Positions 1 to 64,000 of a stretch of DNA of 64,000 bases are shown here, piece after piece (the stretch's first letter is position 1; every line of letters starts with the position of its first letter). The position numbers were made by a program, and so were the translations under genes. The stretch is taken from positions 6,758,001-6,822,000 of the forward strand of contig OZ076414.1 of the NCBI GenBank assembly GCA_964187785.1. Direction: 5' to 3'. The DNA is from Amphiscolops sp. MND2022. Its lineage: Eukaryota. Under the pieces are notes generated by a model that worked only from the letters and a program-made list of their open reading frames with translations, ran no database searches and was not told the DNA's origin.

Positions 1-129
1 AATTGAAAGACTCTTTCTCTTATATGTTTGGCGCTCCTGGGTTATTCCACTTTCTCAACTGAAGTTATCCCGAGAATTTGGAACGACCACCTTTTATTGA
101 CATGAATTTTTTACATCTTCAACTTTGAA

Positions 130-672
130 GTCCTTCTGGGCCTTTCTCTGGACGTTCTTGTGGGCTCTTTCCGGCGTCCCTTCTGGGCCTTTCTCTGGGC
201 GTCTTTCTGGGCCTTTCTCTGGGCGTCCTTCTGGGCCTTTTCCTGGGCGTCCTTCTGGGCTTTTCTGGCGTCCTTCTGGCTTTTTGGGCGTTCTTCTGGG
301 CTCCTTCCTGGGCGTCCTTCTGGGCCTTTCTCTGGGCGTCCTTCTGGGCTCCTTCTGGCGTCCTTCTGGCTTTTTGGGCGTTCTTCTGGGCTCCTTCCTG
401 GGCGTTTCTCTGGGCCTTTCTCTGGGCGTCTTTCTGGGCCTTTCTCTGGGCGTCCTTCTGGGCCTTTTCCTGGGCGTCCTTCTGGGCCTTTCTCTGGACG
501 TTCTTGTGGGCTCTTTCCGGCGTCCTTTCTGGGCCTTTTCCTGGGCGTCCTTTTGGGCTCTTTCTGGCGTCCTTCTGGCCTTTTGGGGCGTTCTTCTGGG
601 CTCTCTTTGGGCGTTCTTCTGGGCTCTCTGTGGGCGTTCTTCTGGGCTTTTTTGGGCGTTCTTCTGGGCGTC
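130..672. repeat. GC-rich 12-bp minisatellite, about 45 units (GGGCGTCCTTCT / GGGCCTTTCTCT / GGGCTCCTTCCT variants)
   Basis: Directly visible GGG every 12 bp. The period is a multiple of 3 with no stop codons, which explains the stacked ORFs on both strands. Confidence 0.95.
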
Positions 673-714
673 CATTCCAGAACAGCTAGTTCCACTTAAC
701 CTTAGCTGCATTTA

Positions 715-950
715 GGAAAGTTAGGGGATTTTTTTCCTTTTTTCCGGTTCTTTGAGTCTTTCTGCGCCTCTCTGATTACAGAAGAGCACAAATACTCGCC
801 CGTCAAAAAATCTAAGGGAGGTTTTTTTTCCGGTTTTTTGAGTTTCTCAGCCTCTCTGATTAGAGAAAAGCACAAATACTCGCCCGTCAAAAAATCTAAG
901 GGAGGTTTTTTTTCCGGTTTTTTGAGTTTTCTTAGCCTTTCTGATTAGAG
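715..950. repeat. 84-bp tandem repeat, about 2.8 copies
   Basis: CACAAATACTCGCCCGTCAAAAAATCTAAGGGAGG at 787 and 871, plus a degenerate partial copy upstream. Confidence 0.9.
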
Positions 951-1322
951 GTTTCTTTAAAAACTCCGGACAACAAGCGTACCACGTTTAGGCGCGGTTC
1001 GCCCTAGCGCTTTGTGTCTTCTATTGGAGTCGTCCAGTCCCGTCCTGGCTTTTGCAGCTTCGTCCTGATCAGGTAAGTACCTAAGGTAAAGCCAGTTCCG
1101 AATCGCCATCTAAGGTTCGGTTCGCCTAGCAGAAACCCGTTCGGTTCGTCCATTCCGCATTCATTGGCGTCATCGTCTTGCTTGTCGATCGCTCGGATTA
1201 GGTAAACAATACGCATCGTTCCTTTTCATCTCATTGACCATTGTGTTTTTCGCCGCTTCTAGCGTGTTCGTTCGGTCTCTATAGGTTCCGTGGGTTGTTT
1301 CCCATCAACAGCTACAGCAACG

Positions 1323-2490
1323 ATGGTCAATCCGAAGATAGCAACCCTCACCAACCAGTTCAAACTACATGAAATGAAGTTCCGGAACGCATCCAATTAC
1401 TTGGCATCTAGATTGGACTCCGACCAGAATCCTGCTCGTCTGCGTCAAAATCTTGCCAGTTGCAAACTATTGCATGCAGACTTGAAGAACTGGCCGAACA
1501 AATGTCAGCACACATGCCTCTTGAAGAATTGGAGCCGTTTCTCCAGATTTCAGCCGACACCTTGCTTCAAATTCTACAAATAGCCGACCAAATTGAAACC
1601 CTATCAACGACAGAACTCACGCATGCCACTCATAGCCAATCTTCTCCAGGATTTACGGCAGCCCAACTCAGATGCGACGAATTCACAACGACACCAGCAG
1701 CCACAGCACCCACAACTTCGACACAAAGGGACAGCAGCATATCCGACAGTCAACAACCCGCTTCTACAGTCGCCACGAATCGAGAAGCCACTCACATCTT
1801 AGACATGACCGGAGACGAGCTCTCTCGTCATCTAGCCACTGTCGAAGACACAACACCTCCAATGACACCCGACCGCCAGCAACATAACAACAGAGGTACA
1901 CAACCAACAGACATCTCCACTACCGTCACCGACCTTGACAACGTACTCCAGCAACCAGAACCCTCAAGCTTTGGAAACAGCCTTCAACCGCAACACTGCA
2001 CCAGCACAACTGCACCTCAACAGCAAGCGATAATGCAAACCATACGACTTCCGCCACCGTTACCACCTCTTCTAGATCAACAAACTTTCAACAACCATTC
2101 CGAACAGCGTCATATCTCCAACAGCAACCAGCATTTTCAGCCCACAGTCGACAACATGCTTCCCCAATTAGTGTATACATCCAACTACCATCAACCAACC
2201 TTCGACACTTTTGTTACCCACAATCCTACATACCCGCCAACTGCCTACGAGATGAGGTCATACGAACCTCGTCACTTAACGCCTGCACAGCCACCTCCCA
2301 GCCACCCACAAGAACAACTACCGTTCACTCACTCCACTGGACAATTATTTAACCCCATACACAACCACTACAGTTTTTCGCAGCCCTGTACAGATGTACT
2401 TCACCCACATCAATCACAGCCAACTTACTCTACTACTATCCCGACAGCTATACCTCATCGTATGATAGACCCGTCACAACAACTGATAGC
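1323..2490 (+). pseudogene. gag-like ORF of the deleted BEL element (frameshifted near 1460; Q/P/T/H-rich tail)
   Basis: ATG 1323 (MVNPKIATLTNQF...) continues after a frame change into the 1460..2803 ORF. Helical N-terminus followed by low-complexity sequence, at the gag position between PBS and pol remnant. Confidence 0.55.
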
Positions 2491-2640
2491 GATTTTACAC
2501 CTCGTGGAATATGGCCTCTTGGACGAATCACAGCTACCCACCCTGGGCGAGATGGAGTTGTCCGTGTCTGTACAGTCAAGACAACCTACGGAACCTTCGA
2601 TCGGCCCGCCGTTTCGCTGTCTCGCGTTTTTGCCCCGTGA
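2491..2640 (+). pseudogene. BEL/Pao pol C-terminal remnant (DUF5641-type)
   Basis: Manual translation (not in the ORF track): DFTPRGIWPLGRITATHPGRDGVVRVCTVKTTYGTFDRPAVSLSRVFAP*. This is the typical post-integrase WPLGRI..HPG.DG.VRV motif. Confidence 0.85.
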
Positions 2641-2730
2641 CGGTTCGCTCCGCGACGCTACGCATCATCTTTTTCTCCTTAGCCGCTACGTGCCCCCCTT
2701 CTTCTTCTTTGCAGCTAAGGGGGTGAAGCA

Positions 2731-2877
2731 TGTCACTGAAGTGACTCATAACTTCACTAAACTAACTGAAGTGTTTCACGATTTTATATATAATACCTTT
2801 TGACTTCCATTGAGTTGTGTTCTCACTGAGAATGAGAACCATTGATAATATAAGAATTGAAAGACTCTTCTCTTATA
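2731..2877 (+). repeat. 3' LTR (about 147 bp) of the deleted BEL element
   Basis: Starts TGTC after a polypurine tract; its 3' end matches window positions 1-24. Confidence 0.7.
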
Positions 2878-3538
2878 CCCTGAAAGCCCACTGAGACACT
2901 CAAAACGAATAAAACTTTCCATTTCTATCGACCGGTGGTCTGGCATTGGTATTTAGTCCAATAAATTCGATATCTGATATTCTTAGCTTCCATTACGATA
3001 CACATCCTGGTGTCGAACTAACAGGATCCTGTTACTGGCATGATGGATATTTTCACATGGTGCACTACTGGGGCCTTCTCATGGAGCAACTTTCACCCTA
3101 ACGTTGCTGCTTAGTGCAACTTTTGGCGAAAAATAATCATTGATCAAATGCAACTTTTCAGCCTATTGTTTTTCTAAGGCCTATTTCCAAGACTACTTGC
3201 GATGCAGATGATTTATATCCTGAATTTATTTTGTGTCAAACGTATATTTTTCGCAAGCTTTGAGCTGAGCACTTTAGCGCCAATGTTCTCAAATTGAACC
3301 TCACTTCTCTAAATTTTGACTAGATCGGGGCGCAGAAAAATCTTATTGAGCTTCAAAAGCACTCAGAGAAACAGATTTTCGGAATAAAAGATCTAATGAT
3401 GCCGGAAAAAAATAAAAGTTTCTTTCAACAACCCTTTACAATGAGAGGCTCAATACAAAGTGACAGTAATTTAAAGTTAGACAGTGTGATCTAATTTTAA
3501 CATGGTATAAATATAGTATAAGTATTTCTCGGTCGTAC

Positions 3539-3669
3539 CTTGACTTGGAACTTGTCTTTCTTGCTGGCAGGTGAAGTGGAGGGTCCCAATGTGTAGGTCA
3601 GCGGGTAAGTGTTACTGGCTTTGCCCGGCTCATCTCCAATGAAACCGATTTTACCCGTCAAGAAGGATC
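3539..3669 (-). CDS. TPP2: TPP2 exon 19 (GSFLTGKIG...KKDKFQVK)
   Basis: Acceptor CTGTCAG at phase 1; donor AAG|GTACGA at phase 0. Confidence 0.8.
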
Positions 3670-6600
3670 CTGACAGCACCAGTGCGATTATCAAAACTAT
3701 TATAAACTGTACTCCAAAACAACAACAGCTACTGTCGAGTGACATTTTGAGTTATCTATGGTTTGTACTCACTATTATCATGGATAGAATTTCACTGTTC
3801 GGTACCATAATTTGTCGTCAGAAAATTGGACACTGAAATCTCGATTGGTTTCTGAGAAAACTGAGTCCATTTCTCTGGGTAAGTCAGTCAGGGTAACCAC
3901 TGTTTTATTCTCAAAGAAGCGACTGATATAATATAGTAGAAATATATGCTATTTTTAGGTAAAAATCAGCAATACTGACTTTGAGGAAACAAGGCACATA
4001 GAAAAAGTGAAAAAGTATGGTATTCCACGGTCCAAAAGGACCCAAATTGTCACCCTGATTCGAGTTAACTTGTGAAAAGGGATACTAATGGATTTTGATG
4101 TCAGACAAAAATCAACAAAAAATCTCCAAACTGCTACATTCTTTAACCCTTCCAAAAATTGTTTCGAGAATCAAATGCACAGGTTCGAAAAGTTGTCTTT
4201 AAGGAAATACGACTTTTCGAGCTAGTTTTATAAACACAAGAGGAAGTTGAGTACATTAGTTTTTTCATAATTCGACAGTTCTTTGATTTCGTGACGAAAA
4301 TTTATGTATTCAAAAAAGAAGGGACTGAATCCATCAGAATTATTATTATTATTCAATTCATATTAATTAATATTATTCAATTCAACCCACTTGACGACGT
4401 AGAATTGTCCTCCAAAACGCCCTGTGAAAACTTGCCTCATTTTTAATTATCTATCAAAATGCATCTCAAGAATTTAAAACTACCGTAGTTTTAATATAAG
4501 AAATATTTAGGAAAAATATAAGAAATATAAGAAATTTTAATATATAGAAATATAAGTTTGAATAAAGGGAAAGGTTGGTGAATAAGAAAATGATAATGGA
4601 GTAAAATTGACAGCAGATGTATGTGACATACATCTGCTGTCAATTTTACTCCATTATCATTTTCTTATTCACCAACCTTTCCCTTTATTCAAACTTATAT
4701 TTCTAGACGATGTATTTTTTATGCTGTTCTTTGATTGGATCGTTTGATAATCGTGCCTGGCACATAAGGTTTGGGCAACTTGTCCTCTGGAAGGGGAGCG
4801 GCGAACAGCACAGTCGTGTCTCCTTTGGACAGGGAGGTGGATCTGGAGAAACAAGGGAGGAGTAAAAACAACCACAAGTATCCAGGTGCAACCAGAAAAA
4901 ACCGAATTTTCGCAGCCAAATAGTAATAAGAAGCGTAACGGCGAAGAACTAAATTACGTTTTAGTAAGAAGGTGGAGGTTCGAAAAGGGGAGTTTTTCAC
5001 GAAAACGTCTTACGCATATTTTAAAAACTGCGCTTTTTGAGCCTTAGATATAGCGCCAACTTTAGACGTTCCTGTCTTGTTAATTACTATTTTAAGTAGG
5101 AAATAGTAATACTGACACCCATACTCTTATCACTGACACAATCTCCTTGTAATAAGGGCACAAAATCTCTCTTACGCCAAATCACGGTTTCGGTACGCGC
5201 GGTCCTTATTTTAAAGAAAAGATATTCGGCAGGCAAAAAGTAGGAACAAGCCAGGAACGACCCAAGTCTGCGCCATATCTAAGACTCAACAAATTGTGAA
5301 ATTTTGGGGAGAAAATGAAAACGGTATATCCAAACTTTAACACAGAGGCGAAGCGGTGCTTCGCAACACATGACGAAGACATTATTTTAATATGCGTATA
5401 TATATTATTTTAATCGCATGCGTATATATTCAACAGTTCAACTTTGTTCAATAACGTCCCTATGGCACAGTGGTCAACACTTATGCCGTGCAATCGGGAG
5501 GCTGCAGGTTCGAATCTCTCAGGGGTTTTGGCTTTTGTCTAAAAGGCGCTCATTATGAAGTTGACTATTGTGGAAAAAAAACTTTCTTAGCTGGACTGCA
5601 ATGCACATTGACTTCGTCATGTGCAAAAACGGTATATCCGAACATTGAAAACGTTATTTCCGAACTTTGAAAACGTTATATCCGAACTTTGAGACCGTTA
5701 CATCCGAACTTCAACTTTGAAAACTAAGTTATATCCAAACTAAAATATTTCGGCTAAAAAGATGAACGAAAAAGTGGTCCATCCATTCTTATCAAAAAGG
5801 CGCCGACTAAAAAAGGGGTCTTTTTTAGATGAGTGACCTGAATGCGGCTGCCTTGTTGAGATTGGGGTTAGTGAAGAAGAGAAGGTTGACGGGAGAGGGC
5901 AGTTTGCGCGACACTATCAGCTGAAGTCCGTCCAGTTTCTCCAGCACGTCATACTCACAGGATCTGATCCACAGTTTGATAGTGTAGTCACCTGCGAACA
6001 TCATCAATTCGTTCGTTACCAGACAAAAGCGCCCAAAACACACAGTCCAAAGCGCCACTATGAAAGATAGTCAGCAGGACATTTGCTGACACTTTTCCAC
6101 AAAACTAAGTTCCTCAAACCAATTGAATGGGAGTGACAGATTTCGTCCCACATGGAAATTTTGACAGATTTCGTCCCATTTTTTAACATTAAAACAGATT
6201 TCGTCCCATTTTTGACAGATTTCGTCCCAAATAATTATTATAACGTAGTCAGCTATGTTCACATACCCCTAGTGCCCTAAATGCAGGAGCGAAGCGAAGC
6301 GGAGCGACGTGCCATATGGCCATGCCTCAATGTTGCTACTTGGCGAAGGGAGCGAAGCGACCGAGCCATACAACAAATATGCTAACCTCTTCAAAAAAAT
6401 CAAGTTCCATGCATATTGGCTGTAACAGCACCGACGAAATCTGTCAAAAATGGGACGAAATCTGTTAAAAATGGGACGAAATCTGTTTGGGACGAAATCT
6501 GTCAAAATTTGACGTGGGACGAAATCTGCCTGGGACGAAATCTGCCACATTCCAATTGAATAGTAAATTTACAAGAGTGTACTGACAAATTGCTTCTTTT

Positions 6601-9600
6601 AGAAGATAATATAATTTGTTGAGAAATGCAAATATTGGCAGCGTAAGTTGTTTTCGCTCAGAATTCGTTACATTTGCTAAAATGTCGAATCTCGCATTAT
6701 CAGTGAGCCATCATTTTCTTTGAACACCTTCAATTAGGTTTAATTACAGGCAGTCGGACGAATCAGATCGAAATTTAGCGAGGCGCCTTGTATTGGGGCA
6801 CTTCTGTCTGTACACGCATGAAACATTTCAGGCAACAAGACAAGTAGGTCTGGTTTAACAAAAGTAGTTAAAGGTTGTTCAAAAGTTCTAGTTCGAGAGA
6901 TCTGCTTTAGACCTTTGTTCAACTGCAAAGCACTTGTAGACTTTAATTCTAGGCAGTAAAAACTAATTCTATGTCGAAAATCCGACAAAAATTGACAAAA
7001 AAACTGGTTCAGCCACATGATTGTACAAACATATCTACCGCTGGAATTTTCAACTACCAGAAAACCAGACGAAATCAACAAAAGAAGTCAACTGAATGCG
7101 CCGGCTAAAAACAGGCTTCCCGGCCGTACTTGGGGACTGGTGTTCATAAAATCAATCAAGCTAATTCGAAGACGTTTTTATGATAAAGTATGTTTATTAT
7201 TTAAAACGAGCAATTTTCGAATGTGATGAAAAAATCGATTTTTTATCTATTGGAAATACGGAAAACGAAAGAACAGAAAAACTCGCCCTCAGACTACGAG
7301 CCAAAACTGACTTCGTGAAACAATCGTTTTTCAATAAAGCACCTTACCAAGTTGAGTACGAGAAACTGAAGAAGGATCTAATAAGTTATTATCTCCAAAA
7401 ATATGCAGCAGAAGCGGACTATTCAGCAGAAATAATTTTAAAATGTTTGCGTGAGTTCCCATCCAACTAACCGTACACTTGATAATGGATTATCTGTTGA
7501 TCTTCTTTTAACTTTGTCAATTTTCTCAATTCATATGTTCACTACCTCTTAGAATGGATTTTTTACATTTCATTTTATGAGGGGAATTCAGTGCCCCTTT
7601 TTGCTGTAGAGTTTGTTCAACGTAGTACCTTTGCCCAGCACGCAACTGTAGTTCTCAGTCTTGAAGTCTCCGTACCCCATGACCTGCTTGTTGGCGTCGT
7701 AGACGACCCACATCTGGGAGTCGAACAGGTTCTCGTACAGTTTGTCGCAGAGGAGCGGACACTCGGGGTACACCTCCTTATCTTTGACAGGGTGCGAGTA
7801 ACAGTAGGTCAGTTCCAGGCCGTAGATCACCTCATCTCTGTACCACCAGTCAGCACACGCAGGGATGATCAAACTAGCTCTGTACGTGTTCATTTCCTAT
7901 CTCAACGAACTTTATTATCAGAGGCGAGAATAACGTCTAAATAACAACCACCCCCATTTATCCCAGAACGCTATATCCAAACTTTTAAAGCACAAAAGGC
8001 ACCCTTTTGGTGTTTCGAAACGTTTTGCTAGTTTTTCATAAAAACGTCCTGAGCATATTTTAAAAACTTTGCGCTTTTTGAGCCTTAGGTATAGCGCCGA
8101 CTTGAGACGTTCCCGTCCTGTTCGTTTTTATTTTCATGCCCTTATCACTAAGCTAGGGATGAGAAACTCGACCAATGCTCGAGAATTTGGCGTAGAGATG
8201 TTCCAACATGGTACGCTCCAATACAGCCAGTTGAATCACAAATCGAGTTACTTTCGAGAAGCTGACTTCAAAGACCCATCGATGGTGAGTTGAGAGAAAT
8301 ATCTGAGAATCAAATATTCATCACAGATTGCAAGGAGGCTCTATAGCTTCCAACGCATTCCTGTCACTCCTTTTTAGTGGGCGCTTTTCTTTAGAAACGA
8401 GTCGACTATAGTCATGGCTTTTCGTCAGTGTTTTTTTAAGACCACCTGAACTGACCAAAATAGTTCTACAAAAGTTCTACAAAATATTATTGCACAATTT
8501 GGCCTAGCGAACTGAACCAAAAAGGTTTTTCATGTTTTCCAGCGTAACATACCATACCGGGGGAGACCAAAGGGTCCCTCCCCCTTTTCTTTTTTTTCGG
8601 CACTGCGAGACTTTTTTTCGGAAAAAATCTTTTCCCCAAAGGGTCCCCCTTCAATTTTTTTGCTGTTTTGCGACAGAATGGATGTTGGAAAATCCCAAAG
8701 GGTCCCCTCTTTCAGTTTTTTTCGGCACTGAGATTTTTTTCCGAAAATAAAAATCCCCCCTTCAATTTTTTGATGTTTTGCGACAAAATGGATGTTGAAA
8801 ACCTCCAAAGGGTCCTCCCTTTCAGTTTTTTTCGGCATTGTGAGACTTTTTTTTCAAAAACTTCTTTTCATAAAAGGGTCCCCAACTCACCAATACTTTG
8901 ACATATTGAAGCCCTTTTGCTATTTTTGAGCCTTAGATATGGCGCCGACATGGGCCGTTCCCCCCGGCTTGTTAATTACTGGAAAACATTTCCAACTTGA
9001 ACTTTTGCTTTGGACCTTCAAGGTCAACTTTTCTGATAATTTATTTTTCCGCTCTCATTTCACAATGAGACAACGGAAAATCTCAGCCAAGTTTTTTCAA
9101 GTGTTGCCATACTCTAATTTTAAAAGTGTAGGATAATCCCTAGTGGTTGCGTTTCCAGGGTTCTCTGGAACCCCAGCCAGTGTGTCTGAGGGGGGTAGGG
9201 GGCCGCGGATGAAGACGTCCCTCTGTGGGTGCAAGGGACTGATCCTGGTTTCAGTGGGGCGCAGAGGGGTCACCAAAGAGGTCAAAGACGAGTGCGGGTC
9301 AACTGTCACTGTCTCCAGGCGAGACTGAAATGAAACAAATTTGAAAAAGTAAGGGGACCCTTTCGTAGTGGGAAAGTGTAAGACATTAACAATACATGAA
9401 ATCAATACTTTTTGAAGTTCAGGTAAAGATATTTAATTTTAATTTAATTTAACAGAACAATTTCATTCTACCTCAGCAAAATTGAGAATTAGGTTATCAA
9501 ACCTAGTTGAGAAAAATGCTTTCTTCCGAGGACCTTGCAAGATCATTACCAATCTTTCACGTAAACGCTTCCCTTCAAAGAAAAATCGTTGCAAAATTTT

Positions 9601-12600
9601 GTACCGAAAGTATTGTCTGCAAAGATCTTTCAAGGAAACAAAGGAAAAGGGATAACCTTGGATGATCTTGCAAAATTGTTGGAAGGAAAGAATTTTTCGT
9701 AACCATGCATACTTCAATTTCAAGTTACTTTAAGTTAAGCATTCATTCATTTATTATATATTTATTAATTCATAATATATTTATAACCAAACGATTGACC
9801 CTGCACTGTAAACGAAACAACTTGATACAGCAACAGCAAGAAGGTTTCCGAGCACAGCACTACCCGGTCCCTTTATCGACTACAACTTGAGATGGAGTCA
9901 ACCAAGCGTTTGAAAAACCCTCAGCTGATCTATACGTTGACTAAGAGTATGGATTGACGGACTTTACAACCAGTTAATTCATCTTGGGGTCTCTGGAAAA
10001 ATGCTACACATTATCAACATTTTGCTCCGAAACAGAAAAATGGTTATACAAATTAGCAACCTTAAATCGAAATGCTTTGTAACAAAGACAGGGCCCCTCA
10101 AGGCAGGGTAATATCACCTCTTCCATTCATTATCTACATCAATGATCTTTTAGCAACACATACGAACAGTTTCAAATTTGCTGACGATACATCTGTTCTA
10201 GTTACGTGCGAAAACCTCGAAGACCTCCAAGTTCGGTTGAACTCGGCCTGTAGAGAAATAGAATCATGGTGTCGAAAATCGAGAAAGGTGGTCAACGGAT
10301 CCAAAACCTAATTGATGCTGCTAAACTGTGAGGCGTCTGCAATCAATCTGCCTACGATACAAGTGCACTCGTATTGAGCACAAAATCTATTGGACTTACT
10401 ATCGACGACAAGCTGAATTACCATGAACATTTGAAAACGGTCACAGTCAAAGCATCAAGAAACTGGCGCATCATACGGAGCAAATGTGCAGACCAATTGG
10501 GTCTCAGCAACTGATCCTACTTTACAATACAGTAATTCTGCTACAAATATTGTACGCTGCACCAACCTGGAGACATAAAAATGTCTCCCATCTCAATAAG
10601 TTTCAGAACAACTTAAATCGAACGATATGGAGACATTATCACCCCTATTGCTGCTAGCGAGGTCCTGCTAGGAATTTCTCCTCTGGACTTGTACGGCGAC
10701 TCGCTCGACATCAAATTCCTAATGAAAGTTACTTTACAATCTGACCTTGGCTCAGCAGCTCATGCTGAAGCTCTCCGAGTTAAAAGCACAGCGCATAACC
10801 TTCAATCCGCACTGAATAGATATCTTAAATACTTTAACCTTAATACTGCTTGTTTTTACAATAATGAAATGGTAGCTGAATTTATAAACAGAATGTGGAA
10901 TCAACATTGGCGTTGTCCTACGAATATCTGCCTCTTGAAACATTTTCTTGTACAACCCCCTGGCTCTACAGTCAGTCCCTTGGCAAACATCCCTCCCCCC
11001 CAGGGAAGCAAATAAGATATGTCGACTTCTCTTCGGCAATTCTCCAAGATATGCAATTTCGTGGAAAATGTATAAACGTGCATCACCCATGTGCTCCTGT
11101 GGACTATCTAAAGAAAATGCTTACCACTTTTTCTTCAGTTGTACCCTGCATGACAACTACAGACCCCATAGCCTGCAAACTCTTAACCTTATGAGGACCA
11201 AAGACTGCACTTCCTTCAAAACTTTCATTCTAAAAACCAAAAAACTGCAATAAACCACAAAGCTTTTGGCTGCTGAACTATAAATACTAACTTAACTCCA
11301 GTTACAAACTGTTTGACTCAACATTCGCACGCAAATAGGGGCTTAATTTAGACGTATATATATAAATGAATTTATGAATTATAATATGCCGAACAAATAC
11401 AGTCGAACTCGGATGCAAGGAACATTTGGATAGAAGCGTTTTTTTACTACTCCGCTTTTATGCAGGACAAACTTTCTTTTATCCATAATTCATTTTACCA
11501 GTCGTTGTATTAAAGAAATTCTTTTCTTATCGCCTTCTGAGCTTCTTTTATCAGAGTTTGACTGTACATAGAAATGACGAATTTATAATCTTTCTGAAAG
11601 TCAAAGGTCATACGTACCCTGAGGTCTATTCTGTAGGGGGGTCCGAAGTGGTGCATGGCGAAGGAGTTGTTGGAGGAGAGGGAGTCCAGTCCGTGGAAGG
11701 AGACCTCGAGGGAGAAGACACTCTCCCAGGACCAGGCAGTCATCTGGGCCACAGTCACTTCCATCAACAGCGAGGGAACCACCTTCGAGCATCAACCAAC
11801 AGCCACCAGTGACGTCATTATTATTGATATTAATCATTAACACTTTCTTTGAGCACCAGATTCCGAATATTTATATACATACATTCAATTACGAGGGATA
11901 CGAATCAGAGAGTAGCCGGCGTTCGGGGTCATTCAGTTTTAGATGAAAATGTAAAATCAGAATGGGGACCCTTTGAAGCCTCTGGTTGCACTTTACATCT
12001 GCTGGTGGGGTGCGGAAAACTCAACACATGAAAACTCAACACAAGAAAACTCAACACAGAAAACCCAACACAAAGTTTAAAAAAAAAAACAGAAAACTCA
12101 ACACATTTAATTAATTTTAGTTAACACCTCAGCTGAGTTTATTTTCCGAAATCTAACTAATTGTTAAATCGGTATTATTTCCGTTTACACTTAGTCACAA
12201 TTGCGACTCATTTTAAAAACATATAAAGACGTATATTTTCCTTTACACCTAATCATGATTGCGATTTTTTCCTACATTAAACTGTTTTTAACGTTGAAAC
12301 AAACGTTGTTAACATTGGCCCAAACCATGAAACAAAACGATAAGAAAAGTTTAAACGCAAACACAAATATTTTTGAGACGAGTCAAATGCATAAATTATG
12401 AGCCGTACGAACAAGGAATATAGATGTATAACATATATCACTATTATTAAATGCTTAAAATGTGTTGAGTTTTCGTGTGTTGAGTTTTCTTGTGTTGAGT
12501 TTTTTTGTGTTGAGTTTTCTGGTAATCCTGGTGCTAAACGCTTGTTAAAGAAGTGAATAATTGGGCGTGAGGTTTGTGGCCTGACAAAAAACTTGCCACT

Positions 12601-15600
12601 GAAGGCCGATCGGTAGATAAAAGATCATAGTTTGAATGAACAATGACCTTGGATTTTTCATATCTGATACTTCAAAAAAGTTCAAATCCGCGCTACATGA
12701 TACACAGAGGCGAAGCCGTGCTTCGCAAACACTTGCGAACTTTTGAAGAAAACCAAATAAGCAATATCATACGGAAAACCAAGGGTAAAAGATTAAAATT
12801 TTACAGCGCCAAAAAATACCCGAAGGGATACGCATAAGCCTCGAAAACCATTCTTCCCCAACTGAAAACAGCAAAAAAACCCATTCTTTCTCAACGGAAA
12901 ACCTTAAACAGAAAATAGAAGAAAACAAATTTCAAAATTTTTCGAAAGCATTTTTGATGGTCTCCGGTAAGTCGCAAAGCCTTGAGGAGTCCTCTCGCAA
13001 AACGTTTCGTTTCTTGTCAAAATTGAGCAGGGGCTTCGGTGAAAACAAATTTTAAAAAAGTCGCATAGAAAAAAGATCGGTCTTTAAAAAAACGGTCTTT
13101 TAAAACTAAAAATTGAGAAAAAATTTTCCGAATTGTTTCGAATTTTTTTGAAGTTTCCGCTAAGTCGCATAGTGCCGAAAAATGTGAAAAAGGGGCACTT
13201 CAGGATTTTATAACATTCGTTCTGTTGCAAGATATCAAAAAAATGAAAGGAGGACGCTTTGGGGACATTAAAAAATTTTTGAAAAAATAAGGGAGTCTAA
13301 AAAATTTTTGAAAAAAAAATTAGAAATTTGAACAGTCTCATAGTGCTGAAAATTCTGAAAAAAGGGACCCTTCAGGATTTTATAACATTCGTTCTGTTGC
13401 AAGATATCAAAAAATTGAAAGGAGGACTCTTTGGGGACATTTAAAAAATTTCGAAAAAAAGTCTCACAAAGCCGAAAAAAAGTCTCACAAAGCCGAAAAG
13501 TCTCATAGTGCCGAAAAAAGTCAGAACCTTCTGCTTCGGAATACTTGTGAAAAAAATTAGCGCATACCCACGGGTTCGAACACGAAACCTCTGGGTTGAA
13601 AAGCAAGCATCTTACCACTAGACCACGAACGCGTGAAACGTGCGAGTTGCCGCGTGAAATCAGAGAGTTGTCGCGCGGAAAAAAAGCACCCGCACTTTCC
13701 CATAACACTTGCTTATCGCAAGTGTAATTATAGAGCTTTTTAGTTGAGAATCATTTCTGTTCATCCCTGATTTTCATAGACTGACCCACATACGGTCCGT
13801 GTAGTGTGCACCCATACCTGTTGATGGAAAAAAGTTGACAGCTCTTTTAGCTGTAATCAGGAAAATTACTACGTCAATAATGAAGCGGTATCATAATTTA
13901 ACTCGGTAAAGAACTTAACGGGCGATTCTTGCTACTGTCCGGACGTAAAAACACTGGAACCCCCTCTAAAAACAACTACCTTTCAATAAAAGTGACAGTT
14001 ATATATAGACCCGGTAATTATTACGACCATTGCAGTGTCAAAAGCAAAAAAATGTAAACATACAACAGTTTGAAAAGTTCAATTAAATTTTATCTAGGAA
14101 ATTCAGTGAGAACATCACTGGCGGTGACCTGACCTCGAAACTGAAGCTCTTAGTGCCTTCTTTCTCCACGACGAAATGTTTTTTGGTTGAGTAGTTTGTG
14201 TATGCAGAACAGTCTTTGACTTGCAGACAATGCAAAACCAGTTTGCTCTGAGAACAGACGGAAACGAGCTTCACTGTCGCAAAACTAGCACCTGGAAAAA
14301 AACAAGGCAACATAAAATCTTCAGTTGTACCCATTCCACGGAAAACGTCATCAATTTGTGTAAGACAATAACAACCAGATGTTAGACAACTGGATAACAT
14401 CATAAGTGAAATTCAACTTGGACATCTATTTTTTTTATATTCTGGAAGAACCTGTCCTCTACAACAATGTATCAACAGGATGTAGTTATTACACTGTCGA
14501 TTAATTAACCCTAATAAACCTGGGCCTTTTTGCAAACTTTCGAAAAATTTAAGGGCTTGTAGTAACAACAGCATATTATTTTGTTTTGTTGACAAGGTCT
14601 TGTGGAAAGGCAAAGGGTTTCCTTTTTCTATAGGTCAAGCAAATTGGATTTAGCTAAAAAGGGAGTTTTGAAAAAATCTAACCATCTTTTCGCAAGAATA
14701 ACCCTTTTTCTCAGCTAAGGAGAAAAATTCACTTTTGCTAATGCTTGTGAGGTTCAAACCAAACACGGTACCAATGAAGTGTTAAATACACCGTTTCTAA
14801 TTTAGATGAACAAAATTTCAACTTAGTTGAACGCCGTGCTTCCTAATTCCACCAATGACAATCAATAAAAATCAATGCTATCACAATTTCAATTCAGATG
14901 AATGAAAGCTAATTTTAGTTGAATAAACCAGAAAGCTAACAAAACTCGGCAGCCAATTAAAACTGTCATTCCAAATTGTCACTTTGATTGAATAAAATTA
15001 CAATTTACTTGAATAAAATGAAAGGCCGAGAATCAAGCAGCAGTTGCATACGGTAAACGCACCAAATTCTCAGTCTCAGCGAAAGAAGAAGTTATTGGAA
15101 ATTGGTGATTTATTCATCTAAATTGGAATTTCATCCAATTAAAATGAAATTTTGTTGCGTATTTAGTTTTATCGCCACTCGCATATTCATCTAAAATGAA
15201 ATTTATTCATTCAAATTGACACCGATCAGCGGGCACATGTAAATGGAACGATTACATCTTATTGGTGAATTCATCTAACTTGAAATTTTGTTCATCTAAA
15301 TTAGAAACGGTGTAAAAGCTGTGCTAAAGAATATGGGCTACTGGCAGGATGAGACCGAAGTTTTTGAAAATGTATTCTTGAAGTACTTCGTTTTAATGCC
15401 TTAACGTACCTAAACACAAAGTATTTTCGAAGATATCGTCCAAAGTTGAAATTTAGGCTGTCGGAAAGACACGGTAAATTTCAGTGAGACATGATTTCAA
15501 TCATAAAAAGAGCAGAAACATTTCATTCATAAAAAGGACAAACATCAATGCTTATTTTCGAAAATGCTCAAAAATGGAGGAACTTGATGAGGAACCAGAT

Positions 15601-18600
15601 CTTGATGAGAGTTGAGACCCAAAAACGTTTGAAATAATCCTTGAGCAGAACGAACCTTTCGATTTCGTTTTCAAGTGATTTTGATTTGTCATAATTCACA
15701 TTTTCAAAAAACAACGATTGAGTTATTCTTTCTGAGTTATCGATTGAGTTATCCTTTTTTTTCTCTCACCTTCAGGAGGGCGGAGGAACCTTCGGAAGAC
15801 CAGCCCCTTCCCGGGTCCCATTTTGATATCCCCGAACGAGTACTTGCTCGGGTTGCCATTCTGTACTTTTAGGGGTTTCAGCACCGAAACGGGGAACCTG
15901 AACACTGGTCCGTACTCCACGTTGCGCTGATCGAAGGCCAGGATTTCGGCGAAATGGGCGGAGCCAGGTTGGAGACATTGCGTGTCCACGGAGGCATAGA
16001 ATCCCCGCGAAGTGTTTGTGAGGTACAGCATGCTGAAGTCGACCAATTTCAGTGTCAGGGGTCAGGGGTCACCCAAATGAAATGATTACACAGTGCACAA
16101 AAGTGTCATTTTTATGACATTATGAAGGAAAGAATGAGAATAAAGGCCATTAGGGGTTCTTAAATTATCTGAGTTAAAGATTTGGCCCTGGATCTCATTA
16201 ACAGCAATTTAAAATAATTTGCTCTAATTTTCAAATTTGATTGGCCCATTCTAAACACAGACAGAACGTATGTGCTACTTGTCCGGTTTGTGAGAAACTT
16301 TCGTTGAATTGTTCACTGAAAATGTTTTTTCAACATCTTCTTCAAAAGCTCTACAAAATATAGAAATGTACCATTTGGCCCAGCACGCTATATTCGAATT
16401 TTAGACGTTTTATCCGAAGTAAATTGCATTTTATTAGATAAGAGGCGGACGTTTGAATCTTATCAGTTTCGATTCCTTCCAAAATCGAAAGAAAAGCTCT
16501 GGTGAGAACAAAAAAGAAAACCTTTTAGGCCCAAAGGGGCCTCTCATTATATCGATAGATATTCTACGTGAATGAACAATGAGTTGCAAGACATTGATGA
16601 ATTTGTTGAGGAATGAAATTGGTCGTTACGGAGGAACATCAACCCAGGGCTGTGTAGCTACTAAGGACAGGGTCATACTGAAGTCACACTTCTGTTCTGA
16701 AGTCCATCTGCGGTTGTTTAAATAGGGTTCCACTGTTACATACGGCTTAGCCTCTTCTTTCAGCAAATCACATTCCTTGTGCAACAAGATTCCTCTTTTA
16801 GTGCCTAGAAAAATAAGCATATATATTGAGAGTACAGAAGTAATTTCGACACTTCAAATTGATCACATTTCAAATCTTCTAAAGGGACCGTGCGTATCGA
16901 AACCTCAATGTGAAACAAAAGCAACGTTTGTGTTTGCCCATGTTGAAGAAGGGGCGCGTTAAAAAGCTTTTCCGGCGTCAAGGCGTTGCCAGCTGCAGAG
17001 CCTCCTCACAGTGCTCATCGTAATAATGTTTTGAAATAGTTGAAATATTCAAATTGAAAAAAATCAGAGCGATGAAGTTTCGAAAAGGATTACAAAACTG
17101 CATAGAAACCCATCACAAATAAACTGTATCGTGTAAACGGTATGTACTAAACAAAACCAGTGACCCAGGTATGAAAAATCATCTGATCTGCAGACCGACT
17201 GAGTTGTATGAATGAAATGAATGAGCTTACAATGGTGGAGAATGCAAGTGGTGGTACCTTTAGCAGAAGTAACTTTGAAGGAGATATTTGTGAGACAGTG
17301 ATCTCCGTTCAGCTTCTTGGCGTGCTCGAATGCCTTGAGAACCTGCAGAACTCCGGGTCCCGACGAGAAGTGGCAATGGTTGGGCATCTTGGAAGCCGTG
17401 TTCTGGATAGCTCTACAACAGTTACAACAACAACTGACACATTACAATTCAAAGGAAAAATAAAACATATTTTTCAAAAAATGAGAGCAAAACAGAGCCT
17501 GAGAAATATTGCAAATGATAACGAAGTGAATTGTAGTTGGGGCATCTCCGACTTATGGGTAAAAGCAGCACCAAATTATATTCTTAAAAGCGCCACGACA
17601 GAAATCTCCTATTCCTGGGTTTTCCTATATCTTCAAAAGCCAAATTCCCAAAACATTTTTCAACAATTAACAAAAATCCATGCTTCGGAAATCATGTCAA
17701 AAGTCTACTCTCATTGCATTACTGTTTCTCAGTAAGTTCTTCATAATTGGGACAGTAAAAACAGTTGATTGTGACGTCATTACACTGTTTTTCGTTCTCC
17801 ACAAGAAGTTATATCCATGCGTGAGTTTTCCTCACTTCATCTATTTGAGTATTCACTAGTTTTTAACTACGTCGCCAGTAGACTAGGGGTGTCTCACAGG
17901 AACAGTCACTGTCGCTTCTAGATTCGGGCCCTAAGCTTTTTTATTTTCGAAGAACTCCGCTTTCTTTTCTCTGGCTAGTCTGCAATGCAAGAAAGTAGTA
18001 CCATTCAAGAAAAAAAGTAAAAAAAAAAACAAAAAACAATATTAGACACAACTCATTTCTATTGCGGTAAATAAGGCTTCCGTCGAGCGGGCGTCTGCAT
18101 TTGAAAGTCTTTTCTGATGAATTTCTGTTATGTAGTCTTCATTGAAATTGTTCTTTATAGATTATTCAACAGATAAATTATTATTATTATTATGACTGAT
18201 GACGTCATTGCTGACCAAGAAGTAGTGCCAAGACGTACCTGTGCACAGAGTAGGGGGTGTAGGGGATGTCCTCGTGTCTCAGGGCCGAGAGCAGCAGGGC
18301 GAGACTGCCGGCCACGTTGGGCGAGGACATGCTGGTCCCGTTCAACAGGTCCTCCCCACACTGGTCTGTCTGGCTCACACTCGTTATGGCGCCTCCGGGC
18401 GCACAGCACGTCACACCTGAACACATCTTTAGTAGTAGCAGCAGTAGTAGTACATTATTTAGGGGTTCAAACCCAAGGGATTAGAGGTGTACCGGACAAC
18501 AAGAATTTTCCTGTCTGGTGCACCTCTACAGGGGGTGTCAATCTCCTCATTTTTAGAGTTCGCGAATTTCGCTTCTGGGTTGCAGTTTCCACAGAAAGAG

Positions 18601-21600
18601 AATTCGCCAAGTACAGAAGTTGTTCACGTTGTAGCGTTGATCTAAGAAGTCCCAGTAAATTATTGTTAGTTTGCTCTTCAGTGATTTGACTATATGTTCT
18701 TCAAAGTTCACCTTTTTGCTGAATAAATTTTATAGACACACTGGTCTGTGCCAGAGCTTTTCCTCGTTTTCTTTAGTTAGTCTAGTCTTTTCACTCGGAG
18801 CTTTTTGAAAAAAAGGCACGACTCTTCGAGTAGCTAGTTTTTCTTCCGTCGAGGTGAAACGTCAACTTTCATAAATTTTTCACCTAACCTCTCTCGTATT
18901 TTGTTCCACTCGTCTTGCACCCGTTCCCACAGCTCAGCAACGCTCTCAGGAGGTTTAGAATACATTCGCAATTGGTACTTCAGCGTGTGCCAAAGGTGTT
19001 CAATTGGATTTAAATCCGGTGATTGAGGAGGCCAGTCCATAACTGTTATTCCATTTTCCTCAAACCAGTCTTTCGCCAATTTTGAGGTGTGTTTAGGGTC
19101 GTTATCCTGTTGAAAAACGATGTCATCTCGTCCCCATCCATAGTGTCGTATTGTACCCATGAGATTATCTGATAAAATCTCGCAATAAAGCTGGCTGTCC
19201 ATGTTTCCCTCTATTTTACACGCCTGACCAATTCCCAAAGAAGTCATACATCCCCATAGCATCAGGCTTCCACCTCCGTGTTTAAACGTACCCTGCACGT
19301 GGCAGTCCAATAATGGTGCTTTAGGCTTTTTCCACACCCACTGGAGCCCATCGGAACCAAATCTGTTTATTTTGGTTTCATCAGACCATATGACACGCTT
19401 GAAATCTTCTGGTGTCCAGTTGGAATACTTCCGTGCGAATTCCAATCTTTGTTGTCTGTGTTTTCTACTCAAGAAAGGTTTCTTCTTTTTCTTGATTGCT
19501 TTCAAACCACTTTTCCTCAATACTCGCCGGATAGCTTCAGGGTGCAATTGTGTTTCCATTGTATTTGAGAGCTCTTTAGCCGCATCAACAGCTGTTTGTA
19601 TCCTTCCTGACGACATGTCTCGGACGAGTTTTCTTTTGTCATATGGAGTTAATTTTGATGGACGACCTGCTTTTGGTTTTGCAAGGCCATTGAAATGCTC
19701 GCTCCTCAATCGGGTCACCGTCATATGACTAACAGATGGCACCTTCTTGGCAATTTGCCTTGTAGATAAACCCTCCGCTACATACTCGAAAATCTGCGTT
19801 TTGGTTGAGATGGGTATAACTTTCATAACAGAAACAAGTAATTAGAGACTGTGAGTGACAAAGAATGAAAATTGTAAACGGAAATTTAACAGTTGAAATA
19901 ATGTAGGAAGTGGTTTTTGCTTTTTGTAATGGCGCACACGAAATTGTAACAATAAATGTTTTATGATTCAACGTGCAACCAGAAAAAAGCGTGAAGAAAA
20001 ACAACTTCCGGTGATTGAAAACAACATGAGAAGAGTATGGTTGTTTTATTATATGGTTGTTTCTAACATAACATTTGTCTATGAACTAAAATACCCTTTA
20101 TTAGAAATATGCCTATCTATTGTTACACTTTCGTGAGGCACTGTACTTTAATGCTTTCATTCTATTTTTTTTATAATTTTTTCCTAGTTGATTTCTGTGA
20201 AAAGAAAGATTTCTGAGTATGAAAATAGGCCCCTGCAGGGCACAGTAATAATTCTGCATTAGAGTACAATAACCATTAAGGTTTCGCATTTGTATTTGAC
20301 CGCATAATTAACACTCAATGAAAGCGCTGCATGGCAGCTATCACAATTAAATTAACTACCTCAAGCTTGGAGTAGCCAATCAAAATTGGTAAAGTGGGTC
20401 GATAAAGAGATCTTGAAAAAAGATCACATTTACTGCTTCTTTAACATTTCAGCTAACGCAAGCTAATACAAGCCGCGAACGACCCAAGTAGGCGCCTGAG
20501 CGTTCAGAAAAGCAAAAATTTACAATGGGCGAAGGGACACTATTGTGAACATTTTCATCAATGTCACAGTGCCGTAAAATACCCGAAGAGATACCGTCTT
20601 TTTCACAATTATTGAGAAAACTCTCATCAGTCTCACAAGATCAAAACATAACCAAAGGGGTCACCCTTAAGACTCGGAAAATGGTTTTGCTTTTTGTTTC
20701 AAATATTTTCAATTTTCTTTCGGTAATTCGCAGAGCAAAAAAAACCTAAAGTGGCCTTCTATGCTCGCTAAACGCTTTGTTTCTTCTAAAATTCAAGGGA
20801 CACTTCAGTTTCAAAAACGTCGGGAAAATGTCGCATAGTGCCAAAAAAAAACAAAAGGGGGACCTTTTATGCAAGCAAAAAAAATTGTGGTTTAAGGCGA
20901 GACTCGAACCTGCCTTCGTACTCTTCCTTCTTCTCAGACCTCTCAGTCCCCAAATCCGAGTTAGTCTCTAGGCCAAGTGGCGGTGACAGTATAGAAACTT
21001 ATACACAAATATGCTCATAGAAATCTCACTTGGCTGGTTTCAAAAAAGCCACTGTTATAGTCTGTTCTTTTCTTCGAAATACGCCAATTAAAATATATTT
21101 GAGCAAACTTGAGTTAGAACAAGAGTGACTCACCGAGGAAGCCGTCACTGCATGGACCCCTGCTGGACCAGGAGTAGTGCTGGGACTGGGCCCCGCTGAC
21201 ACTGTGCAGGGAGTACTGGGCCTTGCGCATGGCGGGCGAGATGTAAGCAGACACGCCGAACACCCCGTCGCACGTGCCCCCAGGCGCGCCTCCCGTCCTC
21301 AGCGCGGGCCCGTTGTTGCCGAAGCTGACGACACACAAAAACGATCATCATTCAACAAAAACGATCAGTCACTACAATGTAATTACAGAGGAGAAGAGGG
21401 TAGGGTAGGATCACAATGTAGAAGGGTCAGGCGTCAAAACCTTGAAGAGAAAAACGGGGTGTAAAAACCAACCAACAAAAACAGTGGCGGATACAGAGAT
21501 GGTGCACAAAAATGTTTTGTCAGTGAGATTGGGTTCTTATCCTGTGACAGGGGCGGTTTTAGGATTATTTCAACGGGTGGGCGCACCGGAACGAGAGCAC

Positions 21601-24600
21601 CAGTTGAATATTTGGAACCAAGAAAACTCGGTTCATTTTACCGGCTGTGACATCAATTCATTTTATTCATCTTTCCAAAGGGACAGGCGGCCGTCCTTCT
21701 AGCGGCCCCCATAAAACCGGCCCTGTCCTGTGGCGTTTTTTTGTTTCCAGTTGGGGAAAAGTGATTTCCAAGTCTTATCGAGCACGAAAGGCATCATTTG
21801 AGTGTATCGAAACTTTTCTGAGCTTTTCATAAAAACGTCCTGAGCATATTTTAAAAACTGCGCTTTTTGAGCAGTGGGGGCAACTGTACTAGAGTGGGGT
21901 GCTTATTCGGATATTACGTCGCTTTCGCTTCTTTTGCGCTTTCGCTCCTCACAAGCAATCTAATTAATCCACTGGTGATTGTGTGCTTACCTGGAAACGA
22001 AGCAGAGGTCGTGGTCTTGAATAGAACGGTTGATTGCAGTCATGATGCGCCCAACTCCGTGGAAGGCCGAGGGCTCCCCGAAACTGTACAAACCAGGGAT
22101 TATGCTTGGAAATTCCATCAAAAAACACGCGAAATTAAAAGTAATACAAAATGTCCAAACAATTTCGATTCAAAAACAAGTTTGTTTAATAGCCCTAGAC
22201 TGGACCCAAGTAGGAATTGAACACTGGAAAATAAAAAATTCAAGGTATTTTTTGATGTTTCTGTCAAAAGAAAAGCGTTTCTGAGGCCACAGGTCGCCCT
22301 TTTGGATATTTTTTGCCACTCTGAAAGTAAAAAATTTCCTAAAAGGTACCATCCTGAGCATTTCTAACATTTCGAAACTTTACGCAAATCGGGGCACCGA
22401 CTTTAGACGGTCCCGCCTTGTCTTCTTGTAGCGTGATTTACATTCTGTTGTATAAATCTCACCTACAATCATATGTAAATATACAAAGTTTTTTTTTAAA
22501 AAAATATTAACATGATTAAGGCACAAAAACAATGGACGGAAATGTAAAACATTCAATCTGGAACACTTATGTCGGCGAAAACGTAAACGTTCGCACAACA
22601 TTGGTGTAGGTTGAAGTGAATAGAAGACGTGAATAGTTAGTTGTTTGGAGTGAATAGCAGCAATGCAAGCATAACTGTAGTTGGCGACGTGGATGTTGTT
22701 CCGATTGCAGTAGTCCATGGCACGCGTCAGAGCAGTGCCAGTCTCCATGGCGTGGATACGACTGTCCCCTATGTTGATACTGCAACGAAAGAATCAATAC
22801 TCATCCAACATTATTCACAATCACTGCGACACTTTTCAATATTTTTCCAGAAAAAAGCTAGTTACTGTGTTTATTTCAAATAAAATCAGTTGAAAGATAA
22901 TCAAACTTTTGTAAATTTTGTGATAAAATGCAGCCTATAATCAATTTCAAACAAACTTCAAATTGCAAGGAATACTGTTTATCATCAGCACGCATAGAAA
23001 GTGATCATCCCTCGAACGAGTTCAGGCTCGACATTCTCGATTGACAATTTTGAAAACATCAAAAATGCAAGTTTTTAGAAAGTAACAAGTTGCGTGATTC
23101 GTTTAGAGGAGGGTGATCAACTGAATTCGTGACTGAATTCGAGCAACATGAACGGATCAAGAAACTATTCAGCGGTTGATTCCAAGAGCGAGTCATCAAT
23201 TCACGATTCCTTTTTCAGTCGGCGTTTCCGATAGTTCCATTTTCGAAAAAAAAACAGAAACAGCGTTTTGCCCCCGTAAAGTTTTTCGACACTATGCGAC
23301 TTATCGAAGACATTTTTCTGATAAAAATTCAAAAAAAATTTCTCACCCAATTTTTCTTTTTAGCATTTTCAATTTTTTTTGCATATTAAAAGCCCTTTGC
23401 TCTTTTTGAAACTTGAGGAGGGGCGCCGACTCGGGAGGTAGGTTGTTCCCGGCTTGTTTCCTACCTTACAGCTAGCCAGTCAGCCAGCCAGCCACATACC
23501 TGACAATTTGAGCGCCTGGGGCGACTCCGTTCAAGTCGGGGTTGTCTGGTCGGTGGGCAGAGGCGATGCCGGCCACGTGGGTGCCATGGTGGCTCCTGGT
23601 CGTCACCAGAACTGTCACCTCCCCACTCTCGCCGTACACACACACCGAGTAGTTGCACATGCACTCCGAGGAGATGCGCCCCACGTCCAACGACTCTCGG
23701 TACGGGCGCAGCACTTGGCACGACTCCAGGTCGCCTAAAGACACACGAGAAGCACATACTGGAAAGCAGGCAGGGTTCACAGAAAAACAAGACTTTGGAA
23801 AAACCGTGTTTAAAACATTAAAATTTTCTGTTCAAAACCCTAGATCTATCGCATAAATAACGTTTATTAAGCAGCTAATGCTTAAAAAAACGTTCCAAGC
23901 CTGTCGATATTGGAATAAGAACCAGAAGCGCATCGGCAATTTTTCGGATGTCTTCCGCCAAATTGCTCAAGATTACTTGCGATTTTAGAAACTTGAAAAT
24001 ATCTAACTGAAATGAAAACAATTGAGCGAAATGAAGGCTTTTGTCATGTTTAAAAAACTCTATTTAAAACATGTTTAAAACACGTTTAAAACACCGGATG
24101 TTTTAAACATGCGAACCCTCAAAGCAGGGTTGGTTTTAAAAAAATATTCTTATACGTTTAAAACGTTGTAAAACAGTTTGAGAGCTGAAAACTCACTTGA
24201 CTCCACCATCACAAAAATTACTCAGAAAAAAAGGTTAATTCAGCAAGCACATACAAGGAGGCCAGTTTACGAACTTCTCAGGTTTCAGTCTATTCCGAAT
24301 TTCAGAATTCACGTGAGCCCTGCATGAAAAACTCTCGCCAGACCAGCTGAAGACGTGTGAAAGGTGGTCTGCGAAAATAAAAAAGCGAACTAACGCGCTA
24401 ACATGCAAACTCCGCTGGGAAGTAGTCGGAAGCACATTAGGTAGAAATATTAAAGTTTACGGGTCGATAGCTGTTTACGTGGACAATGACGCAAGCAAAC
24501 AGTTACAGAAAACTGAAATTACAGGATAATTCCAGAGAAAACGAGACAAACTAACAGAAAACAAAGGGCATAAATCAATTATATATTGAAAGGAAACAAG

Positions 24601-27600
24601 CCCGGAATGAAATGTATGCATATGACATTGGATGCATAAAAAATGCAGTTTGGCCGTCTCGGTGGTGAGATATTATTGTACAATGTATATGTCAGTATAT
24701 GTCAGTCATTAACCCTAATTAACCTAGTGGTACTTTACAGCCACCTTTTTCTATTTCTGATTTGCCAGCAGCCCAAATTTTCTAGCACCATTTTTTGCAA
24801 CAATTCAGTGGTACCTGGAGTGATTTGAATGGCACAAGCATTAGAAAAAGTTAAAATGTCTCCAAAGCTGAGAAAAATGTGTTATCATTTTCCAAAACTC
24901 AGTCTTTGGCGAAATCCAGTTTTCTCAGAAGTCCTTAGAAAAATAGAAAAAGCTACACAATGTCCTCCCTCAACAAGTCCTTGTGCAACAAACCCCAATA
25001 ATATCCGGTTGTTACTACAAGCCCCCGAAGTGCGGAATGGCCGTGAAGCGGCGATAACAGATAAAGAAGCTAAAATACTAAAGAATGGGGCGCGCTGCGA
25101 TAGGGGCTCGCCTGATCGAAAATAAAGCTCAATGCCAGACCATTCAAACGCGCTATAGTTGATTTCTCTGGTATGCTTACTTGAAGATATCAATTTACAA
25201 TTTTGAATCAGATTTTTGAAATTTTGCCAAAAACGCCCAGGTCGATTACAGTTAAAAACACAGACAAAATTAGTGATTCTATCCCCGAATCACGAAACTA
25301 TCCCACAACGGAAAGGCTACTAACACGCAATACCCTTTCTGCTTAAATTCCAAAACTTTATTTGAATCCGGAATCCGGGCATCATTAAATCTTCGAAGTT
25401 TCTAAGCTTACTTTTTTGTGGTTTCTACTGTGCGAATCATTTGTTTAAGCAAATGTGTTTATTGAATACAAATGAGCCACAGATAAAAATATTGCTAACA
25501 TAAACTATGTATGCTGCTTCCATGCGATTGGAACTTTCTAAAATGGAAGATTTCACACAATTTTGTTCACATTGCTGAACAAAACACTAAAAAGTTGGCG
25601 TGTTGAAAGTTTTCAACCGACTCATTTTGTTTAAGCAATTGTTAAACAGTGGTGTGTAGCCTGTTTTATGTTTACCCAACGTGTCAAAGGAAACCCGAAA
25701 TAGGATCTTGAAACGCCTGGGAAAGGTACGCAAAGCCAAAAATTACATGACGATGGATTTTCGCAATGTCTTCAGAGACGAAAGTCGAGCAACACTGGAT
25801 AGTCCTGACGGCTTTTGCAGACGCTGGGTAGTCGATGGAGAGAAACCCCCAGTACGAAAAGTGCGACATAGAACGAACGCCGACGTCTGGTATACATGCA
25901 GGATAATGCGCCCTCACATGCCGCAAGACAAATGATGTCCTATTTGACGTCTATCGTTTTTTTTCGGATCCAAACTAATGGACTGGCCAGCGTGTTCACC
26001 GCATTATTCGTGCCAAGATGACCTCGGGAGCGCCATCAAGCAGGCGCATGCTGAAATTCGGCCAAAATTTATCAAAAAAATTGACGTCGTCGGTGGATTC
26101 TCGATTAGTCAAAGTTTTCGAGAAACAAGGCGACTATAATAACATGTGAATTATGCCAGAACTCTCATTTCTCTGTTCTGTTGTTTCGGTTGTCACTATT
26201 ATTAATTGAACATTAATTTATCTTGCTGATACATTACATTTCTTGTTTTTGCATAAACAAAGTGAGCCACCCAAATATCGCTAAATGTATTTTAGAGTGA
26301 TCATATCCTGGCAAACACTATTAATATAGCTTAGTATATGGGCCTTTACATTGTCCGTCGACACCTTGAAATTAATTGGCAACTGTGTTTCTATTCAGAG
26401 AAATATCTGAAAAAAAGTTTGCTTAAACAAATGACCCACGCTGTAAGTACCTGTCATCAAAGATAGGAAAATATCAATGCCACGGGGCTCTTGGTTGACT
26501 TCACACCAACCTGTGAAAGAGGTATCGACACAGACACACCACCCTGACCTTTTGACCCCGTTCTCATTTTCTTCCGTGTCGCCGCCCTCCTCAGACGACC
26601 CGTCATTCCATGTGATGACGTCAGCTACTGGTCCTTGGTCCGGGAACTTCTTCTCTATGCTCTCCAATACAGACAACTGGTTGAGAAGGTCTTCTTTCTG
26701 ATTGGTCAGCAAAGTCTGCTCGTCACTTCTGGAAGTCTGCAAAATTAAGCTTGCATGTTAAAACAAAGGTGCCCGTCCATTGCGCAAATGACTGTGGCGG
26801 GGAATGACATCAAACACACTGATGCTTCTCACCTCAGCACGTTACCAGTTGAGTAAAAATAAACAAACATAAAAACCTGTCTGAGCCAATAATACCAGAA
26901 TGAAGACTGAAAAAAAATAATTGGAGCCAATGTTTTCTGCATACATAAAAGGGTTCTCCTTGACCTCTATGCCAGCTAGGAGTATTTTTGATTTTTGGAC
27001 CATGTGTCTCATTTCTCCCCAGGTACAGCTTGCTTGGAATTCAATTCACCCCAAGGGGAAAGCAAATTTTGTTTTTGAATGAAAATATTTCACTAAGAAA
27101 ATATGATGTGAATGTAAGTACTTAGAGGATTGTCTTTACAGCTGTTTTGACCCACGAAAAAATGAACCTAGTTTTTTGATATTGTCCAAAATAGCAAAAA
27201 TTCACACTTGGAACAAGCTAAAATCGTATAAAAAGGGCCTTATTTCAACGCAAATTTTCTCCGCGATAAAATCTAACAAGCAACTTTTACCTGCCAGTCA
27301 ATGTAAAAGATAGGATAATGTCAATATCGATACTTTAATTGGACAGAAATTTCAACGTAAACGATGACAACATAATGGTATTTTAACCTTTTTTTTGAAA
27401 AAAAAATGCGGCAGCACAAAAATTATCCATATCCACAAGTAATTTCACTATTCTGTTCAAACTGATTTCAAATTTTGTTTAAAACGGACAAATATTTACA
27501 AACCGATGACGTTGAAGAAGAATCTTTGTCAGTTCCTCCCTCTTTGGACTTATCCGACGAAGAAGAGGACAGAACTTCGAACGAGGATTCCAGTTCAAGA

Positions 27601-30600
27601 AGACGTCGTTTGATACTTGCAATGGTCTTGGCTTGTCTCTCCTCCCACAGAGCTTGTTTTCGCTTCTCAATCACTCGCTTCTTTGTGCCGGGGTAGTACA
27701 ATTCAAAGATGTTTTTGATGCCTGAAAAAAAGTTAGTCAACTGCTAAACTTCAATGCCATATGCATGAACGAAATCGTGACAACGGTTGAACAAACAAAC
27801 ATGTGAAAACTTTCCTTTGAAGAACGGATTAAGTACTAGTTATTCCATGGCTTGTTCATGCATCGAGAAATTAATTTCAGTCGAGGCCCAGAGATGTTAC
27901 AATTATGCGGCGCATAATCCCGCACAATTCCGCATAATCTGACGTAATTTTCGTCGCGCACTAATTGCCGCATAATTGCGTTATATTGCCAAGTGTTGCC
28001 GCATATTTCTGAGAAATGTAAACCAAAATATCAGCTATTATTCAAAAATTAATGATTCTGGTAATTCTTATTAGGAATTAATTATGCCCAGCCCTGTAAG
28101 ATGTTACAATCGGGCGTTTCTTTTACTGGAGAAACCAAAGAAACGAAAAAGAGATCATTCTTCATCAGTGGATGCCCCAACACGCGCAAAAATGTTCCAA
28201 AACTCAGACTTTTTTTGCCAAAAAAGCCTAATATTCTGCAGATTGAGTTGAATTTCAGTTTTGACGAACTTATTTTTCCCCGCATAATTCCTCTGATTAG
28301 CGCATATTTTACATTTTTATACAATTTTTAGCGCATAATTTCAATAAAAATTCCGCATTCAGCATCGCATAATTCCGTGAAAATCCCCGCACTAAAGTAA
28401 CATCTCTGGTGGAGACTGAAATGAACTTCGAGATTCGTCAACAAGCCATCGAATAATCAGTTTAAGCCAAACTTTTGAGTGAACAAAATTTCTAAACAGT
28501 AAAATAACAAATCGTTAATGAACTGTTTTGTCTGTTAATGCACTGTTTAAATACTAAATCTGTTAATGCATCGTTAAGTTAATCAATTGACTGTTCACGC
28601 ACAAGTGTGGCTCAATGAAATTAGGAAAACAATTTTTTTTCAATACTCGAATCAGCTAGCATGGAATAATCTTGAATTGACATTGTTGAAATGTGAAAAC
28701 GTTGAAACAACAAAAGTGGTAACGCGGTGAAAAAGAATCCGCGTTGACTAAATCAGTTCTTGAATGAGTTTTTCAAGCCCTCGTTCGGCACTCGAAAGTG
28801 AAATAATTCACTCGTGCTTCAAAGACTCATTTAAGAACTACTACTTTAGGTCGAGTTTGCTCCAATTCGCGGAATTCATTCCGGTTAGCTCCTTGATTTC
28901 CGGTCGAATAAATTCATTCAACGTATGAAACAATCTTCTTCTATGTGAGTCGACATCAACTGTCAGTGCAGAAACACCTATTTCAATATCATTGCTGTGC
29001 CAAAAACCCAACATTGTTGTGCTAAATGGCACATAAATATTCTACTGACCTTTCAGTGAGAATTGCTCAAGAATAACTCAAAAAAGCCGTCTGATAAATC
29101 ATCTAGTTTTGAAATTTTTGTGAGGAGTAAAATTGACGAAAAAACAAAAGATTTTCTTGCCTTTGTAAGAGTCGGGCACTTTTTGTATCTCAAATAGCGC
29201 CGACTAAAAATGCTTGAAATTCGTATAACTACTGAAATGATTGTCTTGTATCTAAGTCGAATAACGACGTTGTTTGTTTATATTCACATAAGTTTATATT
29301 CATAAGTTTGGGTATAATCGTGCAGACTTCGTGATAACTGAGGAAGAAAGAAATGCTACGTTACAAATCATTGAGGACTCAGAACTCCCCAGCTCGAAAC
29401 AGAGTTTCTTTTTCGAAGTTTGCAGCAACATATAAAGCTAAGTGTCACGTCCGAAATTTAGTTCAACAGCAGAAGCGGTGTAGTATTGTTCTTATCATAA
29501 AGGTATCCTTTGAGCGGAAGTTTGATTCATTTACTACTCGTGACTTTCCACCAACTCAAGTTATTTAAGTTTATTCCATTTATTATTTTTGATGCCACGA
29601 GGCTTCCTACTGAGCGGGTGCAAGCCCTTTGGAAGTCTCTTCCTGATTTCACATTTAAAATGTTTGTATGTATATAAATTGATTTTTTTTGTATTGAAAT
29701 CAGGACAAATAAATTTATTATTATTATAATAGCATTCCTACCTATGTTGAACTTGTTGGAGGGGTTGTTCCATGAAGGTGGGATCTTCAGTTTGCGCCCT
29801 GTGAGTCCGGTGATGAATCCAAACTCATCAGGGGACACTTTAGTCGAGGTGTCGACGTCCCCACACCCAGTTGTGTCGATGCAATCCACTATCTTCCGTC
29901 TCCCGTCAGTAGTTGTCTGAACAGAAGAGAAGCTCAATTCAAAACAACTCATTCAACCCGATTTTTTTGCAAAAATATTAAAAGTTCTGTCTAAAGAAAC
30001 TTTCTGTTCTGTGCGGTATCATCTGCAAAACTGGTCCGTCTGGTACTAGCTAAATATCTTTGTAATTTGTACGCCCATGGGCAACAAATTAATAATAAAT
30101 TATTCATTAATTCATTTCAACCCCATGTTTTTCGCAACAAAAAGAGGTGCAAGTCCGACAGCGCCAAAAGCAAGTACACGACTCGCTTCCAAAATCAGTA
30201 AAAAGAACGGCGAATCCTATGCGAGCGTCATGGGCTGCATTAGGACAGGACGAATGTCAGCTTCGCTCTGCTAATAAAAAACTCGATATACCAATAATCG
30301 AATCATCTTTCGGTGCAATTCTTGATAACAAAAGGTTGTCAAACTGACAACCTCCATGCAAAAATTTTGCAAATTGCTACTTCACCTCACGACTATTCAA
30401 CTGTAATGCTGTGTTGTATTTCATGATATTTCGTTCCCTTGCCAATGTTTTCAGATTCCTATTTTTGGGAACGTCCCTGACACTGTAAGGCGGCTCTGCA
30501 GCTTGAGCGTATCTGACGTCACTTTCCCGCGCTTGAACAAGGACTCGAACACTCACTATCTACTCTGAAACCGGGGTTTCAGTACGCACGATCTACTCAA

Positions 30601-33600
30601 ACACCACTGATGAGAAAGGCTTTGGTCGTAGTTTTAGAACAACAATTAGATTGCATCCGTTGAAATTTTGGTAACTAGTAGATACTGGTATCGATAGTCG
30701 TTCAAATTGTCCACTACGATCGGTTACCGGCCAATGATGATTTACATTCAGGAAAACAATAAAATAAGGTCACGTGCAGGTTAAGGGTCTAATAACGATG
30801 TCATGAAATAGGGGCACTACGGGGCACAGTATTTCTGCTTTTATGCTTCATGTTCAATAATAGAAGCATATCTTAATCATTTATATAGCGCACTAGTAAT
30901 CACTTTACACGGCCTTTAATTCTTCTCGGCCTACAGACAATATAACTTGAGCGTAGAGGAAGCATAATTACGAACACTCGCTCGCTTCATTTCAATAACT
31001 CGGCGTACGAATGCATAAATACCACTCGCTCGTTCCATCGCACGAGAAACGAATTGCTGTCGGCAGCTTGAGAAATTCTCACGCTTACCACTCACTGCCG
31101 AACAAATTGTCTTAATTTTTCAGTAGGTACTCAAAAACACGACAAAAGCTTAAAAAAAGTTGAATTGTTGAGATTTTATTATTACTGCTATCGCAGAAAC
31201 AAAAATAAATGAGAATCCAGAACATTGAAAAATGGTGGGCATTTGAAAAGTCAGAGCTCAATATCACGAGAGTTGACATTGGAAGAAACTAGCACAGATG
31301 AAGGGCGAAAAGTACCCTGCAGCCTAATCGTTGTGATGAACTTATTAAACAGTTTCCGGTTAAATGAGATCCACAATGGACATTGATCAACGCTCCAGAC
31401 TACGCTCATGTGATGCAAATTTCCACCACACAATCTCTGAGCTGAGAGAAACCACCAACTAAGATGTTCAGAAGACTGAAACCAAAACAAAGAAGGACAC
31501 TGTGGTATGCATTTTGAGAAGCCATTGCCCAACTGGAACGCAAATCACTGAACCGGCAGAAATTGCAGACATCAAAGTTATCCTGGAAACGTCGTGTCCG
31601 AAAAAGCATTAACTTCCGCACATACACCACACACAGACATCCATGCATCCAATCCCTCATTAATGAAGCTTAGCTCTAAATCCTTGAAAGGTGATCTCTT
31701 ACAAAATTCGTGTTCTGTGTGTTCTAGTGAGGAGCAACTTGAAAGATCAATAGCAGATATTGTCGAAGCTAAAGAAAGGAAAATTCTCAACAACTTGGGA
31801 GAACGAGTTGAGATTCCAGTCTAACATCTGAGTTTCAAAACTCATCGTCAGAGAATGATCATAGTAGAACTCAAACCTTAGGGATGGCATGAACGAAAAA
31901 TTTTCTTCAGAGCGGCTTCTAAGTCAAACATGATCTTTTCCCAGAAGACCAGATAAATGAGCAACAAAACTTTTAGGGCGTCATCAATTGATAACAGGAG
32001 TAGACAAAAAACTCCTGAAGCCCCGAGGTCTAAAACTCTTTAACAACGATGTTTATTCAATTTAAATTTATCATTCAATTTAATTTTATTGTATCATTTA
32101 ATTTTTACGACAATGTGCGTAGCCCTTCTCAGGTCAAAGTGATCTTCACTAAAATCTCCATTCTACAATGCTGATGTTATCTGTGTCTCTGAAACCTGGT
32201 TTGATTGTAACGCCAAAAAGCCATCTCCCAGAACATAGTACGATGTTGTCTCAAGAGCGGATCGTGCTATGGGTTCCTGCGGCGGTGTTCTTATTCTGAC
32301 AAAAAATTGTTCATTGAATAGTGAAATAAAGCTGAAAGTGTTTTCGTTGCTGTATGTAAAATTCGTCCTCTGCTATAACAATTGCCGAATCTACAATGCA
32401 CTCGTGAAAGATACACGAAAGTACCATCTTGAAAGAATTCGATTCAGTCAGATTCCATCAAAAACGAAAGATCTGTTGATTTTTGATGATTTAAACTACT
32501 CGAACACTGATTGGCAATGTTTTACAAGGCCCGGAAGCGATGGCGTGTGTTTTACGTTTTTAAAATCTCACTTATCCAACTCGTAGATGGGCTCCACAAA
32601 CTTGTGATCACAAACTCAAACAAAACTAATCTCCGCGAAGTCAATAAAAATTATTTCTCAGTTTCTCTCCAGCAGAGATTGAATCCCTCCGTCTATGCTC
32701 TGCACAAAGCGTCTGCTCTTCAACAATGGCTATGATGATTCTGTTCGTGATTGGCTTCCTTGCTTTTTTAACATCAACTAAGTCGTACATACAAAACGTT
32801 CTTGGAGGCAACAGTTTCCTTCGTTTCATTCGCACAGCTTCCATCTACTGAGTGGGCTTAAAACTTATTCCTCCAAATGGATAGTTTTGCCAAAAAAATT
32901 AGGTAACCTGCGAAACTGGTTCGAACGTGTGCTACAAGATGATCAAAAATCACTCCAGTTCTCCTGACATTCCTCTTAAGGTAACCTGGAACAATATCAC
33001 GGCTTGTTGTCTATGACAAGATAGCAAAATCGTTCAATATGTATTTCGCATGAGCGTACATCAAGAACATTGTTTGAACAGTCCGGCGACAGCCATCTGC
33101 AATCTCTCAAATTTAGCCAAAAAACTTTTTGTGCTCTCAAGAAAGCCACTGGTGGAACTGGCCCCGACGAGATACTTGAGGAAACCCTGCACTGTTTAGC
33201 AAATGAGATCTCGCATCATTTACTTTTATTTAGCCAAAATTTAGAAACAGGCCCCAATCATGCGTTAGAATCTTACACTACAAAATGGAAGTCGCAACTG
33301 TTTCTTCTTATTTTTAACCACCTGGAAAGCTTTCATTGGTTTCGGACTGCTGACTTTCTGACAAACTATATCAGTTTGTTGAAACGTCAATATCAAAACA
33401 TCAGTATGGCTTCTTAAAGCGCAAATCAACCACTTCGCTGCCATTGGACTTCGAGAGATGCATACTCTTGCAACGATAGTAGAGAAATTGAGCATAAACT
33501 TCATGTTGCCCTCGCCAAAACATTCCACAAAATTTTTCATTAAAAAATGTAAGCGAAATTAAATTGCAAGAAATGGTACATCAAGTAAATCAACACATGC

Positions 33601-36600
33601 AGTGATTAGCTATTGACGGAGATGTAGTTTCAGTAAACACTATGTCATAAACTCTTTGGGTGATGTAGTAGTTGAAACAAAGAAAATCTCTGGAAACGTC
33701 GAAAATCCAAGAAATCCGAATAATTCTCATTTGCATCAAAATGGGCGAACGGGACAAACAGCTATGAAGGACTACGTAGTCTCAAGAGACAAATATGAAG
33801 TACACACTGCAAGTTTTCGCGAGATGATGACGCTGAGATTTTTTGGAATTCTCAATACACACTAAGTTGCTACTACGTTGGGTGCAGAAACTCGCACTCC
33901 AAACAAAAACAAAGCAAATATTACTGAAACACCACAATCAAAACCCAAACTGCTCGCTCAGGTTCAACAGTGCCAACAGAGGTCACGTCAACACGAGAAA
34001 TGTCTCATCAAAGTTGCTGTAATTTGAAGCTGAAAACGCAATTTCGTTTTTTCAAAGATTCACCGTCAAGCACTTCACCCATAATGCTTTCAAATTCATC
34101 CGATTTTCAGTTTCTGTTTGATGGCATCTTTGACATAAAAATGTATTCGTGGAAAAGTTATTGAAGAAAATTCTGACAGTTCTATGAATTTTTAAAATTT
34201 CAGATGACCAGTTCCACATTTTTTGATTGACTTTCTTCTCATCATTTTCACAAACCAGTATAAATGAAGCAACAACCATCATCCGGAATCCGACTTTTTT
34301 CCTGATTATGACACAACATCTTCCGACGCTTACAGTCACTAAAACCAACCAGTTCTTGGAAATCCATACAAAAAAGGAAAAAAAAACCAAGTGGTAGTCA
34401 CAATCGCTTAAAAATGCCGACAAACGTTTGTCAAATCACTGAAAACTTTCAGAAAGCGGCAACCAACGCGAGAAGCGCAAGCACGTTAAGTTTTCCACCA
34501 CGTCAACCATGGTTTGGAAAGAGCGACATGATTCGAATAATGAAAGGCAGGATTTACTGATGACCTCATTCAAAGGGTCCACCATTTGAAATCCGCCATC
34601 TGACAAAATTTACCTCATCAAAGTTACACATTCAACTCTGGTTCCTATCAGTCCAAGCTTGGAACGAAAAATGTTATCAATGTGAAGATTGCTCCAAAAG
34701 AATGGGATTCAACAACAAACACTAAGCATCACCGTTTGAAAAGAATAATTGATCGAGAGATGAAATGTTTTCCTGTAAACATTCAATTTGGCCTGGAGAC
34801 TCCAGCTTAAGATTCGCAAGTAAAGCCATACAAAGTCGACCACCATTGTCAAGGCATGGCAAATCAAGGGAAGTGCTGATAGTTTCGAGAATTTCAAGAA
34901 CTTCTCTATTTTTTGGGTCGAATCATTCGAGATACCAACGAAATCGGAGAAACAACGAAACTATTAACAGCCGTTAAAAACTACCACCAAGCCAATATTC
35001 TAAAAACGATGTGATAGTAAGTATTTCTAAATCAGGTTTCAGCTTTTTAGGAAAGTACAAAGAACTATCAGCAACGAACCTCAGGATCTCTATCAGGGTT
35101 GCTCATATGTTTAAAAACAGTAACTGACCAATCAACAGAAACTTTCCTAAAATAAAGGTATAATGTCTAAAATTTACAGCTACAAGGATTAACATTAAGC
35201 AGGAAACTATTCAGGTTAAACTGCCTATCCAGTCCACTGTCAGACCTATTCTGTAACGATGTCAATACAATAAATAAAGTTGCAGGGTTAGATACTGTCA
35301 ATAATCAAAACGTCTGCCGTATATTGTACATAACCCTCAACATAGAATAAGATCAACAATCTCAAGGTAACGGAAGCAGTACATCAGAGATTTCAAACCC
35401 ATTCCGGTCTGGTCTTTCCAACAGCACAAACTGAGGACCATTCCATTCCCCGTACGATCCGAAGTGTCCTGACAGATGTTTTTGGAGAAAAACCTTGACA
35501 AAGATTTCCATGGAAACTCAGAACGGAAAATGTGGGCTACCCAGTTCTATAGGAACAAAGAAAACCTTGGATCCGCGGCCTTCTCATCTCATCTGGAACA
35601 AACTGGGCACCTGTGGAGACCCCTTGCAGAGCTATGTGGTTCCAGAGAACAACACGAACGCGTTGTGTATCCATGTGAATGCACTTTCGAACCTTGATCA
35701 GTCCAACTCGTACTACTAATTCGTCAGAAGTTTGGTCATTAGAAACCCCAAGAAGTTCCTGGAACTTGATGAAAACAACGCCTCGTAGCAGGGACACAGA
35801 TCCATTTGCGCATGTCATAAATGACTCTTCAAACTACTATTCTGAAATACACAAGTGCGGCAAAGCCAACCCGAGCAACCTCATTTTGACGAATATCAAG
35901 GAACACCTACCCTTCCACCAACGGAACACTAAACAATTGTCCCCACGAGCCCAGCGCAACCACCACAGCCCTCTACAACAGTTGACAACTATCACCAACT
36001 ATTACCATTAAAATTCCTCAGTGCTTGCCATTAACAGTACCGTGCTACTAAGGCTTGGTACTAAATCCTTGAAAGGTGATCTCTTACAAAAATCGTGTTC
36101 TGTGTGTTCTAGTAAGGAGCAACTTGAAAGATCAATAGCAGATATTGTCGAAGCTAAAGAAAGGAAAATTCTCAACAACTTGGAAGAACGAGATTCCAGT
36201 CTAACATCTGAGTTTCAAAAAGCATCGTCAGAGAACGATCATAGTAGAACTCAAACCATAGGGATGTCATGAACGAAAAATTTTCTTCAGAGCGGCTTCT
36301 AAGTCACACATGATTTTTCCCCAGAAGACGGGATAATTGAGCAACAATACTTTAAGGGCGTCATAAATTGATAACAGGAGTAGACAAAAAACTCCTGAAG
36401 CCCCGAGGTCTAAAACTCTTTAACAACGATGTTTATTTAATTTAAATTTATAATTTGATTTAATTTTATTGTAGCATTTAATTTTTAAGACAATGTGCGT
36501 AGCCCTTCTCAGGTCAAAGGCATCTTCACTAAAATCTCCATTCTACAATGCTGATGTAATCTATGTCTCTGAAACCTGGTTTGATTGTAACGCCAAAAAC

Positions 36601-39600
36601 CCATCTCCCAGAACTAAGTACGATGTTGTCTCAAGAGCCGATCGTGCTATGGGTTCCTGCGGTGGTGTTCTTATTCTTACAAAAAATTGTTCATTGAATA
36701 GTGAAATAAAGCTGAAAGAGTTTTCGTTGCTGTATGTGAAATTCGTCCTCTGCTATAACAATTGCCGAATCTACAATGCACTCGTGAAAGATACACGAAA
36801 GTACCATCTTGAAAGAAATCGATTCAGTCAGATTCCATGCAAAAACGAAAGATCTGTTGTTTTTGATGATTTAAACTACTCGAACACTGATTGGCAATGT
36901 TTTACAAGGCCCGGAAGCGATGGAGCGTTTTACGTTTTTAAGATCTCACTTATCCAACTCGTAGATGGACTTCTCCACAAACTTGTGATCACAAACTCAA
37001 ACAAAACTAATCTCCGCGAAGTCAATAAAAATTATTTCTCACCACCGTTGCATTTCGGTGACAACCAGTGATACCATGCCAGAGATGAGTCTGTCCGCGA
37101 ACAGAAAACCCTTTACTACAGTTTCTCTCCAGCAGAGATTGAATCCCTCCGTCTATGCTCTGCACAAAGCGTCTGCTCTTCAACAATGGCTATGATGATT
37201 CTGTTCGTGATTGGCTTCCTTGCTTTTTTAACATCAACTAAGTCGTACATACAAAACGTTCTTGGAGGCAACAGTTTCCTTCGTTTCATTCGCACAGCTT
37301 CCATCTACTGAGTGGGCTTAAAACTTATTGCTTCAAATGGATAGTTTTGCCAAAAAAATTAGGTAACCTGCGAAACTGGTTCGAACGTGTGCTACAAGAT
37401 GATCAAAAATCACTCCAGTTCTCCTGACATTCCTCTTAAGGTAACCTGGAACAATATCACGGCTTGTTGTCTATGACAAGGTAGCAAAATCGTTCAATAT
37501 GTATTTCGCATGAGCGTACATCAAGAACATTGTTTGAACAGTCCGGCGACAGCCATCTGCAATCTCTCAAATTTAGCCAAGAAACTTTTTGTGCTCTCAA
37601 GAAAGCCACTGGTGGAACTGGCCCCGACGAGATACTTGAGGAAACCCTGCACTGTTTAGCAAATGAGATCTCGCATCATTTACTTTTATTTAGCCAAAAT
37701 TTAGAAACAGGCCCCAATCATGCGTTAGAATCTTACACTACAAAATGGAAGTCGCAACTGTTTCTTCTCATTTTTAACCACCTGGAAAGCTTTCATTGGT
37801 TTCGGACTGCTGACTTTCTGACAAACTATATCAGTTTGTTGAAACGTCAATATCAAAACATCAGTATGGCTTCTTAAAGCGCAAATCAACCACTTCGCTG
37901 CCATTGGACTTCGAGAGATGCATACTCTTGCAACGATAGTAGAGAAATTGAGCATAAACTTCATGTTGCCCTCGCCAAAACATTCCACAAAATTTTTCAA
38001 TAAAAAATGTAAGCGAAATTAAATTGCAAGAAATGGTACATCAAGTAAATCAACACATGCAGTGATTAGCTAATGACGGAGATGTTGTTTCAGTAAACTC
38101 TATATCATCAACTCTTGAAAGGTTTTTGGGTGATGTAGTAGTTGCAACAAAATTCTCTGGAACTTGCAAACTGTGTCCGATATTCCATGGACGATTATTC
38201 TCACAAAAATAACAATGAACAACTATCTGGGAAAAAAAACGTTTGGAGCTTCACGCTGGTGACGTGTTACTTAAATTCAAACTTCATTCGTGGGACAAAC
38301 TTTCAAATGAATTCGGGCCCGCTATCACGTGGGTGCGTGCAGCGAAAGAAGAATAAGAACGGCAGAACCTCATGTGAAGGTCCCAAGTTTATTACAGGTC
38401 CAAGAAACCAACTATCTTCCAAGAAACCAAATATTTTGAACAAAGGCCTGACTGAACGGATCTCCAATTACAAGGAGCTCAGTACATTGAAATTTCTGAT
38501 TCTATCGTTCCGTTCAAATTGTCTAGCTGGGCTTCTTCTTCGCACTTGGATCACTTGGAATGACGTTGAATCAATTAAAAATGCTGGGAAACTTTACACT
38601 GACAGACATGAAACTGATCGAACTTATGATGTATCAATTCAACCTGGACCAGATGAATTGATTGAAACGATTGAAATCCCAATTTGTGAAAGTTCAGAAC
38701 GGCGGTAACGCTCGTTTTTGCATCAAGTGCCAATGAGGTTGAGCAATTCATGGCAAGGAATACACGAACAATACAAGTCCAATTTTTCGAGGAAAAAAAC
38801 AGGGAACAAAGACTTCCATGCAGCTGCAGTCCGGAATATGTGGCACCCTTTTTTTAAATCAAAACGTAGAAAATCTAAGAAATCTGTCTAATTCTCACTT
38901 GCAGCAAAATGGGCGAACGGGACAATCAGCTATGAAGGACTACGTAGTCTCAAGAGACAAATATGAAGTACAAACTGCAAGTTTTCGCAAGATGACGCTG
39001 AGATTTTTTGGAATTCTCAATACACACAAAGTTGCTACTCCGTTGGGTGCAGAAACTCGCACTCCAAACAAAAACAAAACAAATACTACTGAAACACCAC
39101 AATCAAAACCCAAACTGCTCGCTCAGGTTCAACAGTGCCAACAGAAGTCACGTCAACACGAGAAATGTCTCTTCAAAGTTGCTGTAATTTGAAGCTAAAA
39201 ACTCAATTTCGTTTTTATAAGATTCACCGTCAAGCACTTCACCCATAATGCTTTCCAATTCATTCGATTTTCAGTTTCTGTTTGATTGCATCTTTGACAT
39301 ACCACACATTTTTCACAGACCATAATAAATAAAGCAACCTTCATCCGACTTTTTTCCTGATTCTGACACAACATCTTCCGACGCGTACAGTCTTTAAATT
39401 CAACCAGTTCTTGGAAATCCATACAAAAAAAGGAAAAAAAACAAGTGGTAGTCACAATCGCTTGAAAAGGCCGACAAACGTTTGTCAAACCACTGAAAAC
39501 TTTCAGAAAGCGGCAACCAGCGCGAGAAGCGCAAGCACGTTAAGTTTTCCACCACGTCAACCATGGTTTGGAAAGAGCGACATGATTCGAATAATGAAAG

Positions 39601-42600
39601 GCAGGATTTACTGATGACCTCATTCAAAGGGTCCACCATTTGAAATCCATCATCTGACAAAATTTACCTCACCAAATTTACACATTCAACTCTGGTTCCT
39701 ATCAGTCCAAGCTTGGAACGAAAAATGTCATCAATGTGACGATTGCTCCAAAAGAATGGGATTCAAAAACAAACACTAAGCATCACCGTTTGATAAGAAT
39801 AATTGATCGAGAGATGAAATGTTTTCCTGTAAACATTCAATTTGGCCTGAAGACTCCAGCTTAAGATTCGAAAGTAAAGCCATACGAAGAAACTGATGAA
39901 GTCGACCACCATTGTCAAGGCATGGCAAATCAAGGGAAGTGCTGATAGTTTCGAGAATTTCAAGAAATTATCTATTTTTTGGGTCGAATCATTCGAGATA
40001 CCAACGAAATCGGAGAAACAACGAAACTATTAACAGCCGTTAAAAACTACCACCAAGCCAATATTCTAAAAACGATGTGATAGTAAATATTTCTAAATCA
40101 GGTTGCAGCTTTTTAGGAAAGTACAAAAAACTATCAGCAACGAACCTCAAGATCTCTATCAGGGTTGCTCGTATGTTTAAAAACAGTAACTGACCAATCA
40201 ACAGAAACTTTTCTTAATAAAGGTATAATGTCTAAAAACTACAGTTACAAGGATTAACATTAAGCAGGAAACTATTCAGGTTAAACTGCCTATCCAGTCC
40301 ACTGTCAGACCTATTCTGTAACGATGTCAATACAATAAATAAAGTTGCAGGGTTAGATACTGTCAATAATCAAAACGTATGCCGTATATTGTACATAACC
40401 CTCAACATAGAATAAGATCAACAATCTCAAGGTAACGGAAGCAGTACATCAGAGAATTCTAACCCATTCCGGTCTGGTCTTTCCAACAGCACAAACTGAG
40501 GACCATTCCATTCCCCGTACGATCCTAAGTGTCCTGACAGATGTTTTTGGAGAAACCTTGACAAAGATTTCCATGGAAACTCAGAACGGAAAAGGTGGGC
40601 TACCCACTTCTATAGGAACAAAGAAAACCTTGGATCCGCAGCCTTCTCATCTCATCTGGAACAAACTGGGCACCTGTGGAGACCCCTTGCAGAGCTATGT
40701 GGTTCCAGAGAACAACACGAACGCGTTGTGTATCCATGTGAATGCACTTTCGAACCTTCGTCAGTCCAACTCGTACTACTAATTCGTCAGAAGTTTGGTC
40801 ATTAGAAACCCCAAGCAGTTCCTGGAACTTGATGAAAACAACGCCTCGTAGCAGGGACACAGATCCATTTGCGCATGTCATAAATGACTCTTCAAACTAC
40901 TATTCTGAAATACACAAGTGCGGCAAAGCCAACCCGAGCAGCCTCATTTTGACGAATATCAAGGAACACCTACCCTTCCACCCACGGAACACTAAACAAT
41001 TGTCCCCACGAGCCAAGCGCAACCACCACAGCCCTCTACAACAGTTGACTACAACTATCACCAACTATTACCATTAAAATTCCTCAGTGTTTGCCATTAA
41101 CAGTACCGTGCTACTAAGGCTTGGTACTAAATCCTTGAAAGGTGATCTCTTACAAAATTCGTGTCCTGTGTGTTCTAGTAAGGAGCGACTTGTAAGATCA
41201 ATAGCAGATATTGTCAAAGCTAAAGAAAGGAAAATTCTCAACAACTTGGGAGAACGAGATTCCAGTCTAACATCTGAGTTTCAAAACGCATCGTCAGAGA
41301 ACGATCATAGTAGAACTCAAACCATAGGGATGTCATGAACCAAAAATTTTCTTCAGAGCGGCCTCTAAATCACACATGATCTTTTCCCAGAAGACCAGAT
41401 AATTGAGCAACAATACTTTTAGGGAGTCATAAATTGATAACAGGAGTAGACAAAAAACTCCTGAAGCCCCGAGGTCTAAAACTCTTTAACAACGATGTTT
41501 ATTTAATTCAAATTTATCATTTAATTTAATTTTATTGAATCATTTAATTTTTACGACAATGTGCGTAGCCTTTCTCAGGTCAAAGGCATCTTCACTAAAA
41601 TCTCCATTCTACACTGCTGATGTTATCTGTGTCTCTGAAACCTGGTTTGATTGTAACGCCAAAAACCCATCTCCCAGAACATAGTACGATGTTGTCTCAA
41701 GAGCGGATCGTGCTATGGGTTCCTGCGGCGGTGTTCTTATTCTGACAAAAAATTGTTCATTGAATAGTGAAATAAAGCTGAAAGTTTTCCTTGCTGTATG
41801 TAAAATTCGTCCTCTGCTATAACAATTGCCGAATCTACAATGCACTCGTGAAAGATACACGAAAGTACCATCTTGAAAGAATTCGATTCAGTCAGATTCC
41901 ATCAAAAACGAAAGATCTGTTGATTTTTGATGATTTAAACTACTCGAACACTGATTGGCAATGTTTTACAAGGCCCGGAAGCGATGGCGTGTGTTTTACG
42001 TTTTTAAAATCTCACTTATCCAACTCGTAGATGGGCTCCACAAACGTGTGATCACAAACTCAAGCAAAACTAATCTCCGCGAAGTCAATAAAAATTATTT
42101 CTCACCACCGTTGCATTTCGGTGACAACCAGTGATACCATGCCAGAGATGAGTCTGTCCGCGAACAAAAAACCCTTTACTACAGTTTCTCAAGCAGAGAT
42201 TGAATCCCTCCGTCTATGCTCTGCACAAAGCGTCTTCTCTTCAACAATGACTATGATGATTCTGTTCGTGATTGGCTTCGTTGCTTTTTTAACATCAACT
42301 AAGTCGTACATACAAAACGTTCTTGAAGGCAACAGTTTCCTTCGTATTATTCGCACAGCTTCCATCTACCGAGTGAACTTCAAACTTATTCCTCCAAATG
42401 GATAGTTTTCCCAAAAAATTTATGTAACTGCGGTACTGGTTCGAACATGTGCTACAAGATGGTCAAAAATCGCTCCAGATCTCCTGACATTCCTCTTAAG
42501 GTAACCTGGAACAATATCACGGCTTGTTGTCTATGACAAGATAGCAAAATCGTTCAATATGTATTTCGCATGAGCGTATATCAAGAACATTGTTTGAACA

Positions 42601-45600
42601 GTCCGGCGACAGCCATCTGCAATCTCTCAAATTTAGTCAAGAAACTTCTTGTGCTCTCAAGAAAGCCACTGGTGGAACTGGCCCCGACGAGATACTTGAG
42701 GAAACCCTGCACTGTTTAGCAAATGAGATCTCGCATCATTTACTTTTATTTAGTCAAATTTTGGAAACAGGCCCCAATCATGCGTTAGAATCTTACACTA
42801 CAAAATGGAAGTCGCAACTGTTTCTTCATATCTTACGCCACCTGGGAAACTTTCATTGGTTCCGGACTGCTGACTTTTTGACAAACTATATCAGTTTGTT
42901 GAAACGTCAATATCAAAACATCAGTATGGTTTCTTAAAGCGCAAATCAACCACTTCGCTGCCATTGGACTTCGAGAGATGCATACTCTTGCAACGATAGT
43001 AGAGAAATTAAGCATAAACTTCATGCTGCCCTCGCCAAAACATTCCACAAAATTTTTCATAAAAAATTGTAAGCGAAATTGAATTGCAAGAAATGGTACA
43101 TCAAGTAAATCAACACATGCAGTGATTAGCTAATGACGGAGATGTTGTTTCAGTAAACTCTATATCATCAACTCTTGAAACGTTCTTGGGTGATGTAGTA
43201 GTTGAAACAAAATTCTCTGGAACTTGCAAACTGTGTCCGATATTCCATGGACGATTATTCTCACAAAAATAACAATGAACAACTATCTGGGAAAAACGTT
43301 TTTGGAGCTTCACGCTGGTGACGTGTTACTTAAATTCAAACTTCATTCGTGGGACAAAGATTCAAATGAATTCGGGCCCGCTATCACGTGGGTGCGTGCA
43401 GCGAAAGAAGAATAAGAACGGCAGAACCTCATGTTAAGGTCCCAAGTTTATTACAGGTCCACGAAACCAACTATCTGGTTTAAAATATTTTGAACAAAGG
43501 CCTGACTGAACGGATCTCCAATTACAAGGAGCTCAGTACATTGAATTTTCTGATTCTATCGTTCCGTTCAAATTGTCTAGCCGGGCTTCTTCTTCTCACT
43601 TGGATCACTTGGAATGACGTTGAATCAAAAATGCTGGGAAACTTTACACTGACAGACATGAAACTGATCGAACTTATGATGTATCAATTCAAACTGGACC
43701 AGATGAAATGATTGAAACGATTGAAATCCCAATTTGTGAAAGTTCAGAACGGCGGTAACGCTCGTTTTTGCATCAAGTGCCAATGAGGTTGAGCAATTCA
43801 TGGCAAAGAATACACGAACAATACAAGCCCAATTGTTTGAGGAAAAAAACAGGGAACAAAGACTTCCATGCAGCTGCAGTCCGGAAGATGTGGCACCACT
43901 TTTTTAAATCAAAACGTAGAAAATCCAAGAAAAGAAATCTGTCTAATTCTCATTTGCATCAAATTGGGCGAACGGGAAAATCAGCTATGAAGGACTACGT
44001 AGAGACAAATATGAAGTACAAACTGCAAGTTTTCGCAAGATGATGACGCTGAGATTTTTTGGAATTCTCAATACACACAAAGTTGCTACTCCGTTGGGTG
44101 CAGAAACTCGCACTCCAAACAAAAACAAAACAAATTTTACTGCAACACCACAATCAAAACCCGAACTGCTCGGTCAGGTTCAACAGTGCCAACAGAAGTC
44201 ACGTCAACACGAGAAATGTCTCATCAAAGTTGTTGTAATTTGAAGCTGAAAACTCAATTTCGTTTTTTTAAAGATTCACCGTCAAGCACTTCACCCATAA
44301 TGCTTTCAAACTCATCCGATTTTCAGTTTCTGTTTGATTGCATCTTGGACATGAAAATGTATTCGTGGAAAAGTTATTGAAGAAAATTCTGACAGTTCTA
44401 TGAATTTTTAAAATTTCAGATGACCAGTTCCACATTTTTTGATTGACTTTCTTCATCATTTTCACAATCCAGTATAAATAAAGCAACCATCATCCGGAAT
44501 CCGACTTTTTTCCTAATTCTGACACAACATCTTCCGACGCTTACAGTCACTAAAACCAACCAGTTCTTGGAAATCCATACAAAAAAAAGGAAAAAAGACC
44601 CAAGTGGTAGTCACAATTGCTTTAAAAGGCCGACAAACGTTTGTCAAATCACTGAAAACTTTCATAAAGCGGCAACCAACGCGAGAAGCGCGAGCACGTT
44701 AAGTTTTCCACCACGTCAACCATGGTTTGGAAAGAGCGACATGATTCGAATAATGAAAGGCAGGATTTACTGATGACCTCATTCAAAGGGTCCACCATTT
44801 GAAATCCGCCATCTGACAAAATTTACCTCACCAAATTTATACATTCAACTCTGGTTCCTATCAGTCCAAGCTTGGAACGAAAAATGTTATCAATGTGAAG
44901 ATTGCTCCAAAAGAATGGGATTCAACAACAAACACTAAGCATCACCGTTTGAAAAGAATAATTGATCGAGAGATGAAATGTTTTCCTGTAAACATTCAAT
45001 TTGGCTTGAAGACTCCAGCTTAAGATTCGAAAGTAAAGCCATACGAAGAAACTGATCAAGTCGACCACCATTGTCAAGGCATGGCAAATCAAGGGAAGTG
45101 CTGATAGTTTCGAAAATTTCAAGAAATTCTCTATTTTTTGGGTCGAATCATACGAGATACCAACGAAATCGGAGAAACAACGAATCTATTAACAGCCGTT
45201 AAAAACTACCACCAAGCCAATATTCTAAAAACGATGTGATAGTAAGTATTTCTAAATCAAGTTGCAGCTTTTCAGGAAAGTACAAAGAACTATCAGCATA
45301 AACCTCAGGATCTCTATCAGGGTTGCTCATATGTTTAAAAACAGTAACTGACCAATCAACAGAAACTTTCCTAATATAAAGGTATGTCTAAAAACTACAG
45401 TTACAAGGATTAACATTAAGCAGGAAACTATTCAGGTTAAACTGCCTATCCAGTCCACTGTCAGACCTATTCTGTAACGATGTCAATACAATAAATAAAG
45501 TTAGAGGGTTAGATACCGTCAATCATAAAGACGTATGACGTACATTGTACGACATAACCCTCAACATAGAATAAGATCAACAATCTCAAGGTAACAGAAG

Positions 45601-48600
45601 CAGTACATCAGTAAATTTCAAACCCATTCCGGCCTGGTCTTTCCAACAGCACAAACTGAGGACCATTCCATCTCCGATATTCCATGGACGATTATTCTCA
45701 CAAAAATAACAATGAACAACTATCTGGGAAAAAAAAACGTTTTTGGAGCTTCACGCTGGTGACGTGTTACTTAAATTCAAACTTCATTCGTGAGACAAAG
45801 TTTCAAATGAATTCGGGCCCGCTATCACGTGGGTGCGTGCAGCGAAAGAAGAATAAGAACGGCAGAACCTCATGTGGAGGTCCCAAGTTTATTACAGGTC
45901 CAAGAAACCAACTATCTGGTTCAAAATATTTTGAACAAAGGCCTGACTGAACGGATCTCCAATTACAAGGAGCTCAGTACATTGAATTTTCCGTTCAAAT
46001 TGTCTAGCCGGGCTTCTTCTCACTTGGAATGACGTTGAATCAATCAAAAATGCTGGGAAACTTTACACTGACAGACATGAAACTGATCGAACTTATGATG
46101 TATCAATTCAAACTGGACCAGATGAAATGATTGAAACGATTAAAATCCCAATTTGTGAAAGTTCCGAACGGCGGTAACGCTCGTTTCTGCTTCAAGTGCC
46201 AATGATGTTGAGCAATTCATGGCAAGGAATACACGAACAATACAAGCCCATATGTTTGAGGAAAAAAAACGGAACAAAGACTTCCATGCAGCTGCAGTCC
46301 GGAAGATGTGGCACCATTTTTTTAAAATCAAAACGCAGAAAATCCAAGAAATCTGTATAATTCTCATTTGCATCAAAATGGGCGAACGGGACAATCAGCT
46401 ATGAAGGACTACGTAGTCTCAAGAGACAAATATGAAGTACAAACTGCAAGTTTTCGCAAGATGATGACGCTGAGATTTTTTGGAATACACACAAAGTTGC
46501 TACTCCGTTGGGTGCAGAAACTCGCACTCCAAACAAAAACAAAACAAATACTACTGAAACACCACAATCAAAACCCAAACTGCTCGCTCAGGTTCAACAG
46601 TGCCAACAGAAGTCACGTCAACACGAGAAATGTCTCTTCAAAGTTGCTGTAATTTGAAGCTAAAAACTCAATTTCGTTTTTATAAGATTCACCGTCAAGC
46701 ACTTCACCCATAATGCTTTCCAATTCATTCGATTTTCAGTTTCTGTTTGATTGCATCTTTGACATACCACACATTTTTCACAAACCATAATAAATAAAGC
46801 AACCTTCATCCGACTTTTTTCCTGATTCTGACACAACATCTTCCGACGCGTACAGTCTTTAAATTCAACCAGTTCTTGGAAATCCATACAAAAAAAGGAA
46901 AAAAACAAGTGGTAGTCACAATCGCTTGAAAAGGCCGACAAACGTTTGTCAAACCACTGAAAACTTTCAGAAAGCGGCAACCAGCGCGAGAAGCGCAAGC
47001 ACGTTAAGTTTTCCACCACGTCAACCATGGTTTGGAAAGAGCGACATGATTCGAATAATGAAAGGCAGGATTTACTGATGACCTCATTCAAAGGGTCCAC
47101 CATTTGAAATCCGCCATCTGACAAAATTTACCTCACCAAAGTTACACATTCAACTCTGGTTCCTATCAGTCCAAGCTTGGAACGAAAAATGTTATCAATG
47201 TGAAGATTGCTCCAAAAGAATGGGATTCAACAACAAACACTAAGCATCACCGTTTGAAAAGAATAATTGATCGAGAGATGAAATGTTTTCCTGTAAACAT
47301 TCAATTTGGCCTGAAGACTCTAGCTCAAGATTCGAAAGTAAAGCCATACGAAGAAACTGATGAAGTCGACCACCATTGTCAAGGCATGGCAAATCAAGAG
47401 AAGTGCTGATAGTTTCGAGAGTTTCAAGAAATTCTCTTTTTTGGGTCGAATCATTCCAGATACCAACGAAATCGGAGAAACAACGAAACTATTAACAGCC
47501 GTTAAAAACTACCACCAAGCCCATATTCTAAAAACGATGTGATAGTAAGTATTTCTAAATCAGGTTGCAGCTTTTTAGGAAAGTACAAAGAACTATCAGC
47601 AACGAACCTCAGGATCTCTATCATGGTTGCTCATATGTTTAAAAACAGTAACTGACCAATCAACAGAAACTTTCCTAAAATAAAGGTATAATGTCTAAAA
47701 ACTACAGTTACAAGGATTAACATTAAGCAGGAAACTATTCAGGTTAAACTGCCTATCCAGTCCACTGTCAGACCTATTCTGTAACGATGTCAATACAATA
47801 AATAAAGTTAGAGGGTTAGATACCGTCAATAATAAAGACGTATGACGTACATTGTACGACATAACCCTCAACATAGAATAAGATCAACAATCTCAAGGTA
47901 ACGGAAGCAGTACATCAGTGAATTTCAAACCCATTCCGGCCTGGTCTTTCCAACAGCACAAACTGAGGACCATTCCATTCCCCGTACGATCCTAAGTGTC
48001 CTGACAGATGTTTTTGGAGAAACCTTGACAAAGATTTCCATGGAAACTCAGTACGGAAAATGTGGGCTACCCACTTCTAAAAGAACAAAGAAAACCTTGG
48101 ATCCGCAGCCTTCACGTCTCATCTGGAACAAACTGGGCACACTCTGGAGACCCCTTGCAGAGCTATGTGGTTCCAGAGAACAACATTCCTCAGCTCATCA
48201 CCTCTCCACAATTTACGGTCATACGTATACAATATGTATCATGGTGCTTCTTTATGTAGCTTCAGTTATCACGTCCTACAATGAAAAGGAAGGGGCTTGG
48301 AGCAGAGCCGTCGGCGTCCAACCCCAAACTCAAAAAAAAATTATATATGCATTACCTACTGCTAAATGCTGTTTCGCTTTGTCTGTACGTCTTGCACAAT
48401 GCGAATGTACATCTCCGGCAAGTTCCTCTTTCGCAAACAGTACCACACGAGATAATTCAGGATTGTAAAGTAGGATCATTCTAGGTCAACAAAAACCGAA
48501 TACTGTACCTTCTGCAGGCTCTCCATTAGAATTCTGAGGTTGAATAAGGCATCAGCTGTCCCACTGCCTTTCTGGAACCAGAATTGGGTTAGAGCAGCCA

Positions 48601-51600
48601 ACCCGAAGTCTCTCAAAGCCATGGAGCCATTGTTTGCTACTTCATTCTTTAGTTTTTCAATCGGACCCTGTGTACAGCTGGCAAATCAGCATGTGAACTT
48701 TCGGAGTTCAGGAGCATCCTTGTAGTATTCGAATATTCTTTCACTCTATGAGGGTGAAATATGACCTGCCCTGTAGCATCATTGATCTCAAGACCTTCAT
48801 GCGCGTCCGTCTTTGCTTGGTCTCTAGCTTTTGCGAGCCTGAAAAACTTCTTCCTTCTTTCAGTGTTTTCGAGTTCTTTGTAGAAGGCATCTATAGCAAA
48901 TGACCTAGCTTTTGCCTCGCCTTGCTCAACCTATTTTTTGGCAATTTTGTATTGCTACTGCGATATCTGATTCTCTCTGCCACGTCTTGTAGCAGTTTTT
49001 CTTCATTGCTTCCTGTACAGTTTCGATCCACCACCATGTTTCTCTAGTCAGGGCCTTTCATCCTCTGATGGTTCCACAGGTTGCCATTCCTGCAGCGCTG
49101 ATGGCAACCCTGAATGCCTCCCAATGGCAGTTCTGATCTGGCAGTTGGTCGAGTATTCGGAGACAATATGCAACCAGGATATCGTGGTCACGCTGTTTCC
49201 ATAAGCGCGTTGTTTTCGGCTCTCTTCCGAGCTGAGCGTCTAACTTTTCGGTGCTGGTTTCAAGCAGATCAGTGTGTTGGATATCGAAAGGCAATCATGC
49301 AATTCATCATGAAATAACTCATTCAAAAATCATAGTTTGTTCATAAATTCATTCAGCTTCAATGGAATAGAAATGCTAAGTTGTTCATGCCGATAACCAT
49401 TTCAGTTGTTTTCAATTTCCCGCTCTAAATCAGTTCTAACTTCTCGTTAACTCTCTTTCTCAATCAGAAAACAATTTTGATAGAAACAACAGTTTTTATC
49501 GATCAGCTAGTTTAGCACATATATAGAACAACAGTCTCTATTATTGAGTTATTCTAGCACCGTACATTTTGGTGGCCATTGAGAGGCAAGAGATTTATCA
49601 CGAATTACTCGAACCTCTACTACATTTAACAAGCAGTTTATTCCAACATGGGGGATGAAACTGAAGCTCAGAGATTAACGAAATTAACAAGAACAAGAGG
49701 TGGGACACGAGCTGCTGCAACAAAAAGGATGAATCGTTTGGATGAAATCCTTGCAGATCAAGTGGATACAGAAACCAAGCTTGAGTTAGCCGCTTTGTGT
49801 AACTTACTCAAGAAGCATCGTCAGACTCTTGATGAGATGAACTTGGAAATTCAAGGACTAACGAACATTGATGACATAGACGGTGAGATTGCCAGTAGTG
49901 AAGACTACGATGCGAAAATCGAGCTAGCAATACAACGAGCAACAACAAAACTAGCAACAGACAGAAGTTCAACCACAATCACTTCAAACAACTCATCCGG
50001 TGGTAATCAAGATTCAAGATTGAAATTACCCAAATTAGACATTCCAAAGTTTGATGGCTCATATTCTCAGTGGACATCATTTGTTGATCTGTTCGACGGA
50101 GCAGTTGACTCAAATACAAATCTCTCAAGCTCACAGAAACTGTTCTACCTCAAGGGACTGCTGACGGGCGAGGCCAAACGTCTTCTTTCAGCCATCACAA
50201 TCACTGATGCGAACTATGGCAAAGCAAGAACGATGTTGCAAGAGCGTTATGAAAATCGGAGAGCAATTGTTCGTGAACATATCTCATCAATTGTTACCGC
50301 ATCAACAGCTACCAAGGAGGCAGGTTCGTTGCGCAATTTAATGCAGACTGCCGATGAGCATAGACGTGCCCTGGAAGCTCTGGGTTTGAATATGGATGAA
50401 ATGGACATCTACACAGTCTATCATGTTGTTGAAAAAATGGACGCAGAATCAAGGCGAGAATGGGAGCTGGAACATCCTGGCACCGATCTCCTCAAGTACG
50501 AAGATCTACACAAGTTTCTGATCACAAGATGCCGTGCATTGGAAGCTGCACATGGCAGTAAGCAATCCGCCAACAGGGGGATTGAATTTGGGCAGGCACA
50601 AAATGGTGGTAAGCGGAACCATTCACTGTCCGTCACTCAAACCAACAAATGCCCACAGTGCAAACAAGCTCATGGATTGTTCGCCTGTGATGAATTCAAG
50701 AAGAAGACAGTTGATAATAGACGCAAATTCGTGAGAGACGAAGGGTTGTGTTTCAACTGTTTACGTTCAGGTCACACAGCTAAAGACTGTTCTTCGACGA
50801 AGAAATGTAAGTTATGCAATAAATCTCATAACACGATGTTACATATCAATCAAAACAATGTTGCCGCATCAGTGGCCAGCGATGAAACAACCAAAACAAG
50901 TACTTGTACACAAATTGCCACAGCCATGGGTTCTAGCTATCAAGTGTTGCTACAAACAGCCAACATCCAAGTGCTAAACAAACAAGGACGTCCAGTTTTT
51001 TGTCGTGCTCTACTTGACAGTGGGTCACAAATCAACCTTATGACTAATGCATGCCGCGCAAAATTGGGACTTGCATTAGAGAACGCTGATTCATCATTCA
51101 CAGTGGCTGGTACGGGGAAAATTGCGCCAAGCGGGAAATGCAAGATACAATTACCAATCAAAGACTCAATCATCACAACACCAGCGTTAGTGGTCAAAGG
51201 AGGGCTAACAATGCCACTGCCTTCAGTGGAATTTGACAGGCCAATCGATTTGCCCAAGCTACCACTGGCTGATTCCAAATTCAATATACCCTCTGAGATT
51301 GACATTCTCATTGGCGCTGAACTTTATGAATCACTTCGAACTGGCAAAACTATCAAACATGGTGATCTTCATTTCACAAGTACAGCTTTTGGCTACGTCG
51401 TGTCTGGCCCAATCAAAACAAAGAGCAAAGGATCGCCAATAGTGAATCACATCATGACACAAGATGATTGTCTTCAGAAATTTTGGGAGACAGAGGAGAT
51501 ACCATTCTCGCCAGAAAACACATGGACCAAGGAAGAACGAGAATGCTCGAAGCATTACGATGAAACTACGACGCGTCAAAGCGATGGCCGCTTTGTAGTA

Positions 51601-54600
51601 GAAATGCCGTTCAAGAAACCAACCCCTGCATTTGGTGACTCATTCAAACAAGCCAGACTGCGTTTCGAAGCACAAGAAAGGAGATTGCAGAGAAACCCTG
51701 GGGTGAAGGAGCAATACAAGGCATTCATCAAAGAATTCGAAGACATGGGTCACTTAGAAGAAGTGCCTCCAGATGAACTTGATAATGGTTGTGAAAATCA
51801 TTACTATCTTCCTCACCACGCAGTGTTCAAAGAGTCAAGTACAACTACCAAGTTGCGAGTAGTATTTGATGGATCGGCAAAGACGTCAAGTGGAGTGTCG
51901 CTCAATGACATTCTAATGATTGGTCCAGTACTTCAACCTAACATCTTTGATCTGCTGATTCGGTTTCGACTCTACAAATTTGGACTCACAGCCGATGTTG
52001 CAAAGATGTATCGCCAAACAGCACTTGCTAAAAAAGCAAGAAGATTTCACAGACTTTCGTGGCGTGATAATCCAAAGGATGAATTCAGACACCTTCAATT
52101 AACACGTGTGATATACGGGATAGCATCAAGTGGCTACCATGCTGTTCGCTCACTTCAAGAGACAGCAAAACTCACCGAAAACGAAAATGTTCGCACAGCT
52201 ATTCTCGAAGGTTTCTACGTGGACGACTTTCTTTCAGGCTGCAATACCCTGGAAGATGCCAAGGGTCTGCAAGATGAACTCATAGCAACATTGGAAAAAG
52301 CCAAATTGCCCCTTCGGAAATGGGTCTCTAATGATCAAACACTTGTGGAAAGACTGCCGCCAGATATGCGTGGAGGTGATTTAGTGAATCTATTCGAAGC
52401 AGATTCAACTATACGAACGTTGGGAATCACGTGGCAACCTCAGAAAGACCATTTCAAGTTCACTTGTACCCTACCCAAAATCAATCCACCTGTGACTAAA
52501 AGACAAATTTTGTCAGAGATTGCCAAATTGTTCGACCCAATAGGGTGGCTAACTCCAATAACCATCAAGGCCAAGATCTGGATTCAGCGTTTGTGGACCC
52601 TGGGTCTAGCCTGGGATGAACCTCTGGCAGAAAATCTGATTGAAGAATTCAATGCAGACATCAAGGGCATCGAAACTCTGGAAACATTCACATTGAATCG
52701 CTTCATCACAGACTGTGACCCAGTCAAACACGAAATTCACTGCTTCACAGATGCATCCATTCATGCATATGCAGCAACTGTTTACCTCGTCACAGAGAAA
52801 GCCACAGGCGAAAGAATTTCCCATCTCATTGCAGCGAAATCAAAGGTTGCCCCCATCAAGACAATCTCATTGCCACGTTTAGAATTGTGCGGAGCACAAT
52901 TGGGCGCGAAGTTGACCGATAAGATACTCAAGGCATTCAAATCAGTCAATCTGAAGAATCTGGAGACATTCGCATGGACAGATAGCACGATCACGTTAGC
53001 TTGGATACAGGCTGTACCTTCAAAATGGAACACATTTGTGGCAAACCGAGTGGCCGACATACAAAATTTCATCCCACCATCTCGTTGGTTTCACGTTCCT
53101 ACGAAGTCAAACCCAGCAGACATTGCATCACGGGGTACACATGCACCTCAGATAATCAACAACCAACTCTGGTGGAAAGGCCCTCAATTCTTGACGAGTC
53201 TCAATCAATGGCCCGACAAGCCGGTCATTGGAGAAGTTGCAATTGAGAAAAGGAAAATCAAACCAAGCGTGTATAGCGTCGTGTTACCTACGCCACAACA
53301 AGATCATGAAAGGTTCTCACAATATAAACGACTGAGAAACACGCAAGGTTATGTTTTGAGATTCATTCGACAATTGCGTTCGAAGGGTCCACAACAACTT
53401 TGTCTCACATTGACCGAACTGAAGTCTGCTCAACACCAAATAGTCAAAGATCATCAAGCTCAATACTTTCAAGAGGAAATTCAACTACTCCGTGAAGAAA
53501 GGCAGCTTCCACGGAAACACAAATTCATTGGACTGAATCCCTTTATTGATGAAACCGACGGTCTTATGAAAGTCGGTGGCCGATTGTATCAATCTGACAT
53601 GGACGACAATGTCAAACACCCAGTTCTACTCCAAGCCGATTCTCATCTCGTGAAGATTTTGATTCGTCATCATCATCAACAATGTCTTCATGCTGGTCCA
53701 CAATCGACATTGTACAACCTTCGTCAACAATTTTGGTTCGTGAATGCCCGAAATGTTGTTCGTCGAATAATTCAAGCGTGTACTACATGTGCTCGGTTCG
53801 CACATACATCATTTCAAACCCCTATGGGACCTTTGCCTGAAGAAAGAATCACTCCTAGTAAGCCATTTACAAATTGTGGCATTGACTTCGCCGGACCATT
53901 TCATATCAAGTTGAAAGGAACTTTGAAATCAACAGAGAAAGTGTACATCTCATTGTTTGTTTGCTTCGCCACAAAGGCCATTCACCTGGAAATTGTCTCT
54001 AGTTTGACTACCGAAGCATGCATTGCCGCATTGAAGCGATTTGTAGCAAGGCGGGGAGTACCGGCTGCAATATTTAGCGATAATGGTACAAATTTTATTG
54101 GTGCACGAAATGAACTTATACAACTTAAATTGATCCTAGCGAAAAGGAGAAATTCTGTTTCACAATTTGCTACAAATCTTGGAACACAATGGACGATGAT
54201 CCCGCCCCGAGCCCCACACTTCGGAGGATTATGGGAAGCAGGTGTGAAAGCTGTCAAACTGCATCTCAAAAAGATCATGGGCAATACAATTCTTTCGTAT
54301 GAAGAGTTCCTAACACTAGTTATACAAATTGAAGGGATATTGAATTCACGTCCACTATCCCCGATGAGCTCTGAACCTAACGACTTGGAACCTCTTACGC
54401 CAGGGCATTTCCTCATGGGAACCTGCCCAAATAGCCTGCCAGAAGACCCAAGACAATCGAACATCTCGAGTGAAAGGCGATACCACCTTGTCAAGAAGAT
54501 GAGACAACAATTTTGGAACCGCTGGACACGAGAGTACCTAAATCAGCTACAGAATGTTTCAAAGTGGAAGCACACTGGTCTTCAACCTAAAGTCAATGAT

Positions 54601-57273
54601 TTGGTCTTGGTCGCAGAGGACAATACGGCTCCACTTCAATGGCCCATAGCCAGGATTCTTGAGCTTTATTTGGGGAATGATGATATTCCTCGAGTTGCAA
54701 AGATCAAAACAAAATGGGCTACTCTTATACGACCAGTCTCTAAACTTCGACCTTTCCCTTCAGAAGCTGTCTGAGTTATTACTCAATTCAAATACAAGGA
54801 TGCAGCGTGATTCATGGCTTGTACCTACCCTACCCATTTTCAATCCCCCACGAAACATTCATACAAATCAACTTCTGACAAAGTATTGAGCAATCTAAAA
54901 GGAGTACAAATATTGAAACTAGTTCAACGCGGGGAGAATGTTGGATATCGAAAGGCAATCATGCAATTCATCATGAAATAACTCATTCAAAAATCATAGT
55001 TTGTTCATAAATTCATTCAGCTTCAATGGAATAGAAATGCTAAGTTGTTCATGCCGATAACCATTTCAGTTGTTTTCAATTTCCCGCTCTAAATCAGTTC
55101 TAACTTCTCGTTAACTCTCTTTCTCAATCAGAAAACAATTTTGATAGAAACAACAGTTTTTATCGATCAGCTAGTTTAGCACATATATAGAACAACAGTC
55201 TCTATTATTGAGTTATTCTAGCACCGTACACAATGTAACAAAGTCGCCGAAAACTTCGAAGAGCCCGCACGGATTCAGAGGACGCTGAAGAGTCTGATTA
55301 CCATTCCAACGATACAGACGAAGAATGTGAGGAGTTCCAGGAGCTGCGGCCGAAGAAAGTGTCCGGCAACCACCGTCAACACTTCATAGGCTCTCTCAAA
55401 TCAAGGTGAAAACACAAGCCCTCCTCTGTGAAGAGTAGCGATGCTTGTAGCTTTTCTATCATTGAAAAGAATCGATGAACAAGAAGCAACTGGTTGTAAC
55501 AATAGAAAATTCAGGAATTCAAATAGACGAAGAAACTCTTAATGGCTTCAAGACTAAGTCCAGCGGTGTGTTAGGAAGTTGACATGCCAAATTCACACTT
55601 TTGAGGCGAAAACTTTGGCATTTTAAGTATCGTGTCACTTGAGATCCGCATGGGACATACTTGTCATTGGGACGTACGTCAATATCTACTTCTTGGCTCA
55701 ATATTTTGGCGAAAAGGAGCAAAACATGCAATCTATGATATAGGGGAAAAAGGCAGAATTCTGGAGTTTGAACAGTTTCTCTTTGTAACTCAAGTCTTTG
55801 CTTGGTAGAATCCAACTGGCCGCTTTCTGCTGAACACTTTCGATGATCTTGAGATTGCTTTTGGACGGCTTCCAAAGAGCAGAGCCATAGCTTATAACTT
55901 CTGTTTGAAGTCAACTATTCAGCGCCAGTTAATCTAACAATTTCACTCGCATTTGACATTTTCGTCGCTTGACTTCGCGTTTTTATCGTTTTGACTTTAC
56001 ATTTTGCCCACCATTGATGTTAATGACCTCTTTAGGTCCTTAAAACCAGCTTCCCTATCACAAAAATTAATTTGTGATATGCTGTTTTATAGACGAGCAT
56101 ATTTTTTGCGATTTCGTGTTTTGTTTTATAAATTAGTTCTCCGCTTGCCGATGTTTTCACATTTATTTTCACGGGACCGTTACTGACACTGCAAGGAGGC
56201 TCTGCAGCTTGCTGCGTTTCGACACCTTCCACACCATTTTGACAAGCCCCCTCTGTAACCTGGGCCATTCATACGTAGACCATTATCTTTTTGGTATCGA
56301 GGCGCACGGTCCATTTATTGTTTAGAAGACTAGAGGAGAAAAGAGTTAAAACCAGCTTCCCTGAATAATTATAACTTCGAAATCCAAAATCGGTTCGAAA
56401 CATTCGAATCAATAGTAATACTTTCCATCAAATAATTTGAAATAATCCTTTAGAAAGGCCACTGATTGAAATGATCGCGGTGAATATGGAGGAAAAAATT
56501 CAATTGTGCAGTAATATATTGAAACTTTTGGACAAAATCCATTAGATCCAATGAATCAGTAAACCTTGATGACTTCAAATCTGTCAATTTTAAATTCGTC
56601 AGTTATACGATCCCCAAATTAATCAAAACTGAAATTAAATACTCACCCGTATATAATGAATTCTGATAAATTCAAAAATCAAATGAATTAATGAAAATTA
56701 ATCAAAACAAATTAAACCTCGCTCGTATAGAATTGATTCTGATGAACTTATTCATAATACGAATGAATCACTCAAATCAGCGAAATCAAAAATTGAACCA
56801 TTTCCAGAATGATCTCCCACGCTTGAGAAGAGCTTTCAAGAAGCCGTCTAAGTCAAAGCGACCATTGATACAGAAATTGAGCTCTTGAACTTGATTCCAG
56901 AATCCCATTTTGTTGAACAGAACTGTTTTTTGAAGAATTAATTTAGTCAATGAATCGACTTGTATGAAATAGTTCATGGAAAGACGATTGAATTCGAACA
57001 GTCAAACTTGTGAAAACTCACTCATTATTATTATTATTATGTGGATGAGAGATTTTAATGAGATGAAAGCATCGATGAACTAACCTGTAGTCCTTTGGCC
57101 AAAGGATCCACGCCCGTATCAATGATGGCAATGGTAATTCCACGACCATCATATTCGGGATAAAGACGCAAAAATGAAGCAGTTTCAGTTTCCGTCTTGG
57201 GGACCAAATCATGATAAGGAAAATCTATTGGGATGTCAGGTACTTTCCCACAGCTCGCCGATACGTCCGTCAT
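3539..57273 (-). CDS. TPP2: Tripeptidyl-peptidase II (subtilase S8), 19 coding exons in window, 3' end outside window
   Basis: Exons are colinear with known TPP2 motifs: [21 protein letters not shown] (Asp), HGTHVAGIA (His), NGTSMSSP (Ser), [39 protein letters not shown]. Splice phases are consistent across all junctions given the non-GT donors noted. Confidence 0.97.
4545..4705. repeat. Perfect palindrome: two 80-bp arms, 1-nt spacer (centre 4625)
   Basis: 4545-4624 is the exact reverse complement of 4626-4705, checked base by base. Confidence 0.97.
4757..4842 (-). CDS. TPP2: TPP2 exon 18 (RSTSLSKGD...[12 protein letters not shown])
   Basis: Acceptor TTCTCCAG at phase 2; the only phase-1 donor that fits is CCAG|GCACGA (GC-AG intron). 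Confidence 0.85.
5000..5290. repeat. Two tail-to-tail ends of a dispersed repeat family (...GAGCCTTAGATATRGCGCCGACTT + short hairpin + TTGTT)
   Basis: The same terminal motif recurs at about 8040-8125, 8920-8975, 20465-20496 (-), 22391-22420 and 23420-23460. Architecture resembles Helentron/HINE 3' ends (inference). Confidence 0.6.
5456..5525 (+). pseudogene. tRNA-like sequence (tRNA pseudogene or SINE head)
   Basis: A-box TGGCACAGTGG, B-box GGTTCGAATC, CCCT/AGGG acceptor-like pairing and trailing T run; anticodon loop irregular. Confidence 0.5.
5630..5742. repeat. 22-bp tandem repeat (GTTATATCCGAACTTTGAAAAC), about 4 copies
   Basis: Directly visible; the motif also occurs singly near 5320 and 7970. 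Confidence 0.8.
5838..5991 (-). CDS. TPP2: TPP2 exon 17 ([10 protein letters not shown]...NKAAAF)
   Basis: Acceptor TTCGCAG; donor CAG|GTCACT; matches the KGDYTIRLQIR motif. Confidence 0.9.
6129..6552. mobile_element. Mutator/Foldback-like MITE
   Basis: 9-bp TSD CAATTGAAT (6120-6128, 6553-6561). Inverted arms are built from tandem ACAGATTTCGTCCCA motifs. Confidence 0.85.
7629..7837 (-). CDS. TPP2: TPP2 exon 16 ([11 protein letters not shown]...YSCVLGK)
   Basis: [18 protein letters not shown] motif; CTGAC branch-like site then TACAG acceptor (alternative acceptor 7830); donor AAAG|GTACTA. Confidence 0.9.
8520..8975 (+). repeat. Dispersed repeat with internal ~60-bp AAAGGGTCC subrepeats, ending in the hairpin-TTGTT motif
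   Basis: Related sequence in opposite orientation at about 13100-13560 and a partial copy at about 23290-23460. Confidence 0.65.
9113..9324 (-). CDS. TPP2: TPP2 exon 15 ([10 protein letters not shown]...[11 protein letters not shown]...RDVF); 3' boundary uncertain (9113, 9140 or 9172)
   Basis: Acceptor TTTCAG at phase 0; matches the TLRP..K.KPL..RD motif. Candidate donors: GA|GTATGG (9113), AG|GGATTA (9140), GGG|GTTCCA (9172, needs acceptor 7830). Confidence 0.8.
9440..11380 (+). mobile_element. Degenerate 5'-truncated LINE (RT plus C-terminal CCHC region)
   Basis: Fragments [40 protein letters not shown] and CSCG....NAYHFFFSC across frameshifts; AT-rich 3' tail. Confidence 0.85.
11618..11782 (-). 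CDS. TPP2: TPP2 exon 14 (VVPSLLMEV...EVSFHG...RIDLR)
   Basis: SFHG motif; weak acceptor CTCGAAG; donor AGG|GTACGT. Confidence 0.85.
12007..12517. mobile_element. Foldback-type MITE with tandem-motif inverted arms
   Basis: Tandem GAAAACTCAACAC units at the left and TGTGTTGAGTTTTC units at the right; only a 5-6 bp flanking match (CTGGT), so superfamily is uncertain. Confidence 0.7.
13562..13632 (-). pseudogene. tRNA-derived sequence (Glu-like head) adjoining a dispersed repeat
   Basis: Minus strand TGGTCTAGTGG A-box, TTTTCAA loop and GTTCGAACC B-box; anticodon and acceptor stems are poorly paired. Confidence 0.5.
14134..14291 (-). CDS. TPP2: TPP2 exon 13 (GASFATVKL...KLVLHCLQV...FSFE)
   Basis: Acceptor TTTTTCCAG; donor GAG|GTCAGG; matches GATWAEV...FVLHAVQL. 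Confidence 0.85.
14789..15312. mobile_element. MITE, 524 bp, with long TIRs and TA flanks
   Basis: TIR CACCGTTTCTAATTTAGATGAACAAAATTTCAA at both ends, flanked by TA/TA. Confidence 0.85.
15770..16032 (-). CDS. TPP2: TPP2 exon 12 (MLYLTN...[10 protein letters not shown]...FLRPPE)
   Basis: GPLFRVP-type motif; acceptor GACTTCAG; donor GAAG|GTGAGA. Confidence 0.92.
16630..16804 (-). CDS. TPP2: TPP2 exon 11 (TKRGILL...QPWVDVP)
   Basis: RGI.L and W.Q.P-type motifs; acceptor TTTTCTAG; donor CC|GTAACG. Confidence 0.88.
17258..17412 (-). CDS. TPP2: TPP2 exon 10 (RAIQNTA...[11 protein letters not shown]...SAK); alternative donor at 17231
   Basis: Matches RALENTA..G.GIIQV.KA; acceptor TGTTGTAG; donors AAAG|GTACCA or CATT|GTAAGC, both phase 1. 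Confidence 0.88.
18239..18416 (-). CDS. TPP2: TPP2 exon 9 with catalytic Ser (NGTSMSSP)
   Basis: APGGAITSV...[12 protein letters not shown]; acceptor TTCAG; donor CAG|GTACGT. Confidence 0.97.
18834..20143 (-). mobile_element. Tc1-family DNA transposon (DD34E transposase), 3'-truncated
   Basis: 330-aa ORF with HTH-like N-terminus, [14 protein letters not shown] and SPDLNPIE (34 residues between D and E). One TIR CAGTGCCTCACGAAAGTG plus TA at 20143-20145. Homology is lost after ...EWNKI (about 18897); second TIR not found. Confidence 0.92.
20885..20990 (-). repeat. tRNA-derived (Pol III box-containing) repeat fragment
   Basis: Minus strand TGGCCTAG A-box-like and GGTTCGAGTC B-box, with spacing too long for a tRNA. 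Confidence 0.35.
21134..21324 (-). CDS. TPP2: TPP2 exon 8 (FGNNGP...WSSRGP)
   Basis: GNNGP and WSSRGP motifs; acceptor CGTCAG; donor TCG|GTGAGT. Confidence 0.95.
21991..22083 (-). CDS. TPP2: TPP2 exon 7 ([30 protein letters not shown])
   Basis: Not in the ORF track; manual translation matches YGEA...GRI.E.I...V.KH...VSS. Acceptor TGTACAG; donor CAG|GTAAGC. Confidence 0.92.
22675..22779 (-). CDS. TPP2: TPP2 exon 6 ([22 protein letters not shown]...ANYS)
   Basis: IGD.R...METGT motif; acceptor TTGCAG; the in-frame donor reads CAG|TTATGC (non-canonical). Confidence 0.9.
23500..23734 (-). CDS. TPP2: TPP2 exon 5 with catalytic His (HGTHVAGIA...[10 protein letters not shown])
   Basis: HGTHV motif; acceptor CTTTAG; donor CAG|GTATGT. 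Confidence 0.97.
23771..24120. mobile_element. hAT-family MITE, 350 bp
   Basis: 8-bp TSD AAAGCAGG (23763-23770, 24121-24128); TIRs CAGGGTTCAC / GAGGGTTCGC; lies about 35 bp from the exon 5 acceptor. Confidence 0.85.
25681..26150 (+). mobile_element. Degenerate, internally deleted Tc1/mariner transposase
   Basis: [21 protein letters not shown] (first catalytic Asp region) and a later MDWPACSP motif; boundaries approximate. Confidence 0.65.
26511..26736 (-). CDS. TPP2: TPP2 exon 4 (TSRSDEQ...[16 protein letters not shown]...CVDTSFT)
   Basis: D.GP..D..VW.DG motif; acceptor TTTGCAG; donor CAG|GTTGGT. Confidence 0.92.
27504..27721 (-). CDS. TPP2: TPP2 exon 3 ([11 protein letters not shown]...RKQALWEE...SSTSS)
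   Basis: GIKN..D.YP motif; acceptor TTTTTCAG; phase-0 donor TCG|GTTTGT. Confidence 0.88.
27888..28409. mobile_element. MITE with CCAGAGATGTTAC TIRs (hAT-like termini) and internal GCATAATT motifs
   Basis: 13-bp perfect inverted termini; no clean TSD. Confidence 0.7.
29742..29916 (-). CDS. TPP2: TPP2 exon 2 ([22 protein letters not shown]...[10 protein letters not shown])
   Basis: TTDG.PKI.D.IDTTG.GDV motif; acceptor TTCAG; donor TAG|GTAGGA. Confidence 0.96.
30110..30330 (+). mobile_element. CRE-like non-LTR retrotransposon 3' remnant (end of restriction-like endonuclease)
   Basis: [43 protein letters not shown] resembles the F.P.VF.T.GG.G..A..F.KRLA..I..K....Y..VM.WIR consensus as I recall it. 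Confidence 0.55.
31200..33540 (+). mobile_element. Degenerate CR1/L2-like LINE (ORF1 end, AP endonuclease, start of RT); repeated at about 36060-38000 and 41130-43060
   Basis: RMIIVELK (ORF1-like), DVI.VSETWF, GGVLIL and [10 protein letters not shown] (APE), TGPDEI..LA.EISHHL (RT N-terminus); many stops. Confidence 0.75.
31676..48185. repeat. Tandem array of a ~5-kb composite unit (3 near-full copies plus a deleted fourth) in TPP2 intron 1
   Basis: Anchor CTAAATCCTTGAAAGG at 31676, 36061 and 41127. Repeated ORFs: MFEQSG at 33070/37530/42590 and MTKISMET at 35495/40558/48025. A ~2.7-kb deletion occurs at about 45672. Confidence 0.95.
48190..49274 (-). mobile_element. Degenerate RTE-clade LINE RT fragment, interrupted by the BEL element
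   Basis: Minus-strand fragments [39 protein letters not shown] and [16 protein letters not shown]. Confidence 0.8.
49275..55230 (+). mobile_element. Full-length BEL/Pao LTR retrotransposon
   Basis: 292-bp TG...CA LTRs (49275-49566, 54939-55230) that read as identical; TGGTGGCC PBS-like motif; PPT GCGGGGAGAA; flanks CAGTG/CAATG (5-bp TSD with one mismatch). Confidence 0.97.
49648..54774 (+). CDS. BEL/Pao gag-pol polyprotein, 1708 aa, uninterrupted
   Basis: DUF1759-type [11 protein letters not shown], three Cys/His knuckles, [60 protein letters not shown] tail. Confidence 0.97.
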   Translation: MGDETEAQRLTKLTRTRGGTRAAATKRMNRLDEILADQVDTETKLELAALCNLLKKHRQTLDEMNLEIQGLTNIDDIDGEIASSEDYDAKIELAIQRATTKLATDRSSTTITSNNSSGGNQDSRLKLPKLDIPKFDGSYSQWTSFVDLFDGAVDSNTNLSSSQKLFYLKGLLTGEAKRLLSAITITDANYGKARTMLQERYENRRAIVREHISSIVTASTATKEAGSLRNLMQTADEHRRALEALGLNMDEMDIYTVYHVVEKMDAESRREWELEHPGTDLLKYEDLHKFLITRCRALEAAHGSKQSANRGIEFGQAQNGGKRNHSLSVTQTNKCPQCKQAHGLFACDEFKKKTVDNRRKFVRDEGLCFNCLRSGHTAKDCSSTKKCKLCNKSHNTMLHINQNNVAASVASDETTKTSTCTQIATAMGSSYQVLLQTANIQVLNKQGRPVFCRALLDSGSQINLMTNACRAKLGLALENADSSFTVAGTGKIAPSGKCKIQLPIKDSIITTPALVVKGGLTMPLPSVEFDRPIDLPKLPLADSKFNIPSEIDILIGAELYESLRTGKTIKHGDLHFTSTAFGYVVSGPIKTKSKGSPIVNHIMTQDDCLQKFWETEEIPFSPENTWTKEERECSKHYDETTTRQSDGRFVVEMPFKKPTPAFGDSFKQARLRFEAQERRLQRNPGVKEQYKAFIKEFEDMGHLEEVPPDELDNGCENHYYLPHHAVFKESSTTTKLRVVFDGSAKTSSGVSLNDILMIGPVLQPNIFDLLIRFRLYKFGLTADVAKMYRQTALAKKARRFHRLSWRDNPKDEFRHLQLTRVIYGIASSGYHAVRSLQETAKLTENENVRTAILEGFYVDDFLSGCNTLEDAKGLQDELIATLEKAKLPLRKWVSNDQTLVERLPPDMRGGDLVNLFEADSTIRTLGITWQPQKDHFKFTCTLPKINPPVTKRQILSEIAKLFDPIGWLTPITIKAKIWIQRLWTLGLAWDEPLAENLIEEFNADIKGIETLETFTLNRFITDCDPVKHEIHCFTDASIHAYAATVYLVTEKATGERISHLIAAKSKVAPIKTISLPRLELCGAQLGAKLTDKILKAFKSVNLKNLETFAWTDSTITLAWIQAVPSKWNTFVANRVADIQNFIPPSRWFHVPTKSNPADIASRGTHAPQIINNQLWWKGPQFLTSLNQWPDKPVIGEVAIEKRKIKPSVYSVVLPTPQQDHERFSQYKRLRNTQGYVLRFIRQLRSKGPQQLCLTLTELKSAQHQIVKDHQAQYFQEEIQLLREERQLPRKHKFIGLNPFIDETDGLMKVGGRLYQSDMDDNVKHPVLLQADSHLVKILIRHHHQQCLHAGPQSTLYNLRQQFWFVNARNVVRRIIQACTTCARFAHTSFQTPMGPLPEERITPSKPFTNCGIDFAGPFHIKLKGTLKSTEKVYISLFVCFATKAIHLEIVSSLTTEACIAALKRFVARRGVPAAIFSDNGTNFIGARNELIQLKLILAKRRNSVSQFATNLGTQWTMIPPRAPHFGGLWEAGVKAVKLHLKKIMGNTILSYEEFLTLVIQIEGILNSRPLSPMSSEPNDLEPLTPGHFLMGTCPNSLPEDPRQSNISSERRYHLVKKMRQQFWNRWTREYLNQLQNVSKWKHTGLQPKVNDLVLVAEDNTAPLQWPIARILELYLGNDDIPRVAKIKTKWATLIRPVSKLRPFPSEAV
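57085..57273 (-). CDS. TPP2: TPP2 exon 1 with catalytic Asp ([10 protein letters not shown])
   Basis: 63 codons from ATG; [17 protein letters not shown]; donor CAG|GTTAGT. Confidence 0.96.
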
Positions 57274-58067
57274 TTCTAATATCGAGTTCGAAGCTCAACC
57301 GATGTCACATTAGTCTAAAAATAGTTAATTGCATAAGTTTGAAGAAGATACTACATCGAATATAGAAGCTCAATCACGAAAGTCCGAAAAACGTGACAAA
57401 AACAAACAGCAGAGGGATATTAGAAAAAGATGAGAGGGAAATGAAAATACAGAGATGTCAAATATCAATGTGAAAACTTACTGAAGAACAACGAATTATA
57501 TTGTACTGCAGCCTAAAAACGACTACTGGGTGTACATGACTGTGCCAAATTTCATAAAAATTGTACAGACAGTTTCATTGAAAGCTCGGGAGGAAAAGTA
57601 CGAGTGCAAAAATCACTTTTCTAATAGACCAATATATTAGGGCCTGAGCTCCTTCTGGTCGTAGCTGGGTTGTCGGAAGATTGGTGAAGAGTAGTTATTG
57701 TCAATACTTTATTTTGTGTTGTGAGTTGATAAAGTGATTCAGTCAAGTGAAGATAAAATAACAAGCACATGTTTACAAACAACAATATCATACTAAATTA
57801 GTTCAGTCTGGTATAGTCTGAGATGGTTGACCTTTAATGGTCCTTTGACCTTCATCGATCTCTAACACCCCCGCTCGATGAGAGACTCCGAGGGTTGTTG
57901 TTTGATGATGGCGAACTACTGTGCTTGACCATCTGTCGTGTCAAGGCAGCGGTTGAGAGGGCTCTATCCATCAGTTGAAGAGAAGCTGAAAGTCGTCATT
58001 GTCCCAGTGATAACATAAACACAATAATGAGTAATTTAAAATAATTGAGTTGTGAGGGAGGCAAGGG

Positions 58068-61000
58068 TTAAGTTGTTGATCGGGGTGGCTGAATGACGAA
58101 GAGTTGCGATGAGAGCTCATTGAAGGCAGGCTTGGGTAGGTTCTTGGTGAAGATATCAGCCAAGTTGTTTTTTGTGGGGACATAAGACAGTTGAATGCGT
58201 TTGTCCTCAACCAGTTGACGGATGAAGTGGTTTCGGGTTTCTATGTGTTTAGCACGTTTGTGGGCGACAGGGTTGCTGGCCAATGCGAGTGCCCCTTGAT
58301 TGTCACCACACAACAGAACAGGCGTGTCCACCGTGATCAAGCAGAAGAATGTGAGCAAGCCTTGCAAATAGACTGCTTTCTGTGCAGCGAAAGCCAACGA
58401 AACATACTCGGCTTCACAAGAGCTAAGTGCCACACACCCTTGCTTTTTGGACCCCCAAGAGACAACACTACCAGAACGACTTAGTTTGAAGCAAAAACCC
58501 GAAGTTGACTTGCGATCGTCCTTGTCGGTGGGGGACCGCAACTAAGGTCTAAGGAATAAGATCTAAAGAAATTTCGTAACTAAGATCTAAAGAACTAAGA
58601 TCTAAAAAGCATGCACCGTAACTAAGGTCTAAATTGAATTAAAATAACGTCTAAGGAATAATGTGGGGTCATATACGGTGTATGCACGCTCGCCCTCACC
58701 GTCGCAAAGACCAGCTCCCACTACGATCGCTTCGCGATCTCCGTTCCCGCTAGGTCTTTGCTCCTGTTCGACCTCGCTTAGCAAGATGGGAACATAAGCG
58801 GCCCCAAGGGGCCGCAGGGCACTAGAGGAAATTGGGACATATCTGAGGCACGTTTTATACTTTAAAGCATTTTATACTTTACCGTAACATCTAAAAAATG
58901 GGAATAACGGAAATTAAAACGGGAATAACGTCTGAAATTTAGACTTTCGGTACGATTCGGGAGCTGGCATTCTCTAGATCTTAGTTACGAAAAATGACAT
59001 TTAGATCTTAGTTCTTTAGATCTTAGTTACAGAAGTGCGTTTCGATCTTATTCCTTAGATCGTAGTTTGTGCCCACTTGTCGGTGGCCCAATCGGAATCC
59101 GAAAAACCAAAAAGTTCGAGATTTTCAGAGCGGTTATACACAAGAGACAGAGACTCGGTGCCCTTGAGAAAACGGAGAAGGTGTTTCAATGCACACCAAT
59201 GGGCTTTACCAGGATTTGACACGAATTGTGCTAAGTTATAGACAGCAAAGCAAATATCGGGGCGACTAACAACGGACAAATACATTAAGTTTCCAACTAA
59301 GCTACGTTATTGTTTCTGTTCGCAAATATCAAGTGACTTTTCACTACCTTCGATAGGGCAGTCCGATTTTGACTGTTTCGTATGGGGAATAGCTGGAGTA
59401 CTGACTGGTTTACAATCAGACATATGACTTTTGCGCAAAATGTCCTTTATATATGACCGCTGACTAAGAGAAATGCGACCGCGTGACTGTTCAACATTGC
59501 ATCCCAAAAACCAAGTCATTTTCCCACGATCATCGATGCTGAATGCATCGCTGAGTTTCGCCTTGAAATCTTGCAGCATTTTGTCGTTGTTTGAAAAGTA
59601 CAATATGTCGTCGACCCAAACTAGTACAAAAAGTTGGGAACCATTAGTCCCATCGCAACGAAAAAGACAATGATCCTCGGCAGACTGTACAAATTCGTTC
59701 TTCAAAAACCACTGGGTTAAAGTTTTGTTCCATTCCCTCCCTGCTTGCTTTAAACCATAAAGGCATTTTTGAAGCTTGCAATAAAGTGTTTCACCATTAG
59801 CCACTGCTTGCGCGAAGCCTTCTGGTTGTTCTATATAAATTTCATCACTCAAGTTCGCATTGAGGAAGGCTGAACGGACGTCTAACTGAAAAACAAAAAA
59901 CGACCAAGAAGCAGCGAGCGCAAAACAAATCCTCAATGTACAAAGTTTGGCAGTAGGCGCAAAAGAATCATCGTAATCGTTCCCAAAAACTTGCGAAAAC
60001 CCTTGGGCTACGAAACGAGCCTTGAATTTTTCAATAGTTCCGTCGTCGTGTCGCTTAATTTTGAAAACCCACCGGCTTCCAATTGCTTTTCGGCCCGGGG
60101 GAAGCGAAGAAAGCACCCAGGTTTTGTTCTCAATAAGCGCATCGTACTCTTTTTGAGTAGCTTCGATCCATTCGCTTTTAAGCGATGACTTCATTGCTTC
60201 ACGATAAGTTAGATTCTCATCGCTGTCATCCGTTAAAAGAACGTAGTAGTCTAGATACGCAGGCGGTTTGATAACTCTGCCACTTCGAGACAGCAAAAAA
60301 GCACTACTTTCATTGGCATCATTGTTTTCAGATGAAACAACATCAACGGGGGAAGGAATTGTTTCAGTTTCGAAATCATTCAATGTTTCAGTCGGTAAAA
60401 AAGGAACTGAAGACGTTTCGCAAAAATGTTTCTGCGTTTCAGTCAAAACTTGTTTCGGTGCCGGTTTTTCGGTTACAAATGCTCGGATGTTTTGACTTGG
60501 GTGCGCAGCAAAAAAGTCGAAAGAAGTCTCATCAAAGGAGACGTTGCGAGAAAACGAAGACTTTTTAGAATAAGGATTGTACAAAATGTATGCTTCGGAA
60601 TCCTCAGAATAACCAACGAAAACTTCTTTGGTTGCTTTATCGGAAAGTTTGTCTTGATGCGTTTCAATGTGTTCGAAAGCAGTACATCCAAAAACTTTCA
60701 AGTTGGGAAGATCTGGTTTTTTACCAAAAAACATTTCGAAGGGCGTTTTACCTTTTGGTAAACTAACTGTGAGGCAACGGTTTGAAATGTAAAAAGCAGT
60801 GTGTGAGGCCTGAACCCAAAATTCATTGCCGAAATTTGCTGTTTTTAGCATGCAGCGAGCCATTTCGACTGTTGTTCGCCAGCGACGTTCACTCACACCA
60901 TTTTGATGAGGCGAATAAGGGGCAGTATGCTCACGTTTGATTCGGTTTGATATACAAAAATTTCGAAAAGACTTGGAAATGTACTCTTTCCCATTATCAG

Positions 61001-62645
61001 AACGGATTGCTCTGGGCGTTCCCACTTGCGCACAAAAAACTTTGAATTTATCTAGGCACTCCTCTTTCGATTTGAGGAAATATACCGCTGAGTACCTGCT
61101 GTAGCTGTCCGTAAAAGAAATAGCGTATCGATTGCCACCAAGCGAAGTAGTTGGCATCGATCCCAAAATGTCAGTGAAGACGAGATCAAGTTTCGAATGT
61201 TTTCGTTTCTCCTCTTTTCGCGATACTAGTTGCCGTCGTGACTTGGAAATTTTGCAAACTTCACAACAACAAAGTTTATCAAAAGCACTGTGTTTCAAGC
61301 TCATACCCGAAACATGATGAGCCAAACGTTTCACATTTTTGAAATTGTTGTGACCAAGGCGATGATGCCACAACACCGCTTCTTCGTTTTCGCCGGAAAA
61401 AGAGCAAAAATCAAATGTCTTTCCTTTCAAAACGTAAAGATTAGCGTGCTCTTCAAAAGGAATAGTTGCTTTTTCTTTGACAAAAATGCTCAGAGACTTT
61501 CCGAAATTCACTTGAGCCCCGTTTTGTCTCAACTTGCTAACGCTGATCAAGTTATGAGAATGATCAGGAAGGAAAAGACAGTCGGAAAATGTCACACAGC
61601 GTTCGATCCCTTCTTTGTCCAAAAACAAAAGAGAAACTTTTCCAACACCCTCAACTTGCGAAAAAGTCCCATTCGCATTTTTTACTTTGCGTTGTGTTTC
61701 TTCGCTAAAGTCGAAGAACAGGGAACGGTCAAAAAACATATGCGAGGAAGCACCAGAGTCGATGACCAAAGTGTGCTCCTTCACCTCGCATTTTTGGCTA
61801 GTGAGTGCAGTCTCACTACCATCGCAAAAGAAAACTAAGTCCTCGGCTAGGTTTGACTCTCCTGTTTCAGCACTTGACTTAGGGTTCAAAAGAGGGTTTT
61901 TCTTGAAACATTTATTCTCTTCATGGCCAAAACGCCTGCAAAAGTTACACTGGGATACTCTACAAGTGACTTGTTTATGTCCACTTTTACCGCAACGCCT
62001 ACACTTTCCATTGAACTTTTCAGGTTTACGCGCGGAACTTTTCGCAAGAGTTCCTTTGGATAACAAGGCAACATTTTCATTGCTAGCTGTCGCAGTTTGT
62101 AGGTTACGAGAACTTTCGAAATTTTTTAATGCTTTCTTTACTTCCGCAATAGACGCCTTATCTTTCAAAAAATCGTGCACAGTTTTGAAATAGTCATATT
62201 CGGAAGGCAAACCCTTAAGAACTATCGAAGTTAACATGTTTTCAGAAACTTTCTCACCAGCGAGCTCCAACTGCTTACTCACATACTCCGCTCGAGTCAG
62301 GTAGTCAACCATGCTCTCCGTGGGCCCCAAGCGCAGGGTTGTGAACTTCTCCAATAGGTTCATCAACCTCGGTGTTTCGGTGCTATTGAAGTGGTCCCGC
62401 AGTAGTTGCCATGCCTTCGGACCATCACCCATGCAGTCGTTCGTCAGCATCAGGATACTGCGGCGGTCAAGACACTGTACCAAGTGCGCCCAAATTTCGT
62501 ACTTCTTGTCATTCGTGCCAGCATCTGTTCCATTCAGCACGTTCAGCAGCTTCTTCGTAAAACAGAACCCCTCGAATCGCTCCTGCCACACAGCGAAGTC
62601 TTCTTCCTTGCCAGAGAACTGGAGATACTGCAAAGGTCGATCCAT
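58068..62645 (-). pseudogene. Copia gag-pol ORF (1112-aa open part to TAA 59307-59309; in-frame continuation; RNase H split by MITE)
   Basis: Two CCHC knuckles, IDSGAS, WHHRLGH, RSDNGKEY, LYGLKQ, WVDD. The TAA stands at the Y of the (Y)RSLVG motif. SDSDWATDK|DDRKST rejoins in frame after MITE removal. Confidence 0.93.
58531..59075. mobile_element. Mutator/Foldback-like MITE nested in the Copia RNase H
   Basis: 9-11 bp TSD (CTTGTCGGTG at 58521-58530 and 59076-59085); imperfect inverted arms with tandem AACTAAGATCTA motifs. Confidence 0.9.
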
Positions 62646-64000
62646 CCCTCACAAACTCTAACAAAAGCCCGAAGCAGGCAGAAAGAAGTAACTGAAACAA
62701 AAATGAGGGCAGCAAAACAGGGATTCCCACGAAGATAAGCTACAAAGTTAGCGAAAGCGAAACGGCGGTAACGGACGGCATAAATAGCAAAAATTGTGGA
62801 TATCCGAGACGCAAAAAGGAAAAATGGAGAGCGAAAAATAAGATCAGACGAGCATAGTCAAAGTAAGCAGAAAAAGGTTTTTTTAAGGAAAAAGGCAAAC
62901 TCACCAAATTGCTGGGTCCATAACCTATTAGGGCCTGAGCTCCTTCTGGTCGTAGCTGGGTTGTCGGAAGATTGGTGAAGAGTAGTTATTGTCAATACTT
63001 TATTTTGTGTTGTGAGGTGATAAAGTGATTCAGTCAAGTGAAGATAAAATAACAGGTACATGTTTACAAACAACAATAATATACTAAATTAGTTCAGTCT
63101 GGTATAGTCTGAGATGGTTGACCTTTAATGGTCCTTTGACCTTCATCGATCTCTAACACAATATTATGAAACACAGCCACCTCTGAAAGCAATGAGAAAT
63201 CATGAAAGTTCATGCTTTCCACTTCACCCATATATCGGCCAAAAATACCTACAAAATCTACAGTCTTTACTCAAAAAGATGATCATTTGATTCGAATTTT
63301 TTCACTCTTCAGATTTACACAAACTCCATCCCTCACAAACTCTAACAAAAGCCCGAAGCAGGCAGAAAGAAGTAACTGAAACAAAAATGAGGGCAGCAAA
63401 ACAGGGATTCCCACGAAGATAAGCTACAAAGTTAGCGAAAGCGAAACGGCGGTAACGGACGGCATAAATAGCAAAAATTGTGGATATCCGAGACGCAAAA
63501 AGGAAAAATGGAGAGCGAAAAATAAGATCAGACGAGCATAGTCAAAGTAAGCAGAAAAAGGTTTTTTTAAGGAAAAAGGCAAACTCACCAAATTGCTGGG
63601 TCCATAACCTATTAGGGCCTGAGCTCCTTCTGGTCGTAGCTGGGTTGTCGGAAGATTGGTGAAGAGTAGTTATTGTCAATACTTTATTTTGTGTTGTGAG
63701 GTGATAAAGTGATTCAGTCAAGTGAAGATAAAATAACAGGTACATGTTTACAAACAACAATAATATACTAAATTAGTTCAGTCTGGTATAGTCTGAGATG
63801 GTTGACCTTTAATGGTCCTTTGACCTTCATCGATCTCTAACACAATATTATGAAACACAGCCACCTCTGAAAGCAATGAGAAATCATGAAAGTTCATGCT
63901 TTCCACTTCACCCATATATCGGCCAAAAATACCTACAAAATCTACAGTCTTTACTCAAAAAGATGATCATTTGATTCGAATTTTTTCACTCTTCAGATTT
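62641..64000. repeat. 684-bp tandem duplication (Copia leader + 5' LTR + flank); third LTR copy at 63610-63842
   Basis: 62641-63316 is repeated at 63325-64000 with no differences seen; runs to the window end. Confidence 0.93.

Follow-up and report, generated by a model that had tools for sequence, protein, structure and literature searches.

How does a gene remain intact when several of its introns seem unable to begin with GT? This question is raised by a 64,000-nucleotide window of contig OZ076414.1 from Amphiscolops sp., for which a preliminary description had proposed up to three non-GT donors in one gene, together with a spliceosome that is relaxed in its recognition of intron positions +1 and +2. 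The gene in the window is tripeptidyl-peptidase II (TPP2), a single-copy gene on the minus strand with 23 exons and 22 introns. Mapping with a TPP2 profile placed 19 of the 23 exons inside the window, and exons 20–23 were matched by the profile 25–29 kb past the window start. Exon 1 matches Drosophila TPP2 (PDB 3lxu, E 3.5e-12). The spliced model has an open frame of 1124 amino acids that includes the motifs DTGVD, HGTHVAG and GTSMSSP, and all five exonic differences between sequence variants are synonymous. A processed retrocopy, from which the junctions could have been read, was sought in the genome and none was found.

The nearest relative found is a cephalopod-like sequence that is 39% identical; a search of representative sequences and a profile search seeded with the exons of the window returned only distant TPP2s. 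Intron positions were compared with the mapped loci of Trichoplax, Lingula and Pecten, three further representatives being intronless bacterial genes or lacking DNA. Seventeen of 19 TPP2 intron positions are shared with none of these three loci; the host is a fast-evolving animal in which nearly all ancestral TPP2 intron positions have been replaced. Introns 6, 15 and 18, which carry the odd donors, have no intron within 4 residues in any of the three species, but this test does not single them out, because 17 of the 19 introns are lineage-specific.

Table 1 Positions of TPP2 exons, selected introns and terminal repeats in the window. A slash within a sequence marks a splice junction.
Feature	Position	Strand	Sequence	Remarks
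TPP2 exons 1-19	3539..57273	-		PDB match, profile matches, exhaustive junction scan
Exons 1-4 (first..last base)	57273-57085, 29916-29742, 27721-27583, 26728-26511	-		exon 3 donor uncertain
Exons 5-8	23734-23500, 22779-22675, 22083-21991, 21324-21134	-
Exons 9-12	18416-18239, 17412-17258, 16804-16630, 16032-15770	-
Exons 13-16	14291-14134, 11782-11618, 9324-9140, 7837-7629	-		exon 15 donor probable
Exons 17-19	5991-5838, 4842-4757, 3669-3539	-
Intron 6	22084..22674	-	CTACAG/TTATGC...TTGTACAG/TTTCGG	591 nt; homology-forced junction
Intron 6, 5' arm	22666..22674	-	TTATGCTTG	begins at intron +1
Intron 6, 3' arm	22094..22108	-	CAAGCATAATCCCTG (reverse complement CAGGGATTATGCTTG)	ends 10 nt before acceptor
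Intron 6, junction direct repeat	5' copy 22673..22679, 3' copy 22082-22088	-	TACAGTT	read directly
Intron 11	16033..16629	-	CGACCAATTTCA and TGAAATTGGTCG	GT-AG; 12-bp terminal inverted repeat; P < 0.0024
Intron 13	11783..14133	-	around CCAGTGA	GT-AG; very strong terminal helix; duplex -36.7 to -41.3 kcal/mol
Intron 15, as favoured	7838..9139	-	CACTAG/GGATTATCC...GGTGGTACAG/AGATGAG	1302 nt; codon usage, PSMA4-like layout
Intron 15, 5' arm	9131..9142	-	TAGGGATTATCC	candidate donor cut after TAG
Intron 15, 3' arm	7860..7869	-	ATCATCCCTG (reverse complement CAGGGATGAT)	22 nt before acceptor 7837
Intron 18	3670..4756	-	GTGCCAG/GCACGATT...GTGCTGTCAG/GATCC	1087 nt; GC-AG
Intron 18, 5' arm	4743..4753	-	CGATTATCAAA	intron +4 to +14
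Intron 18, 3' arm	3685..3695	-	TTTGATAATCG	followed by CACTGG and tail TGCTGTCAG

Junctions were assigned by a profile-guided scan of every possible junction with all donor dinucleotides. The method is validated by GT-AG ranking first or near first in 15 of 18 introns; a workable GT-AG solution exists for 19 of the 22 introns (weakly defined in the case of intron 21, and one of several GT options for intron 3). The three odd donors that had been named are present: GCACGA after last exon base 4757, TTATGC after 22675 and AG/GGATTA at 9140, with GTACGA at 3539. Homology forces GC at intron 18 and TT at intron 6, and GG at intron 15 is probable, in agreement with the earlier proposal of several such donors in one gene. 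Also present are the named donors GTTGGT, GTACCA, GTCACT and GTACTA, and AG closes 14 of the first 18 exons, the same count as before. Seventeen of 18 exons had been said to end in G; our model has 16, and reaches 17 if GTTTGT at 27504 is used for intron 3. Over 21 donors, A occupies −2 in 16 and G occupies −1 in 17. The “weak intronic donor core” was an overstatement, as G stands at +5 in 16 of 21 donors and a purine at +3 in 16 of 21; unusual looseness is confined to positions +3/+4, where 7 of 21 donors carry C at +4.

The junctions of introns 6 and 18 are colinear with orthologues and free of indels (Pecten, Lingula and ten other animals). For intron 18 the GC donor scored 23.4 bits and the best GT 10.1, and the junction ...KPYVP-G-SFLTGK aligns with Pecten ...KAAKA-G-CFLTGT, so that GC and AG stand at what is predicted to be the sole frame-preserving, homology-colinear junction. 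GCACGA had been held to lack a strong remaining consensus. It equals the commonest donor of the gene, GTACG[AT], except at +2: TPP2 has GTACGT twice and GTACGA once, and the G at +5 is kept in CAG/GCACGA.

For intron 6 the TT donor scored 70.1 bits and the best GT 53.3; this GT alternative, 17 bits lower, also adds codons that are intron-like in usage. Only excision at the TT site gives a product that stays colinear, through the active-site N-x-S-x-G-E, with Pecten ...VNY-S-YGEASH, with a predicted exon 6–7 join of ...AACTACAG/TTTCGG. The need for a non-GT donor is thus borne out, but TT itself is a matter of convention: the 7-nt junction repeat, of a kind seen in 1.4% of mismatched donor/acceptor control pairs (P = 0.014 for intron 6), allows the termini to be written equally as TT-AG, as AG-AC with a cut 2 nt upstream, or as GT-CA with a cut 1 nt upstream. 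That the site might be an error had been raised, and was checked in DNA contigs of four public runs from two samples with at least three sequence variants. TT was unchanged in all four runs, and no variant at 22673–22676 and no intron-less form was found in these contigs. Since the contigs of four runs and at least three variants carry it, the TT site is no assembly error.

The exon 15 donor is less tightly constrained, as homology leaves in-frame GT donors at 9217, 9172 and 9113. Codon usage shows a switch from coding to non-coding at about 9140, where the candidate AG/GGATTA had been placed: positions 9201–9139 score +13.2 bits, an exon-like value that exceeds every one of the 511 open intron windows, and positions 9138–9112 score −7.7, below all exon windows. 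A GG donor at 9140 is therefore favoured as the probable one, on the strength of composition and analogy. The exon 15 model adds 22 residues that are absent from all orthologues. A GC donor at 9204 joined to an acceptor at 7835 would make exons 15 and 16 exactly colinear with the orthologues (76.1 bits), but is unlikely, as its donor GCCCCC lacks the consensus and the 63 nt that it skips are exon-like in codon usage. As favoured, intron 15 has the termini GG-AG, or AG-AC with a 2-nt shift; it contains a nested high-copy repeat of about 600 nt, and its tail has CTGAC, a word resembling a branch site.

A search with the 3' motif matched a second gene, intron 1 of proteasome alpha-4 (PSMA4), which reads GACAG/GGATGC...GATCATCCCTGGTTTGACGGTACAG/TGAAAAG and whose layout matches that of TPP2 intron 15. 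Alignments to PDB entries assign residues 1–61 to exon 1 and start exon 2 at residue 63, with Ser62 as the split codon AG/T. Only GG-AG (or AG-AC) keeps the frame, the next GT being out of frame; this unrelated and highly conserved gene is thus predicted to need a GG-AG intron. As judged from the DNA sequence, TPP2 would read as a complete protein only with GC, GG and TT at three introns, and at least two, probably three, introns of this intact, selected gene cannot start with GT.

Each of the three odd TPP2 donors sits at the edge of a terminal inverted repeat, either YAG/GGAT...ATCCCTG or CGATTATCAAA and TTTGATAATCG, and the partner arm sits 10–22 nt before the acceptor. The repeats measure 9 bp in intron 6, 11 bp plus 4 in intron 18, 9 of 10 in intron 15 and 8 plus 5 in PSMA4. 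Compared with mismatched-pair controls they reach significance in introns 6, 18, 11 and 13, and in intron 15 when cut at 9140. The arm of intron 6 is a 9-bp perfect complement of 22100–22108 (P = 0.0095 against 420 mismatched control pairs), and the GGA of its 3' arm is absent from its 5' arm. None of 420 control pairs reaches the 11-bp perfect inverted repeat of intron 18, whose CCAG at −4 to −1 also pairs with CTGG and whose terminal duplex is predicted at −23.6 kcal/mol (P = 0.005). Only 2 of about 18 GT introns, introns 11 and 13, have terminal inverted repeats. Terminal helices are therefore no mark of non-GT donors alone, since both of these GT-AG introns carry them; the association between the two features, weak with so few introns, reaches a Fisher P of about 0.008 with three non-GT introns and 0.03 with two. 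Intron 13 lies within 2 residues of Pecten and Trichoplax introns and is one of only two introns near a shared position. The exon preceding intron 11 ends in CC.

The motif YAGGGATKAT occurs at three sites in 104 kb, both strands included, where about 0.8 would be expected by our estimate. Each of them, the 3' arm of intron 6 being one, marks an end of a TPP2 intron, no more than 25 nt from a splice junction and in the expected orientation. Genome searches with whole introns revealed no multi-copy element with the ends of introns 6, 15 or 18: these ends are unique, and only nested repeats, which alone are multi-copy, were matched. The composite 3' motif had just 4 genomic matches, with 2 in the control, so there is no expanded family. 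A 5.4-fold genome-wide enrichment of YAGGGATKATSC was discarded as evidence for a family, as it arises from inner parts of unrelated large repeats. Candidate target-site duplications differ from one intron to the next: intron 6 has TACAGTT twice, interrupted 8-mer repeats are found at the junctions of intron 18 (GTGCCAGG and GTGC(TGT)CAGG) and PSMA4 (TTTGACAG and TTTGAC(GGT)ACAG), and intron 15 has no junction direct repeat.

Compensating changes in U1, U6 and U5, suggested as a check on relaxed recognition, are absent: the U1 5' end (AUACUUACCUG), the U6 ACAGAGA and U5 loop 1 (GCCUUUUAC) are all canonical. This does not refute relaxed splicing, because Fritillaria borealis also keeps these motifs, and yet fewer than 10% of its introns are GT/AG (PMC13326754). 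Because introns of TPP2 cannot start with GT and PSMA4 needs GG-AG, some tolerance of non-U at +2, and perhaps of non-G at +1, would be needed in this animal. To that extent the relaxed spliceosome that had been proposed is supported, but a general loosening is not supported, since the odd donors all lie at repeat edges.

The account we favour, and consider probable though well short of certain, is that the odd introns form a separate class, probably derived from transposons and tolerated by an otherwise standard-looking spliceosome. Such introns would carry a short terminal inverted repeat resembling the ends of Ac/hAT transposons (YAGGGAT...ATCCCTG, or CCAG..CGATTATCAAA), with the cut directly following a YAG at its outer edge and the partner arm 10–22 nt upstream of a (G/T)GT(A)CAG acceptor. 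DNA transposons or fold-back remnants would have landed in exons and been removed as introns, the element end or the target site supplying “AG/G” and the second base being whatever the element carries (G or C); in intron 6 a 3-nt loss (GGA) may have left TT. A U2-type spliceosome with unchanged U1, U5 and U6 motifs would tolerate non-U at +2 and could recognise these introns by the exonic AG, by the G at +5 where present and by the helix joining both ends. In intron 6, U at +1 would be tolerated, or the cut would fall 2 nt upstream and leave A...C termini. We infer the splicing of these introns, their transposon origin and the role of the helix from the features of the DNA described above.

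A generally relaxed recognition of +1/+2, with odd donors created by point mutation of GT sites independently of transposons and helices, would explain why they are one substitution from good local GT donors (GCACGA and GTACGA; TTATGC and GTATGC), and the strong AG exon ends could compensate for it. G*-AG introns in Oikopleura and Eurytemora offer precedents (PMC7072748). However, point mutation does not predict that the odd TPP2 donors and that of PSMA4 should all sit at a terminal-repeat edge sharing GGAT(T/G)AT, and the unchanged snRNAs, while not decisive, give it no help; we regard it as rather unlikely. The same introns might instead belong to a Fritillaria-like A...C class cut 2 nt upstream, which would make intron 6, intron 15 and PSMA4 AG-AC and intron 18 AG-TC. 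Bases +1/+2 would then be constant, with GG, GC and TT merely at +3/+4, and intron 6 would no longer need U at +1, which is awkward chemically. An A-first, C-last pair is compatible with catalysis in AT-AC introns. All four exons end in AG and the introns in (A/T)CAG, and the shifted cut yields an identical mRNA; AG-AC and AG-AT are the commonest termini in F. borealis (PMC11282704). Any AG/GT...CAG/ intron can be rewritten likewise, however, so the pattern is no evidence in itself; none of the four odd introns is an unambiguous AG-AC case, and the workable GT-AG solutions elsewhere in the gene also count against this reading, which we hold to be improbable.

It could also be argued that the junctions were misplaced or the allele is broken, GT-AG being used after all or the gene decaying, as the junctions are deduced from DNA, exon 15 has in-frame GT alternatives and the protein is as divergent as its 39% identity indicates. 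We consider this very unlikely: the alignment around the TT and GC junctions is good and free of indels, the active-site NxSxGE included, the scan recovers GT-AG elsewhere in TPP2, at least three variants from two samples agree at the TT site, the single-copy gene has only synonymous exonic SNPs (5/5) and an open frame of 1124 codons, and PSMA4 likewise needs a non-GT donor. Removal without a spliceosome, dependent on the helix as proposed for euglenid nonconventional introns, would draw on the helix joining both ends and on the junction direct repeat of intron 6, traits common to those introns (PMC6221363, PMC3935182). It is hardly credible here, as exonic AG, +5 G (introns 6 and 18), YAG acceptors and branch-like CTGAC/TTGAC words in the tails are retained, and the 3' arm ends 10–22 nt before the acceptor, leaving the cut sites not exactly juxtaposed. 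The consensus donor of U12-type (minor) introns is RTATCCTT, and intron 6 might be a degenerate member, since TTATGCTT matches it at 6 of 8 places. The mismatches include +1 and +5, and the last 40 nt of the intron, gatggaatttccaagcataatccctggtttgtacag, contain no branch word like TCCTTAAC; with neither word in place we rejected this reading as most implausible. As a weak negative, no match to U11, U12 or U6atac was found among the 41–45 candidates scored per search out of tens of thousands of first-look genome candidates. In the literature we found no link of TPP2 to minor introns, nor of Xenacoelomorpha or acoels to non-canonical splicing.

The near-universality of GT-AG and the origin of new introns are open questions, and only very few animals are exceptions to the rule. 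If the junctions are true, they provide natural and easily assayed test cases in essential genes, at the TPP2 active site and at PSMA4 Ser62, and would reveal what departures from GT are possible while the snRNA motifs of the spliceosome stay unchanged. Such cases would test terminal helices as an aid to splice-site pairing, and transposon insertion into exons as a route of intron gain. Gene predictors limited to GT-AG will break such genes in this genome.

Ordinary U2-type GC-AG introns make up about 1% of introns in most animals. Intron 18 resembles them, with CAG/GCACGA...CAG/ and a donor that is otherwise the gene's commonest GT donor, but differs in its 11-bp perfect terminal inverted repeat and its lineage-specific position. 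The G*-AG introns (GA/GG/GC) of Oikopleura dioica and Eurytemora affinis (Frey & Pucker 2020, PMC7072748) share G at +1, non-T at +2, an AG acceptor and heavy intron turnover. Introns 15 and 18 and that of PSMA4 fit this type, whereas intron 6, under that convention, begins with T; what stands out here is the link to terminal inverted repeats, and our junctions are deduced from DNA. Euglenid nonconventional introns (PMC3935182, PMC6221363) also have variable borders, an end-joining helix and junctions made ambiguous by repeats, but here spliceosomal signals are kept and the helix does not align the cut sites. Introners, transposon-derived introns that have terminal inverted repeats and target-site duplications at their junctions with exons (Huff et al. 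2016; Gozashti et al. 2022, PMC9860276; PMC11282704) and that were found in only two animal groups (PMC9860276), are similar in the terminal inverted repeats at intron ends, in a junction direct repeat like that of intron 6, in lineage-specific positions and in one splice site apparently coming from the element end or the target site; they differ in that the ends of the introns here are unique, no multi-copy family having been found apart from the nested repeats, and in that the candidate target-site duplications here are not uniform.

A further likeness is to the larvacean Fritillaria borealis (Henriet et al. 2019; Soo et al. 2026, PMC13326754), which has non-GT introns bearing terminal inverted repeats and target site duplications at species-specific positions, an unchanged U1 5' end, U6 ACAGAGA and U5 loop 1, and an apparently missing U12 system. 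With a 2-nt shift the termini here can be read as AG-AC, and all four of our cases can be written either way. More than 90% of introns are non-canonical there, against about 3 of 22 in TPP2 here, where all acceptors are readable as AG. As a tentative suggestion, this animal might represent a third lineage, after larvaceans and copepods, with a working second spliceosomal class of young fold-back introns that are bounded by transposon ends and cut behind an exonic YAG irrespective of the two bases that follow, even TT; equivalently, and just as tentatively, these could be AG-AC introns with A...C termini as in Fritillaria. On either reading the class would have arisen while ancestral introns were almost completely replaced and the U1, U5 and U6 motifs stayed unchanged.

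The minus strand of the window carries the gene for tripeptidyl-peptidase II (TPP2). A profile made from 30 full-length TPP2 proteins gave 19 colinear exon matches there, and four further exons were found 25–29 kb past the window start once the adjoining 40 kb were added (104 kb examined), for a total of 23 exons spanning about 83 kb. The window corresponds to G000:C6:6758001-6822000 in the 1.07-Gb assembly, in which TPP2 has a single copy and no retrocopy. Spliced exons 1–20 form an open frame of 1124 codons with the catalytic motifs present. The introns contain BEL/Pao, Tc1/mariner and other repeats.

Coordinates of features at the TPP2 locus and elsewhere in the assembly G000 (window positions unless a contig is named; P against mismatched controls)
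Feature	Position (strand)	Description	Terminal pairing
TPP2 exon 1	57273-57085 (-)	match to Drosophila TPP2, PDB 3lxu, E 3.5e-12	
TPP2 exon matches	57231 down to 3551 (-)	19, colinear	
TPP2 intron 6	exon end 22675, acceptor 22083	TT donor; exon ...GCCAACTACAG, intron TTATGCTTGC...(591 nt)...TTTGTACAG, exon TTTCGGGGAG	9 bp, TTATGCTTG / CAAGCATAA; P 0.0095
TPP2 intron 11		GT donor	12 bp; P < 0.0024
TPP2 intron 13		GT donor	-36.7 kcal/mol; P < 0.0024
TPP2 intron 15	cut at 9140	GG donor (favoured)	AGGGATTATC / GATCATCCCT, -18.4 kcal/mol; P 0.045
TPP2 intron 18	exon end 4757, acceptor 3669	GC donor; exon ...TATGTGCCAG, intron GCACGATTATCAAAC...(1087 nt)...TTTTGATAATCGCACTGGTGCTGTCAG, exon GATCCTTC	11 bp, CGATTATCAAA / TTTGATAATCG, plus CCAG/CTGG; P < 0.0024
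PSMA4 intron 1	G000:C7:9550541-9551867 (L055:198-1524)	GG-AG (or AG-AC); exon ...AACATTTTTGACAG, intron GGATGCTACTAG...(1327 nt)...GTGATCATCCCTGGTTTGACGGTACAG, exon TGAAAAGATT	-23.1 kcal/mol, past the 1% control quantile
LTR retrotransposon, intron 1 (27 kb)	49648-54774 (+)	intact 1708-aa gag-protease-RT-RNaseH-integrase frame; BEL/Pao-like as judged by eye	
~5-kb unit, intron 1	~31500-48500	three to four copies; recurring frames near 32269/36493/41791, 33070/37530/42590, 35495/40558/48025	
Copia-type polyprotein	59307-62645 (-)	intact 1112-aa frame directly upstream of the TPP2 start; additional fragment at 58068-59285	
Tc1/mariner-type transposase, intron 8	18834-19826 (-)	open 330-aa frame	
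Nested repeat, intron 15	8370-8973	~600 nt, dozens of genomic copies, 85-91% identity	
Open frame, intron 19	1460-2803 (+)	447 aa, Q/P/T-rich, opposite strand to TPP2	
Low-complexity stretch	94-715	several frames open, both strands; PEGRQKEPRRTPRERPRR-like units recur, probably as a tandem repeat	
CAGGGATTATCC in a high-copy repeat	G000:C1, e.g. 4747327(-)/4761807(+), 30801084(-)/30815626(+)	inverted pairs ~14.5 kb apart; probably the long ends of a large element	
U1 copies passing the Rfam cut-off, with changed 5' ends	G000:C13:49602042-49602206 (L021); G000:C12:24071965-24072121 (L022)	ATATTTAAACCTGG and ATTCTTACCTGG versus ATACTTACCTGG; may be pseudogenes or variant U1s able to pair with other donors	
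U5 snRNA genes	G000:C6:35087000-35134000	tandem array of at least 35, ~680 nt spacing	

For each pair of neighbouring exons, all in-frame, stop-free joins with any donor dinucleotide and an AG acceptor, or with AT-AC, were scored by fitting the joined peptide to the TPP2 profile. GT-AG was the single top solution for introns 1, 2, 4, 5, 7, 8, 9, 11, 12, 13, 14, 16 and 17, and lay 2–3 bits or less below the top for introns 3 and 10; being best or near best in most introns, canonical sites are thus recovered by the scan unprompted. Good GT solutions also exist for introns 19, 20 and 22; intron 21 is ill-defined and has GT options. The preliminary description had proposed a strong exonic AG followed by a weak intronic donor core. 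The exonic part stands, including its count of AG at the end of 14 of the first 18 exons (A at -2 in 16 and G at -1 in 17 of 21 introns), but with G at +5 retained in 16 of 21, calling the intronic core weak goes too far. With a purine at +3 in 16 of these introns and A or C at +4 in 9 and 7, the TPP2 donor consensus is (C)AG^GTA(A/C)G(A/T), the caret marking the exon end.

Introns 6, 15 and 18 are the odd ones, with predicted donors other than GT. The intron 6 donor TTATGC scored 70.1 bits and the best GT 53.3; that GT alternative would add 25 codons of intron-like usage (-10.4 bits). The favoured join of exons 6 and 7 is colinear and indel-free with Pecten ...LVNY-S-YGEASH, the subtilase N-x-S-x-G-E block. 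TACAGTT is found at both junctions, so that TT-AG, GT-CA, AG-AC and further cuts all give an identical mRNA, GT-AG not being among them; a 7-nt junction repeat was found in 1.4% of mismatched control pairs. The region is colinear with the genome in contigs of all four public DNA runs that contain the locus. These contigs differ from one another at 22384, 22518, 22606/7, 22644 and 22722 and by several indels; none of them showed a difference at 22673-22676 or an intron-less joint, so at least three sequence variants, from two samples, carry the TT as genuine DNA sequence. All five exonic differences among the variants are synonymous, which speaks for purifying selection.

For intron 18, the donor GCACGA scored 23.4 bits against 10.1 for the best GT, and the join ...KPYVP-G-SFLTGK is colinear with ...KAAKA-G-CFLTGT. 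The gene's commonest donor is GTACGT (introns 9, 14) or GTACGA (intron 19), and GCACGA departs from it only at +2; far from lacking a strong remaining consensus, as had been suggested, it would be a good GC donor for this gene. Intron 15 gave numerous solutions a few bits apart. Its donor is not placeable by homology, because the exon 15 model holds 22 extra residues without a counterpart in other animals, all of which have RD-x5-RQIYG there. Codon-usage log-odds, trained on the other TPP2 exons versus TPP2 introns, gave +13.2 bits for 9201-9139 (exon-window mean 12.6), exceeding all 511 open-frame intron windows, and -7.7 bits for 9138-9112 (DYPTLLKLE), lower than every exon window. The coding switch noticed earlier by eye is thus borne out at about 9140, which disfavours the in-frame GT options at 9217 and 9172 (both with acceptor 7830) and at 9113 (with acceptor 7837) and favours CACTAG^GGATTA. 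Judging from sequence, exon 15 probably uses this GG donor, with a young exonised stretch being able to mimic the signal.

Terminal pairing was assessed by folding the first 33 nt around the donor of each intron with its final 45 nt, all 420 mismatched donor/acceptor pairs serving as control (see table). YAGGGATKAT has just three sites on both strands of the 104 kb: 9142 (intron 15 donor), 7860 (its 3' partner) and 22094 (3' partner of intron 6). As repeat ends, the termini read TAGGGATTATCC / CAGGGATGATC in intron 15, CCAGGCACGATTATCAAA / CCAGTGCGATTATCAAA in intron 18, and in intron 6 CAG, a gap where the 5' copy is without GGA, TTATGCTTG / CAGGGATTATGCTTG. These look similar to the ends of Ac/hAT elements, which read YAGGGATGAAA. 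The 3' arms stop 10–22 nt ahead of similar acceptors (TGTACAG, GGTACAG, TGTCAG).

Searching the genome with ATMATCCCTG-N(0-14)-GTACAG gave four matches, so this composite 3' motif is not expanded genome-wide. One match is TPP2 intron 6; another falls in the gene for proteasome alpha-4 (PSMA4), at the 3' end of its intron 1, which has the repeat ends CAGGGATG.../...CATCCCTG. Alignments to PDB entries place human PSMA4 residues 1–61 in exon 1 and those from residue 63 in exon 2, fixing the junction to the split codon AG^T of Ser62; the closest GT lies 14 nt downstream and is out of frame. PSMA4 intron 1 is thus predicted to be GG-AG (or AG-AC) unambiguously and independently of TPP2, and it shares the repeat ends of the odd TPP2 introns.

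The TPP2 exons of Pecten (29 in number), Lingula and Trichoplax were mapped and aligned with this protein. Pecten and Lingula have most intron positions in common. Among 19 aligned introns only intron 1 coincides with any of the three species, with intron 13 no more than two residues off; ancestral introns have therefore nearly all disappeared and most of those now in the gene are new, GT-AG introns included, so that position alone cannot single out the odd ones. The turnover agrees with a scenario of intron gain where older arrivals have since acquired GT and younger ones still carry element ends. In the near-conserved intron 13 the repeat arms are set in from the splice sites by 14 and 23 nt, which is what insertion of an element into a pre-existing intron would be expected to give. 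No multi-copy element with the ends of introns 6, 15 and 18 was found in the genome: the ends are genome-unique, and only nested inner repeats are multi-copy. Target-site duplications at the odd introns are at best partial. YAGGGATKATSC is 5.4-fold in excess genome-wide, but the surplus stems from unrelated large repeats, in their inner parts, and does not support a repeat family. A transposon origin of the odd introns is suggested, short of demonstration, by their repeat structure, by lineage-specific positions and by precedent.

Compensating changes in the U1 5' end, the U6 ACAGA box and U5 loop 1, raised earlier as a possibility, were looked for and are absent: at least 21 U1 genes score above the Rfam cut-off, the best beginning AUACUUACCUG and two variants differing, U6 has ACAGAGA and AGC, and U5 loop 1 is GCCUUUUAC. 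U12, U11 and U6atac had no match in the genome among the few candidates scored. Unchanged motifs do not refute tolerance, since Fritillaria borealis, with GT/AG in fewer than 10% of its introns, also keeps the U1, U6 and U5 motifs; its U12 system is lost, and its changes lie in U2AF paralogues and snRNA m6A (PMC13326754). The commonest intron class of Fritillaria has A...C ends (PMC11282704).

In the mechanism we propose, exonic (Y)AG, with +5 G where present, would give sufficient U1/U6 pairing, the terminal helix would shorten the effective intron and bring both ends together, and the spliceosome would tolerate G or C at +2. Intron 6 is the difficult case: a U at +1 is not known to allow catalysis. 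It may alternatively be cut 2 nt upstream as AG-AC, with A...C ends, as AT-AC introns have; because the spliced product is identical, the two cuts are indistinguishable in mRNA.

Transposon-derived introns with terminal inverted repeats, target-site duplications and non-canonical borders have been described before (PMC11282704), and introners in animals are reported from two groups only (PMC9860276); we found nothing in the literature on non-canonical, transposon-derived introns in acoels or Xenacoelomorpha. From their structure, we rate the odd introns of TPP2 and PSMA4 as putative members of this known kind. Read as AG-AC, intron 6 would have A...C termini, like the commonest class in Fritillaria and like AT-AC introns.

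Follow-up and report, generated by a model that had tools for sequence, protein, structure and literature searches.

The minus strand of the window (the whole 64,000-nt stretch of DNA analyzed here) carries a gene encoding tripeptidyl-peptidase II (TPP2). A profile of 41 full-length orthologs identified 19 exons in collinear order that span profile positions 9-1009, in agreement with the exon numbering of the first-pass annotation. When joined, these exons yield a stop-free model of 1033 codons that includes the catalytic D, H, and S residues as DTG, HGTHV, and GTSMS, respectively. In Pfam comparisons of single exons, Peptidase_S8 (PF00082) was detected in exons 5 and 9 (30.4 and 29.9 bits), TPPII_Ig-like-1 (PF21223) in exon 12 (38.9 bits), and TPPII (PF12580) in exon 16 (62.7 bits), all above cut-off, while PDB searches with single short exons returned no match. 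The C-terminal ~240 residues and TPPII_C were not located, and the remaining C-terminal exons were not found in the 20 kb beyond the window start. TPP2 is single copy in the genome. The Oikopleura protein is 45% identical to it, which indicates no special affinity, and its nearest library match (P0001) comes from an 890-bp metagenome contig. An Rfam search of positions 21000-24000 of the window detected no known RNAs.

Fifteen of the 18 TPP2 introns have GT-AG ends, and the non-GT introns are numbers 6, 15, and 18. Even the genuine donors of this gene are sometimes degenerate (e.g., GAA/GTTCTG and TCC/GTAACG; a slash marks the splice boundary). Intron positions are poorly shared with the orthologs compared (only 1-3 of 18), and the comparison proposed in the first-pass annotation revealed that the intron 6 position is absent from both mollusc and beetle TPP2. 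It is flanked by two conserved introns of mollusc TPP2, one of which beetle TPP2 also has; in these alignments intron 6 is young and its position lineage-specific. The contigs of P0018, P0050, and P0002 are transcripts and therefore uninformative for intron positions. The coordinates of all features are listed in Table 1.

Table 1. Location of TPP2, its intron 6 junction, and the paired or repeated elements within the window
Feature	Coordinates	Strand	Details
TPP2 exons 1-19	3551..57231	-	profile of 41 full-length orthologs
Exon 6	22675..22779	-	acceptor ttgcag/T; ends ...GCC AAC TAC AG
Intron 6	22084..22674	-	591 nt, TT...AG register; join keeping N-Y-S-F-G-E
Exon 7	21991..22083	-	starts T TTC GGG GAG; then canonical donor CAG/GTAAGC
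Direct repeat TACAGTT, copy 1	22673..22679	-	across exon 6/intron boundary; same in 4 DNA runs
Direct repeat TACAGTT, copy 2	22082..22088	-	across intron/exon 7 boundary; same in 4 DNA runs
Nearest GT	22674..22675	-	ACA/GUUAUG; with AG at 22084, 1 nt lost and stop 14 codons later
Read-through ORF from exon 6	22383..22793	-	99 codons open into intron 6
Nested dispersed-repeat copy	22233..22427	-	~195 bp, in intron 6; 73-86% identical to many loci
Terminal helix, 5' arm	22666..22674	-	UUAUGCUUG; intron +1..+9, the noncanonical donor itself; 9/9 complementary to 22108-22100
Terminal helix, 3' arm	22100..22108	-	CAAGCAUAA; intron -25..-17; then 16 nt (UCCCUGGUUUGUACAG) to 3' boundary
Nested second helix, 5' arm	22641..22649	-	UCCAAACAA; +26..+34; segregating SNP 22644 inside
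Nested second helix, 3' arm	22154..22162	-	UUGUUUGGA; -79..-71; pairs with 22641..22649
Small predicted hairpin	22076..22098	-	CCCUGG (22098-22093) with exon 7 UCGGGG (22081-22076); adjoins terminal helix
Intron 7	21325..21990	-	GT-AG; 7-bp terminal helix, +6..+12 with -14..-8; ends single copy
Intron 11	16033..16629	-	GT-AG; 10-bp perfect helix, +5..+14 with -17..-8; ends single copy
Intron 15	7836..9203	-	no GT option; best join GCG/GCCCCC...ACAGAG/A (GC-AG), very poor donor; ends pair in energy test
Intron 18	3670..4756	-	CAG/GCACGA...GTCAG/G (GC-AG); 11-bp perfect helix, +4..+14 with -26..-16; ends single copy

The exon 6/exon 7 junction

Intron 6 had been described as a 591-nt intron with TT...AG ends, and both the exon ends and the coordinates (22674..22084, minus strand) were confirmed. 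The ortholog profile places exon 6 at positions 294-331 and exon 7 at positions 328-359, and the motif N-Y-S-F-G-E is contiguous only when exactly this segment is excised. It corresponds to the N-x-S-[YF]-G-E block of TPP2, which comprises the oxyanion Asn and the Glu that binds the substrate N-terminus. Of 150 library hits, 81 have the block unbroken (as N-x-S-[YF]-G-[ED]), and in this TPP2 it is present only if the noncanonical excision occurs.

As had also been pointed out, the two TACAGTT copies allow the junction to slide, including to an AG...AC pairing. The copies are exact and create eight equivalent registers (TT-AG, AG-AC, GT-CA, and others) that all specify one mRNA, with GT-AG in none of them. 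This is the longest junction repeat among the 18 introns of the gene (0-5 nt in the others); its 7-nt length is only moderately beyond chance, since the CAG found at each end belongs to the splice consensus, leaving ~4 extra matching bases. The resemblance noted between the intron 6 donor and its neighbor is evident from a direct comparison (CAG/GTATGT for intron 5 vs. CAG/TTATGC for intron 6).

Joins were tried exhaustively, and no GT-AG, G?-AG, or AT-AC combination keeps N-Y-S-[FY]-G-E contiguous. A GC-AG join (22670/22074) loses the Gly-Glu and relies upon a very poor donor. An unseen micro-exon, which the first-pass annotation had named as a potential refutation, was likewise rejected: the ortholog profile positions of exons 6 and 7 are consecutive and leave no room between them, and a canonical path needs an exon of 1, 4, or 7 nt. 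Reasoning from the sequence, a nested (twin) intron is not viable either, as in none of the registers would removing an internal GT-AG segment leave GT-AG as the outer pair. The adjacent GT (G 22675, T 22674) behaves as predicted, shortening the mRNA by 1 nt and shifting its frame when joined to the AG at 22084, and the slippery heptamer is absent for ribosomal -1 frameshifting on such a message.

The TT...AG junction had been called the only frame-preserving join, with no in-frame GT alternative. It is indeed the sole join that keeps the motif, whereas the remainder of the claim does not hold, because seven GT donors in the read-through ORF (22599, 22596, 22566, 22530, 22524, 22401, and 22383) are in frame with the AG at 22084 and yield stop-free GT-AG joins that add 25-97 residues between N-Y-S and F-G-E. 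Exon 6 could therefore be longer and canonically spliced, with GT 22596 (GUU/GUGCGA) or 22599 (AAU/GUUGUG) as the better donors, 22566-22383 as less likely ones, and an insertion of 25-26 (up to 97) residues as the outcome. The length of the open frame is unexpected (P ~0.004 by chance), weak donors would not be foreign to this gene, and selection downstream would be explained with no recourse to unusual chemistry. However, the insert would interrupt the oxyanion-hole block N-x-S-x-G, unbroken in all of the orthologs seen, and displace the Glu, and the ortholog profile has no extra positions here. Variation in the DNA also bears upon this reading, as described below.

Variation among DNA runs

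A search of public sequencing runs for this organism returned four DNA runs and no RNA run. The DNA runs derive from two samples of one study, and their contigs were compared with positions 21918-23311. Position 22674 is T in the contigs of all four runs, on at least three haplotypes; this was checked in contigs rather than in raw reads, and one sample is possibly the source of the assembly itself. Contig X1 exhibits 0 differences over the entire span, while the contigs differ among themselves at 22384, 22518, 22606/7, 22644, and 22722. The first-pass annotation had listed a consensus error among its three readings, which would require only that the true +1 base be G; the donor otherwise resembles GTATGC. 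Agreement at 22674 among runs that disagree elsewhere, even with the single study and the possible shared source in mind, refutes this reading to the point where we regard it as extremely improbable.

At least two haplotype backgrounds, distinguished 30-70 bp away, carry the T at +1. Because these backgrounds differ within 70 bp of it, the T is old rather than recent. All five exonic TPP2 SNPs are synonymous third-position changes, including one in exon 6 (22722, CGT>CGG) and four in exon 8, downstream of the intron 6 junction. This has a probability of ~0.001-0.002 under neutrality, calculated from just five SNPs in contigs of one study. TPP2 is intact, with purifying selection acting both upstream and downstream of the junction.

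These results also weigh upon a second reading of the first-pass annotation, a loss-of-function allele. In that case a GT would be used, either the adjacent ACA/GUUAUG or a strong cryptic site at 22462 (UAG/GUGAGA), and the resulting frameshift would truncate the protein before the catalytic Ser, leaving TPP2 (nearly) inactive in this stock. Donors of the /GUU... type are known to be recognized in a shifted register, some animals tolerate the loss of TPP2, and the U1 5' end in this genome is canonical; the stop that follows use of the adjacent GT fits as well. Nevertheless, we consider a null or hypomorphic allele unlikely. Four of the five synonymous SNPs lie downstream of the frameshift, the T is not recent, all 19 exons are open, and the genome has no compensating TPP2 paralog.

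The same contigs are informative for the longer exon 6. All three SNP positions just inside intron 6 (22644 and 22606/7), which fall within the first 25 read-through codons, are nonsynonymous in the read-through frame (K>N; T>P/K), and other haplotypes carry 1-nt deletions (22489 and 22498) that break this frame and with it the longer versions of the exon. Together with the disruption of the conserved block, this makes a canonically spliced longer exon 6 quite improbable.

Pairing of the intron ends

When the whole intron is folded, both the minimum free energy and the centroid structure pair the noncanonical donor with a perfectly complementary segment near the 3' end, forming a terminal helix that had not been picked up by the first-pass annotation. 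The last exon base, G(-1), contributes an additional G-U pair. Both helix arms, like both repeat copies, are unchanged across the four DNA runs. A terminal helix of ≥9 bp has an empirical null frequency of 0.0017 per intron and occurs in three of the 18 TPP2 introns (P ~4e-6). In an energy-based test of end pairing, intron 6 alone reaches only p ~0.05, and every non-GT intron of the gene (6, 15, and 18) has p ≤ 0.05. Intron 18 is of the same kind as intron 6, being likewise closed by a helix. From these models, positions +1..+9 and -25..-17 are predicted to clamp the ends of intron 6 together in the folded transcript. A second helix is nested within the first; SNP 22644 breaks it, and no compensating change was seen in the four DNA runs. 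The small hairpin adjoining the terminal helix is weak, consisting of 6 bp of which two are G-U, and it would place the 3' boundary in an 11-nt loop.

Direct repeats at the ends of a segment combined with an inverted repeat near them resemble excision substrates, and we considered whether the 591 bp between the TACAGTT copies might be removed from the DNA itself, in the manner of a somatic, IES-like element. None of the contigs from the four DNA runs connects 22675 directly with 22083, and the word depth of the intron-bearing contig equals that of its flanks, so this explanation seems very remote. A mobile origin was examined as well. Only the nested ~195-bp repeat is dispersed, whereas the 245-nt 5' and 149-nt 3' parts of intron 6 outside of it have no match but themselves across the 1.07-Gb genome. 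The unique ends argue against a transposable element or introner family for intron 6, and the same is true for introns 7, 11, and 18, whose ends are likewise unique. Nor is this a clean element with terminal inverted repeats and a target site duplication, since the 3' arm is located 16 nt inside the boundary and the TTA/TAA beside the arms is part of a palindrome rather than a direct duplication.

Candidate mechanism and comparison with known systems

Among the readings of the first-pass annotation, the third, a genuinely used noncanonical junction, is the one favored here as probable. Judging from the sequence, intron 6 is probably removed from transcripts of a functional, single-copy gene by a genuine in-frame noncanonical excision. 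Exactly 591 nt would be lost, which would create the mRNA ...AAC UAC AGU UUC GGG GAG (N-Y-S-F-G-E) with the junction product AACTACAGTTTCGGG. The spliceosome may perform this excision in the register CAG/UUAUGC...UACAG/U, with the missing +1 G made up for by the terminal helix, which would bring the cut sites together. Apart from +1, intron 6 looks spliceosomal: the 5' cut follows CAG, the donor retains +2U, +3A, and +5G, and the 3' end has a pyrimidine-rich tail with a YAG acceptor resembling those of the gene's other introns. No nucleotide of spliceosomal introns is more conserved than the +1 G. Several points count against the favored reading. U at +1 is very poorly tolerated by the spliceosome in yeast and mammalian mutagenesis, sequestering the donor in a helix would normally hinder U1 binding, and the best U1 genes in this genome have a canonical 5' end that pairs with GU. 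A variant U1 matching UU was absent from the best 12 U1 copies, the 26-nt spliced exon 6-7 junction was absent from metagenome contigs, and the exon 6 peptide had no match from this species in a protein collection (candidates of 75-240 aa).

The first-pass annotation had interpreted the donor as a +1 G>T change in a former GT donor. The preceding CAG, the +3A and +5G, and the ordinary YAG acceptor are consistent with such a change in an ordinary young intron. However, an insertion born with a 7-bp duplication competes as the origin, since the position of intron 6 is lineage-specific. The newly gained introns of Daphnia pulex have direct repeats at their boundaries, created by staggered double-strand-break repair, and canonical splice sites (PMC4202315), whereas the intron 6 repeat offers no GT-AG register.

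The noncanonical introns and introner elements of the dinoflagellate Amoebophrya have non-GT-AG ends, an inverted repeat of 8-20 nt that pairs the intron ends, and direct repeats of 3-5 nt over both boundaries that leave the cut site ambiguous; many belong to multi-copy families, and their excision is RNA-verified (PMC7789003). Intron 6 is similar in its non-GT-AG ends, in a direct repeat over both boundaries, and in an inverted repeat whose 9/9 matching nt (+1..+9 with -25..-17) fall within the 8-20-nt range. It differs in having an animal rather than a protist host, a direct repeat of 7 nt, a 3' arm set back 16 nt from the boundary, and single-copy ends in place of membership in a family, and it is known from DNA alone. 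The nonconventional introns of Euglena also have variable noncanonical borders and a structure that draws the ends together, with the code 5'-N3-CDG ... CHG-N5-6/R (PMC12501133, PMC4770533). Intron 6 shares the noncanonical borders and the structure that joins the ends, but not the code: its +4..+6 reads UGC, 16 nt separate the helix from the 3' boundary, and U is the first base of exon 7. A structure-guided, nonspliceosomal excision of the Amoebophrya or Euglena kind would yield the same mRNA as the spliceosomal route.

Tentatively, intron 6 might represent a class of young, lineage-specific, helix-clamped introns, in which structure rather than GU sets the 5' cut, such that the donor may decay from GU to GG, GA, or GC and even to UU while the gene remains functional. 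Such a class in an animal would parallel the hairpin-defined introns of Amoebophrya and Euglena and might be processed by a modified spliceosome or another activity. If intron 6 is used as proposed, an essential-looking, selectively maintained animal gene relies upon an intron lacking the +1 G, the splicing machinery of this lineage takes substrates thought to be impossible, conceivably through an end-to-end helix or an A-C terminal pair, and a non-tunicate animal joins the short list of organisms with structure-associated noncanonical introns. In this genome, standard gene predictors would be expected to fragment genes of this sort or assign them the wrong frame. With its single-copy gene, short intron, diagnostic motif, and natural haplotypes, the locus is a clean, testable case. 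Our literature search found no report of noncanonical splicing in acoels.

The A-C pair refers to another route to the same mRNA, in which intron 6 would be excised in its AG...AC register (UAC/AG...UAC/). As far as the account in PMC13326754 extends (Henriet 2019 as cited there), 95% of the introns in the larvacean tunicate Fritillaria borealis are noncanonical, and its AG/AC class has the form YAY/AG...YAY/, is spliced by a U2-type spliceosome, and is described with no hairpin. Prevalence across the genome and duplicated U2AF subunits are further marks of that class. An argument made for AG/AC introns is that their A-C terminal pair is isosteric with G-G (PMC13326754). Intron 6 reads AAC UAC/AGUUAU...UUUG UAC/AGUUUC, with A...C terminal bases and YAY at both sites, although YAY has a chance of ~1/16 and its two copies are not independent, as they come from the repeat. 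It is unlike F. borealis in that 15 of 18 introns in this gene are GT-AG and that the acceptor also reads as an ordinary YAG with a pyrimidine tract.

Two further intron types were compared. U12-type introns (/RTATCCTT with the branch site TCCTTAAC) differ from intron 6, as none of its eight registers starts with RTATCC; a genome search recovered no copy of U12 snRNA, which does not imply its absence. Relaxed +2 donors (GA-, GG-, or GC-AG) that retain the +1 G are used by Oikopleura dioica and by the copepod Eurytemora affinis. In its sole AG-ending register, intron 6 instead carries U at +1, the site regarded as chemically most critical, whereas introns 15 and 18 of TPP2 are of the relaxed kind.

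The TPP2 gene and its exon 6-7 junction

Most of the tripeptidyl-peptidase II gene (TPP2) lies on the minus strand within the window, as 19 collinear exons running from 57231 down to 3551 and spanning positions 9-1009 of an ortholog profile that combines 41 full-length sequences. The single-exon scores for Peptidase_S8, TPPII_Ig-like-1 and TPPII all exceed the Pfam cut-offs, and joining the exons with intron 6 taken as 591 nt yields 1033 stop-free codons and a protein containing DTG, HGTHV, GTSMS and GNNGP. Exons 6 and 8 each found their sole match at their own locus when the 1.07-Gb assembly was searched, indicating that TPP2 is single copy.

Features of the TPP2 locus, in window positions (^ marks a cut)
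Feature	Position	Strand	Sequence or boundary
Exon 6	22779..22675	minus	ends ...CAC GTC GCC AAC TAC AG, then TTATGCTTG
Intron 6	22674..22084	minus	TT-AG register
Exon 7	22083..21991	minus	preceded by ...GGTTTGTACAG; starts T TTC GGG GAG; canonical GTAAGC after 21991
Direct repeat copies	22679-22673, 22088-22082	minus	TACAGTT, exact
Terminal helix, 5' arm	22674-22666	minus	+1..+9, UUAUGCUUG
Terminal helix, 3' arm	22108-22100	minus	-25..-17, CAAGCAUAA
Nested dispersed repeat	22427-22233		~195 bp, inside intron 6
Intron 7	21325-21990	minus	canonical GT-AG
Intron 11	16033-16629	minus	canonical GT-AG
Intron 15	7836-9203	minus	best join GCG^GCCCCCUA...ACAGAG^AU (GC-AG)
Intron 18	3670-4756	minus	CAG^GCACGA...AG (GC-AG)

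The boundary sequences described in the first-pass annotation were confirmed on the window, and removal of intron 6 produces V-A-N-Y-S-F-G-E-P-S. Among the 150 best library hits, 81 carry the corresponding N-x-S-[YF]-G-[ED] motif as one unbroken block, as do 31/41 full-length orthologs, with several of the remaining orthologs having N-x-S-x-G-G instead. Exons 6 and 7 occupy profile positions 294-331 and 328-359 with no gap between them, which leaves no room for a micro-exon; this rules out the unseen micro-exon for which the annotation had allowed. The 7-nt direct repeat at the two boundaries creates eight equivalent registers with identical mRNA (TA-TG, AC-GT, CA-TA, AG-AC, GT-CA, TT-AG, TA-GT and AT-TT), so the earlier statement that the junction can slide, even to AG...AC, holds, and none of the eight is GT-AG, GC-AG, G?-AG or AT-AC. 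With the adjacent GT (22675/22674) as donor and the AG at 22084 as acceptor, one base is lost, as had been reported, and a stop follows 14 codons on. The claim that there is no in-frame GT alternative was mistaken, however, as the exon 6 frame continues without a stop through 99 codons of the intron (22383-22793, minus), and seven GT donors within it (22599, 22596, 22566, 22530, 22524, 22401 and 22383) are in frame with that AG. A longer exon 6 using one of these canonical donors would insert 25-97 residues within the N-x-S-x-G-E block. An open frame of 99 codons has P ~0.004 at the 5.4% stop frequency of TPP2 introns, and the best of 48 other intron/frame starts reaches 70 codons. The SNPs and indels in it speak against a coding role.

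Polymorphism around intron 6

A search for public runs yielded four of DNA (X1-X4; two samples, one study) and none of RNA. Contigs from the DNA runs were compared with the window over 21000-24000, of which they cover 21918-23311. X1 does not differ from the window, while X2, X3 and X4 vary at 22384, 22518, 22606/7, 22644, 22722, 22841 and other sites, with small indels in addition. Position 22674, both TACAGTT copies and the terminal-helix arms are invariant in all four. At least three haplotypes thus carry T at 22674, including two with differences 30-70 bp away, and this sharing indicates an old state rather than a fresh mutation. The window base is correct, and the consensus error proposed earlier is highly improbable. 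Because none of the contigs omits the 591 bp, removal from the DNA itself is equally hard to credit.

All five exonic differences, four in exon 8 (21186, 21210, 21246 and 21321) and one in exon 6 (22722), are synonymous third-position changes (P ~0.001-0.002, with 24-29% of random changes synonymous in the TPP2 coding sequence; P ~0.003-0.007 if only exon 8 is counted). Being downstream of the junction, exon 8 would be unconstrained if the gene were frameshifted, so the null or hypomorphic allele raised by the first-pass annotation is unlikely. A longer exon 6 is more doubtful still: within the first 25 codons of the read-through, each of the three SNP positions (22644; 22606/7) is non-synonymous in that frame, and 1-base deletions at 22489 and 22498 on other haplotypes break its longer versions. 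Overall, the polymorphism pattern, in a small sample of contigs from one study, indicates that TPP2 is under selection, argues against both of these readings and favours an in-frame, motif-keeping join. The selection data imply that the 591 nt are removed whichever way the intron arose, and a genuine in-frame, non-canonical excision of intron 6 is the probable reading of the locus. In the same runs, very high-copy repeats at 21505-22009 (intron 7) and 23222-23322 (intron 5) reach a summed word depth of up to ~80,000, versus ~36 for single-copy sequence.

Pairing between intron ends

The first nine nucleotides of intron 6 are fully complementary to a stretch near its 3' end, and this helix, together with a G-U pair involving the last G of exon 6, is present in both the minimum-energy and centroid folds predicted for the whole intron. 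When the first 14 nt of each intron were compared with interior 80-nt windows of TPP2 introns, a perfect match of at least 9 had P = 0.0017 per intron, and such matches occur in 3/18 introns (6, 11 and 18, with 9, 10 and 11 bp; P ~4e-6). The intron 18 helix is CGAUUAUCAAA / UUUGAUAAUCG, +4..+14 with -26..-16. The helices of introns 11 and 7 (7 bp in the latter) leave GUAA(G) and 7 nt before the AG unpaired. In a looser energy test of 45 nt against 95 nt with 100 dinucleotide shuffles, intron 6 scored 5/100 and introns 11, 12, 13, 15 and 18 scored 0-1/100, the pairing of the intron 15 ends being stronger than in 100/100 shuffles. Pairing between the ends thus recurs among TPP2 introns and is a genuine feature of them.

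GT-AG introns make up 15 of the 18, and their donors are fairly degenerate. For intron 15 no GT donor is available; its best join has a very poor donor, and a GG-AG alternative would be two residues shorter. End pairing at p <= 0.05 is found in 3/3 non-GT introns versus 5/15 GT introns, an excess that is suggestive only. A second 9-bp helix in intron 6 (22649-22641 with 22162-22154), nested in the terminal one, is disrupted by the segregating SNP 22644 with no compensating change and was thus given no weight. A further hairpin, weak and known from prediction only (22098-22093 with 22081-22076), would place the 3' boundary in a loop adjoining the terminal helix. Inside intron 18 there is an inverted duplication as well (query positions 62-222 against their own reverse strand, 99%).

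Possible routes of excision and origin

Apart from +1, intron 6 looks like an ordinary spliceosomal intron: CAG precedes the cut, +2U, +3A and +5G are in place, the tail is pyrimidine-rich and the UACAG resembles the other TPP2 acceptors. Three routes of removal can be considered, the most likely being spliceosomal UU-AG removal, which the helix may help by clamping the ends. A second would use the AG...AC register, with an A-C end pair isosteric with G-G; the UAC^AG...UAC^ arrangement fits the YAY signature published for Fritillaria AG/AC introns (PMC13326754). The third would be structure-guided excision, and Amoebophrya introns likewise combine an inverted repeat with a direct repeat (PMC7789003), whereas the defined Euglena intron code (PMC12501133) does not fit intron 6. 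The canonical 5' end AUACUUACCUG is found in most of the best 12 U1 genes, and none of them shows complementarity to UU at +1/+2. No register bears any likeness to a U12-type donor, and U12 snRNA was not detected in the assembly, in a search whose outcome is not decisive. The U1 snRNA genes, at least 21 in number, form two sequence families (GGCGCCGGCA... and GACAUCGAGA...), and many of them are clustered on C12; loci L032-L043 lie on G000 C8, C12, C13 and C7, and the 5' end of L038 is divergent, AUAUUUAAACCUG. In the literature searched, no report of non-canonical introns of the intron 6 kind was found for acoels or other non-tunicate animals. The TPP2 locus contributes a donor that lacks +1 G, an argument for function drawn from polymorphism, and statistical confirmation of terminal helices within one gene.

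Since only +1 is unusual, the simplest history would be a CAG^GUAUGC donor that underwent G->U at +1, a change that lengthens the terminal helix by one U-A pair. Alternatively, intron 6 may have arisen by an insertion that duplicated 7 bp, in the manner of Daphnia neointrons (PMC4202315), which fits its lineage-specific position and internal short repeats but means that it was born without any canonical register. Its first 60 nt contain three 11-mers similar to GAAGTGAATAG (RNA strand: CTATTCAC; 22613-22657, plus), which are like the direct repeats reported from inside young Daphnia introns. Against the genome, intron 6 matches elsewhere solely through its nested repeat (73-86% identity, at least 198 candidates), while its 245-nt 5' and 149-nt 3' parts match only themselves, and it was thus rejected as a copy of a live element. 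The ends of introns 7, 11 and 18 likewise match only themselves, with dispersed repeats nested inside introns 7 and 11, so the helices do not represent the terminal inverted repeats of any multi-copy family that can be recognised; nor is the 3' arm of intron 6 flush with the direct repeat, leaving no clean TIR-plus-TSD anatomy.

The first-pass annotation had also suggested comparing the intron position with orthologs. Exact exon boundaries were mapped in the oyster Saccostrea cucullata, the cephalopod Argonauta hians and the beetle Harmonia axyridis, and none has an intron at N-Y-S^Y-G-E, which points to a lineage-specific position, one of many here. Both molluscs have introns at ...VRA^M(I/V)KV and ...(S/G)G^RV..., the second also found in the beetle. 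Only 1-3 of the 18 positions coincide with those three genes (intron 1, perhaps introns 3 and 13, with Argonauta hians or Harmonia axyridis), and nearly all ancestral TPP2 intron positions have been replaced in this lineage. Intron 8 carries an intact 335-codon ORF (18837-19841, minus), by eye a putative Tc1/mariner transposase, and the 27-kb intron 1 has an apparent tandem duplication of ~4.5 kb (~31000-40000), in which near-identical ORFs recur (32294-32443 / 36680-36823 and 33000-33215 / 37460-37675).
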